In this document: piece by piece, positions 1 to 64,000 of the stretch
How the letters are laid out: every line of letters begins with the position of its first letter
How positions within the stretch are numbered: position 1 is the first letter of the stretch
From: Alphaproteobacteria bacterium
GTDB taxonomy: Bacteria > Pseudomonadota > Alphaproteobacteria > RF32 > CAG-239
Direction of reading: 5' to 3'
Assembly: GCA_017467515.1 (NCBI GenBank)
Contig: JAFUSU010000004.1
Coordinates: 621 to 64,620 of the forward strand
DNA length: 64,000 nucleotides
Translations under genes and position numbers: made by a program
The notes under the pieces: model-generated
What the model was told of the DNA's origin: nothing
Seen by the model: the letters and a program-made list of their open reading frames with translations, nothing else
Database searches by the model: none

Positions 1-55
1 TTCTCTTTCAAAAAAAGGCAGGAAAAACCTGCCTTTCAACTAAGGATATAAGAGC

Positions 56-1501
56 TTAAGCATCTAAAGCACGACGCAAAGCATCAACACTCTCTGCCAA
101 AGAAGCATCTTCAACAATCAATTCTTCAACTTTACGAACAGCATGCATAACCGTTGTATGGTCACGGTCAAACTTACGTCCGATTTCCGGCAAAGAACGA
201 GATGTCAGCTGTTTTGCTAAATACATTGCAATTTGACGAGGACGGGCAACTGTCCGTGCACGGCGGGAAGACTGCATTTCTTTAACGGAAATGTTGAAAT
301 ATTCAGCTACTTTCTTTTGGATTTCATCAATTGTTGTTCGTTTATCAAAAGAACGAAGCATATCTTTCAGAACATCTTGCGTCATATCAAGCGTGATTTC
401 TTTATCGGATAAAAGTTGAGAGTGAGCAATAACGCGACGCAAAGCACCTTCCAATTCACGAATATTAGAAGTGATTTTTTGTGCTAAAAATTCAGAAACC
501 TTTTCCGGTAATTCAACACCTAATTGACGCGCTTTGTTTTCCAAAATTCCAATACGCAAATCAAAATCTGTCGGATGAATATCTGCCACCAAACCGCAGG
601 CCAAACGAGATTTTAAGCGAGCTTCAATACCCTCCAAGTCGGAAGGAGATTTATCCGCAGAAATAATAATCTGCCGCCCTTCTTCGATTAAAGAATTAAA
701 AGTATAGAAAAATTCTTCTTGAGTATTGTCTTTACCGCCCATAAATTGAACATCGTCAACCATCAAAACATCAACGGAACGAAATTGCTCTTTGAAAGCC
801 GTCGTATCCTTATAACGTAAGGCTCTGACGAATTTATACATAAACTTTTCTGCAGACAAATAAACAATGTTCCGGCTCGGATCCTGTTGTTTAATGTGCC
901 AAGCAATGGCGTGCATCAAGTGCGTTTTACCTAAACCGACGCCGGAATATAAGAATAAAGGATTAAACGAAACATTGCGAGATTCGGCAACTTTACGGGC
1001 AGCCGCATAGGCAAATTCATTTGTTTTACCGACAACGAAATTATCAAAAGTATATTGAGGATTTAGTGGAACAGACAAAGATTGATCTTGGTTAGCCATA
1101 AACTCATTATTGTTTGCCAATAAAGAATTTATACCGCTTTGATAGAAAGTTGCAGGGCTCGGACTTGTTGTGATTTTTTTGATTAAATCCCCGCAACCGC
1201 TGTGATATGGTCTGTAATTATCTTCCTGTGTTGCCTGAACGATAAAGTTAACGGATTTGATTTCCGGATTCTTTTTCCCCCAAATTTTATGGATTCTATC
1301 GGAATAATGAGTGACAACCCAGTTACGCATAAAACGGGTCGGAACACATACGTTCATAACGCCGTCGCTGAATGTTCCCGGTGTAAGCGGTTTTAACCAA
1401 CTGTCAAAAGCAACATCACCGACTTCATTTTTTAATTGGCTGCAGATTTGATCCCATTGTTCTTGTACGGATTCTAAATCATTTAATGCTTGCTCAGCCA
1501 T
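56..1501 (-). CDS. dnaA: Chromosomal replication initiator DnaA
   Basis: 481-aa ORF with AAA+ Walker A (GVGLGKTHL), DnaA sensor motifs and a C-terminal helix-turn-helix DNA-binding domain (ARPRQIAMYLAKQLTSRSLPEIGRKFDRDHTTV). Confidence 0.95.
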   Translation of the reverse strand: MAEQALNDLESVQEQWDQICSQLKNEVGDVAFDSWLKPLTPGTFSDGVMNVCVPTRFMRNWVVTHYSDRIHKIWGKKNPEIKSVNFIVQATQEDNYRPYHSGCGDLIKKITTSPSPATFYQSGINSLLANNNEFMANQDQSLSVPLNPQYTFDNFVVGKTNEFAYAAARKVAESRNVSFNPLFLYSGVGLGKTHLMHAIAWHIKQQDPSRNIVYLSAEKFMYKFVRALRYKDTTAFKEQFRSVDVLMVDDVQFMGGKDNTQEEFFYTFNSLIEEGRQIIISADKSPSDLEGIEARLKSRLACGLVADIHPTDFDLRIGILENKARQLGVELPEKVSEFLAQKITSNIRELEGALRRVIAHSQLLSDKEITLDMTQDVLKDMLRSFDKRTTIDEIQKKVAEYFNISVKEMQSSRRARTVARPRQIAMYLAKQLTSRSLPEIGRKFDRDHTTVMHAVRKVEELIVEDASLAESVDALRRALDA

Positions 1502-1949
1502 TTTCTCTCCCCATTCAAATATAATTAATTACAAACATAGTTTTCTGTTTTGCGGCTGAAAACCGATAGAACAGGCCGCTCAAAAATTCTTTGCGACAAC
1601 AGGTTCTTGCTTAATGTAATAAAGAAATAAACCAATCGCCGTAATTAAGAGTCTTTTCGATGAAAATGATTCTTAGAAGCGGACTCTTAATTTGTTTGTT
1701 CTTCCCCAGTCTTACTATCCTGAATGCAGAATTCTTAATACCCGTTTCTTTTTCATTCTGGAGGAGAAACGGTTCCCCGTATTAAGAAATACATAATAAT
1801 AAAGATCATCTGTTCATCTAAAGTGATTCGGATAATAAACTGAAAAAAAATAAAAACAATAGAACATTTTTAGAACATTGAAATTATATTTCTTGACATA
1901 TTTATTTATTAGAGTCGCTCTAGAGTCTTGAAAAACATAATAAAAAACA

Positions 1950-1985
1950 CAAAACCATACACCTCGTTTTTTCTTGAGGTGTTAA
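1950..1985 (-). terminator. Rho-independent terminator downstream of rpsT
   Basis: Perfect 8-bp inverted repeat aacacctc/gaggtgtt around a T-rich loop, followed on the minus strand by T-runs, just 3' of rpsT. Confidence 0.45.
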
Positions 1986-2018
1986 GTTTTGTGCTTTTTT
2001 TGTAAAAGATATTTCAGC

Positions 2019-2279
2019 TTAAAGAGCTTTAATTTTTTTAGATAAGCGAGAAACGGTGCGAGAAGCTGTATTCTTTTTATAAACACCTTTGTTAACAGCT
2101 CTCATCAACTCAGATTCAGCAACTTTAAATGCATTTGCTGCTGCTTCTTTATTATTCTCAGCAATAGCGGCTAAAACTTTTTTAACAAAAGTACGAACAC
2201 GACTTCTGCGAGCGCCGTTGATAATGCTTCTTTTATTGTTTCTGTTTATTCTTGTTTTTGCCGATTTATGATTGGCCAT
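2019..2279 (-). CDS. rpsT: 30S ribosomal protein S20
   Basis: 86-aa basic protein MANHKSAKTRINRNNKRSI... typical of S20. Sits immediately upstream of dnaA, as in many alphaproteobacteria. Confidence 0.9.
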   Translation of the reverse strand: MANHKSAKTRINRNNKRSIINGARRSRVRTFVKKVLAAIAENNKEAAANAFKVAESELMRAVNKGVYKKNTASRTVSRLSKKIKAL

Positions 2280-2405
2280 TTTTTTATTCCTATTTTTTTA
2301 GTTAAAAACAATTTTAATAATTCTGATAAGCTTTATAAACTGATAACCTGATAAGTCAACAAAAATATTACTCAAATTTCAAAATTTTATAAAGTTTCCT
2401 TGTTT

Positions 2406-3155
2406 TTAGGCATTTTTAGAGGTGTAGTTTTGTAAAATTTGCTGAAATTCGGCAGATTCTATAGCGCTGAGCGCGGAAAGAGCCTCTAAATCGGAGGAGG
2501 TCGAGTCCCCTGTTTCGGCAATGATTCGTTTAGCCAGATAAACGGCTTTTTCAGGAAGAAGGGCGATTCTTTTTGCTAATTTCAAGGATTCTTCGGCTAA
2601 AGATTCCGGTGTCACGCAACGACTGATAAGACCGCAAAATTCTGCTTCATCGGCAGTTATTGTTTTTCCGCTTAAAATCATATCCATAGCTTTTGCTTTT
2701 CCTATTCTTGAGGTTAAGCGACCGCTGCCGCCGAAGCAGGGAAGTAAGCCGACGCTGAGTTCCGGCAATCCGAAACGAGCATTGTCTGCGGCCAAAATAA
2801 TATCGCAAGCTAAAGCGATTTCGCATCCGATTCCAAAAACAAAGCCGGAAACAGCAGCAATGACAGGTTTCTGTGAACGGATCAGACATTGAAAACTGTT
2901 TTGCATATTTTGAAGAATAGTCTTTGTGTTATCAATATCTGCGGCTAAAGCTTTAATATCCAATCCGGCAGAAAAGGCCTGTTCGATTCCTCTTAAAACG
3001 ATAACTCTGATATTTCTATGTTGATTAAAGTTTCTGATGCTGTGAGCCAGTTCTTCAAGCATTTTTTCATTAACGGTATTCAGAGTCTGAGGGCGATTAA
3101 GGGTGATAATGCCGACATCTTCACGAATTTCATCAACAATATATTCATTACTCAT
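2406..3155 (-). CDS. Enoyl-CoA hydratase/isomerase (crotonase) family protein
   Basis: 249 aa with crotonase-fold signatures (AAVSGFVFGIGCEIALACDIILAADNARFGLPE). Confidence 0.8.
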   Translation of the reverse strand: MSNEYIVDEIREDVGIITLNRPQTLNTVNEKMLEELAHSIRNFNQHRNIRVIVLRGIEQAFSAGLDIKALAADIDNTKTILQNMQNSFQCLIRSQKPVIAAVSGFVFGIGCEIALACDIILAADNARFGLPELSVGLLPCFGGSGRLTSRIGKAKAMDMILSGKTITADEAEFCGLISRCVTPESLAEESLKLAKRIALLPEKAVYLAKRIIAETGDSTSSDLEALSALSAIESAEFQQILQNYTSKNA

Positions 3156-3167
3156 AATTAATACTCC

Positions 3168-3539
3168 TCAGATTCTGTTTTTAACGGTGATGCGAATTTT
3201 CAAAGGTTTAGAGGCATCTTTGTGAAAAGTAAGAGATTCTCCGTCACGATAAAAAATAACGGAATTATCATCTGTGCCTTGATATATCCAACCCAATTGC
3301 GGCAAAGATTCCGTATAAAACTTTTCAACAGCCTTAAAACCTACTTTGGAAGAAGTCAGATAAACTTCAATGAATCGGGCTTCTTCATTGCCGAAAGAAA
3401 CGGTATTTTGTGTATTTTGTTCTAATCCGCTCATTAAAGGGATATCTTCCAGACCGTCAATGAATTTGACATCTTTTGCTGTAACAAGGCTTGCAAAACC
3501 GATAAAACAGAAAATAAAAATATAAAAAAACTTCGTCAT
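3168..3539 (-). CDS. Hypothetical secreted/periplasmic protein
   Basis: 123 aa with an N-terminal signal peptide (FIFCFIGFASLVTA). No recognisable domain. Confidence 0.4.
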   Translation of the reverse strand: MTKFFYIFIFCFIGFASLVTAKDVKFIDGLEDIPLMSGLEQNTQNTVSFGNEEARFIEVYLTSSKVGFKAVEKFYTESLPQLGWIYQGTDDNSVIFYRDGESLTFHKDASKPLKIRITVKNRI

Positions 3540-3545
3540 TCTTTA

Positions 3546-4382
3546 TTACCTTTGTTTTGTTTTACAAAAATAAGTTGATCGCCCGCCCTGTACAATTTTT
3601 TGGATTCCTCCTGTTTTTGCTAAAAGACAGGTACATTGAGGGCAAGGCTGTCCTTCTTTTCCGTAAACGCAGTGTTGATTTTGGAAATAACCAAGACTGC
3701 CATCCGGTTTACGATAGTCTTTTAAAGAAGACCCGCCGGCCTCTATCGCTTGTTGAAGAACTTTTTTTATTCCGATTACAAGCCGATTACATTCTTTAAG
3801 AGAAAGCTTACTTGCGGGTTTGGTTGGTATAATGCCTGCCAAATAGAGGGCTTCCGAGGCATATATATTCCCTAAACCGGAAACAATACTTTGCTCTAAT
3901 AAAACCAGTTTAATCGGAATTGTTTTTTTTATCAATTTTTCTTTTAAATATGCTCCATTAAAATCTTTATCAAAAGGATCAAGCCCCAGATTTTTGAGCA
4001 GAGGATGTTCCTCCAAACTGTTTGTTGGTGTGTATAAGATTAAACCAAACCGGCGAGGATCATTATAAATCATAAATCCTTTAGATGTTTCAAAAATCAA
4101 ATGGTCGTGCTCTCGGATGCTTTCCTGTGTGTCTGACAAACGGATTGTTCCGCTCATTCCTAAATGAAGGATAAGAGAAAGACCGTTATTTAGATTAAGA
4201 ACAATATATTTAGCGATTCTCTTAAATTCAACAAGGGTTGCACCGCAAATTAATTCTTGCAAATGACAAGGAACAGGTTGCCTTAAAAAAGGGTTTCTAA
4301 TGGTTACTTTAAGAAAAACGGCATCTTTTAACTTTGCGACAAGAGCCGATTTAACAGTTTCAACTTCCGGTAATTCAGGCAT
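3546..4382 (-). CDS. mutM: Formamidopyrimidine-DNA glycosylase
   Basis: Starts MPELPEVE (catalytic Pro2/Glu3). 278 aa with a C-terminal zinc finger CPQC...YFC. Confidence 0.9.
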   Translation of the reverse strand: MPELPEVETVKSALVAKLKDAVFLKVTIRNPFLRQPVPCHLQELICGATLVEFKRIAKYIVLNLNNGLSLILHLGMSGTIRLSDTQESIREHDHLIFETSKGFMIYNDPRRFGLILYTPTNSLEEHPLLKNLGLDPFDKDFNGAYLKEKLIKKTIPIKLVLLEQSIVSGLGNIYASEALYLAGIIPTKPASKLSLKECNRLVIGIKKVLQQAIEAGGSSLKDYRKPDGSLGYFQNQHCVYGKEGQPCPQCTCLLAKTGGIQKIVQGGRSTYFCKTKQR

Positions 4383-4530
4383 TTATATCCTCCGCTGTTT
4401 GAGTATAGAAAAATTGTTATTTTATTTCAATAAGTTTATGGCGCCGAAAGACAAAGAAATAACAACGCTTGCTATTGGCGTCTTTCTGATATAATAATAA
4501 AAAATCAGTGTAAAAATTACCGAAGTTAAA

Positions 4531-5079
4531 ATGAGAAAAACACAAAGAACCAGAAAATATTTCGCTCCGCAAACGGAGGACAGCCAAAGAAAATGCGATC
4601 ACAAAGGGTGTGAAAAAGCAGGGATATATCGTGCCCCTAAAGATAAAAAGCTTAAAGAATATTATTGGTTTTGCTTAGAACACGTTCAAGAATATAATGC
4701 TCATTGGAACTATTATGCCGATTCTGATGATGATGAAGATTTGCGTCAAGCAAAGGCTAAAATGCATTTCAACGGCGGAAAATCAAAAATAAAATATCGT
4801 TATGGGTATCGTTTCAAAGACGCTTTCGGCTTTTTTAATGAGTATGCCGAAGAATTCAGTGAAGCGGCGCCGGAGAGTTTTTTTACCTCAGAAGAACGGC
4901 GGTGGATAGAAATTATGGAATTGGATTATAATACGCTGAGCGTTGAAAACCTGAAAAAACAATATAAAAAATTAGTAAAAAAATATCACCCCGATGTTAA
5001 TCGGGATGATAAAGATGCGGAAGAAAAATTTAAGCAGCTGACAAACGCATACAGTGCGCTCTTAGCTAAACTTTCATAG
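4531..5079 (+). CDS. J-domain (DnaJ-like) protein with an N-terminal Cys-rich zinc-ribbon-like region
   Basis: C-terminal J domain (KKYHPDVNRDDKDAEEKFKQLTNAYSAL, HPD motif). N-terminal CDHKGC...WFCLEH cysteine/histidine cluster. Confidence 0.6.
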   Translation: MRKTQRTRKYFAPQTEDSQRKCDHKGCEKAGIYRAPKDKKLKEYYWFCLEHVQEYNAHWNYYADSDDDEDLRQAKAKMHFNGGKSKIKYRYGYRFKDAFGFFNEYAEEFSEAAPESFFTSEERRWIEIMELDYNTLSVENLKKQYKKLVKKYHPDVNRDDKDAEEKFKQLTNAYSALLAKLS

Positions 5080-5968
5080 CTTGCTGCTCTTGCTTTTTGT
5101 GTTGTTCCAATAATTTTTTAAAACTGACTTTTTGTTGCTGCCGAATACGTTTTTCTCTTTTTTTATCTTCCTTCACACTTGGTTTTCTACCGGTTTTCTG
5201 CAATAACAACTTAGCGACTCTTTTGTCGTCATTTGCGGTGTCGGTAATTTTGATGACATCGCTCATTTTCATTCCTTCAACGGAATGAATACCTCCCATT
5301 TTTTGGAGTCTTTTCATTCCCGTCATCAGTTTTTGCATTTTTTCAGCATTCAACTTGGCATTTCCGATCTTTATATCCGGAGAAATATATTTTTCAACAG
5401 CTCTCTTAAAAGTATCCTTTCCCCAGCCGTTATTTTGCATATTTTCGGCTATTTCCTGCTGTGACATTTGAGGCACGCCGGCCTTTCTTGCAAAATGATT
5501 TGCAGCGCAAAGCGCTTGAACTTTAGCGGCATTTTGCTGCATCCTGATTTCTTGCATAGTTTGCTTTTGGGATATAAATTTTTTTTCTTTTTCACTCAGC
5601 CCGTTATATAAAGGGTTTTGCATAAAATCATTTTCCAAAGATAAAGAGGACAAATCAATCATCTCAACACTGGTTTCTTCCTCATCGTCTTCGTCCAGAG
5701 CCTGTTTTATTTTTTTTCGCATTTTTTTTAAGTGGCAATTAAATGATTCGCTTGGCTGAGCGGTTAAAGAAACAGGTTTTGTAAAATTGTTTTTTTTCTT
5801 GCTCTCGGCGAGAGCTTCCTGATTCTCATCAATTCCGCGAGATAATCTTTCCTTTTTTCCAAAACTCTTTTTTTTCCATTCAAAATTAGAATTTAAGGTG
5901 TCATCACCCATAGTAAATCTCCAACTAAAATCAAATATAATATTACCCCTTTTACGGGGTTTTGTCAA
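5066..5968 (-). CDS. Hypothetical Lys/Glu-rich protein
   Basis: 300-aa ORF. Converges on the J-domain gene with a 14-nt overlap. No motif recognised. Confidence 0.4.
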   Translation of the reverse strand: MTKPRKRGNIIFDFSWRFTMGDDTLNSNFEWKKKSFGKKERLSRGIDENQEALAESKKKNNFTKPVSLTAQPSESFNCHLKKMRKKIKQALDEDDEEETSVEMIDLSSLSLENDFMQNPLYNGLSEKEKKFISQKQTMQEIRMQQNAAKVQALCAANHFARKAGVPQMSQQEIAENMQNNGWGKDTFKRAVEKYISPDIKIGNAKLNAEKMQKLMTGMKRLQKMGGIHSVEGMKMSDVIKITDTANDDKRVAKLLLQKTGRKPSVKEDKKREKRIRQQQKVSFKKLLEQHKKQEQQAMKV

Positions 5969-5978
5969 ATGTATTTGT

Positions 5979-7661
5979 CTAATTAACGGCTTTGTTTGTC
6001 ACCATAATTGAGCCGTCGGATAAAAGAGAAGATAATATATCTATCTGAACGCCGTCATTTCTGATGAGGCGGAATGTTTTTGTATTTGCATTGGTTAAAT
6101 GTTCTATAATATCGCTTTTTAAATCTTGCCAATTTTCTACATTATTAAAAAAGTGACGTTCTTCTTCTAAAAGCTCCGTGATACTCGGTTCTTTCTGCAA
6201 AAAAATCTCCTCTAAATTCCACAGGGAAAGATAGGCTTGATTGTACGCATTTAAACGTCCGTTAGAACCAAAGATAATGACGGCATCAAACAAATTATCA
6301 AGAATTTCGGTTTGAACTTGAACCAATGCGTTATAAGCTCTTTGGGTTGCTAGTCTGTCGGATACGTCCTCAAAAGCAAAAACCAATCCGCCCATAGGGT
6401 GAGGAGAACGAACACGCCGGATTGTATTGTCATTCGGTAAATGAAGAAGATCTTCTTTAGGTTCCAGAATTTTATTAAAAGCAGATAATTCTTCATCTTT
6501 GTAACTCTTAAAATCGGGGACTTCCGGCAATAAGCGCTTTTCTCTGACATTTTCTAAAAAAGAAGAGTAGGAAGGGGAAGAGTCCAGCCATTGAGAATCT
6601 TGTTGCCAAAGCAATGCAAAAGCTTTGTTGTAGAAAGAAAGTTTATAGTCGCTGTTAAAAACGGCAAAGGCTGTTCCCAGCGTGCCTAAAATTTCGAAAT
6701 GTGCGTTTTGGTGCAATTTGAGATTTCTTTTAAGGCTGTCTAATTCCGTGATATCAATTAAAGTGCCTACGCTCCATATTTTATCCAAATAGCCTTCCAA
6801 ATGAAAAGGCGATTCCCATACCTCAAAGGAGCAATGTTGTCCATTTTTAATCAAGGAAATTTTTTCGGATTGAGTTCTGTTTAAAGATTGTGCCTGCTCA
6901 GCCAATTCTTTAGATACGCTGACATTATTGGTACCGCAAATTTCAATCTGATGTTGAATAATATCATATTTATTAGCCCCTTTAATGAACTCTAAGTATT
7001 TTTTGTTAACTAAAACCAAATTGAGCTTATCATCTCGTAACCATGCGGGGTAAGGAAGGTTATCGATAATATCTTCCAACTGTTGACTGCGAAGAAGAGC
7101 CATTTTTTTATTTTCTTCAAGAGTCGAAATTAAAAGACTCTCATTACTGATATCTCTAAACCAAATCATATCGCAGTACAAATTTCCGTCATTTGCGTTA
7201 ATTCTTGCCCCGTTCAGCTTCAGTTTTCTCTCATTATTTTTCAGGACAAAATCTTCTTCAAAAGAAACACCGTCTTCCCGTAATAAAGTGACATATTTAA
7301 TTATTTTTTTAGTATCGTCTTTATAAAAACATTTTAAAACATCCTCAAAGGTAGAGGCCGTTCCCTGCGGTAGGTCTAAAATGACGGCAAGTCTTCGAGA
7401 GCAACGCTCTTTAATATAATTCTGAGGATCATTGACTTTTTCATCAGGATAAATAAAAGCAAAATAACCGTCTTTTGAGGCATACAGCGTTTCTGCATAT
7501 CGCTCTCTGTCACGATTTATAAAATAATTTTTTTGGGTAAGTTTCAGAACTCTTATCTCAAAATAAAGCAAAAAACCGAGCAAAAGTAAAAACACCAGCA
7601 AAAGCATATACCACAGCTCCGGCGCGGCGTAAAACATATCCAGCATCAGTTCTTTATTCAT
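5979..7661 (-). CDS. Membrane-anchored multi-PAS-domain sensor protein with no recognisable output domain
   Basis: N-terminal transmembrane helix, then three PAS-like blocks (…LPYPAWLRDDKLNLVLVNKKYLEFIKG…, …ILGTLGTAFAVFNSDYKLSFYNKAF…, …ILDNLFDAVIIFGSNGRLNAYNQAY…). No kinase or GGDEF motifs seen. Confidence 0.55.
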   Translation of the reverse strand: MNKELMLDMFYAAPELWYMLLLVFLLLLGFLLYFEIRVLKLTQKNYFINRDRERYAETLYASKDGYFAFIYPDEKVNDPQNYIKERCSRRLAVILDLPQGTASTFEDVLKCFYKDDTKKIIKYVTLLREDGVSFEEDFVLKNNERKLKLNGARINANDGNLYCDMIWFRDISNESLLISTLEENKKMALLRSQQLEDIIDNLPYPAWLRDDKLNLVLVNKKYLEFIKGANKYDIIQHQIEICGTNNVSVSKELAEQAQSLNRTQSEKISLIKNGQHCSFEVWESPFHLEGYLDKIWSVGTLIDITELDSLKRNLKLHQNAHFEILGTLGTAFAVFNSDYKLSFYNKAFALLWQQDSQWLDSSPSYSSFLENVREKRLLPEVPDFKSYKDEELSAFNKILEPKEDLLHLPNDNTIRRVRSPHPMGGLVFAFEDVSDRLATQRAYNALVQVQTEILDNLFDAVIIFGSNGRLNAYNQAYLSLWNLEEIFLQKEPSITELLEEERHFFNNVENWQDLKSDIIEHLTNANTKTFRLIRNDGVQIDILSSLLSDGSIMVTNKAVN

Positions 7662-7750
7662 TTTTTTACCATAAAATTATTGTTTCTTATTAGAAAGTAT
7701 ACTATAAAGCAGTAATAAGCAAACCATAAAAAGATAAAAGTGAACAAAAT

Positions 7751-8416
7751 ATGTATACATTAGCCATAGATACGACAGCAGCTGCGTGTTCGGTAGCTCT
7801 TTTTTCTGATGAAAAATGCGCAGAATCTTTTGTAAAAGAAATGGAGTTCGGACAAGCAGAAGCCTTAATTCCGGAAATAAATAATATTTTACAAAATCAC
7901 CGTCTGAAAATGGATGATATTAATTTATTAACCGTTTGTGTCGGACCGGGATCTTTTACGGGCGTTCGTTCAAGTATCTCCGCGGTAAGGGCATTCGGTT
8001 TAGCTTGTCCGAAGATGGAAGTCTTGGGTGTGACGGCTTTTAATGCATATATTCAACAACTTATAGAAAAACCTGAACAAATAGCTTCCTTAAATGCCGT
8101 TATCATTGAAACCAAAAGAGATGATTTTTATTTTCAAATTTTTGATGAACATCTCAAACCGCTAACAGAGCCGTCTGCAGCCTTAAAAGAAGACATCATT
8201 TCTTCTTTACGGTACAAAAAAGTAACTCTTTTGGGTGATGGAGTTGAACGATTCCTTAATGCACCGACCGGTTTGAGTTTGCACGCTATTTTAGATTCTG
8301 CACATTTAGATATTAAAGATTTAGCCTTATGCGGAATTCGCCATTATCATCAAAAAGAGCACAATTACCCCAAGCCCTTATATTTGAGAGCACCTGACGT
8401 TTGTATAAAAGGATAA
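7751..8416 (+). CDS. tsaB: tRNA threonylcarbamoyladenosine biosynthesis protein TsaB (YeaZ-like)
   Basis: 221 aa. Begins MYTLAIDTTAAACSVALF, the typical TsaB/Kae1-family N-terminus. Confidence 0.75.
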   Translation: MYTLAIDTTAAACSVALFSDEKCAESFVKEMEFGQAEALIPEINNILQNHRLKMDDINLLTVCVGPGSFTGVRSSISAVRAFGLACPKMEVLGVTAFNAYIQQLIEKPEQIASLNAVIIETKRDDFYFQIFDEHLKPLTEPSAALKEDIISSLRYKKVTLLGDGVERFLNAPTGLSLHAILDSAHLDIKDLALCGIRHYHQKEHNYPKPLYLRAPDVCIKG

Positions 8417-8418
8417 GC

Positions 8419-9810
8419 TTATATAGAGTTTTGATTTTGAGGCAAAACGGCAGCAATAATGTTTTCAGTATTTGTTTGATCAATTAATTGAATGATTTCA
8501 AGCTCTTTACGATCGAGGGGCCTGTTAATGCCGATGGAGTCATAATAACTTTTACTTGCCAAATAAAGCTCGGAAGCCTGAACACTTTCTCCCTGAGCAT
8601 AAAGATATTGAGATAAAAACTTTCGAGCGTTGGCTTCTTGGGAAAGATCTCTTTCTTTATTGGCGATTTTCAAAACATTGCGATAAGCCCAATTGGCCTT
8701 ATCATCAAGGCCTGCTTGCTTATATAAATCGGCACAACGGCTCCACGCTAAAGTGTTTTCCGGATTCATTTCTACCGCCAATTCAAATGAAGCAGAAGCT
8801 AAATTAGTGTCACACATTTCTGCTAAGGTTCCGAAATAACAAGCATAATTTGAAGATTGACGGAATAAAGCATTTCTCTGGGCCGTATTTTTTAAATTAA
8901 CGGCTTGATTGATTTTTTCATCCATCAACGCTTCTAAGAGAGCCATGGCATAAGAAGGATCTCCTGCAATTAATCTTAAAATACTTTCTTCTTCATCAGG
9001 AAGATCTTTAAGTCGGCGGACATTTGTAAAGGCTCCCTGTTTGCATAAATCTAAAAATTCTTTAACGGAAGTGACAATCTGTAACACGGTTTCTTCGGAT
9101 AAATCGTCTTTGCACCGATACATTAAGGCTTGAGCAATCTTAAGTTCATCAATATGTCGCCCGATCATATTAACAATCATACCGATTAAATCTCGTATAT
9201 TTTTACGCAGATTTAAAGAAGTTTCGGGGTTTTTTTGAGTATTCGTAATCGGTTGAGGACCGGTTTTTGATTTTTGCCAATCGAGTTCTACTAAATTATT
9301 TTCTTTTGTGTGCCGAGGTTGTTCTTGATAACCATCATCATAGCTTTGTTCTCGGGCGATGAAAGAACGTTCATCTTGTTCCTCTTTAATATTTTCGGGG
9401 ATATCAAAAGTTTCTTGAGCAGGTGATGAGGAATTTTTTGTTAATTCCGATTCTAATTCCGTTTCTAATTCGGTTACGGAATTTTCTTCAGAAGGATTCT
9501 CACTTAAAGGTGAAGTTTGTTCATTACTGCCGGCCACAGATGGTTTATTTCCAAAAAAGAAAGAAGATAATTTGGTTAAAATAAAAAGAACGGCAAAAAA
9601 AACAGAAACCAAGGCCAAAGCCGTCAGCGTTAAAGATAAAATGTGAATTTTATCGGCGGCAAATAAAAAATTTTCCAATTCACCGGTTATCGTATTGAAT
9701 AAATTCAAAAAACGATCAAACCCATCAGAAAAAACAGAAGTTGTCAGCTGATTTTCCATAATTTTAAAGGCACCATTTACAAATAATAAAATAACGGTTA
9801 AAGTAACCAA
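8419..9810 (-). CDS. Membrane protein with an acidic Ser/Thr/Glu-rich linker and C-terminal TPR-like repeats
   Basis: Two N-terminal TM helices, an ETELESELT low-complexity stretch and C-terminal TPR-like helices (AWSRCADLYKQAGLDDKANWAYRNVLKIAN). Confidence 0.5.
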   Translation of the reverse strand: MVTLTVILLFVNGAFKIMENQLTTSVFSDGFDRFLNLFNTITGELENFLFAADKIHILSLTLTALALVSVFFAVLFILTKLSSFFFGNKPSVAGSNEQTSPLSENPSEENSVTELETELESELTKNSSSPAQETFDIPENIKEEQDERSFIAREQSYDDGYQEQPRHTKENNLVELDWQKSKTGPQPITNTQKNPETSLNLRKNIRDLIGMIVNMIGRHIDELKIAQALMYRCKDDLSEETVLQIVTSVKEFLDLCKQGAFTNVRRLKDLPDEEESILRLIAGDPSYAMALLEALMDEKINQAVNLKNTAQRNALFRQSSNYACYFGTLAEMCDTNLASASFELAVEMNPENTLAWSRCADLYKQAGLDDKANWAYRNVLKIANKERDLSQEANARKFLSQYLYAQGESVQASELYLASKSYYDSIGINRPLDRKELEIIQLIDQTNTENIIAAVLPQNQNSI

Positions 9811-9896
9811 AACAGGAACTATTATAATAAAAACTTTTTAAAATACAATATAAACTGATACTGGCAAAATCAGTTTTTCATTAAAAGAACTAAACA

Positions 9897-10799
9897 ATGG
9901 GATATTTAAGTCAGAAAAAGAAAAAAACAAATACAAGGGAGCTTCTGAATTTACTTTTAGGGGCTATTGGCGTTTGCTGTTTTATTGTGCTGTTTTTCGA
10001 CTCATTACGAATAAGTGAGCAGTTGAGCCATTGGTTGTTTCAGATATATGTATGTGCTCTGGTTTTTTTTATTTATTCTTTTGTTTCAAAATTTTATTGG
10101 CAAGGTTTTGGTCTGTTGCTTTGTGCACTGGTTTTGTTTTTTAAAATAGGAATGGGCGGAAATCTTTTTACCAACATTAAAACAGATGGTTCTCAAGAGT
10201 TAAAAATATTATACCAAAACAATACGAAAGATCCGTATAAAACCCTTAAGCACGTGTATAAGTATCAGGCCGATATTGCCGCTGTTTTAACAAAGGAAAA
10301 AGGAAATATTAAGACGCAGCCACTGACGAAAGCCCATTTTAATACATCAGACGGAGGGACTGTTTTAACAACATATAAATTTTCCAGATCAGGAGAAGTT
10401 TTGCTTTCAGAAAACAGCCGAGCCGCTTTTGTCGATATAAAAACAAGAAATAAAGAAATTGTTTTTATATCATTGGATTTTTCAAAAATTTCACATCAGG
10501 AGCAAAAAATTGCGTTACATAATTTAGCTGAATTTATTAATATGCAAGATGTTGCTGTGATTGTTATCGGTCACTTCGGGCAGGAATCTTGGTCTTCTGA
10601 TTTTTTAGATTTTCTTGAAGAGACAAAGCTGGAAGTTAAAAATAAAATTTTACTAAGCGACGGAAAACAATATTTCAATCCGTTTAAGATGCCGGCTATA
10701 AATGTTTTAGCTTACAAAGATTTTGGTATAAAAGGAATTCAGTTTCTGCCGGCAGCAAAAAAAGACACCCACGCCTTATTGGTGAGCATTAATTACTGA
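9897..10799 (+). CDS. Membrane-anchored endonuclease/exonuclease/phosphatase (EEP)-like protein
   Basis: Three N-terminal TM helices. C-terminal domain with EEP-like motifs (VAVIVIGHFG ~ GDFN; DTHALLVSI ~ SDHxPV). Confidence 0.4.
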   Translation: MGYLSQKKKKTNTRELLNLLLGAIGVCCFIVLFFDSLRISEQLSHWLFQIYVCALVFFIYSFVSKFYWQGFGLLLCALVLFFKIGMGGNLFTNIKTDGSQELKILYQNNTKDPYKTLKHVYKYQADIAAVLTKEKGNIKTQPLTKAHFNTSDGGTVLTTYKFSRSGEVLLSENSRAAFVDIKTRNKEIVFISLDFSKISHQEQKIALHNLAEFINMQDVAVIVIGHFGQESWSSDFLDFLEETKLEVKNKILLSDGKQYFNPFKMPAINVLAYKDFGIKGIQFLPAAKKDTHALLVSINY

Positions 10800-12252
10800 A
10801 TCTCTCCAACTGACATTGAATTTGGGCACATAATTCGGCATCTTCGGCTTGTTGCGCCAAATTAAGGGCCGTTTTCAGATTTTTTAAGGCTGTTTCTTTA
10901 CTGCCACGTGACAATTCAACGAGGCCGATATTGGCATAATCAGCGGCTAAAGCGTTTGTTCGAAAACCTCTTTGTTCAAGATCCAAAGACTGCTGAAAAA
11001 GACCTTTTGCTCTCAGTAAATCTTGTCTTCTCATATAAATAATGCCCAAAAGATTATAGGCATTGGCTAAATAAAAACAGCCGCAATCTTTTTGCGCAAA
11101 AGAAATAATTTTTCTTAAAATGCTTTCGGCACTCTTATCTTTATTAAGATTAAATAAAGCCTGAGCCTGTAAGTATAAACTTTCCAATAATCCGGAAGCA
11201 TTATCCGTTTTAAGATAGAAGGAGGTTGCCTTTTTTGCATAGGACAATGTTTTATCAAAGTTTTTCTGTTTCCAAAAACAGTTGGCGGATAGTTCAAAAC
11301 CGAACGCAATCCCGTTAAAATTATTGAGGACAGAATGTTCTTTTATAGTCTTTGTTAAGAGTTTTTGTGCCGAAACATAGTCTTTTTTTAACAATAGAAG
11401 AAGCGCCTGCTGATTTTTTATTTCGGCAACAGCAAGGGGCTGTTCAAAAGAATTATATAAGTTCAAGGCACCGGTAAAATAACCGTCCGCTTCATCAAAT
11501 CTCTCTTGTCCGACCATTAATACGCCGAGATTCGCATAAGCTTTGGCAATTCCTTCTTTGTATTTCAAAGTTTTAAAAATTTTAAGGGCGGAATGAAAAA
11601 GAGTCTCGGCAACATCATCAACGAAACAAATTCGATATATCGTTCCGAGTTGAAGGTAAATATTTGCTTCTTCATAAAAATATTTTTCTTTATTAAACAG
11701 TTTTGCGGCTTGGTAAAACAAACGAGATGAAAATTCCATATCTCCGTTTTTAAGGGCGATTCTCGCCAAATGAGCTTTATAATGAGCGAATAAATAAGGG
11801 GGTAATTTTTTTTCTTTCACATTATCCCATACATTATCGGCCGTTGCGTAGTCTTTGTTTGCTTCGGATAAAACGGCCAACCAAGCTGCATAGTCATTGT
11901 TTTGAGGATTTTTTTTATATAAAGTCCGTATTTTTTTTGCCGCCGCTACGGGGTGATAAAAAGATTTTAACAAAAGGGCATTGAAGGCGTTTTCTTTTTG
12001 AATAAGGCGGGCAGCTTTATCGGTTTTTCCTTCCAATAAACAATCTATAATATGCTTTTGATGCTGCCTAAGAGCTGTTTTTATAACGGAATGAATGATA
12101 TAACCGGATAAAAATAAAGGGTTATTGTTTGCTATTTTTTTTAAGGAGCGTTTGGTAAAAAAGTCAAGTTTCAGAGTATATCCGAACCATAACGGAACAA
12201 AAAAAATTCCGATAAATGATAAAAAAATAACAATGTAAAAATGATAATTCAT
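10789..12252 (-). CDS. Membrane-anchored tetratricopeptide-repeat protein
   Basis: N-terminal TM helix followed by multiple TPR-like repeats (YANLGVLMVGQERFDEADGYFTGALNLY etc.). Confidence 0.55.
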   Translation of the reverse strand: MNYHFYIVIFLSFIGIFFVPLWFGYTLKLDFFTKRSLKKIANNNPLFLSGYIIHSVIKTALRQHQKHIIDCLLEGKTDKAARLIQKENAFNALLLKSFYHPVAAAKKIRTLYKKNPQNNDYAAWLAVLSEANKDYATADNVWDNVKEKKLPPYLFAHYKAHLARIALKNGDMEFSSRLFYQAAKLFNKEKYFYEEANIYLQLGTIYRICFVDDVAETLFHSALKIFKTLKYKEGIAKAYANLGVLMVGQERFDEADGYFTGALNLYNSFEQPLAVAEIKNQQALLLLLKKDYVSAQKLLTKTIKEHSVLNNFNGIAFGFELSANCFWKQKNFDKTLSYAKKATSFYLKTDNASGLLESLYLQAQALFNLNKDKSAESILRKIISFAQKDCGCFYLANAYNLLGIIYMRRQDLLRAKGLFQQSLDLEQRGFRTNALAADYANIGLVELSRGSKETALKNLKTALNLAQQAEDAELCAQIQCQLERFSN

Positions 12253-12332
12253 AAAATCTTTAACGCTAAATTAGTTATTCTCTCACTATACTAACACAAT
12301 AATATAAATTTACAAGTATAGGGGTAAAGTCA

Positions 12333-14774
12333 ATGAGTATTACAAAATTAAAAAGTTCGGAACTTTATCGTGTGTGCGATCCTAAAAAGTTCGATTTCAC
12401 AAGTACGGCAGAGTTAGAGGAGAGAATGTCAGCTCTTGGACAAGATCGAGCAATCAGCGCGGTGGAGCTGGGAATTAATGTTAAATCAAAAGGCTATAAC
12501 CTCTTTTGCTTAGGGCCGGAAGGAACAGGCAAAACCAGTTTGGTTAAACGTATTTTGGAAAAAGAATCCAAAAACCGTCCGACACCTAAAGATTGGGCGT
12601 ATGTCTACAATTTTGATGAGCCGTATAAGCCGAAAGCAATCAGTTTTCCTGCGGGTACGGCAAGTGATTTTGCTAAAGACATTGATAAGTTAATTGATGA
12701 ATTTTCAACGGCGATTCCGAGTATTTTGGAAAGCGAAGAATATAAGGCAGCCGAATCAATTATCAAGGAAAGATTTAAACAGAAAAAAGAAGAATACATT
12801 AAAATTTTACAGAAAAAAGCCAAAGGCCGCAGCGTTTCCATCTTGCAAATGCAGGTCGGCTTGGTTGTTGCCCCTATGAAAAACGGAGAAGTTCTGAGTC
12901 CGGAAGCTTTTGATGAACTTCCTGAAGATGAAAAAAATGCCATAATTGAAGATTTAAATGCAATGCAGCAGGAAATCGAAAATACGGCAAATGATATGCC
13001 TTCTTGGGAGGAAAAACAGAGAGAAGAAACGAAAGCGTTGCGTGAAAAATTTATTAAAGGGACGGTTAAAAAACCGATTGATGATTTAAAGAAAAAATAT
13101 AAAACAGAAAAAGGTGCGGTTGATTTCTTAAAAAATGTTCAGAAACACATCATTGATAACATTGATGAGTTTGTTCCTTGTCAAGAGCAACAGAATAATT
13201 CTGGTAACGGAGAGGAAGATCCGCTCGGAATGTTGTTGAGCAGAATGAATAAGCCTGATGAAGATAAATTCTCAAAATTAAAGGTAAATGTTATTGTTAA
13301 AAACGAGAAAGACAGCGGTGCGCCGATAGTTTTGCTGGATCATCCGACACAAAGCAATTTGGTTGGTCGTGTTGAGCGTATTCAACAGTATGGTGCCTTG
13401 GTAACCGACTTTACCTTGATAAAAGCTGGCGCTTTGCATCGCGCAAATGGCGGATTTTTGTTAATGGATGCCCGTAAACTGCTTGTTCAGCCTTATTCTT
13501 GGGATTCTTTGAAACGAGCTCTATCATCTAAATCGGTTAAAATCGATTCTCCGGCGGACGAAAGTACCTTTATGACAATTACTTTGGATCCGGAACCGAT
13601 TCCTTTAGATGTCAAAGTTATTTTGACCGGTGATGAAGAATTGTTTGAGTTATTATCTGAAAAAGATCCCGATTTCAGAGATTACTTTAAGGTTGAGGCT
13701 GATTTTGGTACTTTAATGGATAGAACGGAAGAAAATGAGCAGGAATATGCAAAACTTATCGGTTCTTTATCCAAGAAAAAGAAAATCCGTTCCTTAAATA
13801 AACAAGCGGTAGCCAGAATTATAGAATATTCTTCACGCTTGGCGGAAGATTCGGAAAAATTATCCGCGCATATTACGTCTATCGGAGATTTATTGCGTGA
13901 AGCAGACTATTGGGCTCGTAAATCTAATTCTAAACAGATTGGTAAAAACCACATCGAACAAGCTATTAATGAGCAAATTTATCGTGCCGGACGCATTAAA
14001 GAAGCGATGCTTGAACAAATAGATAAAGGCACGGTAATGATTGATGTGACAGGCAAGAGGGTTGGTCAAATCAATGGTTTGGTTGTTTACAATTTCTCAC
14101 AAAACTCTTTCGGTAAACCATCTCGTATTACGGTTCAAACCCGTATCGGAAAAGGTGAGTTTATCAATATTGAAAGAGAGATTGAATTAAGCGGTCCGAT
14201 ACATACTAAAGGTGTTTTGATTTTGTCATCATTATTAGCAAACAGATTTGCAAAAGAATCTCCGCTTTCTTTATCGGCATCAATCGTCTTTGAACAATCT
14301 TACGGCGGGGTTGACGGAGATAGTGCGTCTTCAACGGAATATTATTGCTTATTGTCGGCAATTTCTAATATTCCGATTAAGCAAAGCATTGCCGTAACAG
14401 GTTCTGTTAATCAGTTTGGAGAAATTCAACCGATTGGTGGCGCCAACGAGAAAATTGAAGGATTCTTTGATGTTTGTAAACATCGCGGCTTAACGGGAGA
14501 TCAGGGCGTTATTATTCCGAGAACGAATGTTACCTCACTGATGCTGAGAGAAGATATTTTACAAGCGGTTGACGAAGGTAAATTCCATATTTATGCAATA
14601 GATACGGTTGATGACGGTATTGAAATTTTAACCGGCATACCGGCCGGTAAACCGAATGCCAAAGGCGAATATCCGCGCGGTACGGTCAACTATGAGGTTA
14701 AAAAAGGTCTGGAATATTATTATAAGCGCTATGCTTATTATGCTCGAGATACACATGGTTGTCTTGGAAAATAA
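12333..14774 (+). CDS. Lon-like ATP-dependent protease (AAA+ N-terminal module plus S16 Lon proteolytic domain)
   Basis: Walker A GPEGTGKTS near residue 62. C-terminal Lon S16 domain with a catalytic Ser in GGVDGDSASS and a Lys in PIGGANEKIEGF. Confidence 0.75.
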   Translation: MSITKLKSSELYRVCDPKKFDFTSTAELEERMSALGQDRAISAVELGINVKSKGYNLFCLGPEGTGKTSLVKRILEKESKNRPTPKDWAYVYNFDEPYKPKAISFPAGTASDFAKDIDKLIDEFSTAIPSILESEEYKAAESIIKERFKQKKEEYIKILQKKAKGRSVSILQMQVGLVVAPMKNGEVLSPEAFDELPEDEKNAIIEDLNAMQQEIENTANDMPSWEEKQREETKALREKFIKGTVKKPIDDLKKKYKTEKGAVDFLKNVQKHIIDNIDEFVPCQEQQNNSGNGEEDPLGMLLSRMNKPDEDKFSKLKVNVIVKNEKDSGAPIVLLDHPTQSNLVGRVERIQQYGALVTDFTLIKAGALHRANGGFLLMDARKLLVQPYSWDSLKRALSSKSVKIDSPADESTFMTITLDPEPIPLDVKVILTGDEELFELLSEKDPDFRDYFKVEADFGTLMDRTEENEQEYAKLIGSLSKKKKIRSLNKQAVARIIEYSSRLAEDSEKLSAHITSIGDLLREADYWARKSNSKQIGKNHIEQAINEQIYRAGRIKEAMLEQIDKGTVMIDVTGKRVGQINGLVVYNFSQNSFGKPSRITVQTRIGKGEFINIEREIELSGPIHTKGVLILSSLLANRFAKESPLSLSASIVFEQSYGGVDGDSASSTEYYCLLSAISNIPIKQSIAVTGSVNQFGEIQPIGGANEKIEGFFDVCKHRGLTGDQGVIIPRTNVTSLMLREDILQAVDEGKFHIYAIDTVDDGIEILTGIPAGKPNAKGEYPRGTVNYEVKKGLEYYYKRYAYYARDTHGCLGK

Positions 14775-14803
14775 GAAAAAAGCTGCCAAAGAGGCAGCTT
14801 TTT

Positions 14804-15154
14804 TTACCAAGCGCTTTCAATATGTTCAATCAAACAGGGAAATGTTATTAAGATAGCATCAAAACGAATGTCAAAATTATTAAATTGCGGATTCTTTTTC
14901 AAGAATACAGCCGCTCCGTTGCGGATTCGTTGTTGTTGCGTAGGCTTGATGGCATAAGCGGCTGTTTCTAAAGAAGAACGTTTTTTAACTTCAACAAAAA
15001 CCAAGGTTTTGCCTCGTCGGGCAATAAAATCTATTTCACCGCTGTGTGTGCCTTTGCCTGTAATAACGTTGCAGGCAACAATATGATAACCTTTGAGGCG
15101 TAAAAACCATCTTGCCATAGATTCGGCTAAATATCCGGATTTATTATTGTTCAT
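14804..15154 (-). CDS. yraN: YraN-family (UPF0102) endonuclease-like protein
   Basis: 116 aa with GEIDFIARRGKTLVFVEVKKR, the PD-(D/E)xK-like YraN signature. Confidence 0.75.
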   Translation of the reverse strand: MNNNKSGYLAESMARWFLRLKGYHIVACNVITGKGTHSGEIDFIARRGKTLVFVEVKKRSSLETAAYAIKPTQQQRIRNGAAVFLKKNPQFNNFDIRFDAILITFPCLIEHIESAW

Positions 15155-15980
15155 TTTTAATTCTCAACGCTAAATCATAAATCTCATTTTTATTAAGATT
15201 ATAAGTAGCAACAAGCTCTTTGACTGCTGATTTCAGAGGTAATTGCGCCAATTTTTCTTTTAAAAGCGCCTCAATATCAAGAGTTGAGGTTGCATCTGTT
15301 TCTGTCGGAGGAGCAATCATCACCACAATCTCACCTTTAGCGGGCTTTTGTGTGTAATAGACTATTAACTCATCAGCCGTTCCTCGGATACATTCTTCAT
15401 ACATTTTTGTCAGTTCTCGGGCAACGGCGATTTCTCTGTTGCCGTAAAGACTTCTTACTACCTCAAGAGTTTTTAAAAGACGGGGTGCTGTTTCATAAAG
15501 AATCAAAGTTGATTTAATATTTTTAAGTTCTAATAAAAAATCAATTCTGCCTTTTTCTTTATTGGGAACAAATCCGGCAAACATAAAACGATTTGTAGGC
15601 AAGCCGGATAATTGTAAAGCGGTAATGACCGCACAACAACCGGGGACAGCGGTTACATAAAATCCTTTTTCTCGGCAGTGACGTACAATTTTATATCCCG
15701 GATCGGAAATTAAGGGTGAGCCGGCATCACTGACAAGGGCAATGCTTCTTTCTTTTTCCAACAAAGAAAGAAGCTTTGGATACTGTTCCTCCTCATTATA
15801 ATTTTGGTAGGTAACAAACTCTTTGGCGCAGCTGATACCCAGCAGGCTGAACAATTTTTTGGTTACCCGAGAGTCCTCGCAAGCAATAACATCAGCCTCT
15901 TGTAAGACCTGAAGGGCGCGAGGAGAAATATCGCCGATATTTCCGATCGGGGTAGCAACAATATATAATCCGCTTTTCAT
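15144..15980 (-). CDS. rsmI: 16S rRNA (cytidine1402-2'-O)-methyltransferase RsmI
   Basis: MKSGLYIVATPIGNIGDISPRALQVLQEADVIACEDSRVT, a tetrapyrrole-methylase-fold RsmI N-terminus. 278 aa. Confidence 0.85.
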   Translation of the reverse strand: MKSGLYIVATPIGNIGDISPRALQVLQEADVIACEDSRVTKKLFSLLGISCAKEFVTYQNYNEEEQYPKLLSLLEKERSIALVSDAGSPLISDPGYKIVRHCREKGFYVTAVPGCCAVITALQLSGLPTNRFMFAGFVPNKEKGRIDFLLELKNIKSTLILYETAPRLLKTLEVVRSLYGNREIAVARELTKMYEECIRGTADELIVYYTQKPAKGEIVVMIAPPTETDATSTLDIEALLKEKLAQLPLKSAVKELVATYNLNKNEIYDLALRIKNEQ

Positions 15981-16054
15981 AATCTTATTTACAATCCTGA
16001 ATTTTTAATGTACTTTCTTGCCTATATGATTTTCTATTTTGGGGTAAAAAGCAA

Positions 16055-17419
16055 GTGTTAAAAAAAATATCGTCTCTTTTTATGGTGTTAAGCTTATGTG
16101 CTTGTGTTTCTAATCGTATCCGGATGGGTGGCGGTCAAAATGAGCTGTATACGGAAACGAATGATATTAACGTGATTGCTCATGAAGATTTCAGAGTCGG
16201 TGTTTTATTGCCGTTGAGCGGTGAATTTGCCAAACAAGGCAATGGCTTAAAGAATGCAACGATGATGGCCCTTGATGATTTAGGGGATAATGCGCCTGTT
16301 TTGCAGTATTATGACACAAAAGGCACACCGGAAGGAGCCTCTATTGCTGTTGAAAATGCTTTAAACCAAGGCGCAGAACTGATTATCGGACCAATGCTAA
16401 GTACATCGGTACAGGCGATTAAGCCTGCCGTTAAGTCAAGAGGTGTTCCGGTAATAGCCTTTAATTCAGCATCAGATGTTTTGCAGGACGGTATTTATAC
16501 AATGGGGTTATTGCTTGAAGAGCAGGTTGATAGAATTATGACCTATACCGCCAACAAAGGACGTACACGCTTTGCTGTTTTAATTCCGGATAATGCGACG
16601 GGTATTGCGGTGGTAAAGGCGGCTGTTAAATCAGCAGCCAAAAACGGAGCCACAATAACAGCTATTGGTTTTTATCGCCCCGGTACAACGGATTTTACGG
16701 ATCTCTTGAAAAATATGACAAACTACGCCGGTCGCTCGGCAAAATTGGCAGAAATGAAAGCTCAATACAAATCTGCCGCAGTGGGAGGAGATGCTTCGGC
16801 AAGCAAAACGCTTAAAAAGTTAGAACAGCTTGACAGTTATGGAGAAGTCGGCTTTGATGCCGTTTTAATACCGGACGCGGGAACAAGCTTAAAATCAGCC
16901 GTTGCTATGTTTGGTTATTATGATGTCTTTTCGCCGGAGGTCAAATTTATCGGTACATCAATTTGGGAGAATACCAGCCTGAATAAAGAAACAACAATGC
17001 GAGGCAGTTGGTATCCGGCGTTGACACGTCAAAACAGCAGCTACTTTAACAATAAATACAAGGAACTGTTTGGAGAACAACCGTCTAGTTTATATGCTTT
17101 CGGGTATGATGCTGTTGCCTTAGCCGCAGCAATATCTCGTTTTGGCAGCGATGATTTAGATGAAAAAATTACCAATCCTGAAGGCTATGCCGGAATAAAC
17201 GGAGCTTTTCGTTTCTTTGCCGATGGTCGTAATCAGCACAGTTTGGACATTAAAGAAGTTCGAGGAACGGGAAATTATATTGTAGAAGCGGGTCCGCGTA
17301 AGTTTATTTCGGCACCGATTCTTTCTTCTGACAGTAATCAATTAGCTCAGATGCCGGCTATTTACGGCAAAAATCGGACAACGGCCGAGATGATGATTTT
17401 TGGCAGAACAAATAATTAG
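16055..17419 (+). CDS. LpoA-like lipoprotein (penicillin-binding-protein activator family) with a periplasmic-binding-protein-like domain
   Basis: Lipobox LSLCAC. Type I periplasmic-binding-protein-like fold. Divergent from rsmI-yraN, matching the conserved rsmI/lpoA/yraN neighbourhood. Confidence 0.5.
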   Translation: MLKKISSLFMVLSLCACVSNRIRMGGGQNELYTETNDINVIAHEDFRVGVLLPLSGEFAKQGNGLKNATMMALDDLGDNAPVLQYYDTKGTPEGASIAVENALNQGAELIIGPMLSTSVQAIKPAVKSRGVPVIAFNSASDVLQDGIYTMGLLLEEQVDRIMTYTANKGRTRFAVLIPDNATGIAVVKAAVKSAAKNGATITAIGFYRPGTTDFTDLLKNMTNYAGRSAKLAEMKAQYKSAAVGGDASASKTLKKLEQLDSYGEVGFDAVLIPDAGTSLKSAVAMFGYYDVFSPEVKFIGTSIWENTSLNKETTMRGSWYPALTRQNSSYFNNKYKELFGEQPSSLYAFGYDAVALAAAISRFGSDDLDEKITNPEGYAGINGAFRFFADGRNQHSLDIKEVRGTGNYIVEAGPRKFISAPILSSDSNQLAQMPAIYGKNRTTAEMMIFGRTNN

Positions 17420-17496
17420 GCTGATTGTTTATTAGGGGTATTTTTCACTTGCAAAAGAGCTAAATATCGACAATATTATAAACAACTTTTAACAAA

Positions 17497-17586
17497 GGAG
17501 GGCTGTGGGTTAAGGCTTCGCCAACTCGGTCAGGTTCGGAAGGAAGCAGCCGTAACGAATAACCTTGAGGTCATAAGCTCTCCACC
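17497..17586 (+). ncRNA. ffs: Signal recognition particle RNA (4.5S / ffs)
   Basis: Contains the conserved domain IV motif GGTCAGGTTCGGAAGGAAGCAGCC. Terminal helix GGAGGGCT...AGCTCTCC. Immediately upstream of dnaX, a common arrangement. Confidence 0.7.
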
Positions 17587-17602
17587 TTAGTTTTGATGAA
17601 AA

Positions 17603-19324
17603 ATGGCAGAAGAAAACACAGATAATCAATACGTTGTCTTAGCACGTAAATATCGCCCGCAAAATTTTGAAGATTTGCTCGGGCAAGATGCTTTAGTGCA
17701 AACGTTAACCAATGCCATAAAAAACAATCGATTGCATCATGCCTATATTTTGACGGGTATTCGCGGAGTGGGTAAAACCACAACGGCACGCCTGATTGCC
17801 AAGGCTCTTAATTGTACGGGGCTTGACGGCAAAGGCGGACCGACAATTACACCGTGTAACGCCTGTGAAAATTGTAAAGCCATTGCAGCCGGTCGCCATA
17901 TAGATGTTTTAGAACTCGATGCGGCTTCTCGTACGGGTGTTGATGATATGCGTGAGATTTTGGACGGAGTTCGGTATAAACCGACCAATGCCCGTTATAA
18001 AATCTATATCATCGATGAAGTCCACATGCTTTCCAAAAGTGCATTTAACGCTTTGCTGAAAACGCTGGAAGAACCACCGGCACACGTAAAATTTATTTTT
18101 GCAACCACAGAAATCAGAAAAGTACCGGTAACTGTTCTTTCTCGTTGCCAGCGTTTTGACTTACAGCGCTTAAGTATAGAAGATTTACTGAAACTTTTCC
18201 ACAAAATTACAGCTGCGGAGAATTTAAAAGCCGATGAAGAAGCTTTGCATATGATTGCAAAAGCAGCGGACGGTTCAGCCCGTGACGGATTGTCTTTATT
18301 GGATCAGGCCATTTCTTTAGGTGCCGGCACAATTAAAGCTGATATTGTCAAAGAAATGATCGGTTTAGCTGATGTGACGCAAACTTTTGAATTGTTTGAA
18401 AGTTTAATTGCCGGTGACAGCAAACAGGTTATCATCACCTTGCAAGAGCAATATAAAAATGGGGCAGATCCCTTATCTTTGCTTAAGGATTTGATAGCTT
18501 TAACGCATTTAATCGCAAAAGTTAAATTAGTGCCGAGTTTTATCAATGATAGCTCTGTAAGTGAGGCTGAGCGTGAATTTTGTGCAAAAGTCAGTGATAA
18601 ACTGACAATAGCCGTACTTTCCAAAATATGGCAGATGATGATGAAGGGTATTGGTGAACTCCAAATGGCACCGGTACAGATTGATGCTTTGGAAATGATT
18701 CTGATTCGCGTAGCTTATTCTGCATCATTGCCAACGCCGTATGAATTATTAAACGACGTAAAAAAAAACTCTGAAATAAGCCCTTTACCACACCATTCGG
18801 AATCGGTTGTTCCTTCTTCTGCGCCAATTTTTGAGAAAAAAACAGGATCGACAGAACCTTTAGAAAAAGCAGAAAAATCAGAGCAATTTTCTTTTAAGAC
18901 AATTGAAGATATAATTAACTTACTGGAAAATAAAAAATATCCGTTATTGGTTTACTCTCTCAAACACGATATCAGTGTAAAAGAATTGGCAGACGGACTA
19001 ATTAAAGTGACAGCCGCTCCTGATATTCATCCGGAGTTTATTTCCAATTTAGTGAAAACACTGACAGATTTAACCGGACGCCGATGGCAGGTCGAAATTA
19101 TAAAAGGTGCTTTAGGGGAAACAATTGCCGATAAGGAAGCGGCAGAAACAGCCCGAGAACAAAGAGATGTTATGGAATATCCTTTGGTTAGAGCAATTAT
19201 GGCGGAGTTTAAGGGGGCCAAAATAGAAAGTCTGGTCCGTAAACAACAAAGCAGCGATTCTTCAGAAACTGAGGAATTAGGCGAAGCAAGTAATGACTTA
19301 ATTTTTGATGAGGATAACGAATAA
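17603..19324 (+). CDS. dnaX: DNA polymerase III subunits tau/gamma
   Basis: Clamp-loader AAA+ motifs (GIRGVGKTTTARLIAKALNC, zinc module C..C..C..C, DEVHML). Confidence 0.9.
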   Translation: MAEENTDNQYVVLARKYRPQNFEDLLGQDALVQTLTNAIKNNRLHHAYILTGIRGVGKTTTARLIAKALNCTGLDGKGGPTITPCNACENCKAIAAGRHIDVLELDAASRTGVDDMREILDGVRYKPTNARYKIYIIDEVHMLSKSAFNALLKTLEEPPAHVKFIFATTEIRKVPVTVLSRCQRFDLQRLSIEDLLKLFHKITAAENLKADEEALHMIAKAADGSARDGLSLLDQAISLGAGTIKADIVKEMIGLADVTQTFELFESLIAGDSKQVIITLQEQYKNGADPLSLLKDLIALTHLIAKVKLVPSFINDSSVSEAEREFCAKVSDKLTIAVLSKIWQMMMKGIGELQMAPVQIDALEMILIRVAYSASLPTPYELLNDVKKNSEISPLPHHSESVVPSSAPIFEKKTGSTEPLEKAEKSEQFSFKTIEDIINLLENKKYPLLVYSLKHDISVKELADGLIKVTAAPDIHPEFISNLVKTLTDLTGRRWQVEIIKGALGETIADKEAAETAREQRDVMEYPLVRAIMAEFKGAKIESLVRKQQSSDSSETEELGEASNDLIFDEDNE

Positions 19325-19644
19325 TGATGAATATTCAAGGCTTAATGAAACAAGCGCAAATGATGCAAAAACGTATGGAAGAAGCACAAAATAAGTTGGC
19401 CCAGCAAGAAGTTGAAGGGGCTAGCGGAGCCGGAATGGTCAAAGTGACAATGAACGGAAAGTTTGAAACCAAGAAAATTAATATTGATAAATCGCTGATG
19501 GTTCCGGAAGAATCAGATGTTTTGGAAGACCTGTTAATAGCAGCTCTCAATGATGCGTACAGTAAAGCAGAAAAAGCCAAAGAGGAAGGCCTTAATGAAA
19601 TTACCGGCGGTTTGAATTTAGGCGGAATGAAATTGCCGTTTTAG
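19324..19644 (+). CDS. ybaB: Nucleoid-associated protein YbaB/EbfC
   Basis: 106 aa, MMNIQGLMKQAQMMQ... YbaB family. In the conserved dnaX-ybaB-recR order. Confidence 0.85.
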   Translation: MMNIQGLMKQAQMMQKRMEEAQNKLAQQEVEGASGAGMVKVTMNGKFETKKINIDKSLMVPEESDVLEDLLIAALNDAYSKAEKAKEEGLNEITGGLNLGGMKLPF

Positions 19645-19655
19645 GGAAGAAGATT

Positions 19656-20249
19656 GTGTCAGGAACGGAAATTGAAAAATTAGTCAAACTGATTGCCAAG
19701 CTTCCTTCTTTGGGAACCCGCTCAGCCAGACGTATAACTCTCCAGCTCTTAAAGAAAAGAGATACGTTGCTTTTACCTTTGATTCAAAGCTTAACAGAGG
19801 TGTCGGAAAACATTAAAACCTGTGAAATATGCGGCAATTACGATACGGAAAATCCTTGCTCTATATGTGCTTCGACCACAAGAGAGAGTAATGTTATCTG
19901 TGTTGTGCAAGATGTTGCTGATTTATGGGCAATGGAGAGAGTTTCTTTCTTTAAGGGGAAATATCATATTTTAGGCGGTGTTTTATCGGCATTGGACGGT
20001 ATTACGGCGGAAGATTTGAATATCAACAGCCTTGAACGCAGAATTGCTACCGGAGATGTTTCTGAGCTGATTTTGGCTTTACCGGCAACGGTTGACGGAC
20101 AAATCACGGCACACTATTTAGTTTCTCGTTTTAAAAATTATAATATTAAGATAACAACCTTAGCGCAAGGGATTCCGATGGGCGGAGAGCTTGATTATAT
20201 GGATGAGGGAACAATTCAGCTGGCGCTGAATTCTCGTAAGGAAATATGA
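19656..20249 (+). CDS. recR: Recombination protein RecR
   Basis: 197 aa with the zinc finger CEICGNYDTENPCSIC and a Toprim region. Confidence 0.9.
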   Translation: MSGTEIEKLVKLIAKLPSLGTRSARRITLQLLKKRDTLLLPLIQSLTEVSENIKTCEICGNYDTENPCSICASTTRESNVICVVQDVADLWAMERVSFFKGKYHILGGVLSALDGITAEDLNINSLERRIATGDVSELILALPATVDGQITAHYLVSRFKNYNIKITTLAQGIPMGGELDYMDEGTIQLALNSRKEI

Positions 20250-20251
20250 AA

Positions 20252-20277
20252 AACCGTCCTTTCGGACGGTTTTTTTT
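20252..20277. terminator. Bidirectional rho-independent terminator between convergent recR and the 1164-aa gene
   Basis: Hairpin aaccgtcc-tttc-ggacggtt flanked by an A-run on one side and a T-run on the other. Confidence 0.6.
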
Positions 20278-20278
20278 G

Positions 20279-23200
20279 CTATCTGTTGACGCGACCTCTT
20301 GACCGTCTGTATATCTCCTCTTGTGTTAAAGCCGTTCCATACGGTTGCTGAGTAGAATTTTCTTGAGAATTTGTTGCTGTTACGGTAGCATCTGTTTTTG
20401 AAAAAGAATCTCTCAGATGTTCCCATTTCCGTTTGAGCCAAGATTTTTTCTCTGAACCTTCCAGTTCTTGAACCGGTTTATCTTTTTCTTCCGCATGCTT
20501 GGTTGTTTCCGGTTTTTCAGGTCTTTTAAACTTATCTTTCAAACGGTCTGTCGCCTCTTTGGATAGCTTTTCTTGCTGTGTTAAGTGCTCTGTATTACCG
20601 GCATTAGCACCAATGCGATCTCGTAAAGATTGGGATCTGTCGCCTTCGTAATCAAGGAATGTCAATCCGATAACGAGGCTATCCGCATTATTCTGTGGGG
20701 TTTCTAAAATACGGTTGTGAATAGCGTATGTTTCACCTCTTGTATTTTCATCAAAGCCCGGATCAACATATTCACCGTGACCGTAAGAAAATTTATCAAT
20801 ACCTGTATAAGCAACCATACCAACGCTATTGACATTACCTTCATTTTGCATACCGACACCTTGCTCGATTTTCATTAATAGCTCAAAATCTTTATTGTTT
20901 AAGGTATCACCGTTAGCTAATTTTGCTTCTAAATCTTGATAAGTAAATTTATTACCGCTGTCGTCTGTGTAGCTGTAATAATCACCGGCGGTCGGTTTAC
21001 CGTCCAAATCTTCCAAAACAAAATCTTCATTAGGAACCAAATGATTCAGCTGATAAACTTTGTAAGCTAAAATTTCACTGTTTGGAATTAATTCTCCGGT
21101 TTCCGGATTGTAAGTATTCATTTCAGAATGCTCTTTTGCTAAAGCATCCAGACTTGATGTGGCGTGACTGTAATAATTATCCGGATCTCCGTGTTTGACC
21201 AAAGTGTTCGGGTCATTGTCAATATGGCGCAAGCCGTGAGAAGACTCCGGAGCTTGAAACTCGGAATTCGGTTCACCCATACGTCCTTCCGCATAAGGAT
21301 GTTCAGTTTTAAGATTATAGTCATGCGTTGTAACTTCTGATTTACCCTCAGAAACCAAAAATGCCCCTTCATCTTCCGGATTGCATATTTCACGATGATA
21401 ACCGTTTTTAGCCAGTTCATCGGGAGACATGGCTTTAAGCTCATCGCTCGGATTTGTAACGACCTGTGCATTATCTGGATCATAAGTATCATTGTGAGCA
21501 GAACCCATATAAGGTGTTAAACCGGCAGCTTCTCCTCCCAAATGAAGTCCAAATCCGGCAACGGCGGCAGCGGTTAAAGAGGTTCCGAGGTTTGTGACGG
21601 ATTTCAATAAAGCTTTACCCTTAGAATCTCCGTTTTTACGAGCGGCCTTAAAGCCTTTATAAAGTCCTCCCAAGCCGGCAACGGCAGAAGCCGCTGTTGC
21701 AAGGTATTGGACACCGAGTGCAGCACCGGCTGTCAACATAGCCATATTTGCCAGTTCTGTTTTGCTGTTTTTCAAAAAGTCCCATTTTTTTAATTTTTTG
21801 CCTTGTGCTTCCGCTTGTTTTTTTTGAGCTTTATATCTTTGCCAGAGGCGGAGAGATGATGTTCCGGCAACATAAGCGGCATAAACAAAATTACCGCCCG
21901 GAATAAATTGAGAACCGTATCTGGCCGCCATATTTGCGGTTTGCCACAAGGCGCTGGTGGCTACGGCACGACTGAATTTTTTAGCTTGAGAATAAGCAGG
22001 GTCAAAACGAGTGATGCAAGTTTTATCAAACTTTTTAACACTGGTTGCCATTTGGGCTAAAGCAGGAGCATTTGTCCCGATTTTTTGCCCTAAACGATGT
22101 AAATACCCCATATTGTCATTTGTGTATTGAGCAAAATGAGCAATACCGGCTTTGCTTGCTATATTATATTTTTTAGATTCGCCTTGGGAGTCTTTACCTT
22201 CACTGATGATTTTGATAATTTCTTCCATATTGGGGTTTGCGTTACCCTGACCGGCCTCGTTTGTCATCAGTAATTTAGTTAAGTGCTCGGTATAAACATT
22301 GCTTAATTCTTCACCGAGAGCTTCTTCCAATTCTTTTTTGGAAGCGCCTTTATGCTTAACGGCGACATTGCGTATAGCTTCTTTTTTGGCAGCTTCATTA
22401 AAGGAATTTATAAATTCTTCACGTTTTTGAGCATCGGTAATCGGTTGACCGTTATCATCGGTAACATTGATATTATCCCATAAATTTTTGAATTCTGCCG
22501 GAGCAGAGAATTTACCGTCTTTTTCTTCCTTATCTAAACCGGATAATGAAACGGCACGGCGGTATGTGTCGCCGATTTTATCGGCATCTTTTTCCGAGAG
22601 ATTCTCAAAACCGTTTTCTTGATCGTATTTTTTTATTTCAGCATCTAACTTTGAAATACAATCAGTTATTTCCTTATTCAAATTGTCAAGATTTTCACCT
22701 TTAACATTATCAGGCAAACGATCAATGTACTTAAGCATTGCCATAAAGCCGTCATAAACATCCGCGATGTTTGTTTGGTTAACCCCTGTTGATCCGGAAG
22801 CTAAAGTGTGAATCTTAGCTTTCATGGCATTTAAGACAATTTGCAAAGATTTAGCGTATGATGTTTTTTGGGGGACATCATTTTCCTGATTAGCGGCAGC
22901 AGTTAACCACTCAGCGGCATCAACCAAGCGTTGCGGCGGGTAAGTATCAACAAGTTGCGCTGTTGCGCCGAGTTGTAAATCGTGAAATTTTTTACGTTCT
23001 TCAGGGTTGCTGTAAACTTGAAGCTTTACTTCTTTAAGCTTTTGATCCTGTTCTTCCGGCGATAAAGAAGCAAATGAGTCATCTAATTTTTCCATATTCA
23101 TCAAAACGGCAACATCAATACCTATTCCCATATCTTTTGAGGTGACGGCAAATGGATATTTAGAATAAGGAAATTCACTTCCATTAAGAAATTGAGTATT

Positions 23201-23773
23201 GATTCCTGTGACGCGTTGCTGATTTTGGTCGGAAGTATGTGCTCTTAAATCTCGAACCGGCCCATTGTCCTTTTTATCTTCCTTTTTATCTTCTTTTTTA
23301 TTCTCGTCTTTTTTATTTTGTCTGGGCTTTTCTTCCTGTTGTTTTTGTTTGCGTTCAACCGGCCGAGAAAGGGAGTAGTTTCTCTCAATCATTTTATAAC
23401 TGTTAACGAAGGTTGATTTGGCAATGTCCTTATCTGCAGCTAAAGCAGCTATAATAGATTGACGAATATCGTCAATGTCTTCGGCAGTATTATATTTTGA
23501 AATATAGTCGTTACGATGTGAGGCTAAAAAATTTCTAATAGCATCGATTCTTTTTTGACGATTTTCTTCAGTTATATTAACACCATCGCCAAAATCTTTG
23601 AGATCAGAAAAATCCTTACCTAAAGCAACAGCCTCCCGAAGAACTTTTTCTCGGGCGATCATCTTCTCTTTGAAGAAGGCTTTGTCTGGAGCCCCTTCAT
23701 ATTCGGAATGTTTTTCAGCTCCTTGGTTTTCATAAGTTTCTTGAAACCATTTATCAAAATCAAAATCTGCCAT
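20279..23773 (-). CDS. Large hypothetical protein (1164 aa) with a central Gly/Ala-rich hydrophobic hairpin region
   Basis: Long uninterrupted ORF, no signal peptide. Lys/Glu low-complexity KKDENKKEDKKEDKKDNG. Central predicted membrane-inserting stretches (ANMAMLTAGAALGVQYLATAASAVAGLGGLY; LGTSLTAAAVAGFGLHLGG). Basic C-terminal tail. Confidence 0.6.
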   Translation of the reverse strand: MADFDFDKWFQETYENQGAEKHSEYEGAPDKAFFKEKMIAREKVLREAVALGKDFSDLKDFGDGVNITEENRQKRIDAIRNFLASHRNDYISKYNTAEDIDDIRQSIIAALAADKDIAKSTFVNSYKMIERNYSLSRPVERKQKQQEEKPRQNKKDENKKEDKKEDKKDNGPVRDLRAHTSDQNQQRVTGINTQFLNGSEFPYSKYPFAVTSKDMGIGIDVAVLMNMEKLDDSFASLSPEEQDQKLKEVKLQVYSNPEERKKFHDLQLGATAQLVDTYPPQRLVDAAEWLTAAANQENDVPQKTSYAKSLQIVLNAMKAKIHTLASGSTGVNQTNIADVYDGFMAMLKYIDRLPDNVKGENLDNLNKEITDCISKLDAEIKKYDQENGFENLSEKDADKIGDTYRRAVSLSGLDKEEKDGKFSAPAEFKNLWDNINVTDDNGQPITDAQKREEFINSFNEAAKKEAIRNVAVKHKGASKKELEEALGEELSNVYTEHLTKLLMTNEAGQGNANPNMEEIIKIISEGKDSQGESKKYNIASKAGIAHFAQYTNDNMGYLHRLGQKIGTNAPALAQMATSVKKFDKTCITRFDPAYSQAKKFSRAVATSALWQTANMAARYGSQFIPGGNFVYAAYVAGTSSLRLWQRYKAQKKQAEAQGKKLKKWDFLKNSKTELANMAMLTAGAALGVQYLATAASAVAGLGGLYKGFKAARKNGDSKGKALLKSVTNLGTSLTAAAVAGFGLHLGGEAAGLTPYMGSAHNDTYDPDNAQVVTNPSDELKAMSPDELAKNGYHREICNPEDEGAFLVSEGKSEVTTHDYNLKTEHPYAEGRMGEPNSEFQAPESSHGLRHIDNDPNTLVKHGDPDNYYSHATSSLDALAKEHSEMNTYNPETGELIPNSEILAYKVYQLNHLVPNEDFVLEDLDGKPTAGDYYSYTDDSGNKFTYQDLEAKLANGDTLNNKDFELLMKIEQGVGMQNEGNVNSVGMVAYTGIDKFSYGHGEYVDPGFDENTRGETYAIHNRILETPQNNADSLVIGLTFLDYEGDRSQSLRDRIGANAGNTEHLTQQEKLSKEATDRLKDKFKRPEKPETTKHAEEKDKPVQELEGSEKKSWLKRKWEHLRDSFSKTDATVTATNSQENSTQQPYGTALTQEEIYRRSRGRVNR

Positions 23774-23972
23774 TGCCGTTCTCCGATAAAAGTTTAACTA
23801 ATTCAAATATAACAAACTTTCACAATCTTGTCAATATTTTGTCTAAAATAAAAATTTCACCGCAAAATGTCTGTTTTTTAAAGAGGATTTTGCTAAAATC
23901 ACTTGCCTTTTTATATTAAACACCCTAAATAAAGAATCAGTTAATAAAAAGGCAGTTTTTAGTAGAAAGATT

Positions 23973-25130
23973 ATGAGTGATTTTGATTATTACGAAGTGT
24001 TGGGTGTATCTAAAACAGCAACGGCTGATGAATTGAAACACGCTTACCGCACACAGGCAATGAAATATCATCCGGACCGCAATCCGAATAACCCTGAAGC
24101 TGAGAGCAAATTTAAAGAAATAAATGAAGCCTATGATGTTTTGAAAGATGAACAAAAGCGTGCTGCGTATGATCGGTACGGTAAACAAGCTTTTCAAAAC
24201 GGAGGAATGGGCGGAGGAAATCCCTTTGGCGGCGGTTTCGGTTTTGATTTTAACGGCGGTGGTTTTGGTGATATTTTCGGTGATATTTTTTCCGAATTTA
24301 TGGGAGGAGGCGCTCGCCAGCGCTCTAATCCGAATGCACCGCAAGACGGGGCTGATTTGCGCTATAATCTGACTGTAACCCTTGAAGAAGCTTACAACGG
24401 GGTAGAAAAAGAAATCACGGTTCCGCACGCAGAGTTATGCGAAGATTGTCATGGTTTCGGAACGGCGGACGGCAAAGAAGCACCTGTTTGTACAACTTGT
24501 CACGGACGAGGAAAGGTTCAATCGCAAAAAGGCGGTTTCTTTATTGTGGAAACAACTTGTCCGACCTGTAAGGGGAAAGGGCGTATTGTTAAAGAAAGCT
24601 GTAAAAAATGTCACGGTGAAGGCTTGATTCACACTGAAAAGCAAATCAAAATTAAAATTCCGGCAGGTGTGGAAACGGATACGCGTATGCGTGTTGCCGG
24701 TGGTGGAGAAGCTGGTTTGCGCGGTGGTCAAGATGGGGATCTGTACGTTTTTATTGATGTCATCCCGCATAAGCTATATTCTCGTGAAGGAGCAAATCTT
24801 TATACAACTGTTCCAATTTCAATGGCGTGCGCGGCTTTAGGCGGAAAAGTGGAAATACCGAGTATTGACGGACGAAGTATTTTGATTAATGTTCCCGCTG
24901 GAACACAAACGAATCAACAATTAAAGGTTGGTAATGAAGGAATGCCGATTATTCGTTCTAAGCATAAGGGGGACTTGTTTGTTCGCTTTGCTGTTGAAAC
25001 ACCGGTAAATCTATCCAAGAGGCAAAAGGAATTGTTGGAGGAGTTTCGGGCGTTGAGTGAAGATGATAAGTGTCAGCCCCAAACCAAAGGCTTTATGGAT
25101 AAGATAAAAGATTTATTCAAAGCCGCATAA
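23973..25130 (+). CDS. dnaJ: Chaperone DnaJ
   Basis: J domain (YHPDRNP), G/F-rich region and four CxxCxGxG zinc-finger repeats. 385 aa. Confidence 0.95.
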
Positions 25131-25146
25131 TTTTTAGAAACAAAAA

Positions 25147-25178
25147 AACGCCTTGTCTATAAAAAGACAGGCGTTTTT
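25147..25178 (+). terminator. Rho-independent terminator after dnaJ
   Basis: aaacgccttgtct...agacaggcgt hairpin followed by T8. Confidence 0.5.
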
Positions 25179-25182
25179 TTTG

Positions 25183-25428
25183 TTAGTTTTTTTTATGCTC
25201 CATTCTCACGCTTTTGTGGGAATGTCCACAATTCCTCTTTACTCCCTGAGAGGTTTTTTCTTTCTTAACAGGAGATTCTCTTTTTAAGGAAGGGGCATCA
25301 TCAGATTGCACAGAAGAATCAACAGAAACAGCCATTGGCAGTATTTTATATTCCGGCAACCGCTCAATTCCTACACTCAAAACGTTAGCGACAAAACCAA
25401 CGCCTGCAGCAAACTCTTGATCATTCAT
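25183..25428 (-). CDS. Small hypothetical protein (81 aa), doubtful
   Basis: ORF bracketed by the dnaJ and dnaK terminators. Possible TTGACA -35 element upstream on the minus strand, but no convincing RBS. Confidence 0.25.
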   Translation of the reverse strand: MNDQEFAAGVGFVANVLSVGIERLPEYKILPMAVSVDSSVQSDDAPSLKRESPVKKEKTSQGVKRNCGHSHKSVRMEHKKN

Positions 25429-25507
25429 AATACTATATTTTTAATATATTAATAAATAAAGAAATTAAATAAAATTTAATAGATTTGAATTTTTTGTCAA
25501 GTATCTT

Positions 25508-25536
25508 CATACAAAAAAACGCGGTAGAATACCGCG
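25508..25536 (-). terminator. Rho-independent terminator downstream of dnaK (bidirectional by sequence)
   Basis: acgcggta-gaa-taccgcgt hairpin with an A7 run on one side and T8 on the other, 20 nt past the dnaK stop. Confidence 0.55.
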
Positions 25537-25556
25537 TTTTTTTTGCAGAGATTAAG

Positions 25557-27464
25557 TTATTTAACTTCTTCAAAGTCAGCATCAACAACTTTTTCGTCGC
25601 CACCGGTCGGATTGGCTTCAGCACCTTGAGCCCCGGCACCGGCAGCACCGGCTTCCGGTGCAGCTTGTTTGTACATAGCTTCACCGAGCTTCAAAGAAGC
25701 CTGCATCAAAGTTTCTGTTTTTTCTTTGATGGCAGCCAAATCTTCGCCTTCTGCCGCTTTTTTCAAAGCTTCCATTGCAGTTTCTATAGAACCTTTTTCT
25801 GCGGCACTGATTTTATCGCCGTGTTCTTTTAAGGTCTTTTCTGTGGCGTGGATTAAGCCTTCAGCTTGGTTCTTAGCTTCGACCAATTCTTTCTTTTGCT
25901 TATCGGCTTGAGCATTAGCTTCTGCATCTTTAACCATTTTTTCAATGTCGGCATCGCTTAAACCGCCACTTGCCTGAATGCGAATGGCTTGCTCTTTATT
26001 GGTTGCTTTATCTTTTGCAGAAACGTTAACAATACCGTTAGCATCAATATCAAAGGTAACTTCAATTTGCGGCATACCGCGCGGAGCCGGAGGAATACCG
26101 ACCAAATCAAACTGACCGAGTAATTTGTTATCTTGAGCCATTTCACGTTCACCTTGGAAAACGCGAATGGTAACAGCTGTTTGACCATCTTCAGCTGTAG
26201 AGAAAACTTGAGATTTACGTGTCGGAATAGTGGTATTGCGGTCAATCAAACGAGTGAACACACCGCCTAATGTTTCAATACCCAAAGACAACGGGGTAAC
26301 ATCAAGCAATAACACATCTTTAACATCGCCCATTAAGACACCGCCCTGAATAGCGGCACCGACAGCGACAACTTCATCAGGGTTAACACCTTTATGAGGT
26401 TCTTTACCGAAGATTTCTTTAACTTTCTCTTGAACTTTCGGCATACGAGTCATACCACCGACCAAAATAACTTCACTGATTTCGCTGGCTTTAATTCCGG
26501 CATCAGCCAAAGCTTTGCGGCAAGGTTCGACGGTACGTTCAATCAAGTCTTCGACCAATGATTCTAATTTAGCACGGGTTAACTTGATGTTCAGGTGTTT
26601 CGGTCCTGTTGCATCGGCAGTAATAAACGGCAAATTAATGTCTGTCTGTGTAACGGAAGATAATTCTATTTTAGCTTTTTCAGCAGCTTCTTTCAAACGT
26701 TGCAAAGCTAAACGATCATTTTTCAAATCAATACCGGATTCTTTTTTAAATTCTTCTGTTAAATAAGTAACCAAACGTTGGTCAAAATCTTCACCGCCGA
26801 GGAAGGTATCACCGTTTGTTGATTTAACTTCAAAAACGCCATCACCGATTTCCAAAATGGAAATATCAAAAGTACCGCCACCAAGGTCATAAACGGCAAT
26901 TGTTCCGTTAGCTTTTTTATCCATACCGTAAGCCAATGCTGCGGCTGTCGGTTCGTTGATAATACGTAAAACATCTAAGCCCGCAATTTTACCGGCATCT
27001 TTTGTTGCCTGACGTTGAGAGTCGTTAAAATAAGCCGGAACGGTGATAACGGCTTTATCAACGGTTTCTCCTAAATAACTTTCGGCATATTCTTTGATTT
27101 TTTGTAAAACAATAGCAGAAATTTGAGAAGGAGCATATTTTTCACCCTTAACCTCAACCCAAGCATCGCCATTGTCTCCGTTTATAATCTTAAAAGGAAC
27201 AAGAGCTTTATCTTTTGCAACTTCAGGAGAATCAAAACGACGGCCGATTAAACGTTTAATGGCAAATAATGTGTTTTCAGGATTTGTAACAGCCTGACGC
27301 TTTGCCGGAAAACCAACCAATCTTTCATCATCCGTAAAAGCAACCATAGAAGGAGTTGTTCTTGCGCCTTCACTGTTTTCCAAAACTTTAGGGTCCTTAC
27401 CTTCCATAATAGCAAAACAGGAGTTTGTTGTTCCTAAATCAATACCAATTACTTTATTACTCAT
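25557..27464 (-). CDS. dnaK: Chaperone DnaK (Hsp70)
   Basis: [22 protein letters not shown]... with Hsp70 signatures throughout. 635 aa. Confidence 0.97.
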
Positions 27465-27504
27465 AATTTAATGTCCCTCAATAAATTAAAATCTCATTCT
27501 AAAA

Positions 27505-27540
27505 GGTTATATAGGAAGTGATTTTGCCAAGCGCAAGAGC
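27505..27540 (-). promoter_or_regulatory. Candidate sigma-32 (RpoH)-type heat-shock promoter for dnaK
   Basis: On the minus strand: CTTGCGC - 15 nt - CCTATATAA, compared with the consensus CTTGAAA-N13-15-CCCCATNT. About 40 nt upstream of the dnaK start. Confidence 0.35.
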
Positions 27541-27586
27541 AAAGGCAAAAAAAATGCATTTTTTATAAGAAAATGAAATAAAAAAA

Positions 27587-29077
27587 TTAAAGATTATTTT
27601 TAATTGTATATGCTGTGGAATTTTCAACAACGGATTCGGCTAATTCTAAATCTTCGGGCGTCGCAGTGTAAATCTTATATAAAGGCTCTCCGGCTTTAAC
27701 AACATCACCGGTTTTTTTGAATAAATCAATGCCGGCACCGGTATTTTGGCGAACGCCCGCCCAAATGCCGATTCGATTAATTTGCATATTATCAATTGCC
27801 GTAATTTCTCCGCTTTCCGGAGCTAAAACTTCTCGTGTAAATTCGCCTAAAACAGGCTGTTCTTTTTTGCCTTGAGCTTTAATCATATCATTTAGTTTTT
27901 CAAAAGCACGTCCGGATTTTAAAATTTCTTCTGCTGTGCTATATCCTTGTCCGCCGCGTAATTTAGGATCAAATTCTAAAATACGACCGGCTAAGAATAA
28001 TGATTTTTCAAGCAAATCCTGAGGGGCATTAGGTTTATTTTTCAAAACCTGAACGACATCACGGGCCTCTAAAACAGCGCCAATGCCATTACCGATCGGT
28101 TCTTGTCCATCGGTAATAACAACTTCGATATCCATACCCAGTCGGTCACCGGCAAATTCTGCCAGTTTACGCAGGCGAATTGCTTCGTATGTTGTTTTAA
28201 CGCGAGATTTTTCCCCGACCGGAATATCGATTAACAAATGCGTTATGCCGGCAGAAAGCTTAATGGCTAAAATAGATGTCAGTAGAAATTCTTGTTGTGT
28301 TAAACCCAAATGTCTTTCAACGTTAGAAATAGATTTAACGGCTTCGGCAATGTCCAACGGTTCATAATCGGCAATGACGGCACGATTTGTTTCTGCTAAT
28401 TCAATAAAACGTTCCTGTGTCAGATGAACATTTGTTAATATTCCCATTGTGTCGGCCACGCTGGCACAAGAAGTTGTTGACTTGGCAACTGTTTTCGGAA
28501 TCATCAACCCGTAAGCGCCGACAATAGCAGCAATGATAATATCCGTCTTGTTTCCCGGAATTCCGCCCAAGCAGTGGTGATCAACAACAATATTGTCATA
28601 TTTCCAGTCAATTTTTGAGCTGTTAACTAATGCATCAGTCAGACTCAGAACTTCATTAGCGCTAATGAAAGTTCCTCCGGCAACAATAAAAGAAGCGATA
28701 TCAATATTAGAATATCGGCGATTAATGATGTCTTTGATGATAAATTTATAATCTTGAGGCGACAGAATGTTGCCGGCAATTTTCCTCTTTAATGCCGCAC
28801 GGCTTGGAGCCGGAGCCGCCAAGCTGATAGAAACAGGAGTACCCTCGGATTCTCCTAAATCCGTAAAAGCTTCTCGATTAAGACCGATTTCATTGGAAGC
28901 TACCAAAGACTCATCTTCAACAATCTGCAAAAAAGCATAAATTTTGCTGGTTTCCGTTTGAATCTCAACTTGAGAAAGTGCTGAAATATCTTCAATAGCA
29001 TATTCCAGACAATTTTTATTTAAGTACGCAATATTTTCATTAAAAGACTTAATATTAATATATTTTAATGAAAGCAT
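27587..29077 (-). CDS. Thymidine/pyrimidine-nucleoside phosphorylase family protein (long form)
   Basis: 496 aa with a glycosyltransferase family 3 / nucleoside phosphorylase fold (HCLGGIPGNKTDIIIAAIVGAYG; C-terminal VKAGEPLYKIY domain). Confidence 0.7.
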   Translation of the reverse strand: MLSLKYINIKSFNENIAYLNKNCLEYAIEDISALSQVEIQTETSKIYAFLQIVEDESLVASNEIGLNREAFTDLGESEGTPVSISLAAPAPSRAALKRKIAGNILSPQDYKFIIKDIINRRYSNIDIASFIVAGGTFISANEVLSLTDALVNSSKIDWKYDNIVVDHHCLGGIPGNKTDIIIAAIVGAYGLMIPKTVAKSTTSCASVADTMGILTNVHLTQERFIELAETNRAVIADYEPLDIAEAVKSISNVERHLGLTQQEFLLTSILAIKLSAGITHLLIDIPVGEKSRVKTTYEAIRLRKLAEFAGDRLGMDIEVVITDGQEPIGNGIGAVLEARDVVQVLKNKPNAPQDLLEKSLFLAGRILEFDPKLRGGQGYSTAEEILKSGRAFEKLNDMIKAQGKKEQPVLGEFTREVLAPESGEITAIDNMQINRIGIWAGVRQNTGAGIDLFKKTGDVVKAGEPLYKIYTATPEDLELAESVVENSTAYTIKNNL

Positions 29078-29091
29078 ACTTTTTCTCCTTA

Positions 29092-29988
29092 TTAACTGGC
29101 TGAGGATTTATCTTCAATTAAAGGGCGATTAATGGCCGGTTTTTTATGCGTTAAAATGCTGATAACTTTAACCAAAGTTTCTTTCATTTCTGAACGTGTC
29201 ACCACAATATCAACCATACCGTGCTCCAGTAAATATTCAGCTCGTTGAAATCCTTCCGGTAATTTTTCACGAATGGTCTGTTCAATAACGCGGGCGCCGG
29301 CAAACCCGATAATGCACCCTTTTTCAGCAATATGAATATCCCCAAGCATTGCAAAAGAGGCTGAAACACCACCTGTCGTCGGATCGGTTAAAATAGAAAT
29401 GTAAGGAATGCCTTTTTCCTTTACCTGATTAATGGCAGCCGTTGTTCTGGCCATTTGCATTAATGATAAAATACCTTCCTGCATGCGAGCACCACCCGAT
29501 GCGGTAACGATAATGAGCGGAAAATTATTACGTGCGGACAATTCGGCGGCTTTAACAATGCCCTCGCCGACAGCCATTCCCATAGATCCGCCCATAAAAG
29601 CAAAATCCATAGCGGCAACAACACAAGGGATTCCGCCTATTTCTCCCTGAGCAACGCGGATAGCATCATTTTGTCCGGTCGCTTTGCGATAAGAACGCAA
29701 GCGATCAACATAACGCTTAGAATCCTTAAATTTCAAAGGATCTTCTTTAGGGTGAGGTAAGGCTATTTCTTTATATTCTCCGTCAAAAAGCATTTTCAGG
29801 CGTTTGTCGACATATAAACGCAAATGATGTCCGCATTCTGTGCAGACATACATACTCTTTTTGAGCTCTTTAGAAAAAAGCATTTTGCCGCAAACCGGAC
29901 ATTTTATCCAAAGATTATCGGCTATGTCTTCATCTTTAATGGTAACTTTTTTTACCTTAGGACGAACAAAATCTGTAATCCAATTCAT
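29092..29988 (-). CDS. accD: Acetyl-CoA carboxylase carboxyltransferase subunit beta
   Basis: N-terminal zinc ribbon CPVCGKMLFSKELKKSMYVCTECGHH and a carboxyltransferase domain. Confidence 0.9.
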   Translation of the reverse strand: MNWITDFVRPKVKKVTIKDEDIADNLWIKCPVCGKMLFSKELKKSMYVCTECGHHLRLYVDKRLKMLFDGEYKEIALPHPKEDPLKFKDSKRYVDRLRSYRKATGQNDAIRVAQGEIGGIPCVVAAMDFAFMGGSMGMAVGEGIVKAAELSARNNFPLIIVTASGGARMQEGILSLMQMARTTAAINQVKEKGIPYISILTDPTTGGVSASFAMLGDIHIAEKGCIIGFAGARVIEQTIREKLPEGFQRAEYLLEHGMVDIVVTRSEMKETLVKVISILTHKKPAINRPLIEDKSSAS

Positions 29989-30407
29989 TAAAATATTCCA
30001 TCTTCACTGATATTAACGACAGGTTCTGCTTCTTTTTTCTTGAAACGACTGAAAAATCCTTGTTTCTTGGGTTGTTCAGCGGCCTGTTTTTCTGCTTTAA
30101 TTTGCTCTAAATTTCCCTGCAAATCGGAAACGGTTTCAGATAAAATTTGTTGTTGCTTGCTCAATTTCTTGTTGGCCTTTTTCTGTTGACGCAAATCCTT
30201 ACGCAAAGGCGCATAAGACATCCACGAAAACAGGTGTCCGAGCCAAAAGCCGATAACAACAAAAAATAAGATGGCAACGCTCCAAGAAACTGTGATTTCA
30301 AGGTCAAAAGGCCATAGGCTGAAAGTTGCCAAATCATTATTTACAAAAGAAAAAATCAATATAACGATAATAATAGGCAGGCCGATTAATATTTTTACAA
30401 ATCCCAT
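29988..30407 (-). CDS. LapA-like (DUF1049) inner-membrane protein
   Basis: 139 aa with two N-terminal TM helices and a charged coiled-coil tail. Position next to ihfB is typical. Confidence 0.5.
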   Translation of the reverse strand: MGFVKILIGLPIIIVILIFSFVNNDLATFSLWPFDLEITVSWSVAILFFVVIGFWLGHLFSWMSYAPLRKDLRQQKKANKKLSKQQQILSETVSDLQGNLEQIKAEKQAAEQPKKQGFFSRFKKKEAEPVVNISEDGIF

Positions 30408-30436
30408 AGCATCACCTCTTATCTGAAGTTGATGAA

Positions 30437-30718
30437 TTATTTTTTGTTCAATAATTCGTGTAATTGTTTACCTGTTTTAAAGTGAGGAATTTTTCTCTCT
30501 TCTACTTTAACTTTTGCGCCGGTTCTCGGATTTTTAGCAATGCGCGGGGTGCGCGTTCTGACAGAAAACGCTCCGAAACCGCGAAACTCAACACGGTCAC
30601 CTTCCGCTAAGGAGGAAATAATCTTATCTAAGACCGTTGTTACAATTCGATCAACATCTTTAAGTGTCAAGTGCGGATTTTTTGCTAAAATTTTTTCAAT
30701 TAATTCTGATTTTGTCAC
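30437..30718 (-). CDS. ihfB: Integration host factor subunit beta
   Basis: [10 protein letters not shown]... with [24 protein letters not shown], the IHF/HU fold with an IhfB-type N-terminus. Confidence 0.85.
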
Positions 30719-30828
30719 AATATACCTCTTTTTCAGTTTGTTTTTTTATAAGTTATCCGTTTTTGTTTTATAAATCAATATCGCAAATAAATAAAAATCA
30801 AAAAAAGTTAACAGTTATCCCACGTTTA

Positions 30829-31956
30829 TTACTCCGCGACATAGCTGTTAATGCGTTGATGCTGTGTTTCTCCCAGCTCTAAATCTTCAATTTTATCTAT
30901 TCTGCGTGCAATTTTCCCTGAAGATATGCGAATATCTCCGATATCCTTTGCGGCCATTTCAAAATGTTTAGACAGACTGTCAATTCGCTCATCTAATCGA
31001 GAAATATCTTCAATCAAGGTTCCGACCTCTTTTTGAATAACACCGGCTTGCTCTCGCATTGTCGCATCTTTTAAGACTGCACGAACGGTGTTCAAGGTTG
31101 CCATTAATGTTGTCGGGGAAACAATCCAAACTTTTGAACGGTAAGAAACCTCAACAACATCGGTAAAGTTTGTATAGAGCTCGGCATAAATTGATTCTGC
31201 CGGCAAAAACATTAAAGCCGATTCTGCAGTTTCTCCGGCAATGATATATTTGTCGGCAATGTCTTTGATGTGTTTAAGAACCGAGGCCCTGAAAAAACGC
31301 TCGGCTTCAATTTTATCCCGATCGGAAGAAGCATTGCGTAACGCCTGATAGCTTTCTAAAGGGAATTTTGAATCAATAACAATGGTTCCCGGCGGGTTTG
31401 GTAATTTTAAAACACAGTCGGCACGTTTCTGATTACTCAGCACACACTGAAATTCATAGGCAGAAGGAGGCAAAATAGATTTAACCAAATCATTAAGTTG
31501 AATTTCTCCGAAAGCTCCTCGAGCCTGCTTATTGGATAAGACTTCCTGTAAAGAAACGACTTGCTCCGATAAATGAGATATTTTTTGTTGTGCAACATCA
31601 ATTTTGGCCAAACGCTCCCTCAAATCTTGAATGGTTTCCGTTGTTTTTGCCGTTGACTGTTGCAATCCTTCACCAACACTTTTGGTAACGGCCAGCAACT
31701 TCTCATCCATAATTTTAAGAACTGAGAGTTTTTGCTCATTAATGGCGTCGGAGATTTTAAGCTGTTGTTGAGATGATGATTCTGAAAGTTGAGACATACG
31801 ACCGGCCAACTCAGCTTGTCCTCTGAAAAGAGTATCTGCCAAAGAACGAAATTCTTGATGGTGATCCTTTTTGAAAAGAACACACAATAAAATACTCAGG
31901 AGTAATAATGTACAGAGGATGCCGAAAGCAAGAAGCCATATTTCATTTTCAGTCAT
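30829..31956 (-). CDS. rmuC: DNA recombination protein RmuC
   Basis: 375 aa with an N-terminal TM helix, long coiled coil and a C-terminal RmuC nuclease-like domain. Confidence 0.8.
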   Translation of the reverse strand: MTENEIWLLAFGILCTLLLLSILLCVLFKKDHHQEFRSLADTLFRGQAELAGRMSQLSESSSQQQLKISDAINEQKLSVLKIMDEKLLAVTKSVGEGLQQSTAKTTETIQDLRERLAKIDVAQQKISHLSEQVVSLQEVLSNKQARGAFGEIQLNDLVKSILPPSAYEFQCVLSNQKRADCVLKLPNPPGTIVIDSKFPLESYQALRNASSDRDKIEAERFFRASVLKHIKDIADKYIIAGETAESALMFLPAESIYAELYTNFTDVVEVSYRSKVWIVSPTTLMATLNTVRAVLKDATMREQAGVIQKEVGTLIEDISRLDERIDSLSKHFEMAAKDIGDIRISSGKIARRIDKIEDLELGETQHQRINSYVAE

Positions 31957-31966
31957 TAATCAGCCC

Positions 31967-32938
31967 TTAATTTTCAGGTAAATTGCGTCCCATTGCCAAA
32001 AACTTGGAAGTGCGTTGTTTTTTGAGTTCTTCTCCGGTAAAGTTTTTAAGCTCTTTTAGGTGTTTAGCAATACAATCCCCGACTTTTTCAATCATTTGCT
32101 GAGGGTTACGATGTGCACCGCCCAAAGGCTCTTTGATTATTTCATCAATAACACCGTATTTTCTCAGATCTTGAGCCGTTAATTTCAGAGCTTCCGTTGC
32201 TTCCTGTACTTTATCCGCCGAGCGCCAAAGAATAGAAGCGCATCCTTCCGGAGAAATCACGGAGTATATAGAGTTTTCCAACATCAAAATTCGATTGGCG
32301 GTAGCAATGGCAATAGCCCCGCCGGAACCGCCCATTCCGATAACGATGGAGATAATAGGCGTTTTGACTTGCAGGCACTTTTGAATAGAAGAAGCAATAG
32401 CTTCGGCTTGCCCGCGAGCTTCTGCGTCAATTCCAGGGAAAGCACCATCTGTATCAACAAAGGAAATAACCGGCATACCGAATTTTTCAGCCATATCCAT
32501 TAAGCGCTGTGCTTTGCGATACCCTTCAGGTTTAGCCATACCGAAATTATATTTCATACGGGATTCTAAATCGTGCCCTTTTTCTTGTCCGATAACAACA
32601 ACGGACATCTCTCTGAAACGGCCGATTCCGCCAACCATAGCGGCATCATCGCCAAACAATCTGTCGCCGCACAAAGGCGTAAAATCTTCAATCAAAGAAT
32701 TAATATAATCTAAACAGTGAGGACGCTGAGGATGACGGGAAACTTGAAGCTTTTGCCAAGGTGTCAGATTGGCATAAGTCAACTTCATTTGGCGATCCAG
32801 TTTTTGCTGGAGGCGTGTCGTTTCTTGAGAAATATCAACAGCTTCATCTTGAGCCAATAATTTCAGACTTTCAATTTTAGCTTCAATCTCAACAATATTT
32901 TTTTCAAAATCCAAAATCAACGTATTCGTTTGATTCAT
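31967..32938 (-). CDS. accA: Acetyl-CoA carboxylase carboxyltransferase subunit alpha
   Basis: 323 aa with AccA signatures (LTPWQKLQVSRHPQRP; GMGGSGGAIAIA). Confidence 0.9.
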   Translation of the reverse strand: MNQTNTLILDFEKNIVEIEAKIESLKLLAQDEAVDISQETTRLQQKLDRQMKLTYANLTPWQKLQVSRHPQRPHCLDYINSLIEDFTPLCGDRLFGDDAAMVGGIGRFREMSVVVIGQEKGHDLESRMKYNFGMAKPEGYRKAQRLMDMAEKFGMPVISFVDTDGAFPGIDAEARGQAEAIASSIQKCLQVKTPIISIVIGMGGSGGAIAIATANRILMLENSIYSVISPEGCASILWRSADKVQEATEALKLTAQDLRKYGVIDEIIKEPLGGAHRNPQQMIEKVGDCIAKHLKELKNFTGEELKKQRTSKFLAMGRNLPEN

Positions 32939-33123
32939 CTCTGTTCTCTTTAAAATTAAAACCTGACCCTGTCATATCACAAAAAAAATCAAATTTCGAC
33001 TATTATTTTAAAATATTGTTGATTTTGTTGTGTAAAGACGTTCTTTTTTGATGGAAATTGATTGCAATAATCCTGATTTTGAATAAAATAAGAAAAATTA
33101 TTAATCAAAAAGGACCTTGAGAA

Positions 33124-34521
33124 GTGCTATCTATCGCTTTTTTCTTTTCTGTTTTTATAAGTGTTGTATGGGCTTTTTATGCATTATCGAATGCAACAGG
33201 CGGAGATGTAAATCATTTTGTTGTGACGGCGGCAGATGTTTTCTTGCCGATTATCATTGTTTGGCTTGTCTTCGGATACATTTATCAGTATATCAGCACC
33301 TCTGTTCTTAACAAAAATATGTATTCTTTGTTCAAACAAATGAAAAAAAATCAGGAAACGGCAGAGGTCATCGCCAGAGCATTAATTGAAGCAAAAGAAG
33401 AATCAAAAAATAATACGGTTATCAGTAAGTTTGATATTTTTATTTCTGATATGAATGAGTTGTTATCGGATATCATCAGAAGATCGGAGCTTGTTTCCGA
33501 TGAACAGATAGATGCTCTGTGGGTAAAAGTAAAAAACGGCGGAAAGTGGGCGTTTGGAAAAGTTATTATTGAGTTGGCACAAAAACAGCCGAATCTTCCG
33601 AATAAATTACTTCAAAAAGCTCTTACGGAGCCTGTTTTGGGTGGGACGATTCTTGAATTTTGTTCTCGCTACCAAAGTCTGATTAATGCTCTCGAAAAAC
33701 ACGATAATGAACGCCTGTTTTTAAATATGGTGGAAACCGGCGTTTTGGGAAAGGTTTTCACGCTATTGGCACACCCCGCTGATTCGATTCGCCAAAACAG
33801 AGATTTAACATTGGTTCGTCGGCAAATAAATGAAACAGATTATGCCGAAATGGCTGTAGAAGATGAATTTTTAGCGCCGGCAGCAGAAAATCACACGGAA
33901 AAAACTAAGCCTCAAGAAAAAATCTCAGAAAATGCCCGTCGCCTCTTTATTAACACGTTTCGCAAAAAAGAAAATCAGGAACCGGAAGCAAAAGATCCTC
34001 TGACGGAGGCTTTTGCAAAGAGTTTTGGCGTCATTGAAAAAAACGAAGAAGAAACAGATCGGCAGATTCCCTCTTTAAGCTCGGAGAATATTTTAGGAGA
34101 AGAAGAAACATCGGGCGGGCAAATATTTGATGAGGCCGATGAAAAAGAAAATCAAAAAGATTTGGAAAAAGAAGATAAACAACAAGAAGAAACAGTATCT
34201 TCAATGCCTGAAATCATTATTTCGAGAGAGGAGCCGCTTTTTGAACAGAATTATGAAGAAGATACAGAACCTCATTTTGAAAAAGAAGAACCGCGCTCTA
34301 AAATTACACCGGAATTAACGGCAGGTTTTCAAAATACACAAGAAAAGCTGGAAGATATAAGAAAAGAGTGGGAAGAAGCAAAACAAAGAGATGCCCTGTC
34401 AACAAAAGAAAGCACTCATACTGAGGAGGCAGAGGGAATGCCGGAACCTCAAATAAACAAAGACAGTGATTTTTCATATCCTTTCGGGGGATGGATGAAT
34501 ACGGACAATTATGAAAAGTAA
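33124..34521 (+). CDS. Hypothetical membrane protein with a long acidic, Glu/Lys-rich disordered tail
   Basis: Two N-terminal TM helices, then a helical domain and an EEETSGG...EKEDKQQEE low-complexity tail. Confidence 0.5.
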   Translation: MLSIAFFFSVFISVVWAFYALSNATGGDVNHFVVTAADVFLPIIIVWLVFGYIYQYISTSVLNKNMYSLFKQMKKNQETAEVIARALIEAKEESKNNTVISKFDIFISDMNELLSDIIRRSELVSDEQIDALWVKVKNGGKWAFGKVIIELAQKQPNLPNKLLQKALTEPVLGGTILEFCSRYQSLINALEKHDNERLFLNMVETGVLGKVFTLLAHPADSIRQNRDLTLVRRQINETDYAEMAVEDEFLAPAAENHTEKTKPQEKISENARRLFINTFRKKENQEPEAKDPLTEAFAKSFGVIEKNEEETDRQIPSLSSENILGEEETSGGQIFDEADEKENQKDLEKEDKQQEETVSSMPEIIISREEPLFEQNYEEDTEPHFEKEEPRSKITPELTAGFQNTQEKLEDIRKEWEEAKQRDALSTKESTHTEEAEGMPEPQINKDSDFSYPFGGWMNTDNYEK

Positions 34522-36313
34522 ATTTCTTATCTTTTTCATTTCTTTATTATGGAGAAATATAGCTTTTGCTACGGAGGTAAAACCTTACCTGTCATTGTAT
34601 GATCAAGCTGTTTATCCGACAGATTTTTCACATTTTTCCTATGTCAATCCGGATGCTCCTAAGGGGGGGCGAATGGTAATGCCGACGTATGGAACATTTG
34701 ATAATTTTAATCCTTTTATATTCAAAGGGATTTCAGATGGCGGTTATACGGTATCTCTTACCTTAGATACGTTAGGGGTAACATCGTTAGATGATATTTC
34801 AACAGTTTACCCTCTGTTAGCTAAAGCGTTTGAATATCCGGAAGATAAAAGTTATGTCGGTTTTATTTTAGATGAACGGGCAAGATTTCATAATGGGCAA
34901 CCGGTTTTAGCCGATGATATTATTTTCAGCTATAAGTCATTGGTAGAAAAAGGTCAGCCGTTTTACAAAGTTTACTACGCAGATGTTGATAGGGTTGAAA
35001 AAATTAACGATTATCACGTTCGTTTTCACTTTAAGAAAGGAAGTCAAAATCGTGAATTACCTCTGATTTTGGCTCAAATGAGTATTTATTCCGCAGAGGA
35101 TTGGAAATACAGAGATTTTGCCGAGCCGAGCTTGACACCGCCGCAAGGGAGCGGACCTTATGTTTTAGATAAATTTGATGTAAACAAATTTATTCAATTC
35201 AAACGAAATCCTGACTATTGGGCAAAAGATTTGCCAACGCGCAAGGGAATGTTTAATTTTGATGAATTGCGGTATGATTATTATCAGGACACAACAGTTA
35301 CTTTGCAGGCTCTGTTGGCCGGAAATGTCGATGCCAGAGAGGAGTATATCGCAAAAATTTGGGCGACGGGATACAACAATGATGTTGTAAAAAGCGGAAA
35401 AGTCCTCAAAAAAGATATTGAACATAATAATGCGGCGCCCCTGCAAAATTTTGCATATAATCTGCGGCGGGATAAATTTAAGGATAAGCGCGTTCGCCAA
35501 GCGATTGCAATGGCCTTTAATTTTGATTGGGCAAATGAGAATTTATTTTACGGACAGTATGCTCGAATTACAAGCTACTTTCCCAATACGGGTATGGAGG
35601 CAAAAGGGTTGCCGGAAGGGCGCGAGCTTGAAATTTTGGAACAATATAAGAATCAACTTGATGAAAGTGTTTTTACGCAAGAACCGAGTTTACCCCAACA
35701 TCCGACACCTCAGGCAACCAGAGAAAATTTGAAACAGGCGGTTAACCTTTTGAAAGAGGCCGGCTATGACTTTGTAAAAGGGAAAATGACAAATTTAAAA
35801 ACGGGTGAACCTTTAGAATTTGAAGTATTGGGAAATTCTGCAAACGGATCTTCATTTACACGCGTTATGTTGCCTTTTATAGCAAATTTGAAAAAAATAG
35901 GAATCAAATTAAAGTTTCGCAATATTGAACCGAGTGTTTTTAAAAATCGCTTAGATAATTTTGATTTTGATATGGCCATAGCGGGATTTAATGTCAGCCG
36001 AATGCCGGGAAATGAGCAAATGGAAATGTGGGGATCACAATCGGCAGATGTCAAAGGAAGTTATAATATTTTAGGCTTAAAAAATCCTGTGGTCGATAAT
36101 TTGATTAAAGGCGTTATCAATGCTCAGACAAAAGAGGATTATGAGGCTTATGTGCGTGCATTGGATAGGGTTTTGCTTAACGGGTGGTATCTGATTCCGC
36201 ACTGGTATTCACCGACACAGCGTGTTGCCTACTGGGATAAGTTCGAACAACCGCAAACGGAAATTAAAACAGGGTTTCTGCCTCAAACGTGGTGGATGAA
36301 AGAGGGCAAATGA
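34511..36313 (+). CDS. yejA: ABC transporter substrate-binding protein, family 5 (YejA-like, peptide/microcin type)
   Basis: 600 aa with a signal peptide and an SBP_bac_5 fold. Directly upstream of a yejB-like permease. Confidence 0.75.
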   Translation: MKSKFLIFFISLLWRNIAFATEVKPYLSLYDQAVYPTDFSHFSYVNPDAPKGGRMVMPTYGTFDNFNPFIFKGISDGGYTVSLTLDTLGVTSLDDISTVYPLLAKAFEYPEDKSYVGFILDERARFHNGQPVLADDIIFSYKSLVEKGQPFYKVYYADVDRVEKINDYHVRFHFKKGSQNRELPLILAQMSIYSAEDWKYRDFAEPSLTPPQGSGPYVLDKFDVNKFIQFKRNPDYWAKDLPTRKGMFNFDELRYDYYQDTTVTLQALLAGNVDAREEYIAKIWATGYNNDVVKSGKVLKKDIEHNNAAPLQNFAYNLRRDKFKDKRVRQAIAMAFNFDWANENLFYGQYARITSYFPNTGMEAKGLPEGRELEILEQYKNQLDESVFTQEPSLPQHPTPQATRENLKQAVNLLKEAGYDFVKGKMTNLKTGEPLEFEVLGNSANGSSFTRVMLPFIANLKKIGIKLKFRNIEPSVFKNRLDNFDFDMAIAGFNVSRMPGNEQMEMWGSQSADVKGSYNILGLKNPVVDNLIKGVINAQTKEDYEAYVRALDRVLLNGWYLIPHWYSPTQRVAYWDKFEQPQTEIKTGFLPQTWWMKEGK

Positions 36314-37386
36314 GAAATTATATTATCAAACGTTTGGCGCTTATTCCTCTGACCTTGCTGGGTATTTTACTGCTGAATTTTGCCATTGTCCAATTGGCGC
36401 CGGGCGGGCCCGTGGAATATATGTTAGCAAAATACCAAGGAATGAATACGGATTCGAAATCATCACTCAGCTCAACGACTCAAGTGAATATGAATACGGC
36501 ACAGAAAAGTCAGTATCAAGGTGCTCAAGGTGTTCCTGAAGATTTAATCAAAGCTCTTGAAGTACAGTTCGGTTTTGATAAACCGCCGCATGAACGCTTT
36601 ATTAAAATGCTGAAAGAGTACGCTGTTTTTGATTTCGGCAAAAGTTTTTATAGAGATAAAACAGTTTGGCAACTCATCAAAGAGCGCCTGCCGGTTTCTG
36701 TTTCTTTAGGCATTTGGTCAACCCTTTTGATTTATTTGATAGCCATTCCTTTAGGAATTAAAAAAGCGGTCAAAGACGGAAGTGGATTTGATGTTTGGAC
36801 TTCCTTTTTGATCGTTATGGGAGCTGCTATTCCGGTATTTTTATTTGCAGTCTTTTTGATTGTGCTGTTTGCCGGCGGAATTTATTGGCAATGGTTTCCG
36901 TTAAGAGGGCTGACTTCGGATAATTGGGAAAAGTTATCGTTGCTTGGTAAGATCGGAGATTATTTTTGGCACATTACACTACCCGTCTTGTCTATGGTTA
37001 TAGGAGGCTTTGCCGGTTTAACGATGTTGACCAAAAATTCTTTTCTTGATGAAATTAATAAACCGTATGTTTTAACGGCTAAAGCAAAAGGATTAACAGA
37101 AAAACAGGTACTTTACGGGCATGTGTTCAGAAATGCGATGTTGATTGTTATTGCCGGATTTCCTTCTCTGTTGATTAAAATGTTATTTACCGGCTCTTTG
37201 CTGATTGAGGTTATCTTTTCTCTAAACGGAATGGGCTTGTTGGGATACGAAGCAATTATGACCAGAGATTATCCTGTCATTTTCGGAACAATGTATATAT
37301 TTGCTTTATTAGGGTTAATTCTCAAACTGATAAGTGACATAACTTATTCACTGGTCGATCCTCGCATAAATTTTGAAAAGGTGTAA
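36289..37386 (+). CDS. yejB: ABC transporter permease (YejB-like)
   Basis: 365 aa with an N-terminal TM helix, a large periplasmic loop and an ABC permease EAA-like region. Confidence 0.8.
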   Translation: MVDERGQMRNYIIKRLALIPLTLLGILLLNFAIVQLAPGGPVEYMLAKYQGMNTDSKSSLSSTTQVNMNTAQKSQYQGAQGVPEDLIKALEVQFGFDKPPHERFIKMLKEYAVFDFGKSFYRDKTVWQLIKERLPVSVSLGIWSTLLIYLIAIPLGIKKAVKDGSGFDVWTSFLIVMGAAIPVFLFAVFLIVLFAGGIYWQWFPLRGLTSDNWEKLSLLGKIGDYFWHITLPVLSMVIGGFAGLTMLTKNSFLDEINKPYVLTAKAKGLTEKQVLYGHVFRNAMLIVIAGFPSLLIKMLFTGSLLIEVIFSLNGMGLLGYEAIMTRDYPVIFGTMYIFALLGLILKLISDITYSLVDPRINFEKV

Positions 37387-38218
37387 GATGATTGAAGAAT
37401 TGCTTAAATTTACGAAAAAATCAGGAATTTTACTGAAAAAACAAGAACAAAAAACAACGCTGTTGGGAAAAAAGGACAATACGGTTGAATCTGTTGTAAC
37501 GCAGGCCGACGTTGCTGTTTCGAATTTATTTGAAAAATTTGTAAAAAAGACCTTTTCTCACTTAAATTATATGATTATTGATGAAGAAAAAATGAGCAAA
37601 TTCGGGGATAAGATCTTTGAGTATATCAAAACAACAGAATACCAATTTGTTATTGATCCGATAGACGGAACACTTCAATATGCCAATCATCATCCTTTTT
37701 ACGGAATAACAATAGGTGTTTACCATAAAGCACGCCCTCTTATGGGAATAATTTATCTGCCAAGAGTTCAGGAGCTTGTTTACTGTGATGAACGTAAGGC
37801 TTATTATATGCATAATGCTTTTGCGCGCAATCAATGGAAAGAGGAAATAAAAGCAGGTCAAATAACAACTTCACCGATAATTTTCGGCCATTCGTGGCTA
37901 TGGAAACAAACAAAAGAGTTTTCTATCAAAAAAAATGTGCTTATTGATTATTATTCAGCGGTCAGTCAAAGTCTTTACACGTTGACGGGACAGGCAAAAG
38001 CGTATGCCATGAATCTTCATTTGTGGGATATTGCGGGCGCAATGCCGATTGCGGAAAAAGTTGGAATGAAAATTTTTCAATATGAAGGAAATGTGGTTTA
38101 TGACCATATTTCAGACAAGTTTTTTGATTTAAATATGTGGACCAGAAAACCGTGCATTTTATGTAATTTGCGTGATTTAGAAGAAATAAGGGCAATAATG
38201 GCGCCAAAACTTAAATAA
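37373..38218 (+). CDS. Inositol monophosphatase / CysQ-family phosphatase
   Basis: IMPase motifs VIDPIDGT and LWDIAGAMPIA. 281 aa. Confidence 0.75.
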   Translation: MKRCKMIEELLKFTKKSGILLKKQEQKTTLLGKKDNTVESVVTQADVAVSNLFEKFVKKTFSHLNYMIIDEEKMSKFGDKIFEYIKTTEYQFVIDPIDGTLQYANHHPFYGITIGVYHKARPLMGIIYLPRVQELVYCDERKAYYMHNAFARNQWKEEIKAGQITTSPIIFGHSWLWKQTKEFSIKKNVLIDYYSAVSQSLYTLTGQAKAYAMNLHLWDIAGAMPIAEKVGMKIFQYEGNVVYDHISDKFFDLNMWTRKPCILCNLRDLEEIRAIMAPKLK

Positions 38219-38228
38219 TAATTGAATT

Positions 38229-38822
38229 TTGTTCATTTTGTCTATTTACAAGTATTCAAAAATATGCTATAAAGGACTTCCTTTATGTATTATAATGCCT
38301 ATGGATATAGAAAAAATTAAAATCCTCTCAGGTCTTGTGCGAGAGCATAAGCTGACAGGTGATGACTTAAACGAAATGACGCATTATTTGAAAACCTATC
38401 ATTGCGTGCCGGTCATCCAAGATGGGGCAGAATTGCCCATAAAATTGAAATATACTGATAACAGTGTCAGCGATAGATTTGTGCATTTTAAGCCAATTAA
38501 AGCCTTGCACATAGATGACATTGACATCTCTCTGTCAGAGGCGAGTGTGCCGATGAACTATGAAAACGCTCTCACCTACTGTCGCCAACTCGGCGGTCGT
38601 ATGATGACAGCTAAACAAGCTTTGCAAATCTATGAACAATTGCGTAATATCAATGAAGTTCTGGAAATGCTGGGCTTCGAAAAGATAAGAGAATATCAGT
38701 ATTGGATAGAAGATAGGGCATCGAAGTCCCATCTTCGAAAAACAATTGATTTTCGCACCGGTGAAATAAAAGAAGTGCGAAAATATGACAGCTTTAGAGT
38801 TCGCCCAATGCGAATAATTTAA
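38229..38822 (+). CDS. Hypothetical protein
   Basis: 197-aa ORF. The real start may be the ATG at 38295 (MPMDIEKIK). No recognisable domain. Confidence 0.4.
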   Translation: MFILSIYKYSKICYKGLPLCIIMPMDIEKIKILSGLVREHKLTGDDLNEMTHYLKTYHCVPVIQDGAELPIKLKYTDNSVSDRFVHFKPIKALHIDDIDISLSEASVPMNYENALTYCRQLGGRMMTAKQALQIYEQLRNINEVLEMLGFEKIREYQYWIEDRASKSHLRKTIDFRTGEIKEVRKYDSFRVRPMRII

Positions 38823-38830
38823 ACAACTCA

Positions 38831-38868
38831 AAACTCCTAAGACCTACACGGCTTGGGAGTTTTTTGTT
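38831..38868 (+). terminator. Rho-independent terminator
   Basis: ctcctaag...cttgggag hairpin followed by TTTTTTGTT. Confidence 0.45.
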
Positions 38869-39248
38869 AAGACAAAATTTTCCTTACAATAATAACAGAA
38901 TAAGAGCTCGCTCAAAACGCTTGCTCCGACACTAAGCAAGAGTTTTGAATGAAAAACCATAATGATACATCGGGACATCGAAATTATTAAAACAAGCATT
39001 GTTTTATCCCGCGCGATAATTCAATTTTTATCTTAATAATTTGTTTGTTCCTTTTTCGTAACTTCTGTTACTATCAAGTGACTGTTCTGTCAGGTTGTCA
39101 GTACTGTATTTTGCGCATCTTTTCGAAAAGATTATGAATTCATACGCTGGATTCTAAATGATAAATTATTAATAAAAGATTGATAAAAAAGTGAGTCTTT
39201 TCCGCGATTCGCCGCAAATCAAGACTCTGATTCATTTTGAGTCATATT

Positions 39249-39292
39249 AAAAAAATCTGCGACTCTCAGCTCTAAAACAAAGAATCGCAGAT
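39249..39292 (-). terminator. Rho-independent terminator downstream of the 39314..40486 gene
   Basis: Inverted repeat atctgcga...tcgcagat followed on the minus strand by T7. Confidence 0.4.
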
Positions 39293-39313
39293 TAATAAAA
39301 TAAGAATCGTTCT

Positions 39314-40486
39314 TTAAGACAGTCTGCCTTTTCCCTTTTTAATATAAGACGGAATAAGGTTTTGTGCTTGTTCCGGTTGCTGTAATCTTCCGACACTTTG
39401 CCAACGCGTCATCCTTTCTTCAGATGCCCTATCCAAAGAGGCAGTAGGCTGTTGGTTGCTTACAGAAACACGATCTATGGCTTCTTTTATTTTTTCTTGA
39501 GTTTTTTTCTTGTTTTTCAAAGCATCCATAAACATTTGAAAGGCCTGGTAATTAATCATTATTTCCGTCAAGTCAAAAACATATCCCCGGTTTTTCCCGT
39601 TAACAAAATAGTCTTCAGTATTCGATATTGCTGTTCTGTTAAACCTTGCGGTTTTACCTTTCAAAGCATCATCGCCCGTAACTAAAGTATCAACGGCAAC
39701 CGTATTGGAAAAAACAGTTACATAATGATACCCGCAGCTGCTGTTTCCTTTGGATCGAGGAAAGGCAATACATACGGCATACGGATTTTTCTTATAAATA
39801 TCAGCCAGAGATTTTTGAATGTCATTAGTTTTCTTAGCCTTAGGAAAATATTTTTTAAAATCTTTAATGATTGCCGTGCAGGAGTTTGGTGATGTAAAAC
39901 AATCCAAAATAGCTTCATATTCAAAAAAATTATCTTTTTCTATTGTTTGAAAAAGGGTTCCCATACCGCCGGCAGCGCAAAAATACCGAGGATCAATAGA
40001 AATACCGTATTTTTTATAGTCTTTGAACATATTTCTTAATTCTCGGGTTCTCGTGGCTTTTCCCTTTTTTTCCGCTTCTTGAATATGGGGTATATTTTCA
40101 TTAAAGTTTTCCCATAGGGCGAAAGTAAATTCTTTTTGCCGTTCTGCAATTTCCTCAAAGTGTTCTTCTAAAAATTCTTTCATTTCGGGCTGGGTATTGA
40201 CGGTGCTGTTGGCTTTAGCTAAAAGAGTTTGATTGTCAATTTTAGGGTTGGACGTTTGGGCGTGTAAACTGACAGTTGCATTGGGCGCGGCAAGTGTGAT
40301 GAGCTTTAACCCTGCAGCAAGAGCCAGCTTTTTTGTAAAACGAGATGTTCCTGTTTGGCGATCAAATTCTTTCCACGCTTTGCCTGCTTTCTGCTTAAAA
40401 AGATGCCAAGACCGAAAAGTTTTTAATTTCAAAATCTTCGTTTGCTTTAATAATCTTTCCTCAAATGTTTTTTGAACTTCATTCAT
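39314..40486 (-). CDS. Hypothetical secreted protein with possible Cys/His catalytic residues
   Basis: ORF runs to 40552, but the ATG at 40486 (MNEVQK) has a good AAGGAAAG RBS. Signal-peptide-like segment LALAAGLKLITLAAPNA. Conserved-looking Cys (FCAAGGMGT) and His (GYHYVTVF). Confidence 0.45.
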   Translation of the reverse strand: MNEVQKTFEERLLKQTKILKLKTFRSWHLFKQKAGKAWKEFDRQTGTSRFTKKLALAAGLKLITLAAPNATVSLHAQTSNPKIDNQTLLAKANSTVNTQPEMKEFLEEHFEEIAERQKEFTFALWENFNENIPHIQEAEKKGKATRTRELRNMFKDYKKYGISIDPRYFCAAGGMGTLFQTIEKDNFFEYEAILDCFTSPNSCTAIIKDFKKYFPKAKKTNDIQKSLADIYKKNPYAVCIAFPRSKGNSSCGYHYVTVFSNTVAVDTLVTGDDALKGKTARFNRTAISNTEDYFVNGKNRGYVFDLTEIMINYQAFQMFMDALKNKKKTQEKIKEAIDRVSVSNQQPTASLDRASEERMTRWQSVGRLQQPEQAQNLIPSYIKKGKGRLS

Positions 40487-40708
40487 CTTTGCTTTCCTTG
40501 TGCCGAATAGAACAAAATGAAAATATACAGATAAATATATATCAAAAAGCAAGCAGGGACAAGTTAAAAATAAGATTTTAGACTAAATGTTGTGTTATTA
40601 AGCGAGGAGCGGAAGCGAACGAAGCGCAATTAGAAACCGAGTGACCGAAGCGCAGTTAGCGAATGAAAATGAGCTTACAAGCAAGAACGAACCTTGGTTC
40701 GAGAACCG

Positions 40709-40785
<77 letters not shown>

Positions 40786-40984
40786 GCATAGCAAAATTTA
40801 TACTTGATGGTTTTCCTTTTTGCAAGACAGATTTTTATTTAACCTTCTTAATACGCATATTTGTCGTTATTTTTTATATATTCAAACTTGTTAATATCCG
40901 TCAAATGTCCTTGATTCCTTATTTTCAGCAATTATATTTTCTTGTACATATCAATTATTCTATTAAATTAAAAAAAGTATTATT

Positions 40985-42541
40985 ATGCAGCATTACAACA
41001 ATGAGGTGATATACCAAATATATCCCCTGACATTTAATTATGCTTCCGGCAGTACAACCGACCCGTATCCCTCAGGAGCTTATGGTAATCTGAAAGGAAT
41101 TACGGCTCGGGTTGATTACATTAAATCGCTGGGAGTTGACACTATTTGGATCACACCGTTTTATTCTTCGGGTGGTCGGGGCTTTGGATACGATATTACA
41201 GATTATTGCAGTATTGATCCTAAATATGGAAACATTGATGACTTTAAAGAATTGTGTGAAGTTTTTCACGGTAAGGGAATCAAAGTTATCATTGATCAGG
41301 TGTACAACCATTGTTCTATCAAACACGAATGGTTCAAAAAAAGTGTAGAGCGTGTAGCTCCTTATGACAAGTATTTTGTGTGGGCTGATCCGGTGATGAA
41401 AAATGATAAGTTGTCACCGCCAAATAACTGGAAATCCATCTGGGATTGTTTGGGTGAAAGTGCGTGGACTTTTCATCCGACACGTGAGCAGTACTATCTG
41501 CACAGTTTTGATTGGTCTATGCCGAATTTGAACTTGAATAATCGTGAAGTTCAAGATGCCATTCTGGATGTTTCGAAGTTCTGGTTGGATTTAGGTGTGG
41601 ATGGTTTCCGTCTTGATGCCGTAACCCACTATGCGTGCGATGAACGGCTAAGGGATAACCCTCTCTATGCGGATGGAAGTCAGCAACGTTTGTATGATAT
41701 TGATTCTCCGAATGGAGCGGTATTTATCGAACGCCTTAAAAAGTTGTGTGACAGCTACGATATTCCTAAAACTTTGTTGGCGGAATATTCGTATGATAAA
41801 AGTCCTGAAGGTTTTGCCAAAGCAAAGAAAGTTTTTGAGAACAGTCGGTGTAATGCTTTCTTTACGGGTGCACTTAATGAGCATCTGGGAAAATTTAAGC
41901 AAAATATTGCCGATGAATTGAAGGTTTCTCCTTACGGTGAAAAGATCAATTGGGCCTTTTCTAATCACGATTTGGAGCGAGCTGCCTCTCGTATTTTCGG
42001 TGATCGGGTGTCTGTTCAAAAAACAAAAATGCTGATGAGCCTGCTTCTGACATTGCCCGGAAGTGTGTGTATTTATCAGGGGGAGGAACTGGGTTTACCA
42101 AATCCGGAATCTATTGATAAGTGCAAAAACAAAAAAAATGATCCGCTTGACGTTTGGACGGTTTGCAATAAACCGTGGGACGCTGGACGTGCGGGTTTTG
42201 CAATGAGTGACAGCCGAGAAGATTCGAGCCGCAAGCTGGCCTTGCATCCGGCTCCGATTCATTATCGCTACGCTGTTTCCAGACAGCGAGATGCAGAATC
42301 AATGTTGAACTTTACGCGTCAGATGATTAAGGACAGAAAGCACAGCATTTTTAACGAATATGGAAATGTCTGGTTTCTGGATTATCACGGTGATGAGGTT
42401 TATCCTTACGTACGGACCAATCAGGATGGAAGCATTAAAATCTTGTGTATCTATAATTTTAGTAGTTACGGTGCTGAAGTATGGTATGAGGGAAGACGCT
42501 ATTATCTTGAACCGGAAAGTTGGTTACACCAAAAAGTCTGA
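40985..42541 (+). CDS. GH13 alpha-glucosidase-family glycoside hydrolase, copy 1
   Basis: 518 aa with alpha-amylase family catalytic regions (GVDTIWITPFY; GYDITDY; DGFRLDAVTHY; EELGL). Confidence 0.85.
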   Translation: MQHYNNEVIYQIYPLTFNYASGSTTDPYPSGAYGNLKGITARVDYIKSLGVDTIWITPFYSSGGRGFGYDITDYCSIDPKYGNIDDFKELCEVFHGKGIKVIIDQVYNHCSIKHEWFKKSVERVAPYDKYFVWADPVMKNDKLSPPNNWKSIWDCLGESAWTFHPTREQYYLHSFDWSMPNLNLNNREVQDAILDVSKFWLDLGVDGFRLDAVTHYACDERLRDNPLYADGSQQRLYDIDSPNGAVFIERLKKLCDSYDIPKTLLAEYSYDKSPEGFAKAKKVFENSRCNAFFTGALNEHLGKFKQNIADELKVSPYGEKINWAFSNHDLERAASRIFGDRVSVQKTKMLMSLLLTLPGSVCIYQGEELGLPNPESIDKCKNKKNDPLDVWTVCNKPWDAGRAGFAMSDSREDSSRKLALHPAPIHYRYAVSRQRDAESMLNFTRQMIKDRKHSIFNEYGNVWFLDYHGDEVYPYVRTNQDGSIKILCIYNFSSYGAEVWYEGRRYYLEPESWLHQKV

Positions 42542-42545
42542 AGAA

Positions 42546-42577
42546 AACCGCTGACAATGATGTCGGCGGTTTTTTTG
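42546..42577 (+). terminator. Rho-independent terminator after GH13 copy 1
   Basis: accgctgaca-atga-tgtcggcggt hairpin followed by T7. Confidence 0.55.
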
Positions 42578-42650
42578 TTTACTTTTTATGAAGAATATGC
42601 TAATGGTCAGGCATAAAATTATTATTATGGACAATTAAAACAGTATTATT

Positions 42651-44225
42651 ATGACTAAAAAACATTTGAACAATGAGATAATCTATCAGATTTATCCATT
42701 GACTTTCGCTTATGCATCGGGAAGCAAAACCGATCTCTATCCGAGTGGGGCGTATGGTAATCTCAAAGGGATTACATCACGTGTGAAATATGTTAAAGAT
42801 CTTGGCGTTGATACCATTTGGATAACCCCTTTTTATAAGTGGGGCGGACACGGCTTCGGCTATGATATTACAGATTACCGCAGTATTGATCCGATATATG
42901 GTGATATTGATGACTTTAAGGAACTCTGTGAAGTTTACCATCATTACGGAATACGTGTCTTAATAGATCAGGTGTACAACCATTGTTCTATCTATCATCC
43001 GTGGTTTGCTGAGAGTGAAGACAAAAAATTAGGATTTGAAGATTTCTTTGTTTGGGCAGATGCCAAAGGCTTTGACGAAAAAGGTAAACCCCTTGTGCCG
43101 AACAATTGGACATCAATCTGGGACTCTTCCGGCAACAGTGCTTGGATGTGGAGTGATACAAGAAAGCAATTTTATTTGCATTCTTTTGATTGGTCTATGC
43201 CGAATTTGAACTTGAATAATCGTGAAGTTCAAAATGCCATTCTGGATGTTTCTAAATTCTGGTTTGACTTGGGTGTGGATGGTTTTCGACTTGATGCGGT
43301 GGGGCATTATGCCTGTGATCCGCTGTTGCGTGATAACGCTTTTGATGAAAAAGGCAATCCAATTCATCGCTATGACATCAATTCTCAGGGCGGTGCTGAG
43401 TTTGTCAATCGCTTAAAGCAATTATGCAACGCCTATCCCGTGCCGAAGACTTTACTTGCTGAGTATGGATATGATAAGAGCCGGCAAGGTATTGAAAATA
43501 CCAAAAAAATTTTGGCAGAAAGTCGTTGCGATGCCTTTTTTACTTTTGCGTTAAAGTTAAACGGAGGTCTAAAAACGCTAGGAACCACGTTGCAAAATGA
43601 AATGCGCATTTCTCCGAATGGAGAAAAGTTGAACTGGGCTTTCAGTAATCACGATTTAGAACGTGCCCCGAGCCGTCTTTTTGGCAATCAATATTCCGTA
43701 CGGAAAAGTAAATTATTGATGGCTTTGTTGATGACTTTGCCGGGAAGTATCTGCATATTTCAGGGTGAGGAGCTGGGATTGCCGAACCCGAAGACGATGG
43801 CGGAATGCAAAAATCCAGCCAACGATCCTTTGGATATTTGGACTGACTATGACAGCCCGTGGGATGCCAGTCGAGCAGGTTTTGCGATGAGTGATAGCCT
43901 GCAGGATCCAAGCCGTAAGCTGGCATTACACCCCTCTGAGGATCAGTATAAATATGCTGTTTCCCGACAAAAATGGGATAGTGATTCAATGCTGAATTAT
44001 ACCAAGGATTGGATTCGTTTCCGTAAGGAAAGTCCTTTTTTCAGACGCTATGGTAATATCATACCGCTCAGGGTTAAAAAGGCAAATGTAATTGCTTTTG
44101 TTCGTACAGATGCGGATGATAACTCACGTTGCCTTTGTATTTTTAACTTCAACAAATATCCTGTTGAAGTGAAATATAAAGGGAAGCGGCATATTGTCCG
44201 AGGAGAAGATTATATCCTTGATTAA
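42651..44225 (+). CDS. GH13 alpha-glucosidase-family glycoside hydrolase, copy 2 (tandem paralog)
   Basis: 524 aa with the same architecture as copy 1. Roughly 60-65 % identical by eye, with patches of near-identical nucleotide sequence. Confidence 0.85.
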   Translation: MTKKHLNNEIIYQIYPLTFAYASGSKTDLYPSGAYGNLKGITSRVKYVKDLGVDTIWITPFYKWGGHGFGYDITDYRSIDPIYGDIDDFKELCEVYHHYGIRVLIDQVYNHCSIYHPWFAESEDKKLGFEDFFVWADAKGFDEKGKPLVPNNWTSIWDSSGNSAWMWSDTRKQFYLHSFDWSMPNLNLNNREVQNAILDVSKFWFDLGVDGFRLDAVGHYACDPLLRDNAFDEKGNPIHRYDINSQGGAEFVNRLKQLCNAYPVPKTLLAEYGYDKSRQGIENTKKILAESRCDAFFTFALKLNGGLKTLGTTLQNEMRISPNGEKLNWAFSNHDLERAPSRLFGNQYSVRKSKLLMALLMTLPGSICIFQGEELGLPNPKTMAECKNPANDPLDIWTDYDSPWDASRAGFAMSDSLQDPSRKLALHPSEDQYKYAVSRQKWDSDSMLNYTKDWIRFRKESPFFRRYGNIIPLRVKKANVIAFVRTDADDNSRCLCIFNFNKYPVEVKYKGKRHIVRGEDYILD

Positions 44226-44226
44226 T

Positions 44227-44259
44227 AAAAACCGCTGGCAGAAATGTCAGCGGTTTTTG
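44227..44259. terminator. Bidirectional terminator between GH13 copy 2 and the M20 peptidase gene
   Basis: aaaaccgctggca-gaaatgtc-agcggttttt. Nearly the same hairpin as the terminator after copy 1. Confidence 0.55.
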
Positions 44260-44264
44260 TATTT

Positions 44265-45371
44265 TTAATTTTTAGCCAATTTACTTAAAAATTTAATTTG
44301 AATGTCGGCTAATTTTTTGACGCTGTCGATGACGACATACTCTCCGCTGGCATGCATTCCCTCGCCGGTGCCGGAGTGCATAATAACAATTGAACCTTTG
44401 ACAGCAAAAGATCGAGAATCCGTTGCGCCACCGATGTGTTCAAATTCGATTTTTTGCCCCAATATATTTTCGGCAAAAGCTTTATAGTCAAGGATATACG
44501 GGTTGTTTTCATCCATAACGACAGGGGTGCTTTCGGAAACAATTTTGTAAGAAACGCCTTTTTCCATACATTTATCAAGATTTTTCCTTAAATCGTCAAC
44601 GCTTGACGTTTCTGTTAGTCTGAAATCGCAAAGAGCTTCGGCATGATTAGAAATAATATTAGAAACTTCACCGCCTTTTATGCTTGCAAAATGAACGGTA
44701 TCTTGCCATTTGTCTGCCGGCTCAGGAAGTTCTTTGGAGAAATAAGGATAAATTTTACGGATATTAGCGCAGGTCATCATTAATTTTTCATTAGCGTCAA
44801 TTCCCTCCCACGGAGTAGAGCCGTGAGCCTCTAATCCTTCGGCAATAAGTTTAACGAAAACAGGATTTTTGCATTTGCTGACAATTTTAAGAATATCGCC
44901 GCCGACATCATTGTCCAAGACGATTTTGGCGTTAATATCAGGATGGGCATTCATAAAAGCATGCATACTGGCACTGCCCTTTTCCTCATCTGTTGAGAGA
45001 ATAATGCCGAAATTAAGGTCAAGATTGTTTTCTAAAACATAAAACATCGAATTAAAGGCAACGGCGGCAAAGGATTTCATATCCAAGGTCCCTCGTCCGA
45101 ACATCTTACCGTCTTTAATATAAGGCTTAAACATATCATCAGACGCAGGAACAACATCAAGATGGCCCAGAACAACAACATCGAAATCCGCGACATCACG
45201 ATTTCTGATGAACAAAACGGGAGAGGTTCCTTTGAAGTGACAAACATCAACTTTAGCTTTGCTGTCCTTAAAGAGATTTCGGCAGTAGTCCATACACTTG
45301 TCAATTTCCGCTAAATTGCCTGTTTCCGTTCTGATTTGGATCAGGTCCTGAATAGTTTCAAGTAAATTCAT
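44265..45371 (-). CDS. M20-family metallopeptidase (ArgE/DapE-like)
   Basis: 368 aa with M20 motifs (VVLGHLDVVP; GRGTLDMK; dimerisation domain). Confidence 0.8.
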   Translation of the reverse strand: MNLLETIQDLIQIRTETGNLAEIDKCMDYCRNLFKDSKAKVDVCHFKGTSPVLFIRNRDVADFDVVVLGHLDVVPASDDMFKPYIKDGKMFGRGTLDMKSFAAVAFNSMFYVLENNLDLNFGIILSTDEEKGSASMHAFMNAHPDINAKIVLDNDVGGDILKIVSKCKNPVFVKLIAEGLEAHGSTPWEGIDANEKLMMTCANIRKIYPYFSKELPEPADKWQDTVHFASIKGGEVSNIISNHAEALCDFRLTETSSVDDLRKNLDKCMEKGVSYKIVSESTPVVMDENNPYILDYKAFAENILGQKIEFEHIGGATDSRSFAVKGSIVIMHSGTGEGMHASGEYVVIDSVKKLADIQIKFLSKLAKN

Positions 45372-45460
45372 TTCTATTTTCCTTCAAGTTTTACGTTTTA
45401 TTCACAATCTTATTATATAATAGAGATAATATGATAAAAAAATAATTAAAAGGGAACAAA

Positions 45461-45973
45461 ATGAAAAGAGTTTTCTTAAATATGATATTGGCTGCACTGA
45501 TTGCCGTGCCTAGTGTAAAAGCAGAGCCGCTGCCTGATGACGGAGAAACAGGGTTAGCTCTGCCGAGAATGGTTTCTTTGCGTTCAAATCTGGTTAATGC
45601 CCGATCCGGTCCGGGAGCCAGATATCCTATTTCTTGGGTTTATCGCCAAAAATATGCGCCGGTAGAAATTGTGGCAGAGTTTGAATTGTGGCGGAAGGTA
45701 AAAGACTGGAAAGGGGCTGAATCGTGGGTGCATAAACAAATGCTGACAGGTAAGAGGACAGCTAAATTGATAACACCGGGAGAAAGTAATGTTTATGACG
45801 AGCCGGATTATGAAAGTAAAGTTATTGCCAAAGCAGAAGAAGAAGTTGTCGGTATTGTCAAAAAATGTCCGGCAGGGAATGCCTTTTGCTTGATTAATTT
45901 TGAAAATACCATAGAAGGATGGGTTCCCAAGAATAATTTATTCGGAATTTATCCGGACGAAGTTATTGATTAA
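45461..45973 (+). CDS. Secreted protein with two bacterial SH3 (SH3b) domains
   Basis: Signal peptide MKRVFLNMILAALIAVPSVKA. Two SH3b-like repeats (ARSGPGARYPISWVY...; ESNVYDEPDYESKVIAK...). Confidence 0.6.
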   Translation: MKRVFLNMILAALIAVPSVKAEPLPDDGETGLALPRMVSLRSNLVNARSGPGARYPISWVYRQKYAPVEIVAEFELWRKVKDWKGAESWVHKQMLTGKRTAKLITPGESNVYDEPDYESKVIAKAEEEVVGIVKKCPAGNAFCLINFENTIEGWVPKNNLFGIYPDEVID

Positions 45974-45983
45974 TCAAAAGAAC

Positions 45984-46069
45984 CTCTCTTCATTTTAGAT
46001 AAAAAACTGTGCATAAAAATATATGTGCTTGCCAAGAGTCGCAGTTTATTTTATCTAAAATGAGAGGGG
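45984..46069. repeat. Long inverted repeat (about 20-bp arms, 43-bp spacer) upstream of the cluster's first gene
   Basis: Left arm cctctcttcattttagataaaa (45984-46005). Right arm ttttatctaaaatgagagggg (46049-46069), which overlaps the GAGAGGGG RBS of the 46078 gene. Confidence 0.5.
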
Positions 46070-46077
46070 TTTAATTT

Positions 46078-47625
46078 ATGAATAAAACAGGGTTTAAAAC
46101 TTTTGTTTTTAGTTTTGTTTTAACGCTGTCTGTCATTTTATATGCGGGCAGAGCGTATTTATATACCCCCGAAACGACTAAGGAACAGATTGTTATTCCT
46201 CGCAAAAATATTGCATTATTTTTTAGTCGCCCTCAATCTCAAGTTGTTTCTTCAAAAGTGGAGCCGGTACAAAGAACTGCCCTTAACCCCCCGAAAATTA
46301 AGCGTGAAAAGCTTAAAATCGTGCAGAATCTTCCGAAAGCTCCGTTGAAAGAACAAACTGCTTCCGAAACAAAAAAGTTGCCGGAAACAGATATTATTCC
46401 TCTGGAGATTGAGAAAAAAAATATCCCTTCTTCGCCTGGGTCGAAAAAAGATATTCCTGATGTTCCTCTGATTTATGCCGGAAATGAAAAGATTTTGCAA
46501 CCGATGGGAAATGCTCAGCAAAAAGTTGCTGAAAATGTTGAACCTATGCAGGTGGCGTCCGCGGCAGAAATCACGGAGCCGGAGCCGATGATGCAGCCGA
46601 TTGTCATAAAGGGAACCAGACAAATTATTAAGATAGACAATGTAAAAAAACGCCAAGAAAGGCTGAAAAAAGAACTGAAAGCTCAAGAGAATGTTTTTCC
46701 TGATGAGGAAAAACAGTTCGTTTATGAAGCAGAGGATAGTACTGTCCTTTCTCATAAAACAGATGCACCTGAAGAAAATCAGATTGCGAATTTAGGCGAA
46801 GAATTGCCTTTGAATGTCGCTGAAAATCAGCTTATTAATGATAATGATGATGAAAAGCGGGAATGGCAGACAATGGCTGAAAAACACCAAGATGAAAATC
46901 CTTGGATGGTCGCAAGAGGAAGCAAGTTTGTTAAAAATAAACAAATTTTAGAGGAGGAGTTTTCTTCGGAAAGTGCAAAACAAAAGGCAGAAATCCTGAT
47001 TCCCGAAGAAAAAACAACAGCTTCCGCAAAAGTGGCCGTTCAGGATAATTTGCTGATTCCAATACCGCAAGAACTGCTGGATGAAGATGATTTGGTGCCG
47101 AATATTGATGAGGATGGAACGAAAAAACAATCTCCGGTCTTTAAGAAAAAGAAGGACAAATCGTTTTTTGATAACATAACCTCTGTTTTTTCTAAGGAAA
47201 ACAGAGAAAAAGCCATCAAAAAACTCAAAGAAAAAAGGGCAAAACTGGTTGGCTCTGAAGGTGAGGATAGTATTCGACCTCAAATTTTACCAACCGAAAT
47301 AAGGCTTTCTTTTCAACCTAATCGGGCCGAAATTTCAGGAACAACCTTAAAATGGATTCAGGCATTTGCCAGAAAAGCATCAGAAGAGTCTGATGTGGGG
47401 TTGGAGATTAGAATAGACGGTTCTCATTCTTTTGAACTGCAACAAAAAAGGCTGAATTTGCTTTATAATATTCTGACAATGAACGATGTCCCTTATCAAA
47501 AAATAAATACAATGTTTGTTGAGCGGGAGCCTAATTCATTCGTTGTTAGAACGGTAAAAATATTAAGCGAAAAAGATAAAAAAAAGGAGGATGACAGTTG
47601 GAAAAAATATTATCAAAAGTGGTAA
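46078..47625 (+). CDS. Hypothetical membrane-anchored Pro/Lys/Glu-rich protein with a possible OmpA/MotB-like C-terminal fold
   Basis: N-terminal TM helix, long charged low-complexity region, C-terminal block IRIDGSHSF...QKRLNLLYNILTMNDVPYQKINTMFVER loosely like peptidoglycan-binding OmpA_C domains. Co-directional with and directly upstream of the pilus-like cluster. Confidence 0.45.
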   Translation: MNKTGFKTFVFSFVLTLSVILYAGRAYLYTPETTKEQIVIPRKNIALFFSRPQSQVVSSKVEPVQRTALNPPKIKREKLKIVQNLPKAPLKEQTASETKKLPETDIIPLEIEKKNIPSSPGSKKDIPDVPLIYAGNEKILQPMGNAQQKVAENVEPMQVASAAEITEPEPMMQPIVIKGTRQIIKIDNVKKRQERLKKELKAQENVFPDEEKQFVYEAEDSTVLSHKTDAPEENQIANLGEELPLNVAENQLINDNDDEKREWQTMAEKHQDENPWMVARGSKFVKNKQILEEEFSSESAKQKAEILIPEEKTTASAKVAVQDNLLIPIPQELLDEDDLVPNIDEDGTKKQSPVFKKKKDKSFFDNITSVFSKENREKAIKKLKEKRAKLVGSEGEDSIRPQILPTEIRLSFQPNRAEISGTTLKWIQAFARKASEESDVGLEIRIDGSHSFELQQKRLNLLYNILTMNDVPYQKINTMFVEREPNSFVVRTVKILSEKDKKKEDDSWKKYYQKW

Positions 47626-47728
47626 CTTATTGTAATTGGTAATAAGTCGGTGTCCGTGCTTGATTATTTATTTTTCCAAATGTATGATAAAAAAAATTAT
47701 GCCAAAAAACGTTTTAGGAACTTTAAAA

Positions 47729-48352
47729 ATGAGTATAAAATACAAACTATGCATTGTTTTAATGGGAGCGTTGGTGTCAGGTTGTATGGGAACTTTGACG
47801 CAGCCTGTGAATTTACCGGATGATCCGGATTGTGTTGAAACCGTTCCTGCCGGACCGAGTGACGGAAAGTCTGAGTTTGTAAGTTATACAGATGTTGCAG
47901 CCGATTATCGTCAATACGGAGAAAGAACACCGCGAGATCAAAATGTTGTCAGAACGGGTGCCGGAAGCAATATGTCCGCATCTATTCCGCCGTCTGTTGA
48001 TGAAGAGGTTGAAGAGTATGATGTGACAGTTGCTGAGGAAGATGAAGACGGTGACGGCACTGGCCCCCAAAATCAAGAAGATCCTGTAGAAGATTGGTTG
48101 GCAGAAGAAGGGCAAAATTTAAAAGATCTTTTGAGTGAATGGAGCGATAGGGCCGGCTGGAGATTGGTTTGGAAGACAAATCGTAATTATCCTTTGACGG
48201 CAGGGGCGATGTTTAGAGGTCGGTTTGCAGATGCAAGTGCCGCTTTAATCAGAACATTTGCGCGAGCAAAGCCTGCTCCTATTGCTACCTTTTATAAGGG
48301 AAATAGAGTTTTAGTTGTTGAAACAATGGAGGACGAAAATGCTTTTGAATAA
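47729..48352 (+). CDS. PilL-like lipoprotein (TcpQ-like C-terminal domain)
   Basis: Lipobox LVSGC. C-terminal W-rich block WSDRAGWRLVWKTNRNYPLTAGAMFRGRFADASAALIRTF...NRVLVV resembling the TcpQ/PilL domain. Position corresponds to pilL in R64/PAPI-1 pilL-N-O-P-Q-R-S. Confidence 0.45.
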   Translation: MSIKYKLCIVLMGALVSGCMGTLTQPVNLPDDPDCVETVPAGPSDGKSEFVSYTDVAADYRQYGERTPRDQNVVRTGAGSNMSASIPPSVDEEVEEYDVTVAEEDEDGDGTGPQNQEDPVEDWLAEEGQNLKDLLSEWSDRAGWRLVWKTNRNYPLTAGAMFRGRFADASAALIRTFARAKPAPIATFYKGNRVLVVETMEDENAFE

Positions 48353-49958
48353 ATTGACAAGTAATGTCTTTGTTGCGACTTTAGGCATAATGTTGATGTC
48401 CTCTTGTTCCATCTCAACGGAAATGGACGCGACAATGGATCGTGATATAGATAAAACCACGGCTTTGAGTGAACGAGCAAAAGTTCCGGCAAAACCGATT
48501 GATGAAGATGTTGTTCGTGTTAAAAATGATATTTGGTTGGGTGATGTCAGTGAAATAGAGTATGACGGACAGCCCTTGCCTGCTAATTTTGAAACGAAGG
48601 ACGGTGTAACTTTAATCAGTAATCGTCCGATTACGCTTTATGAAATCGGTGATATGATTAGTAAAATTACCTCTTTGAGAGTAAGTTTTGCCGGTAATAT
48701 GGATCAAGAAGCTCGTAAGACGGCGACAAGCAATCGTCCTAATCCGAAGAATGTAAATGTTGATTGGACAGAGCCGAATAAAATGCTTGTTTCCTATAGA
48801 GGTCCTTTGAGTGGGTTGCTTGATGAAATTGGTTCTCGTTTCGGTATTTGGTGGAAATATGATAAAAAAGAAATCCATTTTTATAAAAATATTACAAGAA
48901 CGTTTGTTTTGTACAGTTTGCCGAGTGAGCCGAGTATGAATGTGACTGTTGGCGGTTCATCTAACGGTAGCGGTGCAAGCAACTCCTTAACAATGACCAA
49001 TGCGGCAAAACTTGAATTTTGGAAGAACATTGAGGAATCAATTAAGTCAATGATTGATTCAAAGGCAAAAATCAGTATGGACCCTTCAAATGGTACGGTT
49101 GCCGTGACAGCTGATCCGAATGATATTAAAAAGGTTGCTAAATTTATCAATGAACAAAACGCAAGATTGTCGCGTCAAGTTGCTATCAGCGTAAAAGTTT
49201 TGCAGGTTAATGTTGATGATAGTGACAAATTTAATCTCGACTTAGCTGCGGCCTTTAAGGATCCGGCAGGAGGAAGTTTCGGTATAGCGGGAGTTGCAGG
49301 TTCTGCTGATGTAACGGATAATTTAACTTTGAATTTGGTTCCGAAGAATGTTAGTATTGACGCGGCTATTCAGGCATTGTCTAAACAAACAACGACGACG
49401 CTTATTACAAGCGGTACTGTAACAACCTTAAACAATAAGCCGGCTCCGATTCAGGTTGTAAAGAAACAGAACTATATCTCTGAAATAACAAAAACAAATA
49501 GTGGCGGTGATTCTAATTACTATGATATTTCTACGGAAACGGAAGAAATAGAAACCGGCTTTACGATGAATGTCTTGCCTCGTATTTTGGAACACGGTCG
49601 TGTTATGATGATGTTTAATTTAACGTTATCTGATTTGTTGTCATTGGATAAAGTCAATCTTGATGATGGTTCATCTTCTGAGGAAGGAGGATCAGGCGGT
49701 CAATATATTCAAAATCCGGTTGTTGAATCCAGAGGTTTCTCTCAGGAAGTTGTTATGACATCGGGTCAATCTCTGGTCTTGACCGGTTACGAGCGTGTTG
49801 AAAATACAACGGAAAAGACAGGTGTCGGTTCGGCAACAAATTCTTTGCTTGGCGGTGGTGCTGACGCTGCAAAAGTAAGAAGTATGTTGGTGATTATTTT
49901 AACGCCGGTCGTTTTGGAATCTCCGTTAAATCCGGAATCGAGAATGCATAACATCTAG
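48339..49958 (+). CDS. PilN-like outer-membrane lipoprotein secretin (type IVb pilus type)
   Basis: Lipobox LMSSC. C-terminal secretin-like region (VVMTSGQSLVLTGYE ... TNSLLGGGADAAKVRSMLVIILTPVVLE ~ secretin GGL...PLLG...LLIFITP). About 540 aa like R64 PilN. 14-nt overlap with the upstream gene. Confidence 0.7.
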   Translation: MLLNKLTSNVFVATLGIMLMSSCSISTEMDATMDRDIDKTTALSERAKVPAKPIDEDVVRVKNDIWLGDVSEIEYDGQPLPANFETKDGVTLISNRPITLYEIGDMISKITSLRVSFAGNMDQEARKTATSNRPNPKNVNVDWTEPNKMLVSYRGPLSGLLDEIGSRFGIWWKYDKKEIHFYKNITRTFVLYSLPSEPSMNVTVGGSSNGSGASNSLTMTNAAKLEFWKNIEESIKSMIDSKAKISMDPSNGTVAVTADPNDIKKVAKFINEQNARLSRQVAISVKVLQVNVDDSDKFNLDLAAAFKDPAGGSFGIAGVAGSADVTDNLTLNLVPKNVSIDAAIQALSKQTTTTLITSGTVTTLNNKPAPIQVVKKQNYISEITKTNSGGDSNYYDISTETEEIETGFTMNVLPRILEHGRVMMMFNLTLSDLLSLDKVNLDDGSSSEEGGSGGQYIQNPVVESRGFSQEVVMTSGQSLVLTGYERVENTTEKTGVGSATNSLLGGGADAAKVRSMLVIILTPVVLESPLNPESRMHNI

Positions 49959-49978
49959 CAGTAAGAAAGGATAGAAAA

Positions 49979-51292
49979 TTGCTGGAGAATGCCAAATTAT
50001 ATGATAAGGATTATGATTCTAATGCAACCCGTTCATGGGGAACATCGACGGTTATTGCCGGTGTAACTTACTCTACGGGTTTGTTTTGGCAACCGTTGCA
50101 AAATAAAGACGATCCTTATACGGAAATAGAAGAATCTTCCGAGAGCGTTCAGGAAGGGGCTGACCTTTTTGTTATAAAACCTGGAAAAACGGTTCAATTT
50201 GGTATTTGCGCCAGTGGCGACGGCTATAAAAAAGGAACACAGTCTTTAGCTGTAACTGTTTCAACGGCGTTGTCCGAAAAATCATCTTTTGTCGCTGTGT
50301 TTAAGGTTGATAACGGATGGTGGTATTGTTGTGTTCGTAATGACATCATCTTGTCAGATGGGGATATGTTGTTTCTGAAAGAGGATGATGCCAAAGAACA
50401 GTTTATGTCTATGATGACGGTTCCTGATTGGGGACGCCGTATTGCACCCGCCGATTGGAATATTCCGGATACGGAAGACTTGCAATTAGAAGGAATTTTA
50501 TCAAGCGGCGTTAAAGCAAAATTACAAAAAATAAAAGCACTTAGAGGACCGAAGTTATACGCGATAATAGCTCTGTCTGCAGTTGTTAGTTTTTGGATTT
50601 TATCGTCTTTTGTGACAGATGTTTTGTTGGCCCCTAAAAGAGCCCCGATTGTCATTGCTCCGGTGAAGCCGAAAATTATGAAACCGGTAAAAAAAGCTCC
50701 GGAAATTAAGCCGTGGGAAAAAATAAAGGATCCGGAGCAAATACTGTCCTATTGCTATAGAGATGTAATGCTTTTTGTTAAAATTATGCCACCGGGATGG
50801 GAAATCGGAGGAGTGAATTGCGGAGAGAACGGAGCAACGGCTTCTTGGTCCAGAAATATTGGACGTATTTCTTGGATAGATAAAGCTTTAAATGAGTCTA
50901 AAATGTCTTTTTCCGCACGTTCTATTTCTGCAGATGGAAATACGCTTATTGCCAGTACCTATTATAAGCCGGTTCTTATAAAATCACCTCCGGTTTATAC
51001 GGAAATAGAACTCAAAAATATTGTAAATGACTTATTTCAGTCTTTGAGCCAGCCGATTTCGTTAACGGATACAACGGTTGTTGTGGAGCCTCCAAAGAAA
51101 ACAAGTCGTTTTCAAGAGAGTGAAGAGGAAGCGAAAGAATATAGAACGGTTAGTTTTACTTTTTCGGCGCCTCAAAATCCGCTGGTTTGGCAAGATATAT
51201 TAACAAAATTTTCAGGACTTGTAATGTATACTATAAAGTATGATACGAGAACAAGTATGTGGACTTATGAGGGAGCAATCTATGTTATATAA
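49979..51292 (+). CDS. PilO-position pilus-assembly protein (hypothetical; TTG start)
   Basis: 437 aa with one central TM helix (LYAIIALSAVVSFWILSSFV). Call is based on position and size (R64 PilO 431 aa) only. Confidence 0.35.
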   Translation: MLENAKLYDKDYDSNATRSWGTSTVIAGVTYSTGLFWQPLQNKDDPYTEIEESSESVQEGADLFVIKPGKTVQFGICASGDGYKKGTQSLAVTVSTALSEKSSFVAVFKVDNGWWYCCVRNDIILSDGDMLFLKEDDAKEQFMSMMTVPDWGRRIAPADWNIPDTEDLQLEGILSSGVKAKLQKIKALRGPKLYAIIALSAVVSFWILSSFVTDVLLAPKRAPIVIAPVKPKIMKPVKKAPEIKPWEKIKDPEQILSYCYRDVMLFVKIMPPGWEIGGVNCGENGATASWSRNIGRISWIDKALNESKMSFSARSISADGNTLIASTYYKPVLIKSPPVYTEIELKNIVNDLFQSLSQPISLTDTTVVVEPPKKTSRFQESEEEAKEYRTVSFTFSAPQNPLVWQDILTKFSGLVMYTIKYDTRTSMWTYEGAIYVI

Positions 51293-52811
51293 GACAAGCA
51301 ATATATTGAAAAATTCTTTTCTAACGATAGGATTAGCATATTTGCTAACCTCAACATGTTATGCGCAAAGCCCTTTAGATTTGGCCGATGATTCTATGCC
51401 GAAATTGTCTCTTGAGGAGGAAAACAGAGGACAAGAAGAGAATCAAACTCAAAATAATCAGGAAAGCAATACGGCTTCAGAACAAAATAGTGAAATTGCT
51501 CCCGTAGAAAACGGAGAAGGACCTTTATTCCCTGAAAATGGATCGGATAACACGCTGTCGCTTCAGAATCAACAGGAAGCACCTTTCTTTCCTGAAAATG
51601 CTTCGGATGACGCTTTTCCCCTTTCTGACCAACAAGAAAAGCCTTTGGGTTTAGATGAAAACGCTCTGGGCGGAGAAACAGGATCTCCTTTGGATGTGTC
51701 AAATACAGAGCTGAAAAATGAAAATCAGGAGATTTCCCCCAAAGAAGAACAGGATGCCGTATTAAATGCTTACAATAATTTTGTAGAGGCAACAGACAGA
51801 GAGGCCTTTGAAAATCCGCAGCAGAACAAAGGTTCGACCTTTGGTGACAAAATTATGGATCAGGTTAAAGAAGATTTGTTCTCGCAAATGGCAGATATTG
51901 AAAAGCAAACAAGTTTGTTGACTTTGGAATTAAAACGCGAAAAAATTAAAAATGAAATCGCGGCAATGCATGCAGAACGGCAAAAAGCAATAGAAGAAGA
52001 AAAAGAAAAACAACTTGAAAAAGAACGCCGTCAAAAAGAATGGGAAAGAGAGCAAGAAAGAAAACTTCTTGAGGAAAAACAAAAACTGAAAGAAACTGAA
52101 ATCAAGTTTGAAAAATTGCGTCAAGAACGTGTCTTGAAAGCATATAAAGAGAGTATGCTGAAAACAAATCAGGAATGGGTTGAATATAATGCGCGTCTTT
52201 ATAATCAATTAGTTAGAGAAGAAGAAGAACAAAATAATCTGCTTACAGTTCAAAAAGGGTATTTTAAGGATTTATCGGAAGGAATATCCGGCTTGGTTAC
52301 CGCGGCACAGCAAGCTAAAGAAAAATATAATCGGGAGATTGCAAACTTGCAAACTCAGGTTGCAATTTTGAAATCTAAGCTGGAAGCAGAAAAGAATGCA
52401 TTTGAAGAAAGCAAAAAAAGCGGTCCTAATCCTTTTGCTTTGGTAGAAGATGATCCTAATGCTTCAAAACAAAAAATTTCTGAAGAGTATGCCATTATGG
52501 AAATCAGTGGTAAAGGTGAAAAATTGGTAGCAAAGCTGATAAACAAAAATGGCGGAACTTTTATGGTTAAACCCGGAACAATTTTGAATACGGGGCATGT
52601 TATTGAAGAAATCACTCAAACGTACATTGTAACAGACAAAGGCGGTATAAAGGATTACTTATACTTCTCTGCCGGCGGTATTCTGGATAAAGAGCCGACC
52701 AAAACGATTAACGCTGCGCCAAAAGCAAGTGTTGCATCGCAAGAAAATGAGGGCGCAGAAATAGAAGCCACACCGGTACCGAGCTTAAGAGAAGGTATGT
52801 TTGTAGAGTAG
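51282..52811 (+). CDS. PilP-position protein: signal peptide, Glu/Gln-rich repeats, long E/R/K-rich helix and a PilP/GspC-HR-like C-terminal beta domain
   Basis: Signal peptide ending TSTCYAQS. 20-aa tandem repeat (PLFPENGSDNTLSLQNQQEA / PFFPENASDDAFPLSDQQEK). ER/K-rich helix KAIEEEKEKQLEKERRQKEWEREQERKLLEEKQKLKETE. C-terminal EISGKGEKLVAKLINKNGGTFMVKPGTILNTGHVIEEI. Confidence 0.4.
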   Translation: MLYKTSNILKNSFLTIGLAYLLTSTCYAQSPLDLADDSMPKLSLEEENRGQEENQTQNNQESNTASEQNSEIAPVENGEGPLFPENGSDNTLSLQNQQEAPFFPENASDDAFPLSDQQEKPLGLDENALGGETGSPLDVSNTELKNENQEISPKEEQDAVLNAYNNFVEATDREAFENPQQNKGSTFGDKIMDQVKEDLFSQMADIEKQTSLLTLELKREKIKNEIAAMHAERQKAIEEEKEKQLEKERRQKEWEREQERKLLEEKQKLKETEIKFEKLRQERVLKAYKESMLKTNQEWVEYNARLYNQLVREEEEQNNLLTVQKGYFKDLSEGISGLVTAAQQAKEKYNREIANLQTQVAILKSKLEAEKNAFEESKKSGPNPFALVEDDPNASKQKISEEYAIMEISGKGEKLVAKLINKNGGTFMVKPGTILNTGHVIEEITQTYIVTDKGGIKDYLYFSAGGILDKEPTKTINAAPKASVASQENEGAEIEATPVPSLREGMFVE

Positions 52812-52815
52812 GAAT

Positions 52816-54492
52816 ATGGCAGAGGAAGATGAAAAAAAAGAAATAGAGGCAGAAAATGCCGCTTCAGAACAACAGAAGTCGGCAGAGGCTTCGTCTTCCT
52901 CTGATACAGATATAGAAAAAACAAGCCTTATTCAATCACTTTTTACGGCAGGAAATAAACTTCTTACCTTACCGAATTCCCAAACAATTTCTGTCGGTGA
53001 TGATACGCGCCGACTATTAGCGTTATTTTCAGACGGACGTTTTTTAGTTGTCGAAACACACAAATTCGACGGCCGTGTGATGAGCTTTCAGGTTCTGGCT
53101 AAACGAAAAGGTTTGCGCTTCGGAAAGCCTATTTTTATCAGCCAAAATGAACTGAATGCAATATATGCATATGGTGAGCGTTCAGCGCCTGTTGAGTTGT
53201 CAGAAAGAGAAGTTGAAGAAAACCAACTTCAAATGCAACGTGACTTTGTTAATGTTGTTGCCAGAGCAGCCTCCGTAAAGGTATCGGATATTCACGTCGT
53301 TGTTGCAGATAGTACGCAAATTATGTTTAGAGTTAACGGTATGATGCAAACCGTTATGGAATACGATGCACAATGGGGAGAATCTTTTGTTCGTGCGGCA
53401 TTTGCTTCTGCCGATATTTCAGACTCTAACTATACGCAAAACGAATTTCAGGGCGCACAAAAATTAGGTTCTACACCTTTAAGAGGTTCAAACGGTAAAT
53501 TGATGTTGCCGCACAACGTGTTGGCAATTCGTTTACAATTTAATCCGATAGCTTTTGGGTCGCAATATTTGGTTATGCGTTTGTTGTATGCCGATGATAA
53601 TCCGGATGGAAGTGGCGATTTGTCTTCACTGGGATTTGGAGAATATGAAGAAAATTTGTTCTATCGATTGCGCTCTGTTCCCACGGGATTAAGCATTATT
53701 GCCGGTCCGACAGGATCAGGTAAAAGTACGACTTTGCAACGCAATATGATCAAATTATTGCAAGAGAAAAATTATGAACTCAATCTGATTACGGTTGAAG
53801 ATCCGCCGGAGTATCCAATTCCCGGTGCTCGGCAGATGCCGGTGACCAACGCAAATAATGAAGAAGAAAAAGATGAAATGTTTACAAAGGCTCTGTCAGC
53901 CGCATTACGTTCAGACCCTGACGTTATTATGGTTGGTGAGATACGATCATTGTCTGCGGCAGAATTAACATTCAAAGGCGCCTTATCAGGACACGGCGTT
54001 TGGTCAACTTTACACGCAAACTCCGCTCCTGCAATCATTACCCGTTTGCGAGATATGGGAATACAAAAATTTATGTTGGCAGATCCGGAATTAATGAAAG
54101 GATTAATTTCTCAACGTTTATTTAGAAGATTGTGCCCGCACTGCCGTAAAAGTGTTAAGGATATTTTGGATCATCCGGCTGTAAAACGTTTGAAAATTGC
54201 TCTGGGTGATTTTGGCTTAGAGAATGCATTTGTGCGAGGTCCCGGATGCAAATATTGCGATAATCGCGGCGTTAAAGGTCGTTTATGTGTTCCTGAAATT
54301 ATATTGCCCGATGCGACGTTTTTGGAATTAATGATTGAGAGCCAAACACGTAAGGCGATTGATTATTGGACGAGCGATTTAAACGGGAGAACCTTAAAAG
54401 ATGCTGCAATCGAGCGTATGCTTAAAGGCTTGATAGATTTAGAAGAAGTAGAGCGCTGGTGTGGTTTGTTAGACCAACGACCGGTATATTAG
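52816..54492 (+). CDS. GspE/PilB-family secretion ATPase (PilQ-like)
   Basis: Walker A GPTGSGKST, Asp box/Walker B DPDVIMVGEIR, His box VWSTLHANSA and tetracysteine CPHC...CKYC. 558 aa. Confidence 0.85.
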   Translation: MAEEDEKKEIEAENAASEQQKSAEASSSSDTDIEKTSLIQSLFTAGNKLLTLPNSQTISVGDDTRRLLALFSDGRFLVVETHKFDGRVMSFQVLAKRKGLRFGKPIFISQNELNAIYAYGERSAPVELSEREVEENQLQMQRDFVNVVARAASVKVSDIHVVVADSTQIMFRVNGMMQTVMEYDAQWGESFVRAAFASADISDSNYTQNEFQGAQKLGSTPLRGSNGKLMLPHNVLAIRLQFNPIAFGSQYLVMRLLYADDNPDGSGDLSSLGFGEYEENLFYRLRSVPTGLSIIAGPTGSGKSTTLQRNMIKLLQEKNYELNLITVEDPPEYPIPGARQMPVTNANNEEEKDEMFTKALSAALRSDPDVIMVGEIRSLSAAELTFKGALSGHGVWSTLHANSAPAIITRLRDMGIQKFMLADPELMKGLISQRLFRRLCPHCRKSVKDILDHPAVKRLKIALGDFGLENAFVRGPGCKYCDNRGVKGRLCVPEIILPDATFLELMIESQTRKAIDYWTSDLNGRTLKDAAIERMLKGLIDLEEVERWCGLLDQRPVY

Positions 54493-54501
54493 GAGTAAGA
54501 A

Positions 54502-55617
54502 ATGGCAGAAATCAAAGGAAGACCCACGAAAAAAAATTTAAGAAAAATTAGTGCCGTAGAAGTAAAATACGCACAGATGGTTTGTTTGATGTCAAATAAA
54601 GTACGCTTAAAAATATATCGCAAGCTGGCATCATTAATGGCAAACCGCTTTTCTTTAATGGATGCGCTGGATTTGCTGTATAACGGGGCCAGTGATAATG
54701 GAAAAAAGCCTTACGAACCAATGGCTATAGCAATCGTTTCCTGGATGAAAATTTTACAAAACGGTCTTTCTTTTGCCGATGCCTTAAAAGGCTGGGCGCC
54801 GGGGCGTGAACGTTTAATGCTTTCAACAGGTGATGTTTCAAATTTGGAAAGTGCATTATTAAACCTGATTAAAGTAACGGAAGGTTCGACCAAAATGATT
54901 CGTCCTATTATCGGTGCAATTGCTTATCCTGCCTTTTTGATGATGATGTCTGTTTTGATTTTGTATGCAATAGGTGTTTATATGGTGCCGCCGATGCAAG
55001 AGGCTGCCCCAACAATGAAATGGACGGGAATGGCGGCCGATTTGGTTGGTGTTTCTGAGTGGATTCAAGTCTATTGGGCGATTGCTTTTGCCGCATTACC
55101 TGTTGTTATGATGGTTATATATTTCACTATAGGAATTTGGATTGGTAAAGTAAGAGTGATATTTGACAGATTTCCACCGTGGTCTTTATATAAAATCTTT
55201 ATCGGTATCAGTTGGCTACTGGCAATGGCAGCATTAATTAAAGGCGGTACGCCGATATCAAGTGCAATGAGTGCATTAAGACGTGATGCCAACCCTTATT
55301 TGAGAGAAAGAATAGATAAAGCATTGCGTTATATTAATAACGGTGACAACTTGGGACAGGCTCTTTATAAAACGGAACTTGAGTTTCCGGATAAGGAAAT
55401 CATCTCGGATTTGGCTGTTTATTCTGAATTGGATAATTTTGAGGAAGCAATAGATAATTTAGCAAATGAGTGGCTGGAAGAGTCTGTTTATATTATTGAA
55501 CAAAGAGCCTCTATTTTAAATATGTTGGCATTGTTGTCCATCGGTGGTATTATTGCGTGGGCAGTAATGGGCGTATTTGATATGCAAGATCAAATTACCA
55601 GCACAATGGGTAAATAA
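54502..55617 (+). CDS. GspF/PilC-family polytopic inner-membrane platform protein (PilR-like)
   Basis: 371 aa with three or more TM helices and duplicated cytoplasmic helical domains. Immediately downstream of the GspE-like ATPase, as pilQ-pilR. Confidence 0.7.
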   Translation: MAEIKGRPTKKNLRKISAVEVKYAQMVCLMSNKVRLKIYRKLASLMANRFSLMDALDLLYNGASDNGKKPYEPMAIAIVSWMKILQNGLSFADALKGWAPGRERLMLSTGDVSNLESALLNLIKVTEGSTKMIRPIIGAIAYPAFLMMMSVLILYAIGVYMVPPMQEAAPTMKWTGMAADLVGVSEWIQVYWAIAFAALPVVMMVIYFTIGIWIGKVRVIFDRFPPWSLYKIFIGISWLLAMAALIKGGTPISSAMSALRRDANPYLRERIDKALRYINNGDNLGQALYKTELEFPDKEIISDLAVYSELDNFEEAIDNLANEWLEESVYIIEQRASILNMLALLSIGGIIAWAVMGVFDMQDQITSTMGK

Positions 55618-55618
55618 A

Positions 55619-56158
55619 ATGAGAAATAAAGAGAAATTTATAATGTATATTTGGCTTTGCTCACTGGTAGCTATCGTTGCTGTTGGTATATTATTGTGCT
55701 TGCAGCGCCCGTCAAGCGAAATAGTGCAAGCAAACAGAGAGATATTGTCAACGGCAGATAAAATTCGCTCTTTTTACAGAAACAGACCTGACTATTGGGG
55801 GTTGGATACCAATGATGTTATCAGTCACAAGCTTTATGCAGGACATAAAAAAGGTCAAGTAATAGTCAATAATTTAGGGCAGGAGGTTGTGATTGGCAGT
55901 GATGCTGAGGGAACAAAAATAATGCCCGGACAAAGAATTTTTACCATAAGCTATCTGAAAACAAATAAAAAGCAATGTATAGAATTAGCTTCTTTCCGTT
56001 GGCAAGAAGAAGGGAAGTTAGGTCTGATATCGTTCAAGGTAAAGAACGGTTCCGGTGAATATGAATTTAGCTGGGGGAATAAAGGATTGCCATTGAGCAG
56101 AAACTATGCTAAACAATATTGTGAGGAAGAAAATAATTTGTCTTGGACATTTGAATAG
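55619..56158 (+). CDS. Pilin-like protein (non-canonical N-terminus)
   Basis: About 179 aa from the ATG at 55619 (the listed ORF starts at 55577). Short basic N-terminus MRNKEK, then a 22-aa hydrophobic helix, then a globular domain with a C-terminal Cys pair (QCIELASF...YCEEENN). No G/F-x-x-x-E prepilin cleavage motif. Confidence 0.35.
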   Translation: MRNKEKFIMYIWLCSLVAIVAVGILLCLQRPSSEIVQANREILSTADKIRSFYRNRPDYWGLDTNDVISHKLYAGHKKGQVIVNNLGQEVVIGSDAEGTKIMPGQRIFTISYLKTNKKQCIELASFRWQEEGKLGLISFKVKNGSGEYEFSWGNKGLPLSRNYAKQYCEEENNLSWTFE

Positions 56159-56252
56159 TAGCCGAAAGATTAAGAGGAATATTAAGATATTATTCATAAA
56201 AAAAGGTGTATGCTTGATTAGATAAAAGAACGGGTACAACTGGGGAAAACAG

Positions 56253-56543
56253 ATGAGAGAGATGATTCTAAAAGCAGTTGCAAATCCTCCAAAGATACTT
56301 TGGGGGCCCTTTTTGCCGACACTGCTTAATTTAGGAATTCAATTTCCCTTTATGTTTATGTGTATGGGTATATGGAACGTAAATCCGTTAATTTTTATAG
56401 CAACAATCGGCCTTGGTCATATTTTTGTGATTTTTTTGGGAACAAAAGATCCGCATATTTCCACAATGATACAAGCTTATGGGCAAGGACGAGTTTTGAG
56501 TACAAACCTTTATAAATGTAAGGGGAATAAATTTGCGCCCTGA
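56253..56543 (+). CDS. VirB3/TrbD-family type IV secretion protein
   Basis: 96 aa with two TM segments. ILWGPFLPTLLNLGIQFP and HIFVIFLGTKDPHISTMIQAY match the VirB3 family pattern. 11-nt overlap with the following ATPase gene. Confidence 0.65.
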   Translation: MREMILKAVANPPKILWGPFLPTLLNLGIQFPFMFMCMGIWNVNPLIFIATIGLGHIFVIFLGTKDPHISTMIQAYGQGRVLSTNLYKCKGNKFAP

Positions 56544-58968
56544 TGATTTTGACTTTTTTTCCATATTTGTTCAAAGTCTGAGCAGTATGGAGGTTATTGT
56601 AGCGGTTATCGGATTCGTTGCGGCAGCCGCATTTGCCGGTGTTTGGGTTACAAAATTCGGACATTATATTTTACCTGAACCGCATGAATCGCGGGTAGCG
56701 GATTTTTTACCGTTTACAAAATTGATGGCCGACGGCATTACCATTCGGTGCTATAATGGTTCATTTGCCCGTGTTTTTAAAGTAGAAGGTGTCGATCTGA
56801 GCTTTGTGACGGAAGAAAAAAGTATGTCAATGATGGAAGCTCGCAAGCTCTGGATTGACAGTATGGGCGAATTACAGGTTACATGCCGCGTTATCACTCT
56901 GCGCGATAAATCTGAGATGGAGGAGGATAAGGGCGATTTTGGAAATCCGATATTGGCGCAAGTTTCTGAAACATGGCATAATACCCTAGACAGAATATAT
57001 AGCAATACACACTATATTATTTTATCCGTAGCGGATCGCGCAGATGCTCTGAAAGATTTAAATTATACTTCACAGTCTTTAATGGCAACGTTAAATGATT
57101 ACGGGGTAAAACCGATGTATGAAACGGAGGACAGTCCGGCCTCTGAAAGTCCTTTTTCCGTATTCAGCCGTATATGTAGCCCGATTAGCAAACCTGAGCC
57201 GAAAGTCAGAGGAAGTGAAGGGTATGAGCTGAACGAAATGTTGACGGCAGATCATATCCATTTTACGGAAGAACAAGGGGTTATTAAGTTCTTTTCGGGA
57301 ACAAAAGAAAAATATGCAATTGTTATGGGGATCAGAACACCCGGCGATTATATGGATGAAAATATGATAGCGGGGTTGCTGTCAATTAACTGCGAGTTGA
57401 CCTTGTTGCATAATATCAGTCCGATGTTTAAGCCTAAAGCCAGAGCTTTATTAATGCAACAACAAAGAATGGCAACGTCAACAAGCTTTTCTGCTGATGT
57501 CGTTGCTCAATACAGTGAAGCTTTGTCTGCAATAGAAGATAGCGATGCCGATTATCAGGCTCTGACAGAATATGCGATGGATATTATTATCCGTGGTGAC
57601 AGTATGGAGGAGGTTGATTTCGGAGAAAGTGAAGTTCAAAGAATTTGCCGATTGTTCAGTGTAACCCCTGTTCGAGAAGGGTGGGTTGCACAAGCTGCAT
57701 TCTTTAACCAGTTTCCGACATACGATATTTTCCCGAGAACTTATCGCTATTTATCGCGCGTTGTTGCTATGGCGGTATGTTTTGATAAGCCGGCAGAAGG
57801 GTTTAGTAAAAGTGACTGGGGTCCGGGGGCAATCAGTATCTTTAGAACAACAGCCGGATCCGCCTATCGATTCCAATTCCATGTTTCAAGCGAAGATGCT
57901 GCAGTGGCACACTGCTGTATTATAGGTCCGACCGGTCAAGGTAAAACAACATTACTGACGTTTTTAGCCGGTCAAGCAATGCGTCACAAAGATTTAAAAG
58001 TATTCTTCTTTGATCGTCACCGTGGTGCTGAAATATTTACCAGAGCAGTTCAAGGGGCTTATATCGGTTTTGATGGTGATGAGAAGAATGTTTCATTGAA
58101 TCCGTTTGCCTGCGAAAATAATCCGAATAACAGAGCATTTCTTCGCCGTTGGTTGAAAGCCATTACAATGGTAGATGATGCATTATCGGAAAGAGAAATC
58201 GGACGAGCGGTTACAACTTCTTTTGATTACTTGAAGCCGGAAGAAAGAATTTTAAAAAATCTGTATAAGAGCTGTTTTTCACCAACGGGTAATATGCGTC
58301 GCGAACTCTATCGTTGGATTAATCCGGAACAATACGGTAATATCTTCAATTCTGAAACAGATAGCTTGGATTTACGTTCAAAACGTTTTACCGCATTTGA
58401 TTTCACGCATATTTTTGAAGATGAAACTTTAGCTCCGGCCGTTATCAGCTATATTATGCATCGTATTCAGTCCGAAGTAGGTGATGCAGGTGTTCCGTCA
58501 TTAATTATGATTGATGAAACGGCGCCGATGTTAAAACATCCGATGTTCCGTGATTACTTTATGATCGGTCTGCAAGAGGGTCGTAAAAAACGCCAAGCTT
58601 ATTTATGTGCATTCCAACAGCCTAATATTATTGATAAACTCGGTGTAGGTGAAGTTATTCGCGGTCAATGTCAGACGATTATTTTCTTCCGTAATCCGCA
58701 AGCAATGCCGGAGGATTATGCAAACTGGAATCTGACACAACGAGAAATAGACTTTATTTTCGGTAAGACATATCGAGATTTCCCGTATGCCATCTTATTA
58801 TCGCGTCCGGCAACGGGTGAGTCTGTTATTTTAGACGTTGATTTAAGCGGATTAGGACCGTATTTACGATTGTACAATTCAAGTCGCAAAAATGTATTAT
58901 TGGTTCAGGATTTAATAAAGGAGTATGGAGAAGCAAACTTTGTTACAAAATATTTAAATATTGCGTGA
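56533..58968 (+). CDS. VirB4/TrbE/CagE-family type IV secretion ATPase
   Basis: 811 aa. N-terminal TM helix. Walker A CIIGPTGQGKTT near residue 465. Walker B LIMIDETAP near 660. Size and motif spacing typical of VirB4. TTG start translationally coupled to the VirB3-like gene. Confidence 0.85.
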   Translation: MRPDDFDFFSIFVQSLSSMEVIVAVIGFVAAAAFAGVWVTKFGHYILPEPHESRVADFLPFTKLMADGITIRCYNGSFARVFKVEGVDLSFVTEEKSMSMMEARKLWIDSMGELQVTCRVITLRDKSEMEEDKGDFGNPILAQVSETWHNTLDRIYSNTHYIILSVADRADALKDLNYTSQSLMATLNDYGVKPMYETEDSPASESPFSVFSRICSPISKPEPKVRGSEGYELNEMLTADHIHFTEEQGVIKFFSGTKEKYAIVMGIRTPGDYMDENMIAGLLSINCELTLLHNISPMFKPKARALLMQQQRMATSTSFSADVVAQYSEALSAIEDSDADYQALTEYAMDIIIRGDSMEEVDFGESEVQRICRLFSVTPVREGWVAQAAFFNQFPTYDIFPRTYRYLSRVVAMAVCFDKPAEGFSKSDWGPGAISIFRTTAGSAYRFQFHVSSEDAAVAHCCIIGPTGQGKTTLLTFLAGQAMRHKDLKVFFFDRHRGAEIFTRAVQGAYIGFDGDEKNVSLNPFACENNPNNRAFLRRWLKAITMVDDALSEREIGRAVTTSFDYLKPEERILKNLYKSCFSPTGNMRRELYRWINPEQYGNIFNSETDSLDLRSKRFTAFDFTHIFEDETLAPAVISYIMHRIQSEVGDAGVPSLIMIDETAPMLKHPMFRDYFMIGLQEGRKKRQAYLCAFQQPNIIDKLGVGEVIRGQCQTIIFFRNPQAMPEDYANWNLTQREIDFIFGKTYRDFPYAILLSRPATGESVILDVDLSGLGPYLRLYNSSRKNVLLVQDLIKEYGEANFVTKYLNIA

Positions 58969-59049
58969 TTTTACTGAAAAGTGTTTATCAACGGCAGAAT
59001 TTTTGTTAGAATAAAGTCTGGGAAGCTTCTTTGTGTTAAGGAGGGTATA

Positions 59050-61743
59050 ATGCATAAACGGATATTTGTTAAGGTGACGATTCTTAGCGCAATCGGTGTT
59101 TTAGGCTTTATCTCTCCGAGTTCGGCAACGTGGCCGACACTTGATATGTCTGCTATCCAGCCGACAATACAAAATGTACAACAAGAGGTACAATCAGTTA
59201 AGCAACAAATTGAATCCTGTAAAGAGTTACAAAAAATTAAAACAGCTATCGGGGATGCCAAAGAAGCGGCTAGCAAATTTAATGAAGATGTTGTTCAAAA
59301 GGCTAAAAAAGAAGCAGAAAAGATAAAAAAAGAAGCAGAGAAAGTAAAAAAGATTCAGGACGATATCAAAAAAGCCAAAGAAGAGTATGAAAAGAAAAAG
59401 AAAGAATTTGCAGAATATAAGCAAAAACTGGAAGAAACAAAAGCCGCTGTTGACAGTAAAATCAAAGAAGCTCAACAAATGGCATCAGATGCCCAATCTG
59501 CAGTAGAAGGAGCAAAGGGCTTAGCATCGCAGGCAATAGCAGATGCCCAATCTCAAGTCGGTTCTGTGACATCAGATATCAGTGGGACTGTAGGAGCTGT
59601 ACAAAACAGAGTTAGCAATATCTCTGCATCGCATACAGAATCAACGGTTGATCAAAGAAGTAATGTCGGAGGAAATGTTGCTTTACCTCAAAGCAGAAGG
59701 GGAGAAATTCCATCCGGTACCGCTAATGACTTTTCCCGCACGTCTTTTAATTTGAGTGGAAACGGAGAGGCTGATGTCGGTCAAGTCGTAAGCCCTATTC
59801 AAAATAGAACAGGAGGCACAGCTCCTGCCGGCGTAAGTATGAGAGAAAGAGCAGAGGAATATGCGATGCCTTTATCTGTCCGAGAGAGCTTTGTACAAGA
59901 GGATATCCTTGCAGAACCGGCAGGTATTACTCAAGAAAGTAAAGAAGATAAAATTGTTAACCCAGAGATAGAGGCAGAGGTTGAAGATATTAAAAGAATA
60001 GCCTCAGAACAAGGGACAGACGTAGCGACAAGGCTGTTAAAAACATCTATAGATGAAGCTGTCAGAAATAAGGATATTGCCAGACTTGATGCACTCTCTA
60101 AAATAGAAACAAGTGACATTATTAATTCAAACAGCAAAAGATATGAAGAAACATCGGTAAAAGCAGAGGGAAGAAGAGCCTTCAGTAGTCCGATAGAAGA
60201 AATGAGTGTTGAAAAATTGAAAAAACAAGCGCTGGAAGCTAAAGAAAATCTTCGTCCGACAGTAGAGGAAAAGGTAACAACACCGGAAACAAAGCCGATT
60301 TCAGAATTTAAGGTGCCAGCAAAGACAATAGAAAATGTTGAAAAAGCAATAATACCTGCTCGTGAGCAAACAATAACAAATGCTCCGGTTGTGAGCAAAG
60401 TGCAAGCTGTTCGACCTCAAAATGTTGAGGTTCCTTCGCCCCTAAAAGCTCCGATTCAGGGTTTGCAGGAAAGAAAACCTTTTACGATGCCGACATCGGA
60501 CTTGGAGAAAAATTCATTTTTAATTGAGGAAAAAAAAACAGCACCAAATCGTAGCAAATTAAGTTTCGCCGATACATTGCGTTTTGCAAGTATAACCGGA
60601 GGAGAATGTACGGATTATAATAATGTTATTCAAACCAAAGACGGAACGGTTATTATTATTCCTGAACTTTTGGCAAAAGAATGTTGCCTGAAAGCTGAAA
60701 ATTTAACGGATTTAAATTTAATTCGCGATTGCGCAAAGAAGCTGGTAATAGAATCAAAGGGATTATTGGAAATTGACGAAGCAAGTTTGGAAAATTGCGG
60801 AGGAGAAGGAATTTATGATGCTTCCTCGGAACAATGCCTCACGCGTACAGATACTATGTTGGGACAGGAAAAATTAGGCGTTTATAATGAGATTGTTGCA
60901 CAGCAAGGTGCAAATGCGGCAGCAGAGGGGATAATAGACAAAGCAAAAGCCAGCAACTATGTTAAAGATTTTTTTGAACCTTATAAAGAAAAAATAGCTA
61001 AAATTCAAAGTAAGGGGGGAGGCGATACGTCAGGATCATCAAACAAAGATGCGACCTCTCTTTTAACTTTGACAAATCAACAAATGATGTATCTGTTGAA
61101 TATGATCAGAAGAAATTACACCACGACACTGGCGGATATATCGTTACGAGGTCTGGGGTCTGTTACGGAAAATGCTGTATTGGAAGATGAAAAAGGGGTA
61201 AATAGCACTCAAGAGTACGGTAATACGGTTGTTCGTCAGGAAGATGCCGTGGTAGAATATCCTATTTTGCCGGAAAACATAGCAATAAAGTGCTCAATTA
61301 AAGCAAAAGAATTGGGAGAAGATGGTTTTAATCAAATTTCACAGGCAGATCCGGCAATAACATCTTTGGCAGACTGTTACCGTCAGGTTGTTAAAGATAT
61401 AAATGTCACCAATGAAACAGAAATTGATGAGGCTCAAAAATTTATGCAATTGACGCAGTATCAGGAAAATTTAAATACCTTGGAAAAGGCACTTTATCAA
61501 AAGGTAAAAAGTTCAAAGTACGAGGAAACGCTTGATAATGCGGAAGAAACAAATAACAATGCAACAACTACCAGAAAAGGCTATTCGGCTCTGTTTCAAA
61601 CAGAAACGGAATTGGCAAGAATTGCAGATGACATGGTAAACGTTTATGCCAGTAAATTAACTTACACAGCCATTAAAGCTTTATCAAAATTAGAAACGCC
61701 GACAACGCCTTCAATTCAGAAAACCGGTGGAACGGAGGGATAG
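59050..61743 (+). CDS. Secreted coiled-coil protein, paralog A (about 897 aa) with a Cys-rich C-terminal domain
   Basis: Signal peptide MHKRIFVKVTILSAIGVLGFISPSSA from the ATG at 59050. Lys/Glu/Ala/Gln-rich helical N-terminus. Conserved block EIEAEVEDIKRIASEQGTDVATRLLKTSIDEAVRNKDIARLDALSKIE shared with paralog B. Cys-rich region CTDYNN...CCLKAEN...CGGEG...C. Confidence 0.6.
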   Translation: MHKRIFVKVTILSAIGVLGFISPSSATWPTLDMSAIQPTIQNVQQEVQSVKQQIESCKELQKIKTAIGDAKEAASKFNEDVVQKAKKEAEKIKKEAEKVKKIQDDIKKAKEEYEKKKKEFAEYKQKLEETKAAVDSKIKEAQQMASDAQSAVEGAKGLASQAIADAQSQVGSVTSDISGTVGAVQNRVSNISASHTESTVDQRSNVGGNVALPQSRRGEIPSGTANDFSRTSFNLSGNGEADVGQVVSPIQNRTGGTAPAGVSMRERAEEYAMPLSVRESFVQEDILAEPAGITQESKEDKIVNPEIEAEVEDIKRIASEQGTDVATRLLKTSIDEAVRNKDIARLDALSKIETSDIINSNSKRYEETSVKAEGRRAFSSPIEEMSVEKLKKQALEAKENLRPTVEEKVTTPETKPISEFKVPAKTIENVEKAIIPAREQTITNAPVVSKVQAVRPQNVEVPSPLKAPIQGLQERKPFTMPTSDLEKNSFLIEEKKTAPNRSKLSFADTLRFASITGGECTDYNNVIQTKDGTVIIIPELLAKECCLKAENLTDLNLIRDCAKKLVIESKGLLEIDEASLENCGGEGIYDASSEQCLTRTDTMLGQEKLGVYNEIVAQQGANAAAEGIIDKAKASNYVKDFFEPYKEKIAKIQSKGGGDTSGSSNKDATSLLTLTNQQMMYLLNMIRRNYTTTLADISLRGLGSVTENAVLEDEKGVNSTQEYGNTVVRQEDAVVEYPILPENIAIKCSIKAKELGEDGFNQISQADPAITSLADCYRQVVKDINVTNETEIDEAQKFMQLTQYQENLNTLEKALYQKVKSSKYEETLDNAEETNNNATTTRKGYSALFQTETELARIADDMVNVYASKLTYTAIKALSKLETPTTPSIQKTGGTEG

Positions 61744-61747
61744 CAAG

Positions 61748-63505
61748 ATGAGCAAAAAATTTGTTATGGTTATCCTTTCTTTGATGGTTGCTTTTTCTCT
61801 ACCTGCCCAAGCGGATATTGAATTTGTGCAAAAAGTTATGGGTAAAGCAGAAGGTGTTCAAAAAAAAGCAACGGCCGCTCAAGAAAAAATAATGGCCTAT
61901 AAAAAGAAAATGGAAGATTATGCCAAAAAGGCTAAAGGCTATATAAGTGATGCACAATCAATGGCTAATGAAGTAAAAGGAGCCATAAATGACGTGCAAT
62001 CAATGGCTAATGCCGCATTGAAAGGAGATTTTTCTTCTTTGAGTGTTATTCCGTCAGACTTAAAAACGGCTATGGCAGATGTCAAAAAAATGAAAGATGA
62101 TGTTAAAAACAAAGTTAATGACGCTAAACAGATGGCTGCCGATGCTAAAGCTGCGACCGAAGGGGCAAAGGCTTTGGCAAAACAGACGGTTGAAGATGCA
62201 AAATCTCAAGTCAGTAGTGTTAAAGATGCTACCCAAGGGGCCGTAAATTCTGTTCAAAATACAACAAAGGAAGTAACCGGATCATCTTTAAATAATGGTT
62301 TGCCAAAAACAGAGCGCACCGGTTCTTCCCCAATCTCAACGGTATCTGTTCACAATAACATAGCATCAGGACCAATACAATCTGTTACGAATACGCCGGT
62401 TAAAGCAACAACGAGAGAAAATATTTTTCCGGTAACAAATAACGGTATTAATAACATATCGACGGCGACTGTCAGAACAGATGTTGCAGTTCCAAGAATA
62501 ATCGGCCAAGAACAGCAAAGTCAAGTTGTTGCAGAAGGTATTTCCGGTATATTAAGCCCTGCTTCCGAAAAAATTGCGGAAGAAAAAATACCTCTTGATA
62601 CGGAAATTAAAGCAGAAATAGATGAAATAAAGGCAACAGCCAAAGAACAAGGTGTTGAAGATGCCAGAAAACTACTGGAGATTTCAATCGATGAAGCAAT
62701 CAAAAATGAAGATACTGCGAGATTGGATGCCTTATCAAAAATAGAAAAAGAAGATATCCTCAATGCCGGCAATAACGAGAATAAAACAGGTGGAAGAAGA
62801 GCCTTTACCAATTCGGCGGAAAACATCGCAATAGAGGGGCTGATAACAGAAGCAAAAGATGCAAAAGAAAAATTGCGTTCGGTTGCTCCGGAAAGCACAT
62901 TGAAAGTGCCTCAAAAAATAGAGCCTGAAATTATCGGAATAACAGAAAAAGTGTCAACACAAGAGCGTTCCCTTTCCGGTAAAAAAGAAATTGCACCTGT
63001 TAAGACGATGCCAACACAGGAGATCAAAGGTCCTTTGCAAAAAAATTCTTTTCTGTTTGAAAAAGATAAGCCTCTGCGGGTGAAAACATCTTATAGCGAA
63101 ACGTTGAAATTTGCCGATGAAGCAAGTGATGTTCCTGATTCGGAAGATACTTCTGCGGCTGTAACGGCAACGCTTCTTCCTGTTGAGAGTTCCGGAGATT
63201 CTGTTGAACAAGCAAAAACGGCTAAAGAAAAAATTCAGGAATATATGCGTGATGAGTTGACAGCCCTCTATGCAACAGGTTTTACCGTTCGCACCAATAT
63301 GTTGAAAGAAGCTGATAACAGAGATATCGATATGGAAGCTGAAGATCAGATGTGGCAGGAAACAATTCTCAAAGCAGAAGAATGTATTACCAGAATTGCA
63401 AAATTTCACGTTATTGAAGCAATGCTGTCGTCTTATAAATATTCCGAATCTTTGCAGGATTTGGTTGTAAAACAAACAGAAGAAGCTGAAAGCGAAGGTG
63501 AGTAA
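61748..63505 (+). CDS. Secreted coiled-coil protein, paralog B (about 585 aa)
   Basis: Signal peptide MSKKFVMVILSLMVAFSLPAQA. Same N-terminal helical repeat style and the conserved DTEIKAEIDEIKATAKEQGVEDARKLLEISIDEAIKNEDTARLDALSKIE block. Confidence 0.6.
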   Translation: MSKKFVMVILSLMVAFSLPAQADIEFVQKVMGKAEGVQKKATAAQEKIMAYKKKMEDYAKKAKGYISDAQSMANEVKGAINDVQSMANAALKGDFSSLSVIPSDLKTAMADVKKMKDDVKNKVNDAKQMAADAKAATEGAKALAKQTVEDAKSQVSSVKDATQGAVNSVQNTTKEVTGSSLNNGLPKTERTGSSPISTVSVHNNIASGPIQSVTNTPVKATTRENIFPVTNNGINNISTATVRTDVAVPRIIGQEQQSQVVAEGISGILSPASEKIAEEKIPLDTEIKAEIDEIKATAKEQGVEDARKLLEISIDEAIKNEDTARLDALSKIEKEDILNAGNNENKTGGRRAFTNSAENIAIEGLITEAKDAKEKLRSVAPESTLKVPQKIEPEIIGITEKVSTQERSLSGKKEIAPVKTMPTQEIKGPLQKNSFLFEKDKPLRVKTSYSETLKFADEASDVPDSEDTSAAVTATLLPVESSGDSVEQAKTAKEKIQEYMRDELTALYATGFTVRTNMLKEADNRDIDMEAEDQMWQETILKAEECITRIAKFHVIEAMLSSYKYSESLQDLVVKQTEEAESEGE

Positions 63506-64000
63506 TGAGAAAACGGATTTCTTTAACAGCTTTGATGTTTTTTAGTTTGTTCTCTTTTGTCGTTCAGGCGATGCCTAAAATAGACGCCGCTAAAATAGTG
63601 CAAAAAGTGCAGGAAGAGGTTGGAAAAGTTCAAGAGGAAGCGCAAAAAATTCAAACGCAACTTGGAAATATGAAGCAACTTCAGCAAATTCAAGGAGCGA
63701 TGGAAGAAGCAAAAAAAATGAAAGGAAAAATAGACAGCGCTAAGAAGACGGTTTCCGATGTTCAAAAAAAAGTTGGAGAAGTTCAGCAAGGTGTCGCAGA
63801 TGCACAAAAAGCGGTTGCCGATGCTCAGAGTTCTGCAACCGGAGCACTGGGCGATATACAAAACGGTCTTGGCGGAGCCGGAGCTCAACAATTGTTGGCA
63901 TTGCAAACAGAACAAGCTCAAGCACAACAAAACCTGACGAATGATTTACAAGCTCTTGATGATGAAATGACAGCACAGATTAAACCGCTTGAAGATAATC
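63505..64000 (+). CDS. Secreted coiled-coil protein, paralog C (5' partial; runs off the window)
   Basis: ATG at 63505 overlaps the TAA of paralog B (TAATG). Signal peptide MRKRISLTALMFFSLFSFVVQA. Open frame to position 64000 with the same VQ..V..AQK helical repeats. Confidence 0.55.
   Translation, partial: MRKRISLTALMFFSLFSFVVQAMPKIDAAKIVQKVQEEVGKVQEEAQKIQTQLGNMKQLQQIQGAMEEAKKMKGKIDSAKKTVSDVQKKVGEVQQGVADAQKAVADAQSSATGALGDIQNGLGGAGAQQLLALQTEQAQAQQNLTNDLQALDDEMTAQIKPLEDN

Follow-up and report, generated by a model that had tools for sequence, protein, structure and literature searches.

A type IVb pilus operon adjoining a VirB-type secretion locus on the chromosome of a gut alphaproteobacterial lineage

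Described systems and the present locus

Type IVb pili are encoded together with type IV secretion systems (T4SSs) on R64 and other IncI plasmids, TP114, pYR4 and PAPI-1 (PMC9045228, PMC5297154, PMC6232867). In TP114, R64 and PAPI-1 the pilus serves a conjugative T4SS (PMC9045228, PMC5297154). The pilus of R64 and TP114 helps to establish contact for transfer, in the gut as well (PMC9045228), and that of PAPI-1 recognises recipient cells for T4SS-mediated transfer (PMC5297154).

We analysed 64 kb of DNA (the window) from an uncultured gut alphaproteobacterium, whose lineage carries NCBI labels that include Candidatus Scatocola. All of the open reading frames described in the original prediction were present at the coordinates given there, on the + strand. 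They had been read as one chimeric operon that matched no recognised MPF class and might encode a previously undescribed pilus/secretion hybrid. However, the elements above already provide examples of a type IVb pilus paired with a T4SS, and the locus therefore varies a known theme and is not a new MPF class. What is new is that the partner is a VirB-type system and that the pair is chromosomal and conserved over a gut lineage. We consider it probable that a type IVb pilus and a VirB-type T4SS are encoded here as separate, adjoining machines, that the pilus (pil) operon has been inverted, and that the pilus is a contact module for a domesticated T4SS.

R64, TP114 and PAPI-1 are the closest precedents. 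[quoted passage not shown] In contrast to R64 and TP114, where the partner is a Dot/Icm-like MPF_I system, the partner here is VirB-type (MPF_T-like). The locus is also chromosomal and has no pilT, prepilin peptidase gene pilU, pilV with shufflon, relaxase or coupling protein; its PilN is just 28-29% identical to IncI-plasmid PilN (97% of the length aligned), and the class III signal motif is missing from its pilin-like protein. The pil genes of the PAPI-1/ICEclc family (pilL2-N2-O2-P2-Q2-R2-S2) have the same order, also with no pilM between pilL and pilN. PAPI-1 differs in being a mobile island, which carries an integrase, a relaxase and an MPF_G (GI-type) T4SS. The window locus is fixed in the chromosome, its T4SS is VirB-type, and no integrase or relaxase gene lies nearby.

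The T4SS genes resemble MPF_T loci on plasmids of Microvirga (pMVF16-3), Erythrobacter aureus (YH-07) and Sphingosinicella. VirB3, the lipoprotein at the VirB7 position, VirB8 and VirB9 are homologous, the order B3-B4-...-B7-B8-B9-B10-B11 is common to both, and the plasmids also encode a non-membrane coiled-coil protein between the VirB5 and VirB7 positions. The plasmids have a single VirB2, a recognisable VirB5 (PF07996), one VirB8 and a normal-sized VirB10, and carry VirD4 and a MobA/MobL relaxase but no pil operon. In contrast, the gut lineage has VirB2 paralogs, a duplicated VirB8, a giant VirB10 with beta-flower repeats and an array of coiled-coil proteins, and has no VirD4 or relaxase.

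Compared by gene content, the locus resembles the host-interaction T4SSs rvh, Trw and Cag, which are chromosomal, vertically inherited and conjugation-derived. VirB8 is duplicated in rvh as it is here, and Trw likewise has amplified components, in its case genes for pilus components (PMC2653234). rvh differs in the stretch from VirB4 to VirB8: it has five polytopic VirB6 paralogs there, where the present locus encodes secreted proteins free of transmembrane (TM) segments. Cag includes a giant repeat-bearing VirB10, CagY. To our knowledge, Trw lacks a coupling protein, and none of the three systems has a type IVb pilus operon as its partner.

The pilus operon

The pilus genes are as follows:

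46078..47625, + strand: 515-aa membrane-anchored protein that leads the pil operon, family unassigned (no match in Pfam and NCBIfam searches)
47699..48352, + strand: PilL-like lipoprotein with a TcpQ domain (PF10671, 60.8 bits; lipobox LVSGC)
48339..49958 (alternative start 48315), + strand: PilN-family type IVb pilus secretin, ~540-aa lipoprotein (Pfam Secretin PF00263, 52 bits; lipobox LMSSC)
49979..51292, + strand: PilO, 437 aa, one TM segment at residues 195-213 (PAP_PilO PF06864, 68.5 bits, full length)
51240..52811, + strand: PilP-like protein, 523 aa, at the pilP position
52816..54492, + strand: PilQ, GspE/PilB-type assembly ATPase (T2SSE PF00437, 230 bits; Walker A GPTGSGKS; CxxC...CxxC, with CxxC at 440 and 478)
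54502..55617, + strand: PilR, GspF-type inner-membrane platform protein (T2SSF PF00482, 79.5 bits, two repeats; four TM segments)
55619..56158 (alternative start 55643), + strand: PilS-like protein with a type IVb pilin fold (AlphaFold and Foldseek) and a non-canonical N-terminus

We found that the proposed R64/PAPI-1-like pilL-N-O-P-Q-R-S order was borne out by HMM and fold matches. The calls of a TcpQ-like lipoprotein, a lipoprotein secretin, a single-TM protein, a GspE ATPase with a tetracysteine motif and a GspF-like platform protein all held. The secretin also matched NCBIfam TIGR02520 (PilN type IVB secretin) with 267.9 bits, slightly below the cutoff of 287.65. pilL could start at 47636 or 47699; we adopted 47699 from the gene call of scaffold locus L001. 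The gene for the 515-aa protein lies directly 5' of pilL in every relative, irrespective of the orientation of the pil operon. Together with PilL, PilN, PilO, the PilP-like protein, PilQ, PilR and the pilin-fold protein, it would make up an assembly module for an R64/PAPI-1-type type IVb pilus.

Two of the original assignments need qualification. The PilP assignment is weaker than the other pil family calls: likeness is confined to the C-terminus (residues 365-461), where TIGR03021 scored 30.4 bits, below its curated cutoff of 34.65. The pilin-like protein had no match in HMM searches. Its AlphaFold model (pLDDT 88) matches type IVb pilins best, with S. Typhi PilS first in Foldseek (3fhu, E 1.4e-5), followed by TcpA and CofA. 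The reported Cys pair (Cys119-Cys167) is conserved, and distant homologs carry PF08805/PF05307. The canonical class III signal motif, however, is absent, as the protein has neither Gly(-1) nor Glu(+5).

In the window and the following 9.5 kb we found no VirB2 gene and no gene for a canonical pilin, so that both filaments are without a recognised major subunit in this strain. The slot that holds virB2 in relatives is occupied in the window by the pilin-fold gene. As had been noted, prepilin peptidase, VirD4 and relaxase homologs are absent; this holds for the window and for every sampled locus of the lineage.

The virB genes and the secretion core past the window end

The T4SS genes and the element upstream of virB3 are as follows:

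56193..56214, + strand: conserved promoter-like element upstream of virB3, TTCATAAAAAAAGG-TG-TATGCT (from an alignment of co-directional loci)
56253..56543, + strand: VirB3, 96 aa, two TM segments
56533..58968, + strand: VirB4 ATPase (TIGR00929, 368 bits; PF03135; Walker A)
59050..61743, + strand: p897, secreted coiled-coil protein of 897 aa, paralog 1
61766..63505, + strand: p579, secreted coiled-coil protein of 579 aa, paralog 2
63505..64000, + strand: p458, secreted coiled-coil protein, 5' part only (entire gene in L001 and L004)

The coupling of virB3 to virB4 was upheld; the genes overlap by 11 nt. VirB3 had no HMM match; hhalign paired it with the PGAP-annotated VirB3 of Microvirga plasmid pMVF16-3 (97.5% probability, E 7e-12), and it is 59-86% identical among 50+ species.

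At least three paralogous secreted coiled-coil proteins had been proposed. p897 and p579 are clear paralogs (34% identity over ~390 aa, E 8e-37), and all three proteins have a signal peptide and otherwise no TM segments. The similarity of p458 (458 aa) to the other two is weak and lies in the N-terminal coiled coil. Searches with HMM profiles gave no family match for p897 or p579. In the nearest relatives, core proteins are 84-91% identical, in contrast to 30-46% for the coiled-coil proteins; p897 is only 30-33% identical in relatives with a 91% identical VirB4. Members of the p458 family are present in most relatives, and in two of these loci (L007 and L048) the homolog has a C-terminal VirB2-like domain.

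The caution that the window end cuts the cluster proved right. The window is 100% identical to L001, and the same scaffold runs past base 64000, where all T4SS genes after the third coiled-coil gene lie, into two virB8 genes with that of a VirB7-like lipoprotein between them, then genes for VirB9 and a giant VirB10-like protein. In L004, from a 99.8%-identical strain, VirB4 is followed by four secreted proteins, VirB8, a 62-aa VirB7-like lipoprotein, VirB8, VirB9/CagX and a 1397-aa VirB10-like protein. The 62-aa lipoprotein has homologs among the lipoproteins at the VirB7 position of the closest plasmids (E 3e-13), and the 1397-aa protein carries at its N-terminus a TM anchor like that of VirB10. 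It was in relatives, and not in the window's own scaffold, that we observed the TrbI/VirB10 domain and VirB11. The whole stretch from virB4 to virB11 yielded no polytopic protein resembling VirB6. The complete VirB-type (P-type, MPF_T-like) T4SS would comprise, in order, VirB3, VirB4, four fast-evolving secreted coiled-coil proteins, VirB8, the VirB7-like lipoprotein, VirB8, VirB9, a giant repeat-bearing VirB10 and VirB11.

Arrangement of the two operons and alternative readings

VirB4 is 63-92% identical over 59 species-level genomes, all of them gut or rumen alphaproteobacterial MAGs. We compared the orientation of pil and virB3 at the 59 loci, 48 of which were assessable and 11 not. The run of pil into virB, presented in the original prediction as one continuous operon, is not a conserved order: the two are co-directional in 5/48 species, and this head-to-tail order was seen only in the window's subclade (5 species). 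In 36/48 they are divergent, with TrbC/VirB2 genes (PF04956) between them, and in 7/48 no pil operon lies closer than 10 kb to virB3. Head-to-head operons, with VirB2 pilin genes in between, are the majority arrangement in the lineage.

Two genes upstream of the pil operon served as synteny markers:

44265..45371, - strand: M20 peptidase gene, outside both machines (Pfam Peptidase_M20, 80.7 bits)
45461..45973, + strand: SH3-domain protein gene (Pfam SH3_4, 66.5 bits; counterpart in the relative L070 at 13821-14327)

In the window this pair lies beside the pil operon's 5' end, and in L070 beside its 3' (pilin) end, which indicates an inversion; the L070 flank is too short to show a virB locus directly. 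We suggest that the pil operon was inverted in the window's subclade, so that its last gene came to abut virB3, and that this would give the semblance of a single chimeric operon. Elements corresponding to the one upstream of virB3 (TTGCAT-N17-TAGAAT/TATCAT) lie 5' of virB3 in divergent-type loci. virB3 keeps its own conserved promoter-like element, a candidate promoter, in both layouts. The pilS-virB3 gap (94 bp, 56159-56252) contains no terminator-like hairpin, and read-through from pilS into virB3 may therefore occur.

The systems might be functionally unrelated and be neighbours by history alone, which we regard as unlikely. The seven species without a nearby pil operon indicate that linkage is not obligatory, and orientation flips without loss of either operon. 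However, pil adjoins virB in 41/48 assessable species, down to 66% VirB4 identity, and the divergent operons mostly start a few hundred bp apart (348 bp in L009), which would suit shared regulation.

An integrated conjugative element, or active transfer apparatus, with its relaxase and coupling protein elsewhere and a pilus that stabilises mating pairs as in R64 and PAPI-1, seems quite improbable. The nearest VirB4s in a plasmid collection (Microvirga, Erythrobacter and Sphingosinicella; 36-38% identity, 93-95% coverage) do sit in complete conjugative MPF_T loci that encode VirD4 and a MobA/MobL relaxase and lack pil genes. PilN-type pil modules typically belong to conjugative elements (2474/2924 plasmid matches were predicted conjugative), and a Thalassospira plasmid has a pil order identical to that of the window. 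Against this, no relaxase, VirD4 or integrase was found up to 46 kb upstream or ~20 kb downstream in any sampled locus. The locus is chromosomal, among housekeeping genes near dnaA; the window contains dnaA, dnaX, dnaK and genes for a Lon-like protease, ABC transporters and amylases. Synteny over dozens of species, with sequence divergence that tracks species divergence, fits vertical inheritance and not a mobile element.

On the reading that we favour, because neither a relaxase nor a coupling protein is linked, and because surface-exposed parts are amplified and fast-evolving, the T4SS looks like a domesticated conjugation apparatus, which we infer to be used for adhesion or protein delivery and not for DNA transfer. 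Comparable cases may be Trw of Bartonella, rvh of Rickettsia and Cag of H. pylori. By analogy with R64, TP114 and PAPI-1, pilus and T4SS could work as a contact module, in which the pilus would bind the bacterium to a target cell, on which the T4SS would then act.

A competence system that resembles H. pylori ComB, in which the type IV pilus would capture DNA for uptake, is very unlikely. The lack of a linked coupling protein or relaxase would suit it, and the VirB10 domain scored slightly higher against ComB10 (114.9 bits) than against VirB10 (97.5 bits); both scores, however, are far under the curated cutoffs. Moreover, relatives have VirB11, which ComB, as far as we know, lacks, the big array of fast-evolving secreted proteins has no ComB counterpart, and no retraction ATPase is present at the locus.

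We give almost no credence to a single hybrid machine in which the secretin, GspE ATPase and GspF platform are physically joined to VirB3/VirB4 and replace a VirB7/9/10 outer-membrane core: the terminator-free junction, the lack of VirB2 and of a canonical pilin at the locus in this subclade, and the pilin-fold gene in the virB2 slot would suit it, but it is contradicted by the two VirB8, VirB7-like, VirB9 and VirB10-like proteins downstream on the same scaffold and by the confirmed VirB10 and VirB11 of relatives. Also against it are the head-to-tail layout, which occurs in only 5/48 species and is explained by inversion, and the separate promoter-like element of virB3.

Genes of the pilus module and the VirB system

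We found that two complete or near-complete machines, a type IVb pilus and a VirB-type type IV secretion system (T4SS), are kept as neighbours across the lineage. In the window, positions 46078-64000 are a continuous series of ORFs on the + strand. Apart from a weaker PilP call, the gene identities in the original prediction were correct, as judged by HMM searches for most genes, a fold model for the pilin-like protein and hhalign for VirB3.

Genes of the pil and virB operons in the window
47699-48352, +, PilL/TcpQ lipoprotein (PF10671, 60.8 bits)
48339-49958, +, PilN-family type IVb secretin, a lipoprotein with lipobox LMSSC (PF00263, 52 bits; cutoff 27.5)
49979-51292, +, PilO (PAP_PilO; PF06864, 68.5 bits, full length)
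51240-52811, +, PilP-position protein, 523 aa (TIGR03021, 30.4 bits; cutoff 34.65)
52816-54492, +, GspE-type assembly ATPase (PF00437, 230 bits; Walker A; tetracysteine of two CxxC pairs)
54502-55617, +, GspF-type platform protein (PF00482, 79.5 bits)
55619-56158, +, pilin-like protein (no Pfam or NCBIfam match; AlphaFold model and structure search)
56253-56543, +, VirB3, 96 aa (11-nt overlap with virB4; hhalign to annotated plasmid VirB3)
56533-58968, +, VirB4 ATPase, 811 aa (TIGR00929, 368 bits; PF03135, 51.5 bits, cutoff 21; Walker A)

The PilN secretin also matched TIGR02520 (267.9 bits, slightly below the cutoff of 287.65) and was 28-29% identical to IncI-plasmid PilN across 97%. The 523-aa protein had been called PilP/GspC-HR-like. 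Its gene position fits PilP, but the TIGR03021 match is weak, under the cutoff and confined to the C-terminal 100 residues. Prepilin peptidase PilU, a PilV minor pilin or shufflon, and a PilT transglycosylase were not found in the cluster. The pilin-like gene and virB3 have no ORF between them, and the window contains no candidate for a multi-TM peptidase.

The pilin-like protein is predicted to have a type IVb pilin fold. Its AlphaFold model (pLDDT 88, from an alignment of 21 homologs) had type IVb pilins exclusively as best PDB matches (3fhu, 8uhf, 9iuf and 3s0t), with S. Typhi PilS first (3fhu, E 1.4e-5), followed by TcpA and CofA. The model thus supports the pilin-like call. However, that call needs one correction: neither the window protein nor any of its 20 homologs carries the class III signal peptide motif of prepilins (Gly at -1, Glu at +5).

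The 96-aa protein had no match in Pfam, NCBIfam or a PDB-sequence profile search. Its identity was settled solely by hhalign, in which the profile of its homologs matched the PGAP-annotated VirB3 of Microvirga plasmid pMVF16-3 with a probability of 97.5%. The 811-aa protein is a divergent VirB4, since its TIGR00929 score is below the cutoff of 643. The 11-nt overlap of the two genes bears out the predicted coupling of virB3 to virB4.

The cluster had been proposed to lack a VirB7/9/10-type outer-membrane core and to represent a new hybrid MPF class. We found the core genes downstream, just beyond the window end, and the proposed class is unsupported. The window belongs to a metagenome scaffold of 130 kb (an exact-protein look-up gave a locus, L001, that is 100% identical over 17,468 bases), and the locus of a 99.8%-identical strain, L004, extends 9.5 kb beyond base 64000. 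After VirB4, L004 encodes proteins of 897, 579, 458 and 1433 aa, then VirB8, a 62-aa lipoprotein, a second VirB8, VirB9/CagX and a 1397-aa protein.

Core genes past the window end
L004, two genes, VirB8, 251 and 247 aa (PF04335, 54.9 and 77 bits)
L004, between the VirB8 genes, VirB7-like lipoprotein, 62 aa (homologous to VirB7-position lipoproteins of the closest plasmids, E 3e-13)
L004 19249-20850, VirB9/CagX, 533 aa (PF03524, 45.3 bits; 35% identity to plasmid VirB9)
L004 20847-21740, approximately window 72600 onward, VirB10-like protein, 1397 aa (N-terminal TM anchor and beta-flower repeats)

For the strain of the window itself, the VirB10 candidate is readable at its N-terminus only, and the evidence for the TrbI domain and for VirB11 comes from two relatives, L066 and L068. 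A search with the N-terminal 298 aa to extend the scaffold returned fragments of other assemblies only. Both relatives have the same gene order through VirB9 as L004. At the C-terminus of their large repeat protein is a TrbI/VirB10 domain (119 bits in L068; NCBIfam VirB10 match in L066), and VirB11 comes next (TIGR02788, 141.9 bits in L066). The original statement that no VirB8, VirB9, VirB10 or VirB11 is visible is therefore true of the window, but VirB8, VirB9 and the VirB10-like protein are on L004, and VirB11 is found in the relatives. For the stretch from virB4 to virB11, the absence of VirB6 was upheld: PF04610 had no match, and none of the proteins encoded there in L004, L066 or L068 has more than one TM segment. 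A VirB6 gene may lie elsewhere in the genome.

Two of these core proteins are large. VirB9/CagX of L004 is long, with a weak C-terminal match to the peptidoglycan-binding SPOR domain (18.6 bits, under the cutoff of 21). The giant VirB10 of the lineage has an N-terminal TM anchor and many 5-fold beta-flower/RHS-like repeats ahead of its TrbI domain, and in the relatives 3-4 separate ORFs, together ~2700-3000 aa, cover this region (L066 10001-19071; L068 10001-18153).

Each of the four large proteins after VirB4 has a signal peptide and lacks any TM segment besides it. At least three secreted paralogs had been predicted. The first two (897 and 579 aa) are clearly paralogous (34% identity, E 8e-37), but the 458-aa third, whose gene runs past the window end, shows only weak similarity to them. 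Pfam and NCBIfam gave coiled-coil noise only (SMC, Rootletin and similar), with no detectable family. Comparison by hhalign of the array family profiles with the VirB5- and VirB6-position proteins of the closest plasmids gave nothing significant, the best match being the N-terminus of the 897-aa protein against Erythrobacter VirB5 (33% probability). The Erythrobacter VirB5-position protein matches the VirB5 model PF07996, whereas the array proteins of the gut lineage do not. VirB6 was ruled out among the large array proteins, which have no TM segments past the signal peptide and no TrbL domain. In the closest relatives, core proteins are 84-91% identical and the secreted coiled-coil proteins 30-46% identical.

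Gene order across the lineage

We scanned one genome per species and found 59 loci with a VirB4 63-92% identical to that of the window, all from uncultured gut or rumen alphaproteobacterial MAGs, including Candidatus Scatocola. Two of the MAGs carrying such a locus (L031 and L046; 80% and 63% identity) are labelled Lactobacillaceae or Lactobacillales, which is probably a binning or labelling error. Window proteins were mapped onto the 59 loci, 48 of which had sufficient upstream sequence. The pil operon was co-directional with virB3 and abutted it in only five of the 48, the five closest relatives (VirB4 89-92% identical). In 36/48 loci it was on the opposite strand and transcribed away from virB3, and in the other seven there was no pil operon within 10 kb.

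These divergent loci have two or three TrbC/VirB2 genes (PF04956) between the two operons, often together with a gene for a large coiled-coil protein that has a VirB2-like hairpin embedded in it. VirB2 paralogs, 2-3 per locus, lie ahead of virB3 in most relatives. Searches for VirB2 with a lineage-specific HMM, tblastn and phmmer gave no match in the window or the 9.5 kb past it. VirB2 domains occur in unusual settings in several loci: as 2-3 tandem paralogs, within a 1013-aa coiled-coil protein as an embedded TM hairpin, and at the C-terminus of a protein of the 458-aa family (L009 5609-9530; L007 15487-17166; L048 16169-17773).

The gene orders are most simply explained by an inversion of the pil operon within the window's subclade, because the same M20 peptidase and SH3-domain genes flank opposite ends of the operon in the window and in a more distant relative, L070. 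In L070, four canonical pilins with a G|RSMVE motif lie in tandem after the ortholog of the pilin-like gene, and next come the SH3-domain gene and the M20 peptidase gene; in the window, the M20 and SH3 genes are upstream of the first pil gene. This comparison covers the pil side only, as the flank of the L070 contig is too short to reach any virB locus, and DNA identity places L070 in a species different from all sampled VirB loci. The four L070 genes (10716-13753) encode type IVb pilins with 73-85% mutual identity and look like a pilin variation array. Canonical pilin genes were not found in the window's 64 kb or the next 9.5 kb by tblastn or phmmer.

A promoter-like element is conserved before virB3 in both layouts: TTGCAT-N17-TAGAAT or TATCAT in the divergent loci, and a related element with TG-TATGCT at 56207-56214 in the window clade. 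Judging from these motifs, virB3 seems to be the first gene of a separate transcription unit. There is no terminator-like hairpin in the 94-bp gap between the pilin-like gene and virB3, so read-through from pil into virB is possible. Continuity of the pil and virB genes, which had been taken as a feature of the system, is not supported as such by the co-directional minority of loci and the conserved element before virB3.

Chromosomal setting and related systems

The window is chromosomal, not a plasmid or island, and probably lies near the origin. Besides the genes listed below, it holds a Lon-like protease, ABC-transporter genes and two amylases.

Replication and chaperone genes in the window
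56-1501, -, dnaA
17603-19324, +, dnaX
25557-27464, -, dnaK

Cumulative GC skew climbs steadily across the window. From these genes and the skew trend, the chromosomal replication origin probably lies some 45 kb away from the pil/virB cluster. An ICE or plasmid origin of the window was rejected on this housekeeping context, and no integrase or relaxase was found around the locus. In L068, VirB11 is followed by a coiled-coil protein without a family match. Just upstream of the M20/SH3/pil region are two tandem alpha-amylase-family paralogs (40985-42541 and 42651-44225), and a 1164-aa ORF at 20279-23773 (-) has no Pfam match at E <= 1e-5 and no TM segments.

The closest VirB4s in the plasmid collection (36-38% identity) are from Microvirga, Erythrobacter and Sphingosinicella plasmids; the next is from Candidatus Paracaedimonas. 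In contrast to the window, the closest plasmid loci are complete conjugative MPF_T systems with a MobA/MobL relaxase, VirB2-B11 and VirD4, without pil genes. VirD4 and MobA of the Microvirga and Erythrobacter plasmids had no tblastn match in the window or any lineage locus, nor did prepilin peptidase, consistent with the original report that VirD4, relaxase and prepilin peptidase are lacking. A classic polytopic VirB6 is expected at the position after VirB5. In the Microvirga and Erythrobacter loci, a 428-453-aa coiled-coil protein without membrane segments follows VirB5 (L072 22351-25218; L073 22415-24655). The whole T4SS subfamily, including the closest plasmids, may be atypical.

The pilus module shares PilN, PilL/TcpQ, PilO, the GspE-type ATPase, the GspF-type platform and a pilin of predicted type IVb fold with the R64/PAPI-1-type module. 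That module sits on a conjugative plasmid or ICE, whereas the one in the window is in a chromosomal housekeeping context. A Thalassospira plasmid has the same pil gene order as the window, beside an IncI-like T4SS. In layout only, the VirB genes (B3-B4-[4 large proteins]-B8-B7-B8-B9-B10-B11) resemble the rvh system of Rickettsiales (PMC2653234): both have VirB3-VirB4 followed by large proteins, a duplicated VirB8 next to VirB7, and VirB9-B10-B11. However, the rvh paralog array consists of polytopic VirB6/TrbL-domain proteins, and the window array has neither a TrbL domain nor extra TM segments. The locus is a variant of a known pairing of type IVb pilus and T4SS that is chromosomal, VirB-type and conserved in one lineage of uncultured gut Alphaproteobacteria. 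Literature searches on the RF32 lineage with T4SS gave nothing relevant, and we found no paper describing the locus. It adds a case of a type IVb pilus retained with a VirB-type system outside a mobile element, and no new class of secretion machine.

Possible function of the two machines

In TP114, R64 and PAPI-1, the type IVb pilus locates the partner cell and keeps hold of it for the T4SS (PMC9045228, PMC5297154). By analogy, the pilus and T4SS described here might form a contact module. The T4SS looks like a domesticated conjugation apparatus that could serve adhesion or protein delivery, because the relaxase and coupling protein are unlinked, the exposed parts are amplified and VirB8 is duplicated. 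The amplified exposed parts would be the VirB2 paralogs, the tandem pilins, the coiled-coil array and the giant repeat-bearing VirB10. T4SS parts are duplicated or amplified in rvh and Trw (PMC2653234), which would be comparable systems.

Bacteria of the lineage are uncultured and occur widely in gut metagenomes from humans, chickens and ruminants. Dozens of their species retain these two contact machines, an adhesive pilus paired with a secretion system, on the chromosome. The conservation of the pair, its fast-evolving exposed parts and the lack of linked DNA-transfer genes suggest that the lineage makes its living in direct contact with other cells, be they host cells, protists or bacteria. 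The locus is a concrete, testable lead on the ecology of these bacteria.

The data at hand favour ordinary rearrangement over a functional merger of the two machines. In the window's subclade, the locus has neither the four canonical type IVb pilin genes nor the 2-3 VirB2 genes, and a single non-canonical pilin-fold gene occupies the usual place of virB2, directly before virB3. It is very improbable that, along with the inversion, the locus lost both arrays of filament subunits and that the machines, if the subunits are absent genome-wide, have merged functionally. We keep this small probability because no polytopic VirB6 was detected between virB4 and virB11, no VirB2 or canonical pilin in the 64 kb of the window and the next 9.5 kb, and no family for the array. 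In such a merger, one set of filaments or adhesins may serve both machines, with transcription running from pil into virB; this would be a real pilus/T4SS composite arising inside a two-machine lineage.

The neighbourhood of one relative's pilin array holds a further gene pair. A few kb from the array, L071 (10219-12336) encodes a SMODS/DncV-like nucleotidyltransferase beside a patatin-like phospholipase, resembling a CBASS-like defence pair.

Follow-up and report, generated by a model that had tools for sequence, protein, structure and literature searches.

A VirB4-family ATPase with its own N-terminal helix and an overlapping VirB3-like gene beside a type IVb pilus cluster in a gut alphaproteobacterium

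Two overlapping genes in a 64,000-nucleotide stretch of contig JAFUSU010000004.1 (the window) very probably represent the VirB3-VirB4 inner-membrane module of a chromosomal type IV secretion system (T4SS) of the VirB type (MPF_T-like), carried by an uncultured gut alphaproteobacterium. The second gene encodes a VirB4-family ATPase with a transmembrane (TM) helix of its own, and the first a separate small protein that is probably a divergent VirB3. The combination is real here but ordinary, since many members of this VirB4 branch share it. The features of the module are as follows.

56253 to 56543, plus strand: virB3-like gene with an ATG start, encoding a 96-aa predicted inner-membrane hairpin protein, a probable divergent VirB3/TrbD
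56520 to 56543, plus strand: translational-coupling junction, with a layout of Shine-Dalgarno, TTG and TGA that recurs in relatives
56533 to 58968, plus strand: virB4 with a TTG start, encoding an 811-aa VirB4/TrbE-family ATPase (TIGR00929, PF03135 and TrwK matches)
56533 to 56592, plus strand: acidic N-terminal peptide, VirB4 residues 1-20, conserved in 117 homologues and probably periplasmic
56593 to 56649, plus strand: single TM helix by Kyte-Doolittle, VirB4 residues 21-39, VIVAVIGFVAAAAFAGVWV
56701 to 56715, plus strand: DFLPF motif, which opens the canonical VirB4 N-terminal domain and aligns near TrwK residue 18
57925 to 57948, plus strand: Walker A, GPTGQGKT, VirB4 residues 465-472, intact
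58501 to 58518, plus strand: Walker B, LIMIDE, VirB4 residues 657-662, intact

The 811-aa protein is a VirB4-family ATPase, as had been proposed when the sequence was first read. It matches TIGR00929 (VirB4_CagE) with an E-value of 8e-110 and 368 bits over residues 174-802, a score below the curated NCBIfam cut-off of 643, as well as Pfam CagE_TrbE_VirB (PF03135; 51.5 bits, cut-off 21) and TrwK of R388 (PDB 7o41; E 8.6e-39 over query residues 182-745), and its homologues are 810-811 aa long with a conserved N-terminus. The original prediction had named a placement with FtsK/HerA or the TraG coupling proteins as the result that would overturn it; the VirB4_CagE model is far ahead of these rival P-loop models (DUF87/HerA 21.9 bits, TraG P-loop 23.4), and the Bacteroidetes TraG and SXT TraD models reach 16 and 13.4 bits, respectively. 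The MPF type was compared by contrasting HMM scores between MPF-type models, and by this measure the NCBIfam TrbE models gave 95-141 bits against the 368 of VirB4_CagE, with 45 bits for F-type TraC, 30 for CD1110 and 13.5 for GI-type TraC. The surrounding genes are likewise those of a T4SS, with the VirB3-like gene upstream and, downstream on the species' contig, two VirB8 genes, a lipoprotein gene and CagX/VirB9; in the sister species two VirB2 copies lie upstream. As had also been stated, no other T4SS-type ATPase was found in the window.

The two open reading frames are both on the plus strand, lie in different frames and share 11 nt, from the virB4 TTG at 56533 to the virB3 stop TGA at 56541-56543. 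The TTG is the true start of virB4, because a Shine-Dalgarno sequence, AAGGGG at 56520-56525, lies 7 nt upstream of it within conserved Lys-Gly codons of virB3, because residues 1-18 (M-x-P-D-F-D-F-F-x-x-F-V-Q-G-L-S-S) are conserved over 117 homologues, and because most of these homologues have Leu, Ile, Val or Ala at residue 19, where the window has Met. This last residue matters, since a start at its ATG (56587) would place the helix at the extreme N-terminus and leave the two genes without an overlap. ATG is the commoner start codon, and a few database entries are called there or later (P0003 with 793 aa, P0113 with 789 aa), but the strong conservation of the 18 residues before it, the rarity of Met at position 19 and the presence of a good Shine-Dalgarno sequence before the TTG and of none before the ATG make such a start very unlikely; moreover, the homologous overlapping start position is itself an ATG in Erythrobacter and Paracaedimonas.

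The overlap of virB3 and virB4 is conserved, and chance is rejected as its explanation. An identical overlap of 11 nt occurs in a sister gut species (L001), in an Erythrobacter plasmid and in a Paracaedimonas plasmid, overlaps of 1-23 nt are present in four further systems, and the same layout, AAGGG followed after 7-8 nt by the start codon and then by TGA, is common to L001, Erythrobacter, Paracaedimonas and R751. The overlap and the tightly coupled TTG start, both of which had been part of the original prediction, are thus borne out. Ribosomes finishing virB3 would reinitiate at the TTG, 11 nt upstream of the virB3 stop, and as this reinitiation would use the Shine-Dalgarno sequence inside the virB3 Lys-Gly codons, VirB3 and VirB4 would be made together.

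The 96-aa protein has no direct match in Pfam (no PF05101 at E-values up to 10), NCBIfam or the PDB, a profile of 32 homologues searched against the PDB did not recover TrwM, and the family profile gave no hhalign signal when compared with R751 TrbD as a single sequence. AlphaFold2 predicts helices at residues 20-41 and 45-64 at low confidence (mean pLDDT only 66.7), in agreement with Kyte-Doolittle segments at 20-38 and 46-64, and Foldseek of this monomer against the PDB gave just meaningless helical matches. The second predicted TM segment is followed by a K-D-P-H motif and then by a basic tail that ends in KGNKFAP. A tblastn search over 72,556 plasmids found a sole match (E 3e-4), to a Microvirga protein annotated as “VirB3 family”, which itself barely passes the Pfam VirB3 threshold (PF05101; 24.4 bits, threshold 23.9). 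BLASTP of the 96-aa protein against this Microvirga VirB3 gave an E-value of 5e-12, and when the family alignment was compared with it by hhalign, the probability was 96.6% and the E-value 6.6e-10; as a query meant to collect a wider bridging family, the Microvirga protein recovered just 6 close relatives.

The 96-aa protein thus appears to be a divergent VirB3, as had been suggested earlier, by transitive homology through a single bridging protein, by synteny and by its predicted hairpin. It resembles a VirB3 in its length (VirB3 has about 90-110 aa), its two-TM hairpin and its place directly upstream of, and coupled to, virB4; its gene holds the place of VirB3 in all relatives that were examined, and ten systems share the length, the hairpin, a K/R-D/E-P motif and the location between VirB2 and VirB4. 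An alternative would be that the frame encodes an unrelated small membrane protein and that the helix of VirB4 replaces VirB3 in this lineage, a reading that could draw on the missing Pfam VirB3 and PDB TrwM matches and on the silent comparison with TrbD. It carries very little probability in the face of a significant database-wide match to an annotated VirB3 above the Pfam threshold, the hhalign result and the features common to the ten systems. If the 96-aa protein is taken as VirB3, its family, at least 256 clusters that are all labelled hypothetical, can now be annotated accordingly, and its product would form a two-helix hairpin with both ends probably in the cytoplasm.

The topology of both proteins was assigned from hydropathy and charge counts. 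In VirB4, residues 21-39 have a Kyte-Doolittle score of 2.57 (19-residue window), and the protein contains no other such segment. It had been claimed that VirB4 begins with a hydrophobic helix; the protein does have a helix of its own, but not at its very start, because the conserved 18-residue peptide precedes it. Lys and Arg are more numerous on the C-side than on the N-side of the helix in 91 of 99 representatives, with means of 0.40 in the N-side and 2.80 in the C-side flank, and this positive-inside bias suggests that the N-terminal peptide is periplasmic. With its helix before the D-x-LP motif and the basic flank on the C-side, the protein falls into the TrbE-like subgroup. The segment is N-proximal and rich in Ala, as a cleavable signal peptide would be, but here the 18 residues before it are acidic rather than basic and the basic residues come after it, the downstream P-loop ATPase domain must be cytoplasmic, and RP4 TrbE has been described with a TM helix (PMC13483237), so that a signal peptide in place of a membrane anchor is extremely unlikely. 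VirB4 would then consist of a short acidic peptide in the periplasm, one TM helix, a basic linker, and cytoplasmic N-terminal and ATPase domains, and the helix would hold the ATPase at the inner membrane next to VirB3, as reported for RP4 TrbE with TrbD; VirB3 and VirB4 may be in physical contact.

This combination had been presented as a special third state between VirB3-VirB4 fusions and soluble VirB4 proteins, a view that finds no support. Exactly one N-terminal TM segment precedes the D-x-LP motif in 95 of 124 full-length representatives, which were drawn from the nearest VirB4 clusters, and a separate, coupled VirB3 gene together with a helix-bearing VirB4 is found in 8 of the 9 plasmid systems used for comparison, among them TrbD/TrbE of the IncP plasmid R751, whose TrbE has the equivalent N-terminal helix. 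RP4 TrbE, too, has a single TM helix and is part of an inner-membrane complex alongside TrbD (PMC13483237). For these reasons the arrangement is ordinary, and as it is widespread and already known from IncP TrbD/TrbE, it has little weight for the mechanics of T4SSs. Reviews that place VirB4 simply in the cytoplasm or in a fusion with VirB3 leave out a third arrangement, a VirB4 tethered by a single membrane pass together with a separate VirB3, and most of the nearest 124 cluster representatives are of this kind.

The likeness to the IncP systems RP4 and R751 is close in several respects: a separate VirB3 homologue of about 100 aa, encoded by a gene whose end overlaps the beginning of that for the VirB4 homologue, and a TrbE with one N-terminal TM helix, behind which come a basic linker and the conserved motif of the N-domain. 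However, the sequence identity between TrbE and the VirB4 described here is low, the helix of R751 TrbE is not preceded by the 18-residue peptide, the R751 overlap is 4 nt instead of 11, and the present locus, unlike the conjugative plasmid system of RP4/R751, is chromosomal with no relaxase nearby. In systems of the R388 and Agrobacterium type, VirB3 is a separate two-TM partner (PMC12624023). The ATPases of R388 TrwM-TrwK and Agrobacterium VirB3-VirB4 are homologous to the one described here (E 9e-39 to TrwK), but in TrwK the conserved motif of the N-domain comes after just about 12 residues, which leaves this protein without a TM helix of its own. VirB3-VirB4 fusions, for example in Campylobacter, also have membrane helices on the VirB4 polypeptide; here the genes are not fused, as the TGA at 56541-56543 splits the two frames, and the single helix of VirB4 does not resemble VirB3. 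Among the cluster representatives, a few with about 930 aa (P0357, P0384) seem to be genuine VirB3-VirB4 fusions.

The closest annotated relatives of VirB4, with 30-38% identity, are encoded on the plasmids Microvirga pMVF16-3 and Sphingosinicella p1 and on plasmids of Erythrobacter aureus and Paracaedimonas. These have, in the same order, VirB2, a VirB3-like gene for 89-104 aa and a helix-bearing VirB4, with the identical 11-nt overlap in two of them (Erythrobacter and Paracaedimonas). They differ in carrying complete VirB2-VirB11/VirD4 sets with a relaxase, including VirB10, VirB11 and VirD4 in a compact operon, whereas the gut clade has large coiled-coil and repeat proteins, a duplicated VirB8 and an adjoining type IVb pilus cluster. 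In the window the T4SS gene row continues after virB4 with one such pair.

59050 to 63505, plus strand: two secreted coiled-coil paralogues (59050-61743 and 61766-63505), 34% identical over 394 aa (E 1e-42)

Past the window, the contig of the same species continues with proteins of 458 and 1433 aa, VirB8, a 62-aa VirB7-like lipoprotein, a second VirB8 and CagX/VirB9. A search of all six-frame open reading frames of the window for VirB2/TrbC, with tblastn, phmmer and a 10-sequence HMM, gave nothing credible, and no VirB2 pilin gene was seen there or in the 17 kb that follow. In the 1480-aa protein encoded next to VirB9 on its downstream side, a search for VirB10 signatures yielded only YD/beta-flower repeats. 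As no VirB2, VirB10, VirB11 or VirD4 was recognised at the locus in this species, the secretion machine may lack parts or have diverged strongly.

Upstream of the module the window contains a second set of envelope genes.

46078 to 56158, plus strand: R64-type type IVb pilus cluster (Pfam TcpQ, Secretin, PAP_PilO, T2SSE and T2SSF; TIGR03021 PilP)
52816 to 54492, plus strand: PilQ, a GspE-type ATPase
54502 to 55617, plus strand: PilR, GspF-type

The order of the genes is a 515-aa protein without assigned function, a TcpQ/PilL-like protein, the PilN secretin, PilO, a PilP-like protein, PilQ, PilR and a 171-aa membrane protein, and the cluster matches PilL/TcpQ, PilN, PilO, PilP, PilQ and PilR of the thin-pilus pil cluster of R64 (IncI), with hits to PF00263, PF06864 (PilO; 68.5 bits), PF00437 and PF00482 and a TIGR03021 score of 30.4 bits that lies below the cut-off. 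The GspE/GspF pair that had been noted upstream of virB4 is indeed there, and it is PilQ and PilR. A type IVb pilus adjoining a T4SS is a theme of R64 and PAPI-1, in which the two are cooperating but separate machines. The present locus differs from R64 in that the neighbour is a VirB/MPF_T-like T4SS and not one of the I or GI type, and in that neither a canonical prepilin nor a prepilin peptidase was recognised among the genes of the window: the 171-aa protein that follows PilR matches no family and lacks a G/E5 prepilin motif, and the window ORFs scanned included no prepilin peptidase.

The suggestion that two motor ATPases could feed one envelope machine did not fare as well. In such a hybrid the GspE-type pilus ATPase and VirB4 would work on a shared envelope apparatus and the gene row would be a single functional unit, and this would fit with the common strand of the pilus genes and virB3-virB4, with the gap of only 95 bp between them, in which there is no terminator-like site, with the lack of a VirB2 gene in the region searched, and with the proximity of pilus cluster and T4SS throughout the clade. 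However, the pilus cluster includes a secretin, a PilO and a PilP of its own, and VirB4 heads a T4SS row with its own two VirB8 proteins, VirB7-like lipoprotein and VirB9. In three sister species (L001-L003) and at least 24 metagenome loci, furthermore, the pilus block is on the strand opposite to the VirB2-VirB3-VirB4 row, and 2-3 VirB2 genes precede virB3; because the layout is divergent in all of these, the co-directional layout described here is best seen as a lineage-specific, derived inversion. Together with the R64 and PAPI-1 precedents, this makes a hybrid machine highly improbable, and the VirB3-VirB4 module is better read as part of a T4SS that stands beside a separate pilus.

A more speculative and improbable proposal is that the always-adjacent type IVb pilus and VirB-type T4SS of the gut clade form one unit, in which the VirB2 genes were lost at the locus described here, virB3-virB4 came to be placed directly behind the pilus operon, and cell contact is made by the type IVb pilus in place of a T4SS pilus; the tethered VirB4, with its conserved, putatively periplasmic 18-residue peptide, could then be adapted to a pilin-less machine. 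This clade of uncultured gut Alphaproteobacteria is widespread and carries a chromosomal T4SS, conserved among its members, next to a type IVb pilus cluster, a pairing that may bear on the interaction of these bacteria with the host or with other bacteria.

The large ORF was confirmed as a VirB4-family ATPase, in agreement with the original prediction, and it is entered through the end of a small VirB3-like ORF:

56253-56543, + strand: virB3-like ORF, 96 aa, ATG start
56533-58968, + strand: virB4 ORF, 811 aa, TTG start
VirB4 residues 57-61: DFLPF motif
VirB4 residues 465-472: Walker A, GPTGQGKT, intact
VirB4 residues 657-662: Walker B, LIMIDE, intact

The 811-aa protein scored 368 bits against the NCBIfam model TIGR00929 VirB4_CagE (E 8e-110; below the curated cut-off of 643) and 51.5 bits against Pfam CagE_TrbE_VirB (cut-off 21), and its residues 182-745 matched the solved VirB4 of R388, TrwK (7o41), with E 8.6e-39. 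Placement in another P-loop family or another mating-pair-formation type, the refutation proposed at the outset, does not apply, because every rival model gave a much weaker score: HerA/DUF87 22 bits, TraG P-loop 23, F-type TraC 45, CD1110 30, GI-type TraC 13.5 and Bacteroidetes TraG 16. Among the VirB4 cluster representatives, some proteins of 1095-1255 aa (P0250, P0253 and P0257) have a query match split into two stretches, with the ATPase half beginning near residue 750-900, which points to large insertions separating the N-terminal domain from the ATPase domain.

The 96-aa protein, used singly or as a 32-sequence profile, had no match in Pfam (E up to 10), NCBIfam or the PDB, and all 256 of the database relatives listed for it were unannotated and devoid of a Pfam domain. 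Its sole tblastn match in 72,556 plasmids was a Microvirga protein (E 3e-4), which PGAP names "VirB3 family" and which lies above the Pfam VirB3 gathering threshold (24.4 versus 23.9 bits). Pairwise BLASTP of the two proteins gave E 5e-12, and hhalign of the 96-aa family alignment with the Microvirga protein gave a probability of 96.6% (E 6.6e-10); the same alignment gave no signal with the single TrbD sequence (VirB3 homologue) of the IncP plasmid R751. AlphaFold2 models it as a hairpin of two helices, 20-41 and 45-64 (mean pLDDT only 66.7), and ten aligned systems share a layout in which an N-terminal x-P-x-x-x-G-x-P precedes two hydrophobic helices, after which come a (K/R)-(D/E)-P motif and a basic tail. 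The gene sits between VirB2 and VirB4 in every relative examined. The Microvirga links, the predicted hairpin, the common layout and the gene position thus support the assignment of the protein as a divergent VirB3, tied to the family through one borderline bridging member.

Judged from the sequence, the TTG start of virB4 and the 11-nt overlap of the two + strand ORFs, both foreseen, are real, since 117 full-length homologues of 78-97% identity show strong conservation of VirB4 residues 1-18 (M-x-P-D-F-D-F-F-x-x-F-V-Q-G-L-S-S), most of these homologues have Leu, Ile, Val or Ala at residue 19, a Met in the window, and a Shine-Dalgarno AAGGGG lies 7 nt 5′ of the TTG within conserved Lys-Gly codons of the virB3-like gene. 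VirB4 does carry its own hydrophobic helix, the single Kyte-Doolittle transmembrane segment of the whole protein (residues 21-39, score 2.57); that this helix begins the protein at Met19 was rejected on account of the same 18 residues and of the Leu, Ile, Val or Ala usual at that position. The order is an acidic peptide of 18-20 residues, one transmembrane helix, a basic linker, the DFLPF motif and the canonical VirB4 domains. The mean number of K+R is 0.40 on the N-terminal side of the helix versus 2.80 on the C-terminal side, the latter being the richer in 91 of 99 cases; the flanks obey the positive-inside rule, as would be expected of an N-out/C-in anchor and a cytoplasmic ATPase. At 56520-56543 the conserved VirB3 C-terminal K-G-N-K-F is dual-coded, its Lys-Gly codons forming the virB4 Shine-Dalgarno and the next codons holding the virB4 start, and this may explain the conservation of the tail.

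The pairing of a separate VirB3 with a helix-bearing VirB4 had been considered odd. VirB4 was searched against a representative library of 1.84 billion proteins, and for the full-length proteins of the best 150 clusters, 124 in number, the hydrophobic segments preceding the conserved N-domain motif were counted: 95 have exactly one, four have two, one has three (likely a VirB3 fusion) and 24 have none at the strict threshold. Eight of nine annotated comparator plasmid systems combine a separate VirB3-like gene with a helix-bearing VirB4, and in six of the nine the genes overlap: Erythrobacter and Paracaedimonas both have an 11-nt overlap, Roseibium and Thalassospira one of 1 nt, and the overlap is 4 nt long in R751 and 23 nt long in Nitrosospira; Microvirga and Sphingosinicella have a short gap instead. 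In R751, TrbD (103 aa) overlaps TrbE as the virB3-like gene overlaps virB4 here, and the TrbE N-terminus reads MIEAIAIAIAVLGAVLLLILFARIR. R388 TrwK lacks the whole N-terminal extension, as query residue 52 pairs with TrwK residue 13. The nearest plasmid VirB4 relatives (30-38% identity) belong to conjugation modules that have relaxases and a complete VirB2-VirB11/VirD4 set. The combination is the norm in this VirB4 branch and was already documented for IncP plasmids: for RP4, TrbE is described with one transmembrane helix, next to TrbD in the inner-membrane complex (PMC13483237). General reviews give only cytoplasmic and VirB3-fused states of VirB4 (PMC12624023, PMC3070162), which probably explains why it was thought unusual.

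The upstream GspE/GspF pair belongs to a pilus cluster, whereas virB4 heads a T4SS row that, on the contig of the window's species, extends beyond the window end:

46078-56158: R64-type type IVb pilus cluster (TcpQ/PilL-like, PilN secretin, PilO (PF06864), PilP-like, PilQ, PilR)
59050-61743 and 61766-63505: two coiled-coil paralogues, first after virB4
then, in order: 458-aa protein; 1433-aa protein; VirB8; 62-aa VirB7-like lipoprotein; second VirB8; CagX/VirB9; repeat protein of roughly 1400 aa

The suggestion that two motor ATPases feed one machine was not borne out: the pilus cluster comes with an outer-membrane channel of its own, VirB4 with a T4SS row of its own, and in a sister species (VirB4 83% identical) and at least 24 metagenome loci spanning both clusters the pilus block lies on the opposite strand, diverging from a row that opens with two or three VirB2 genes and continues with VirB3 and VirB4. 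The GspE-type and VirB4 ATPases belong to two machines, and, given this divergence, the co-directional layout of the window is a lineage-specific inversion and not a conserved operon fusion. The two clusters adjoin throughout the gut alphaproteobacterial clade (window, sister species L001 1-8469, L031-L085), and the co-directional arrangement occurs only in the window's species. There, read-through from the pilus operon into virB3 is possible, as the 95-bp gap between them has no terminator-like site. Cooperation between separate pilus and T4SS machines has precedents in R64 and PAPI-1; a functional partnership here is given a small probability, in view of that gap and of VirB2, VirB10, VirB11 and VirD4 going unrecognised.

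The coiled-coil paralogues are secreted, are 34% identical to each other along 394 aa (E 1e-42), occupy the expected VirB5/VirB6 place and have alanine- and lysine-rich repeats with no family assigned; their sizes vary by species (628, 259 and 398 aa in L001). In L009 (the window's own species, 13128-21740) and L012 (4002-16017), a 1387-1433-aa protein is followed by VirB8, the 62-aa lipoprotein, a second VirB8 and CagX/VirB9, an order (VirB8-VirB7-VirB8-VirB9) that resembles the Rickettsiales rvh system. The VirB10 position is held by a 1400-1480-aa protein rich in YD/beta-flower repeats, in which no VirB10 signature was found, and neither VirB11, VirD4 nor a relaxase was found after the row in these two loci. 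VirB10, VirB11 and VirD4 were not recognised beside the row in any relative examined, and the system may be very divergent, partly degenerate or dispersed over the chromosome. No VirB2/TrbC pilin gene was recognised in the 64-kb window or 17 kb downstream (L009 1-21740); relatives hold two or three tandem VirB2 genes directly 5′ of virB3 (cf. L001 8788-9590). Two rumen MAGs have a TrbC/VirB2-like segment within the row (L013, about 3705-3938; L014, about 3594-3860), about 6 kb upstream of VirB9, which may represent either an additional pilin gene or a domain fusion.

The window is chromosomal and carries dnaA (56-1501, - strand, at its start), dnaX, recR, dnaK/J and accA/D, and homologues are found in MAGs of uncultured Alphaproteobacteria of the gut and rumen. 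Cumulative GC skew climbs steadily from about 12 kb onward, which together with the position of dnaA puts roughly 45-60 kb between the T4SS/pilus region, probably on the leading strand, and the likely origin of replication. After the GspF-like gene comes a 171-aa protein (55643-56158) that starts with a hydrophobic helix, has two cysteines towards its C-terminal end and gave neither a prepilin Gly/Glu5 motif nor a family match; a PilM-like assembly protein and a non-canonical pilin are both possible identities. Two tandem alpha-amylase-family (GH13) paralogues (40985-42541 and 42651-44225) immediately precede the pilus cluster.

Follow-up and report, generated by a model that had tools for sequence, protein, structure and literature searches.

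Four variable, exported helical proteins at fixed positions between VirB4 and VirB8 in a chromosomal VirB-type secretion operon of gut Alphaproteobacteria

Results

Directly after the VirB4 gene of a chromosomal type IV secretion system (T4SS) lie four genes, A to D, whose products are supported as Sec-exported, soluble, helical proteins in the VirB5/VirB6 interval of a virB-type operon. All four belong to the operon, carry export signals, have no membrane spans and keep their slots between species, they evolve at an extreme rate, and two of them (A and B) share a module. The interval that they fill is the most variable part of the T4SS operon, and they are best read as anciently separated family members at fixed operon positions. 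With moderate confidence we regard A–D as subunits built into an elaborated VirB-type T4SS, specific to this lineage and related to VirB5, that serve in the stalk, at the tip or as adhesins.

Gene order of the T4SS locus

The window (the whole stretch of DNA that was analysed, 64,000 nucleotides) contains the following features:

56253..56543, + strand: VirB3-like protein, 96 aa, the first T4SS gene of the window
56533..58968, + strand: VirB4 ATPase, 811 aa, TTG start, Pfam CagE_TrbE_VirB (E = 1.7e-13)
59050..61743, + strand: protein A, 897 aa, slot-1 family, signal peptide aa 1-26
59128..59145, + strand: TWPTLD motif, the VirB5-like mature N-terminus of A
59962..60132, + strand: conserved helical block of A, aa 305-361 (IDEAVRNKDIARLDALSKIE), common to B
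60562..61740, + strand: C-terminal region of A, two homologous modules (aa 505-715 and aa 716-897)
61748..63505, + strand: protein B, 585 aa, slot-2 family, signal peptide aa 1-22, mature N-terminus DIEFVQ
62102..63115, + strand: A-like module in B, aa 119-456, homologous to the central part of A
63505..64000, + strand: protein C, 458 aa, slot-3 family, first 165 aa in the window and the rest past its end

The first-pass annotation had described three consecutive signal-peptide genes after VirB4, and these were found as it stated: A (897 aa), B (585 aa; 579 aa in the public gene call, which starts 6 codons later) and C, cut by the window end. All are on the + strand, 81 bp separate the end of VirB4 from the start of A, and the start of C overlaps the stop of B as TAATG at position 63505. 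Extension of the contig past the window, which the annotation had proposed as a way of counting further copies, added a fourth gene, D (1433 aa), 3' of C, after which the core genes resume with VirB8, a 62-aa lipoprotein, VirB8 and VirB9. From VirB3 through VirB4, A, B, C, D, VirB8, the lipoprotein and VirB8 to VirB9, the source genome has tiny gaps or overlapping genes. In the related genomes L073 and L079, VirB9 is followed by a beta-flower repeat protein, a giant VirB10 and VirB11, and the VirB10 of related genomes itself carries beta-flower repeats.

The VirB3-like protein forms a membrane hairpin and lies directly 5' of VirB4 in related loci, at 59-86% identity; it was assigned to VirB3 by size, topology and position because it had no match in the Pfam scan. 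VirB4 was the anchor for retrieving 59 related species loci. The host clade consists of uncultured gut and rumen Alphaproteobacteria, whose records are labelled Candidatus Scatocola, 'Azospirillum sp. UMGS63' and Rhodospirillales MAGs.

Export and membrane topology

A, B and C each have a basic N-terminus, a single hydrophobic stretch and an AXA-type cleavage site, with cleavage predicted between SSA and TW in A, AQA and DI in B, and VQA and MP in C; in the family alignments of slots 2 and 3, the Ala at this site reaches 90% conservation or more. In all four proteins the N-terminal signal peptide is the sole hydrophobic segment on the Kyte-Doolittle scale. A–D are not polytopic VirB6 proteins, because no 19-residue window after the signal peptide has a Kyte-Doolittle mean reaching 1.1. 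This identity is excluded, as had already been argued for A–C from the lack of a polytopic membrane region. The same hydropathy method finds 5-6 segments in genuine VirB6 proteins of other plasmids, and full-length C and D have no TrbL match at E <= 1.

Slot conservation and evolutionary rate

Between VirB4 and VirB8, four slots recur with unchanged order in almost all 59 species loci, each with its own length class (about 350-930, 216-317, 380-630 and 1130-1650 aa for slots 1-4) and its own family signature, although 5-7 genes occupy this interval in some distant loci. Repeated gene or multi-gene units were absent from the related loci. Apart from the module of A and B, similarity between slots lies in the signal peptide and N-terminal motif alone; hhalign of the mature sequences gave 70% for slot 2 to slot 3, and 60% for slot 1 to slot 2 with a reversed-sequence control that was itself high, at 23%. 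The claim that A–C form a tandem, diversifying array in the manner of Bartonella trwJ/trwL does not survive this comparison, the four slots being orthologous.

That these are variable proteins, as had also been proposed, is borne out: median identity to the window genome was 84% for VirB4 and 54% for VirB8 vs. 29-32% for slots 1, 3 and 4, and in the nearest species VirB4 shared 91-92% identity whereas slot 1 shared only 29-40%. In the suggested cross-strain test for selection, strain-pair dN/dS was 0.27, 0.50, 0.17 and 0.22 for A, B, C and D, well above VirB4 (0.03) and VirB8 (0.09), but gene-wide values all stayed below 1; local windows in B reached 1.4-2.4, from a handful of substitutions in one strain pair, and strain-level change fell mostly in linkers.

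Architecture of the individual proteins

Protein A, which is identical to the NCBI MAG protein IJ545_00585, retrieved only 8 homologues in a word-indexed search of 5.8 billion proteins. A coiled coil at ~aa 37-188 is followed by a variable, probably disordered linker. The helical block at aa 305-361 is kept in P0001-P0006 and missing in 592-aa orthologues, and the AlphaFold model gives it four short helices (pLDDT 55-66). The C-terminal part of A had been called Cys-rich, correctly, as 8/9 of its cysteines lie within aa 520-776. On self-comparison this region proved to be an internal duplication, aa 505-715 vs. aa 716-897 (E = 1e-4), in which long helices come after a conserved Cys pair in either module; across the slot-1 family, C545 and C561 reach 90% conservation or more. 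It has no sequence relative in the PDB.

The block shared by A and B is real on alignment (E = 1e-42, 34% identity over 394 columns) and includes IDEAxxNxDxARLDALSKIE, with B aa 119-456 matching A aa 134-513 by tblastn. Within this module nucleotide identity is 61-64% and third-position identity 33-50%; it is therefore no product of recent duplication, in agreement with the first-pass annotation, or of recent gene conversion. Both ends of B align with 222-aa orthologues (P0082 and P0124), its slot-2 core being aa 457-585. Nearly all of the 95 slot-2 representatives are 215-285 aa long, and the A-like module is missing from slot 2 of the sister species L012 (226 aa) and L059 (232 aa). Slot-2 proteins normally have about 220-300 aa; B is one that gained the central module of A, and this module is a lineage-restricted insertion.

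The full sequence of C was taken from L001, and the slot-3 family alignment comprised 53 sequences. In C the signal peptide spans aa 1-22, and the mature protein starts with MPKID and contains a coiled coil; the mature N-terminus of D is DPVID. A three-way likeness of A, B and C had been described for their N-terminal regions, and for C it holds in the signal peptide and coiled-coil N-terminus (E = 5e-9 to A and 2e-3 to B), but C is without the A/B module.

Relationship to VirB5

In the plasmid systems whose VirB4 is nearest (36-38% identity), the position after VirB4 is occupied by either a Pfam-positive VirB5 with GIPVID or a Pfam-negative VirB5-like protein with QVPVLD, followed by a soluble 430-450-aa helical protein and a lipoprotein with a PCAC motif that also occurs in the 62-aa lipoprotein of the source locus. 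Mature VirB5 N-termini in these systems read GIPVID, QVPVLD and DIPVID. Five plasmid VirB5s gave the rule x-hydrophobic-P-V-hydrophobic-D for the mature N-terminus, which is not a curated definition; a motif of this kind, [hydrophobic]-P-x-[ILVMFT]-D, is present in 36/38 slot-1 proteins (TWPTLD in A), with P29 and D32 kept at 90% or more in the alignment of the 38 sequences. The strict pattern is found in 6/53 slot-3, 5/56 slot-4 and 0/46 slot-2 proteins, the mature N-terminus of B being DIEFVQ and its family lacking the motif's Pro and Asp. The same region of A gave weak DUF4141 matches at residues 10-56.

After removal of the signal peptides, slot 3 aligned with a VirB5 profile of only 5 sequences at an hhalign probability of 67.6% over 103 C-terminal columns (score 41.8; reversed control 0.1%, score 14.3), the best of any slot, in the C-terminal half of C that lies outside the window. 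Slot 1 reached 11.3% against this 5-sequence profile, through a weak alignment of the distal helices of A with the C-terminal helices of VirB5 (score 31.3; reversed control 16.9), whilst slot 2 (0.4-0.7%) and slot 4 (0.1%) did not rise above the control; reversed-sequence controls gave 0.1-0.3%.

PF07996 was absent from A, B and the C fragment (Pfam scan, E <= 0.01), from full-length C and D (E <= 1), and at E <= 1 from slot 1 (38 sequences), slot 2 (45, then 70) and slot 3 (53); a true VirB5 of the nearest plasmid system scored E = 6.8e-7. A PDB search with four family profiles returned no VirB5, TraC or TrwJ chain. The case for the proposed likeness to VirB5 is partial, weak and uneven: it stands on operon position, N-terminal motif and the slot-3 alignment, but not on PF07996, PDB matches or the B family (below 1%).

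AlphaFold mean pLDDT was too low for use of the folds (41.5 for A, 42.6 for the 222-aa slot-2 orthologue), Foldseek of these low-confidence models against the PDB gave nothing below E = 0.3, and the secondary structure they predict is all-alpha. The VirB5 fold, as in TraC (PDB 1R8I), is an elongated three-helix bundle with a small helical appendage. The low-pLDDT slot-2 model places a long N-terminal helix before several short and two long C-terminal helices, an order that would be compatible with the VirB5 fold and is not specific to it. VirB5 ancestry is moderately supported for the family of C, is weakly suggested for that of A, and is indicated for those of B and D only indirectly.

Discussion

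Proposed mechanism

If A–D are subunits of the secretion apparatus, they would pass through Sec, lose the signal peptide and dock on the periplasmic stalk or pilus tip, the role of VirB5 in canonical systems. Docking would involve the C-terminal helices and the conserved mature N-terminus, which reads DIExxQ in B and hydrophobic-P-x-hydrophobic-D in the other three. VirB5 forms its pentamer on VirB6, and it speaks against this scheme that no VirB6 turned up in the accessible sequence as a docking partner for A–D. In the R388 T4SS structure a VirB5 pentamer sits at the stalk tip, with a fold similar to the pore former HlyE, and in the assembled stalk its N-terminus projects as in a pore former (PMC9259494). 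The slot-3 profile weakly matches two toxins related to HlyE, NheL1 and MakE. The long coiled coils, linkers and Cys-pair modules of A–D may project outward as variable contact or adhesion surfaces, B having become A-like by gaining the central module of A. Placed at the tip or the cell surface, A–D would show the high variability that we take as expected for an exposed part, and they may function in adhesion.

Alternative explanations

A–D might instead be a periplasmic scaffold or stalk which, with VirB8, replaces a missing VirB6; they would then be neither surface-exposed nor adhesins, and their variability would reflect low constraint on coiled coils and linkers. We consider this unlikely. 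No polytopic VirB6-like ORF was found within 10 kb of VirB4 in the 59 loci or in the 59 kb upstream in the window, the closest plasmid systems have their soluble 430-450-aa helical protein at the place that a 5-6 TM VirB6 takes in more distant ones, and the concentration of strain-level change in linkers at gene-wide dN/dS < 1 would fit a loosely constrained scaffold. However, the role of VirB6 needs membrane spans, which A–D do not have, VirB6 may have its gene outside this locus, as with the dispersed rvh islets of Rickettsia (PMC2653234), and a slot identity of 29% at 92% VirB4 identity exceeds the divergence that an internal scaffold should show; VirB8, which is internal, keeps 54-68%. In a bolder scheme, to which we give a smaller chance still, this clade and perhaps its nearest plasmid relatives run a T4SS without polytopic VirB6, a heteromeric stalk or tip of A–D replacing both VirB6 and the VirB5 pentamers. 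Were this true, such a stalk, with VirB2-fusion proteins and a beta-flower giant VirB10, would amount to an outer apparatus of new structure for making contact with cells of the host or with neighbours in the gut.

A decidedly improbable reading is that A–D are what the T4SS releases or delivers, whether effectors or alpha-helical proteins that form pores or act on membranes. The effectors of a T4SS normally come from the cytoplasm and lack Sec signals, unlike A–D, all of which have them, and a constant place in mid-operon in every species fits a part of the machine better than a cargo protein. The slot-3 profile does weakly match the ClyA-family toxins NheL1 (E = 5e-4) and MakE (E = 7e-4) in the PDB, and C itself matches the MakE NCBIfam model at E = 0.67, but the profile matches fall in coiled-coil regions, beside similarly strong matches to tropomyosin, SMC and myosin. 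Stalk VirB5 has, for its part, been likened to HlyE (PMC9259494). Generic coiled-coil surface or envelope proteins, or type IVb pilus accessories unrelated to the T4SS, would account for database matches to coiled-coil families only and for the PilN-O-P-Q-R genes that directly adjoin the T4SS genes upstream in the window, on the same strand. Synteny contradicts this reading, for which we see hardly any chance: in most related species the pilus cluster is in the opposite orientation with VirB2 genes in between, yet A–D stay between VirB4 and VirB8, where start and stop codons of these and the neighbouring T4SS genes overlap or lie almost end to end. The tandem paralogue array, arising by repeated duplication and diversification, is largely refuted by the same orthology of four positions across the clade, and we judge it very improbable. 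It draws on the 390-aa module shared by A and B, the common design of all four proteins (signal peptide, N-terminal motif, coiled coil), the internal domain duplication in A and the 5-7 interval genes of some distant loci; against it, mature proteins of different slots have weak profile similarity, the A/B module is a lineage-restricted insertion, and repeated multi-gene units are absent.

Comparison with known systems

Read as VirB5-related subunits, A–D resemble the VirB5/TraC/TrwJ/TrbJ family (PF07996) in their place right after VirB4, Sec signal peptide, predicted all-alpha structure and, in the A, C and D families, the hydrophobic-P-x-hydrophobic-D mature N-terminus; the 216-317 aa of slot-2 orthologues and the C-terminal helices of slot 3 add to the likeness. 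They differ in having no Pfam or PDB sequence match, in the missing motif Pro and Asp of the B family, in being four proteins vs. one, three of them 2-6 times larger, and in their coiled coils, disordered linkers and Cys-pair modules. The Bartonella Trw system has amplified trwL and trwJ-I-H units, whose variability presumably serves surface interaction. More than one gene at the VirB5 position in a single T4SS locus is common to both systems, but the Trw units are tandem, clearly paralogous and multi-gene, whereas A–D are non-repeated, mutually very dissimilar and orthologously conserved. The effector-type Cag T4SS of Helicobacter pylori has several exported helical accessory proteins encoded together (CagL/CagI/CagH) and a giant repeat-bearing VirB10 (CagY), and resembles the present system in both respects; it differs in gene order and in that its island encodes CagW, a homologue of VirB6. 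CagL counts as a divergent VirB5 (PMC9259494).

The rvh T4SS is likewise a vertically inherited chromosomal alphaproteobacterial system, in which VirB3-VirB4 is followed by 4-5 large, highly divergent genes, these being polytopic VirB6/TrbL paralogues, and VirB5 is absent (PMC2653234). A run of large divergent genes after VirB3-VirB4 and a duplicated VirB8 are shared, but the run in the source locus has neither membrane spans nor a TrbL match; in the source clade a lipoprotein gene lies between the VirB8 copies, and VirB9, VirB10 and VirB11 follow. The conjugative plasmid T4SSs of Erythrobacter aureus (NZ_CP031358) and Microvirga sp. VF16 (pMVF16-3) differ in having two interval genes vs. four (VirB5, Pfam-positive in the Erythrobacter plasmid, then the soluble helical protein), only one VirB8, a VirB10 of normal size, and nearby genes for a relaxase and VirD4. 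They nevertheless have the closest VirB4 and the PCAC lipoprotein, and, as in the source locus, no polytopic VirB6 in this interval.

Four exported proteins lie between VirB4 and VirB8

The system is a VirB-type type IV secretion system (T4SS) in which four families without annotation, all evolving rapidly, take up the VirB5/VirB6 interval. Three of the genes (A, B and C) follow VirB4 in the window and a fourth (D) lies beyond its end; the window holds:

56253-56543, + strand, VirB3-like gene, 96 aa
56533-58968, + strand, VirB4 (Pfam CagE_TrbE_VirB, E = 1.7e-13)
59050-61743, + strand, A, 897 aa
61748-63505, + strand, B, 585 aa (the public gene call has a later start)
from 63505, + strand, C, overlapping the stop codon of B, 165 aa inside the window

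Downstream of the window the contig completes C (458 aa in full) and continues with D, VirB8, a 62-aa lipoprotein, a second VirB8 (the two copies have 251 and 247 aa) and VirB9. The VirB4-VirB8 interval consists of four exported proteins and the extension showed no further copies; the first-pass annotation had counted at least three such genes, all three were seen in the window, and D brings the number to four. A is identical to hypothetical protein IJ545_00585 of a MAG labelled Alphaproteobacteria bacterium, and the window VirB4 sequence is present on 130-kb scaffolds labelled XIEF21-1 from a metagenome study.

A, B and C each exhibit a basic start, a single hydrophobic stretch and a cleavage site of the AXA type, and past the signal peptide none has a 19-residue window with a Kyte-Doolittle mean >1.1. 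This makes them soluble proteins that are exported and excludes VirB6, in agreement with the earlier judgement that they are too soluble for that role. D (1433 aa) has a signal peptide only. D was also considered as a lipoprotein and rejected, the LAAC box of the window genome's D not being kept in the family consensus. A and B align over 394 columns at 34% identity (E = 1e-42), and the conserved internal block described for the pair at first pass falls inside this alignment. The likeness of C to A and B is confined to the signal peptide and the coiled-coil N-terminus, the region whose style the first pass described for all three. The Cys-rich C-terminal part of A was correctly recognised and is a duplicated module, with copies at aa 505-715 and aa 716-897 (E = 1e-4) and the Cys pair conserved. 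Word-indexed homologue searches returned eight matches for A and five for B, and the alignments were shallow; matches to DUF6827 (E = 7e-4, below the cut-off) and DUF4141 (E = 0.01-0.06) are weak hints only.

The four slots are conserved across related species

Using VirB4 as the anchor, we collected 59 distinct loci from a one-genome-per-species (GTDB) collection, with VirB4 identities to the window of 63% to 92%. All but two are labelled as Alphaproteobacteria, proteobacterium or Pseudomonadota MAGs, with Candidatus Scatocola, 'Azospirillum sp. UMGS63' and Rhodospirillales among the labels; where a source is given, it is gut, rumen or faeces. Loci L036 and L051 were deposited as Lactobacillaceae/Lactobacillales MAGs though they bear an alphaproteobacterial Gram-negative T4SS, labels which probably reflect mis-binning or binning contamination. 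The same four gene positions (slots) occur in the same order in nearly every one of the 59 loci: slot 1 (A, 350-930 aa), slot 2 (B, 216-317 aa), slot 3 (C, 380-630 aa) and slot 4 (D, 1130-1650 aa). More distant loci have five to seven genes in the VirB4-VirB8 interval and retain the last three slots. A-D are best read as built-in accessory subunits, specific to this lineage, of an elaborated T4SS on the chromosome, which is conserved throughout this clade of common, uncultured gut and rumen Alphaproteobacteria; no description of it was found in the searched literature. The finding is descriptive, and the organism is uncultured.

The slot families change faster than the core

T4SSs have been studied mostly in pathogens and on plasmids, and it is their target-contacting parts (VirB5, the pilus tip, accessory adhesins) that vary most and are understood least. 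Here the slot families diverge far beyond the core genes, slot 1 being just 29-40% identical where VirB4 is 91-92%.

Median identity to the window genome (32 loci) and dN/dS (a single pair of close strains)
VirB4: 84%; dN/dS 0.03
62-aa lipoprotein: 71%
VirB3: 69%
VirB8: 54%; dN/dS 0.09
Slot 4 (D): 32%; dN/dS 0.22
Slot 1 (A): 29%; dN/dS 0.27
Slot 3 (C): 29%; dN/dS 0.17
B: dN/dS 0.50

Local dN/dS windows reach 1.4-2.4 in aa 91-270 of B, on few substitutions. In A, aa 181-360 (window 59590-60130) exhibit a dS of ~0.30 against locus L081, compared with 0.02-0.19 in other A windows and 0.035 in VirB4, which suggests a recombination mosaic with an imported segment. The pattern of identity and dN/dS fits exposed or weakly constrained regions and falls short of proof of positive selection. 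Because they change so much faster than the core, the four slot families probably determine specificity for the system's contact partner, whatever that may be.

Relationship to VirB5

Searches of Pfam, NCBIfam and PDB sequences with single proteins and whole families gave no match beyond coiled-coil noise, and the same noise was all that PDB sequence searches returned for the four family profiles and for single-sequence D and the A C-terminal region. Structure models from shallow alignments reached pLDDT 41.5 and 42.6, and Foldseek on one of the two was uninformative. The nearest plasmid systems by VirB4, in Erythrobacter and Microvirga (36-38% identity), carry VirB5 at the corresponding position (PF07996, E = 6.8e-7 for the Erythrobacter protein). 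Behind it come a soluble, helical protein of 430-450 aa and a lipoprotein that shares its PCAC motif with the 62-aa protein. Mature plasmid VirB5s begin with GIPVID, QVPVLD or DIPVID; of the 38 slot-1 members, 36 have a WPTLD-type motif, while C shows MPKID and D shows DPVID. Mature sequences, cut free of their signal peptides, were compared by hhalign with a VirB5 reference profile of only five sequences gathered from VirB4 neighbourhoods (tblastn with plasmid VirB5 yielded two records only). Slot 3 reached 67.6% in an alignment of 103 C-terminal columns, slot 1 reached 11%, and slots 2 and 4 gave nothing, with reversed-sequence controls at 0.1-0.3%; slot 2 against slot 3 gave 70%.

On these sequence comparisons, VirB5 ancestry is plausible for the families of C and A and only indirect for those of B and D. 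The first-pass likening of the array to VirB5 is backed by context, the N-terminal motif and the slot-3 score of 67.6%, and lacks a Pfam, NCBIfam or PDB match; family membership is not demonstrated. If the link is true, the range of VirB5 architectures would widen from ~220 aa to >1400 aa. VirB5 makes up the tip of the stalk in the R388 structure, its N-terminus projecting like a pore former (PMC9259494), and by analogy the conserved N-termini and C-terminal helices would anchor A-D in the stalk or pilus tip, leaving coiled coils, linkers and Cys-pair modules as a fast-changing contact surface.

Origin of B, and less likely readings of A-D

By sequence comparison, B is a slot-2 protein that gained the central module of A. 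Its first ~118 aa and last ~130 aa align with 222-aa slot-2 proteins and the stretch between them (aa 119-456) has its homologue in A aa 134-513, sister species with VirB4 91-92% identical have slot-2 proteins of 226-232 aa without the A-like module, and the slot-2 family comprises 95 members, almost all of 215-285 aa (full HMMER scan, 1.84 billion representative proteins). Nucleotide identity in the A/B module is <=64% and third codon positions are 33-50% identical, so the uptake was not recent; the third positions also led us to reject recent gene conversion, and the earlier view that this is no recent duplication stands. Set beside this origin of B, and for all the A-B homology, a true paralogue array is a less likely account of A-D than accessory subunits of the T4SS. 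Less likely also are unrelated surface proteins, given slots kept in the same order across species.

In none of the 59 loci did a polytopic open-reading frame turn up in the 10 kb around VirB4 on either side, and the more distant plasmid relatives of Roseibium, Shinella and Paracaedimonas have a VirB6 with 5-6 TM segments right behind VirB5. A-D could be read as a periplasmic scaffold in place of VirB6. Since the sequence read ends at VirB11, VirB6 and VirD4 may lie elsewhere, beyond it, by analogy with the scattered rvh (Rickettsiales vir homolog) genes of Rickettsia (PMC2653234), and the scaffold is the less likely reading. Secreted membrane-active proteins, a reading that would go with the pore-former likeness of the R388 tip, are again less likely than integral subunits. 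In the Erythrobacter (L071:17294-18655) and Microvirga (L072:17932-19218) plasmids the soluble 430-450-aa protein, which has no Pfam match, stands where other plasmids have a polytopic VirB6; that of Microvirga has a PIID motif after the signal peptide.

Pilus cluster and other operon features

The operon is peculiar in its giant VirB10, VirB2 fusions in related genomes, duplicated VirB8, lack of a nearby VirB6 and constant linkage to a pilus cluster. This type IVb cluster (window 46078-56158) immediately precedes VirB3, is encoded on its strand, and comprises a 515-aa protein, TcpQ-like, PilN secretin, PilO, PilP-like (523 aa, E/K-rich coiled coil), PilQ ATPase, PilR and a membrane-anchored protein (171-193 aa). 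In most related species it is still adjacent, in opposite orientation upstream of the VirB2 genes; thus the linkage is conserved and the orientation is not. Most species have two VirB2/TrbC genes and a ~950-aa protein before VirB3 (L008:3311-7025). In the latter a signal peptide, coiled coil, Cys-rich region and long low-complexity tail flank an embedded VirB2-like two-helix hairpin, and the protein looks like a pilin fusion. No gene of this set, nor any other VirB2, was found in the window, where the pilus genes sit directly upstream in their place. Further upstream (window 40709-44225) a tRNA-Arg (CCT) precedes two tandem alpha-amylase family genes (518 and 524 aa); no integrase or composition shift separates this region from the secretion cluster, so the cluster does not resemble an island of recent insertion.

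After VirB9, related genomes encode a protein of 1305-1545 aa that carries beta-flower repeats and crosses the membrane once, at its N-terminus. Next comes a VirB10 of 1746-2325 aa, also with beta-flower repeats, which ends in a TrbI/VirB10 domain (E = 5.4e-33) and recalls CagY, and then VirB11. The beta-flower giants occupy L079:11641-20761 and L073:11599-21602 (PF21785, E down to 1e-158). The VirB8 pair with the 62-aa lipoprotein gene between its copies lies at L004:20154-21953, and the SPCAC motif of this lipoprotein is also found in small VirB7-position lipoproteins of three alphaproteobacterial plasmid T4SSs (L071:18908-19114, L072:19382-19558 and L075:7637-7804). Precomputed Pfam matches, some of them weak or faint, give VirB9 a C-terminal peptidoglycan-binding SPOR domain in many of the clade's species (L008:19991-21634 and relatives, proteins P0036, P0056 and others).
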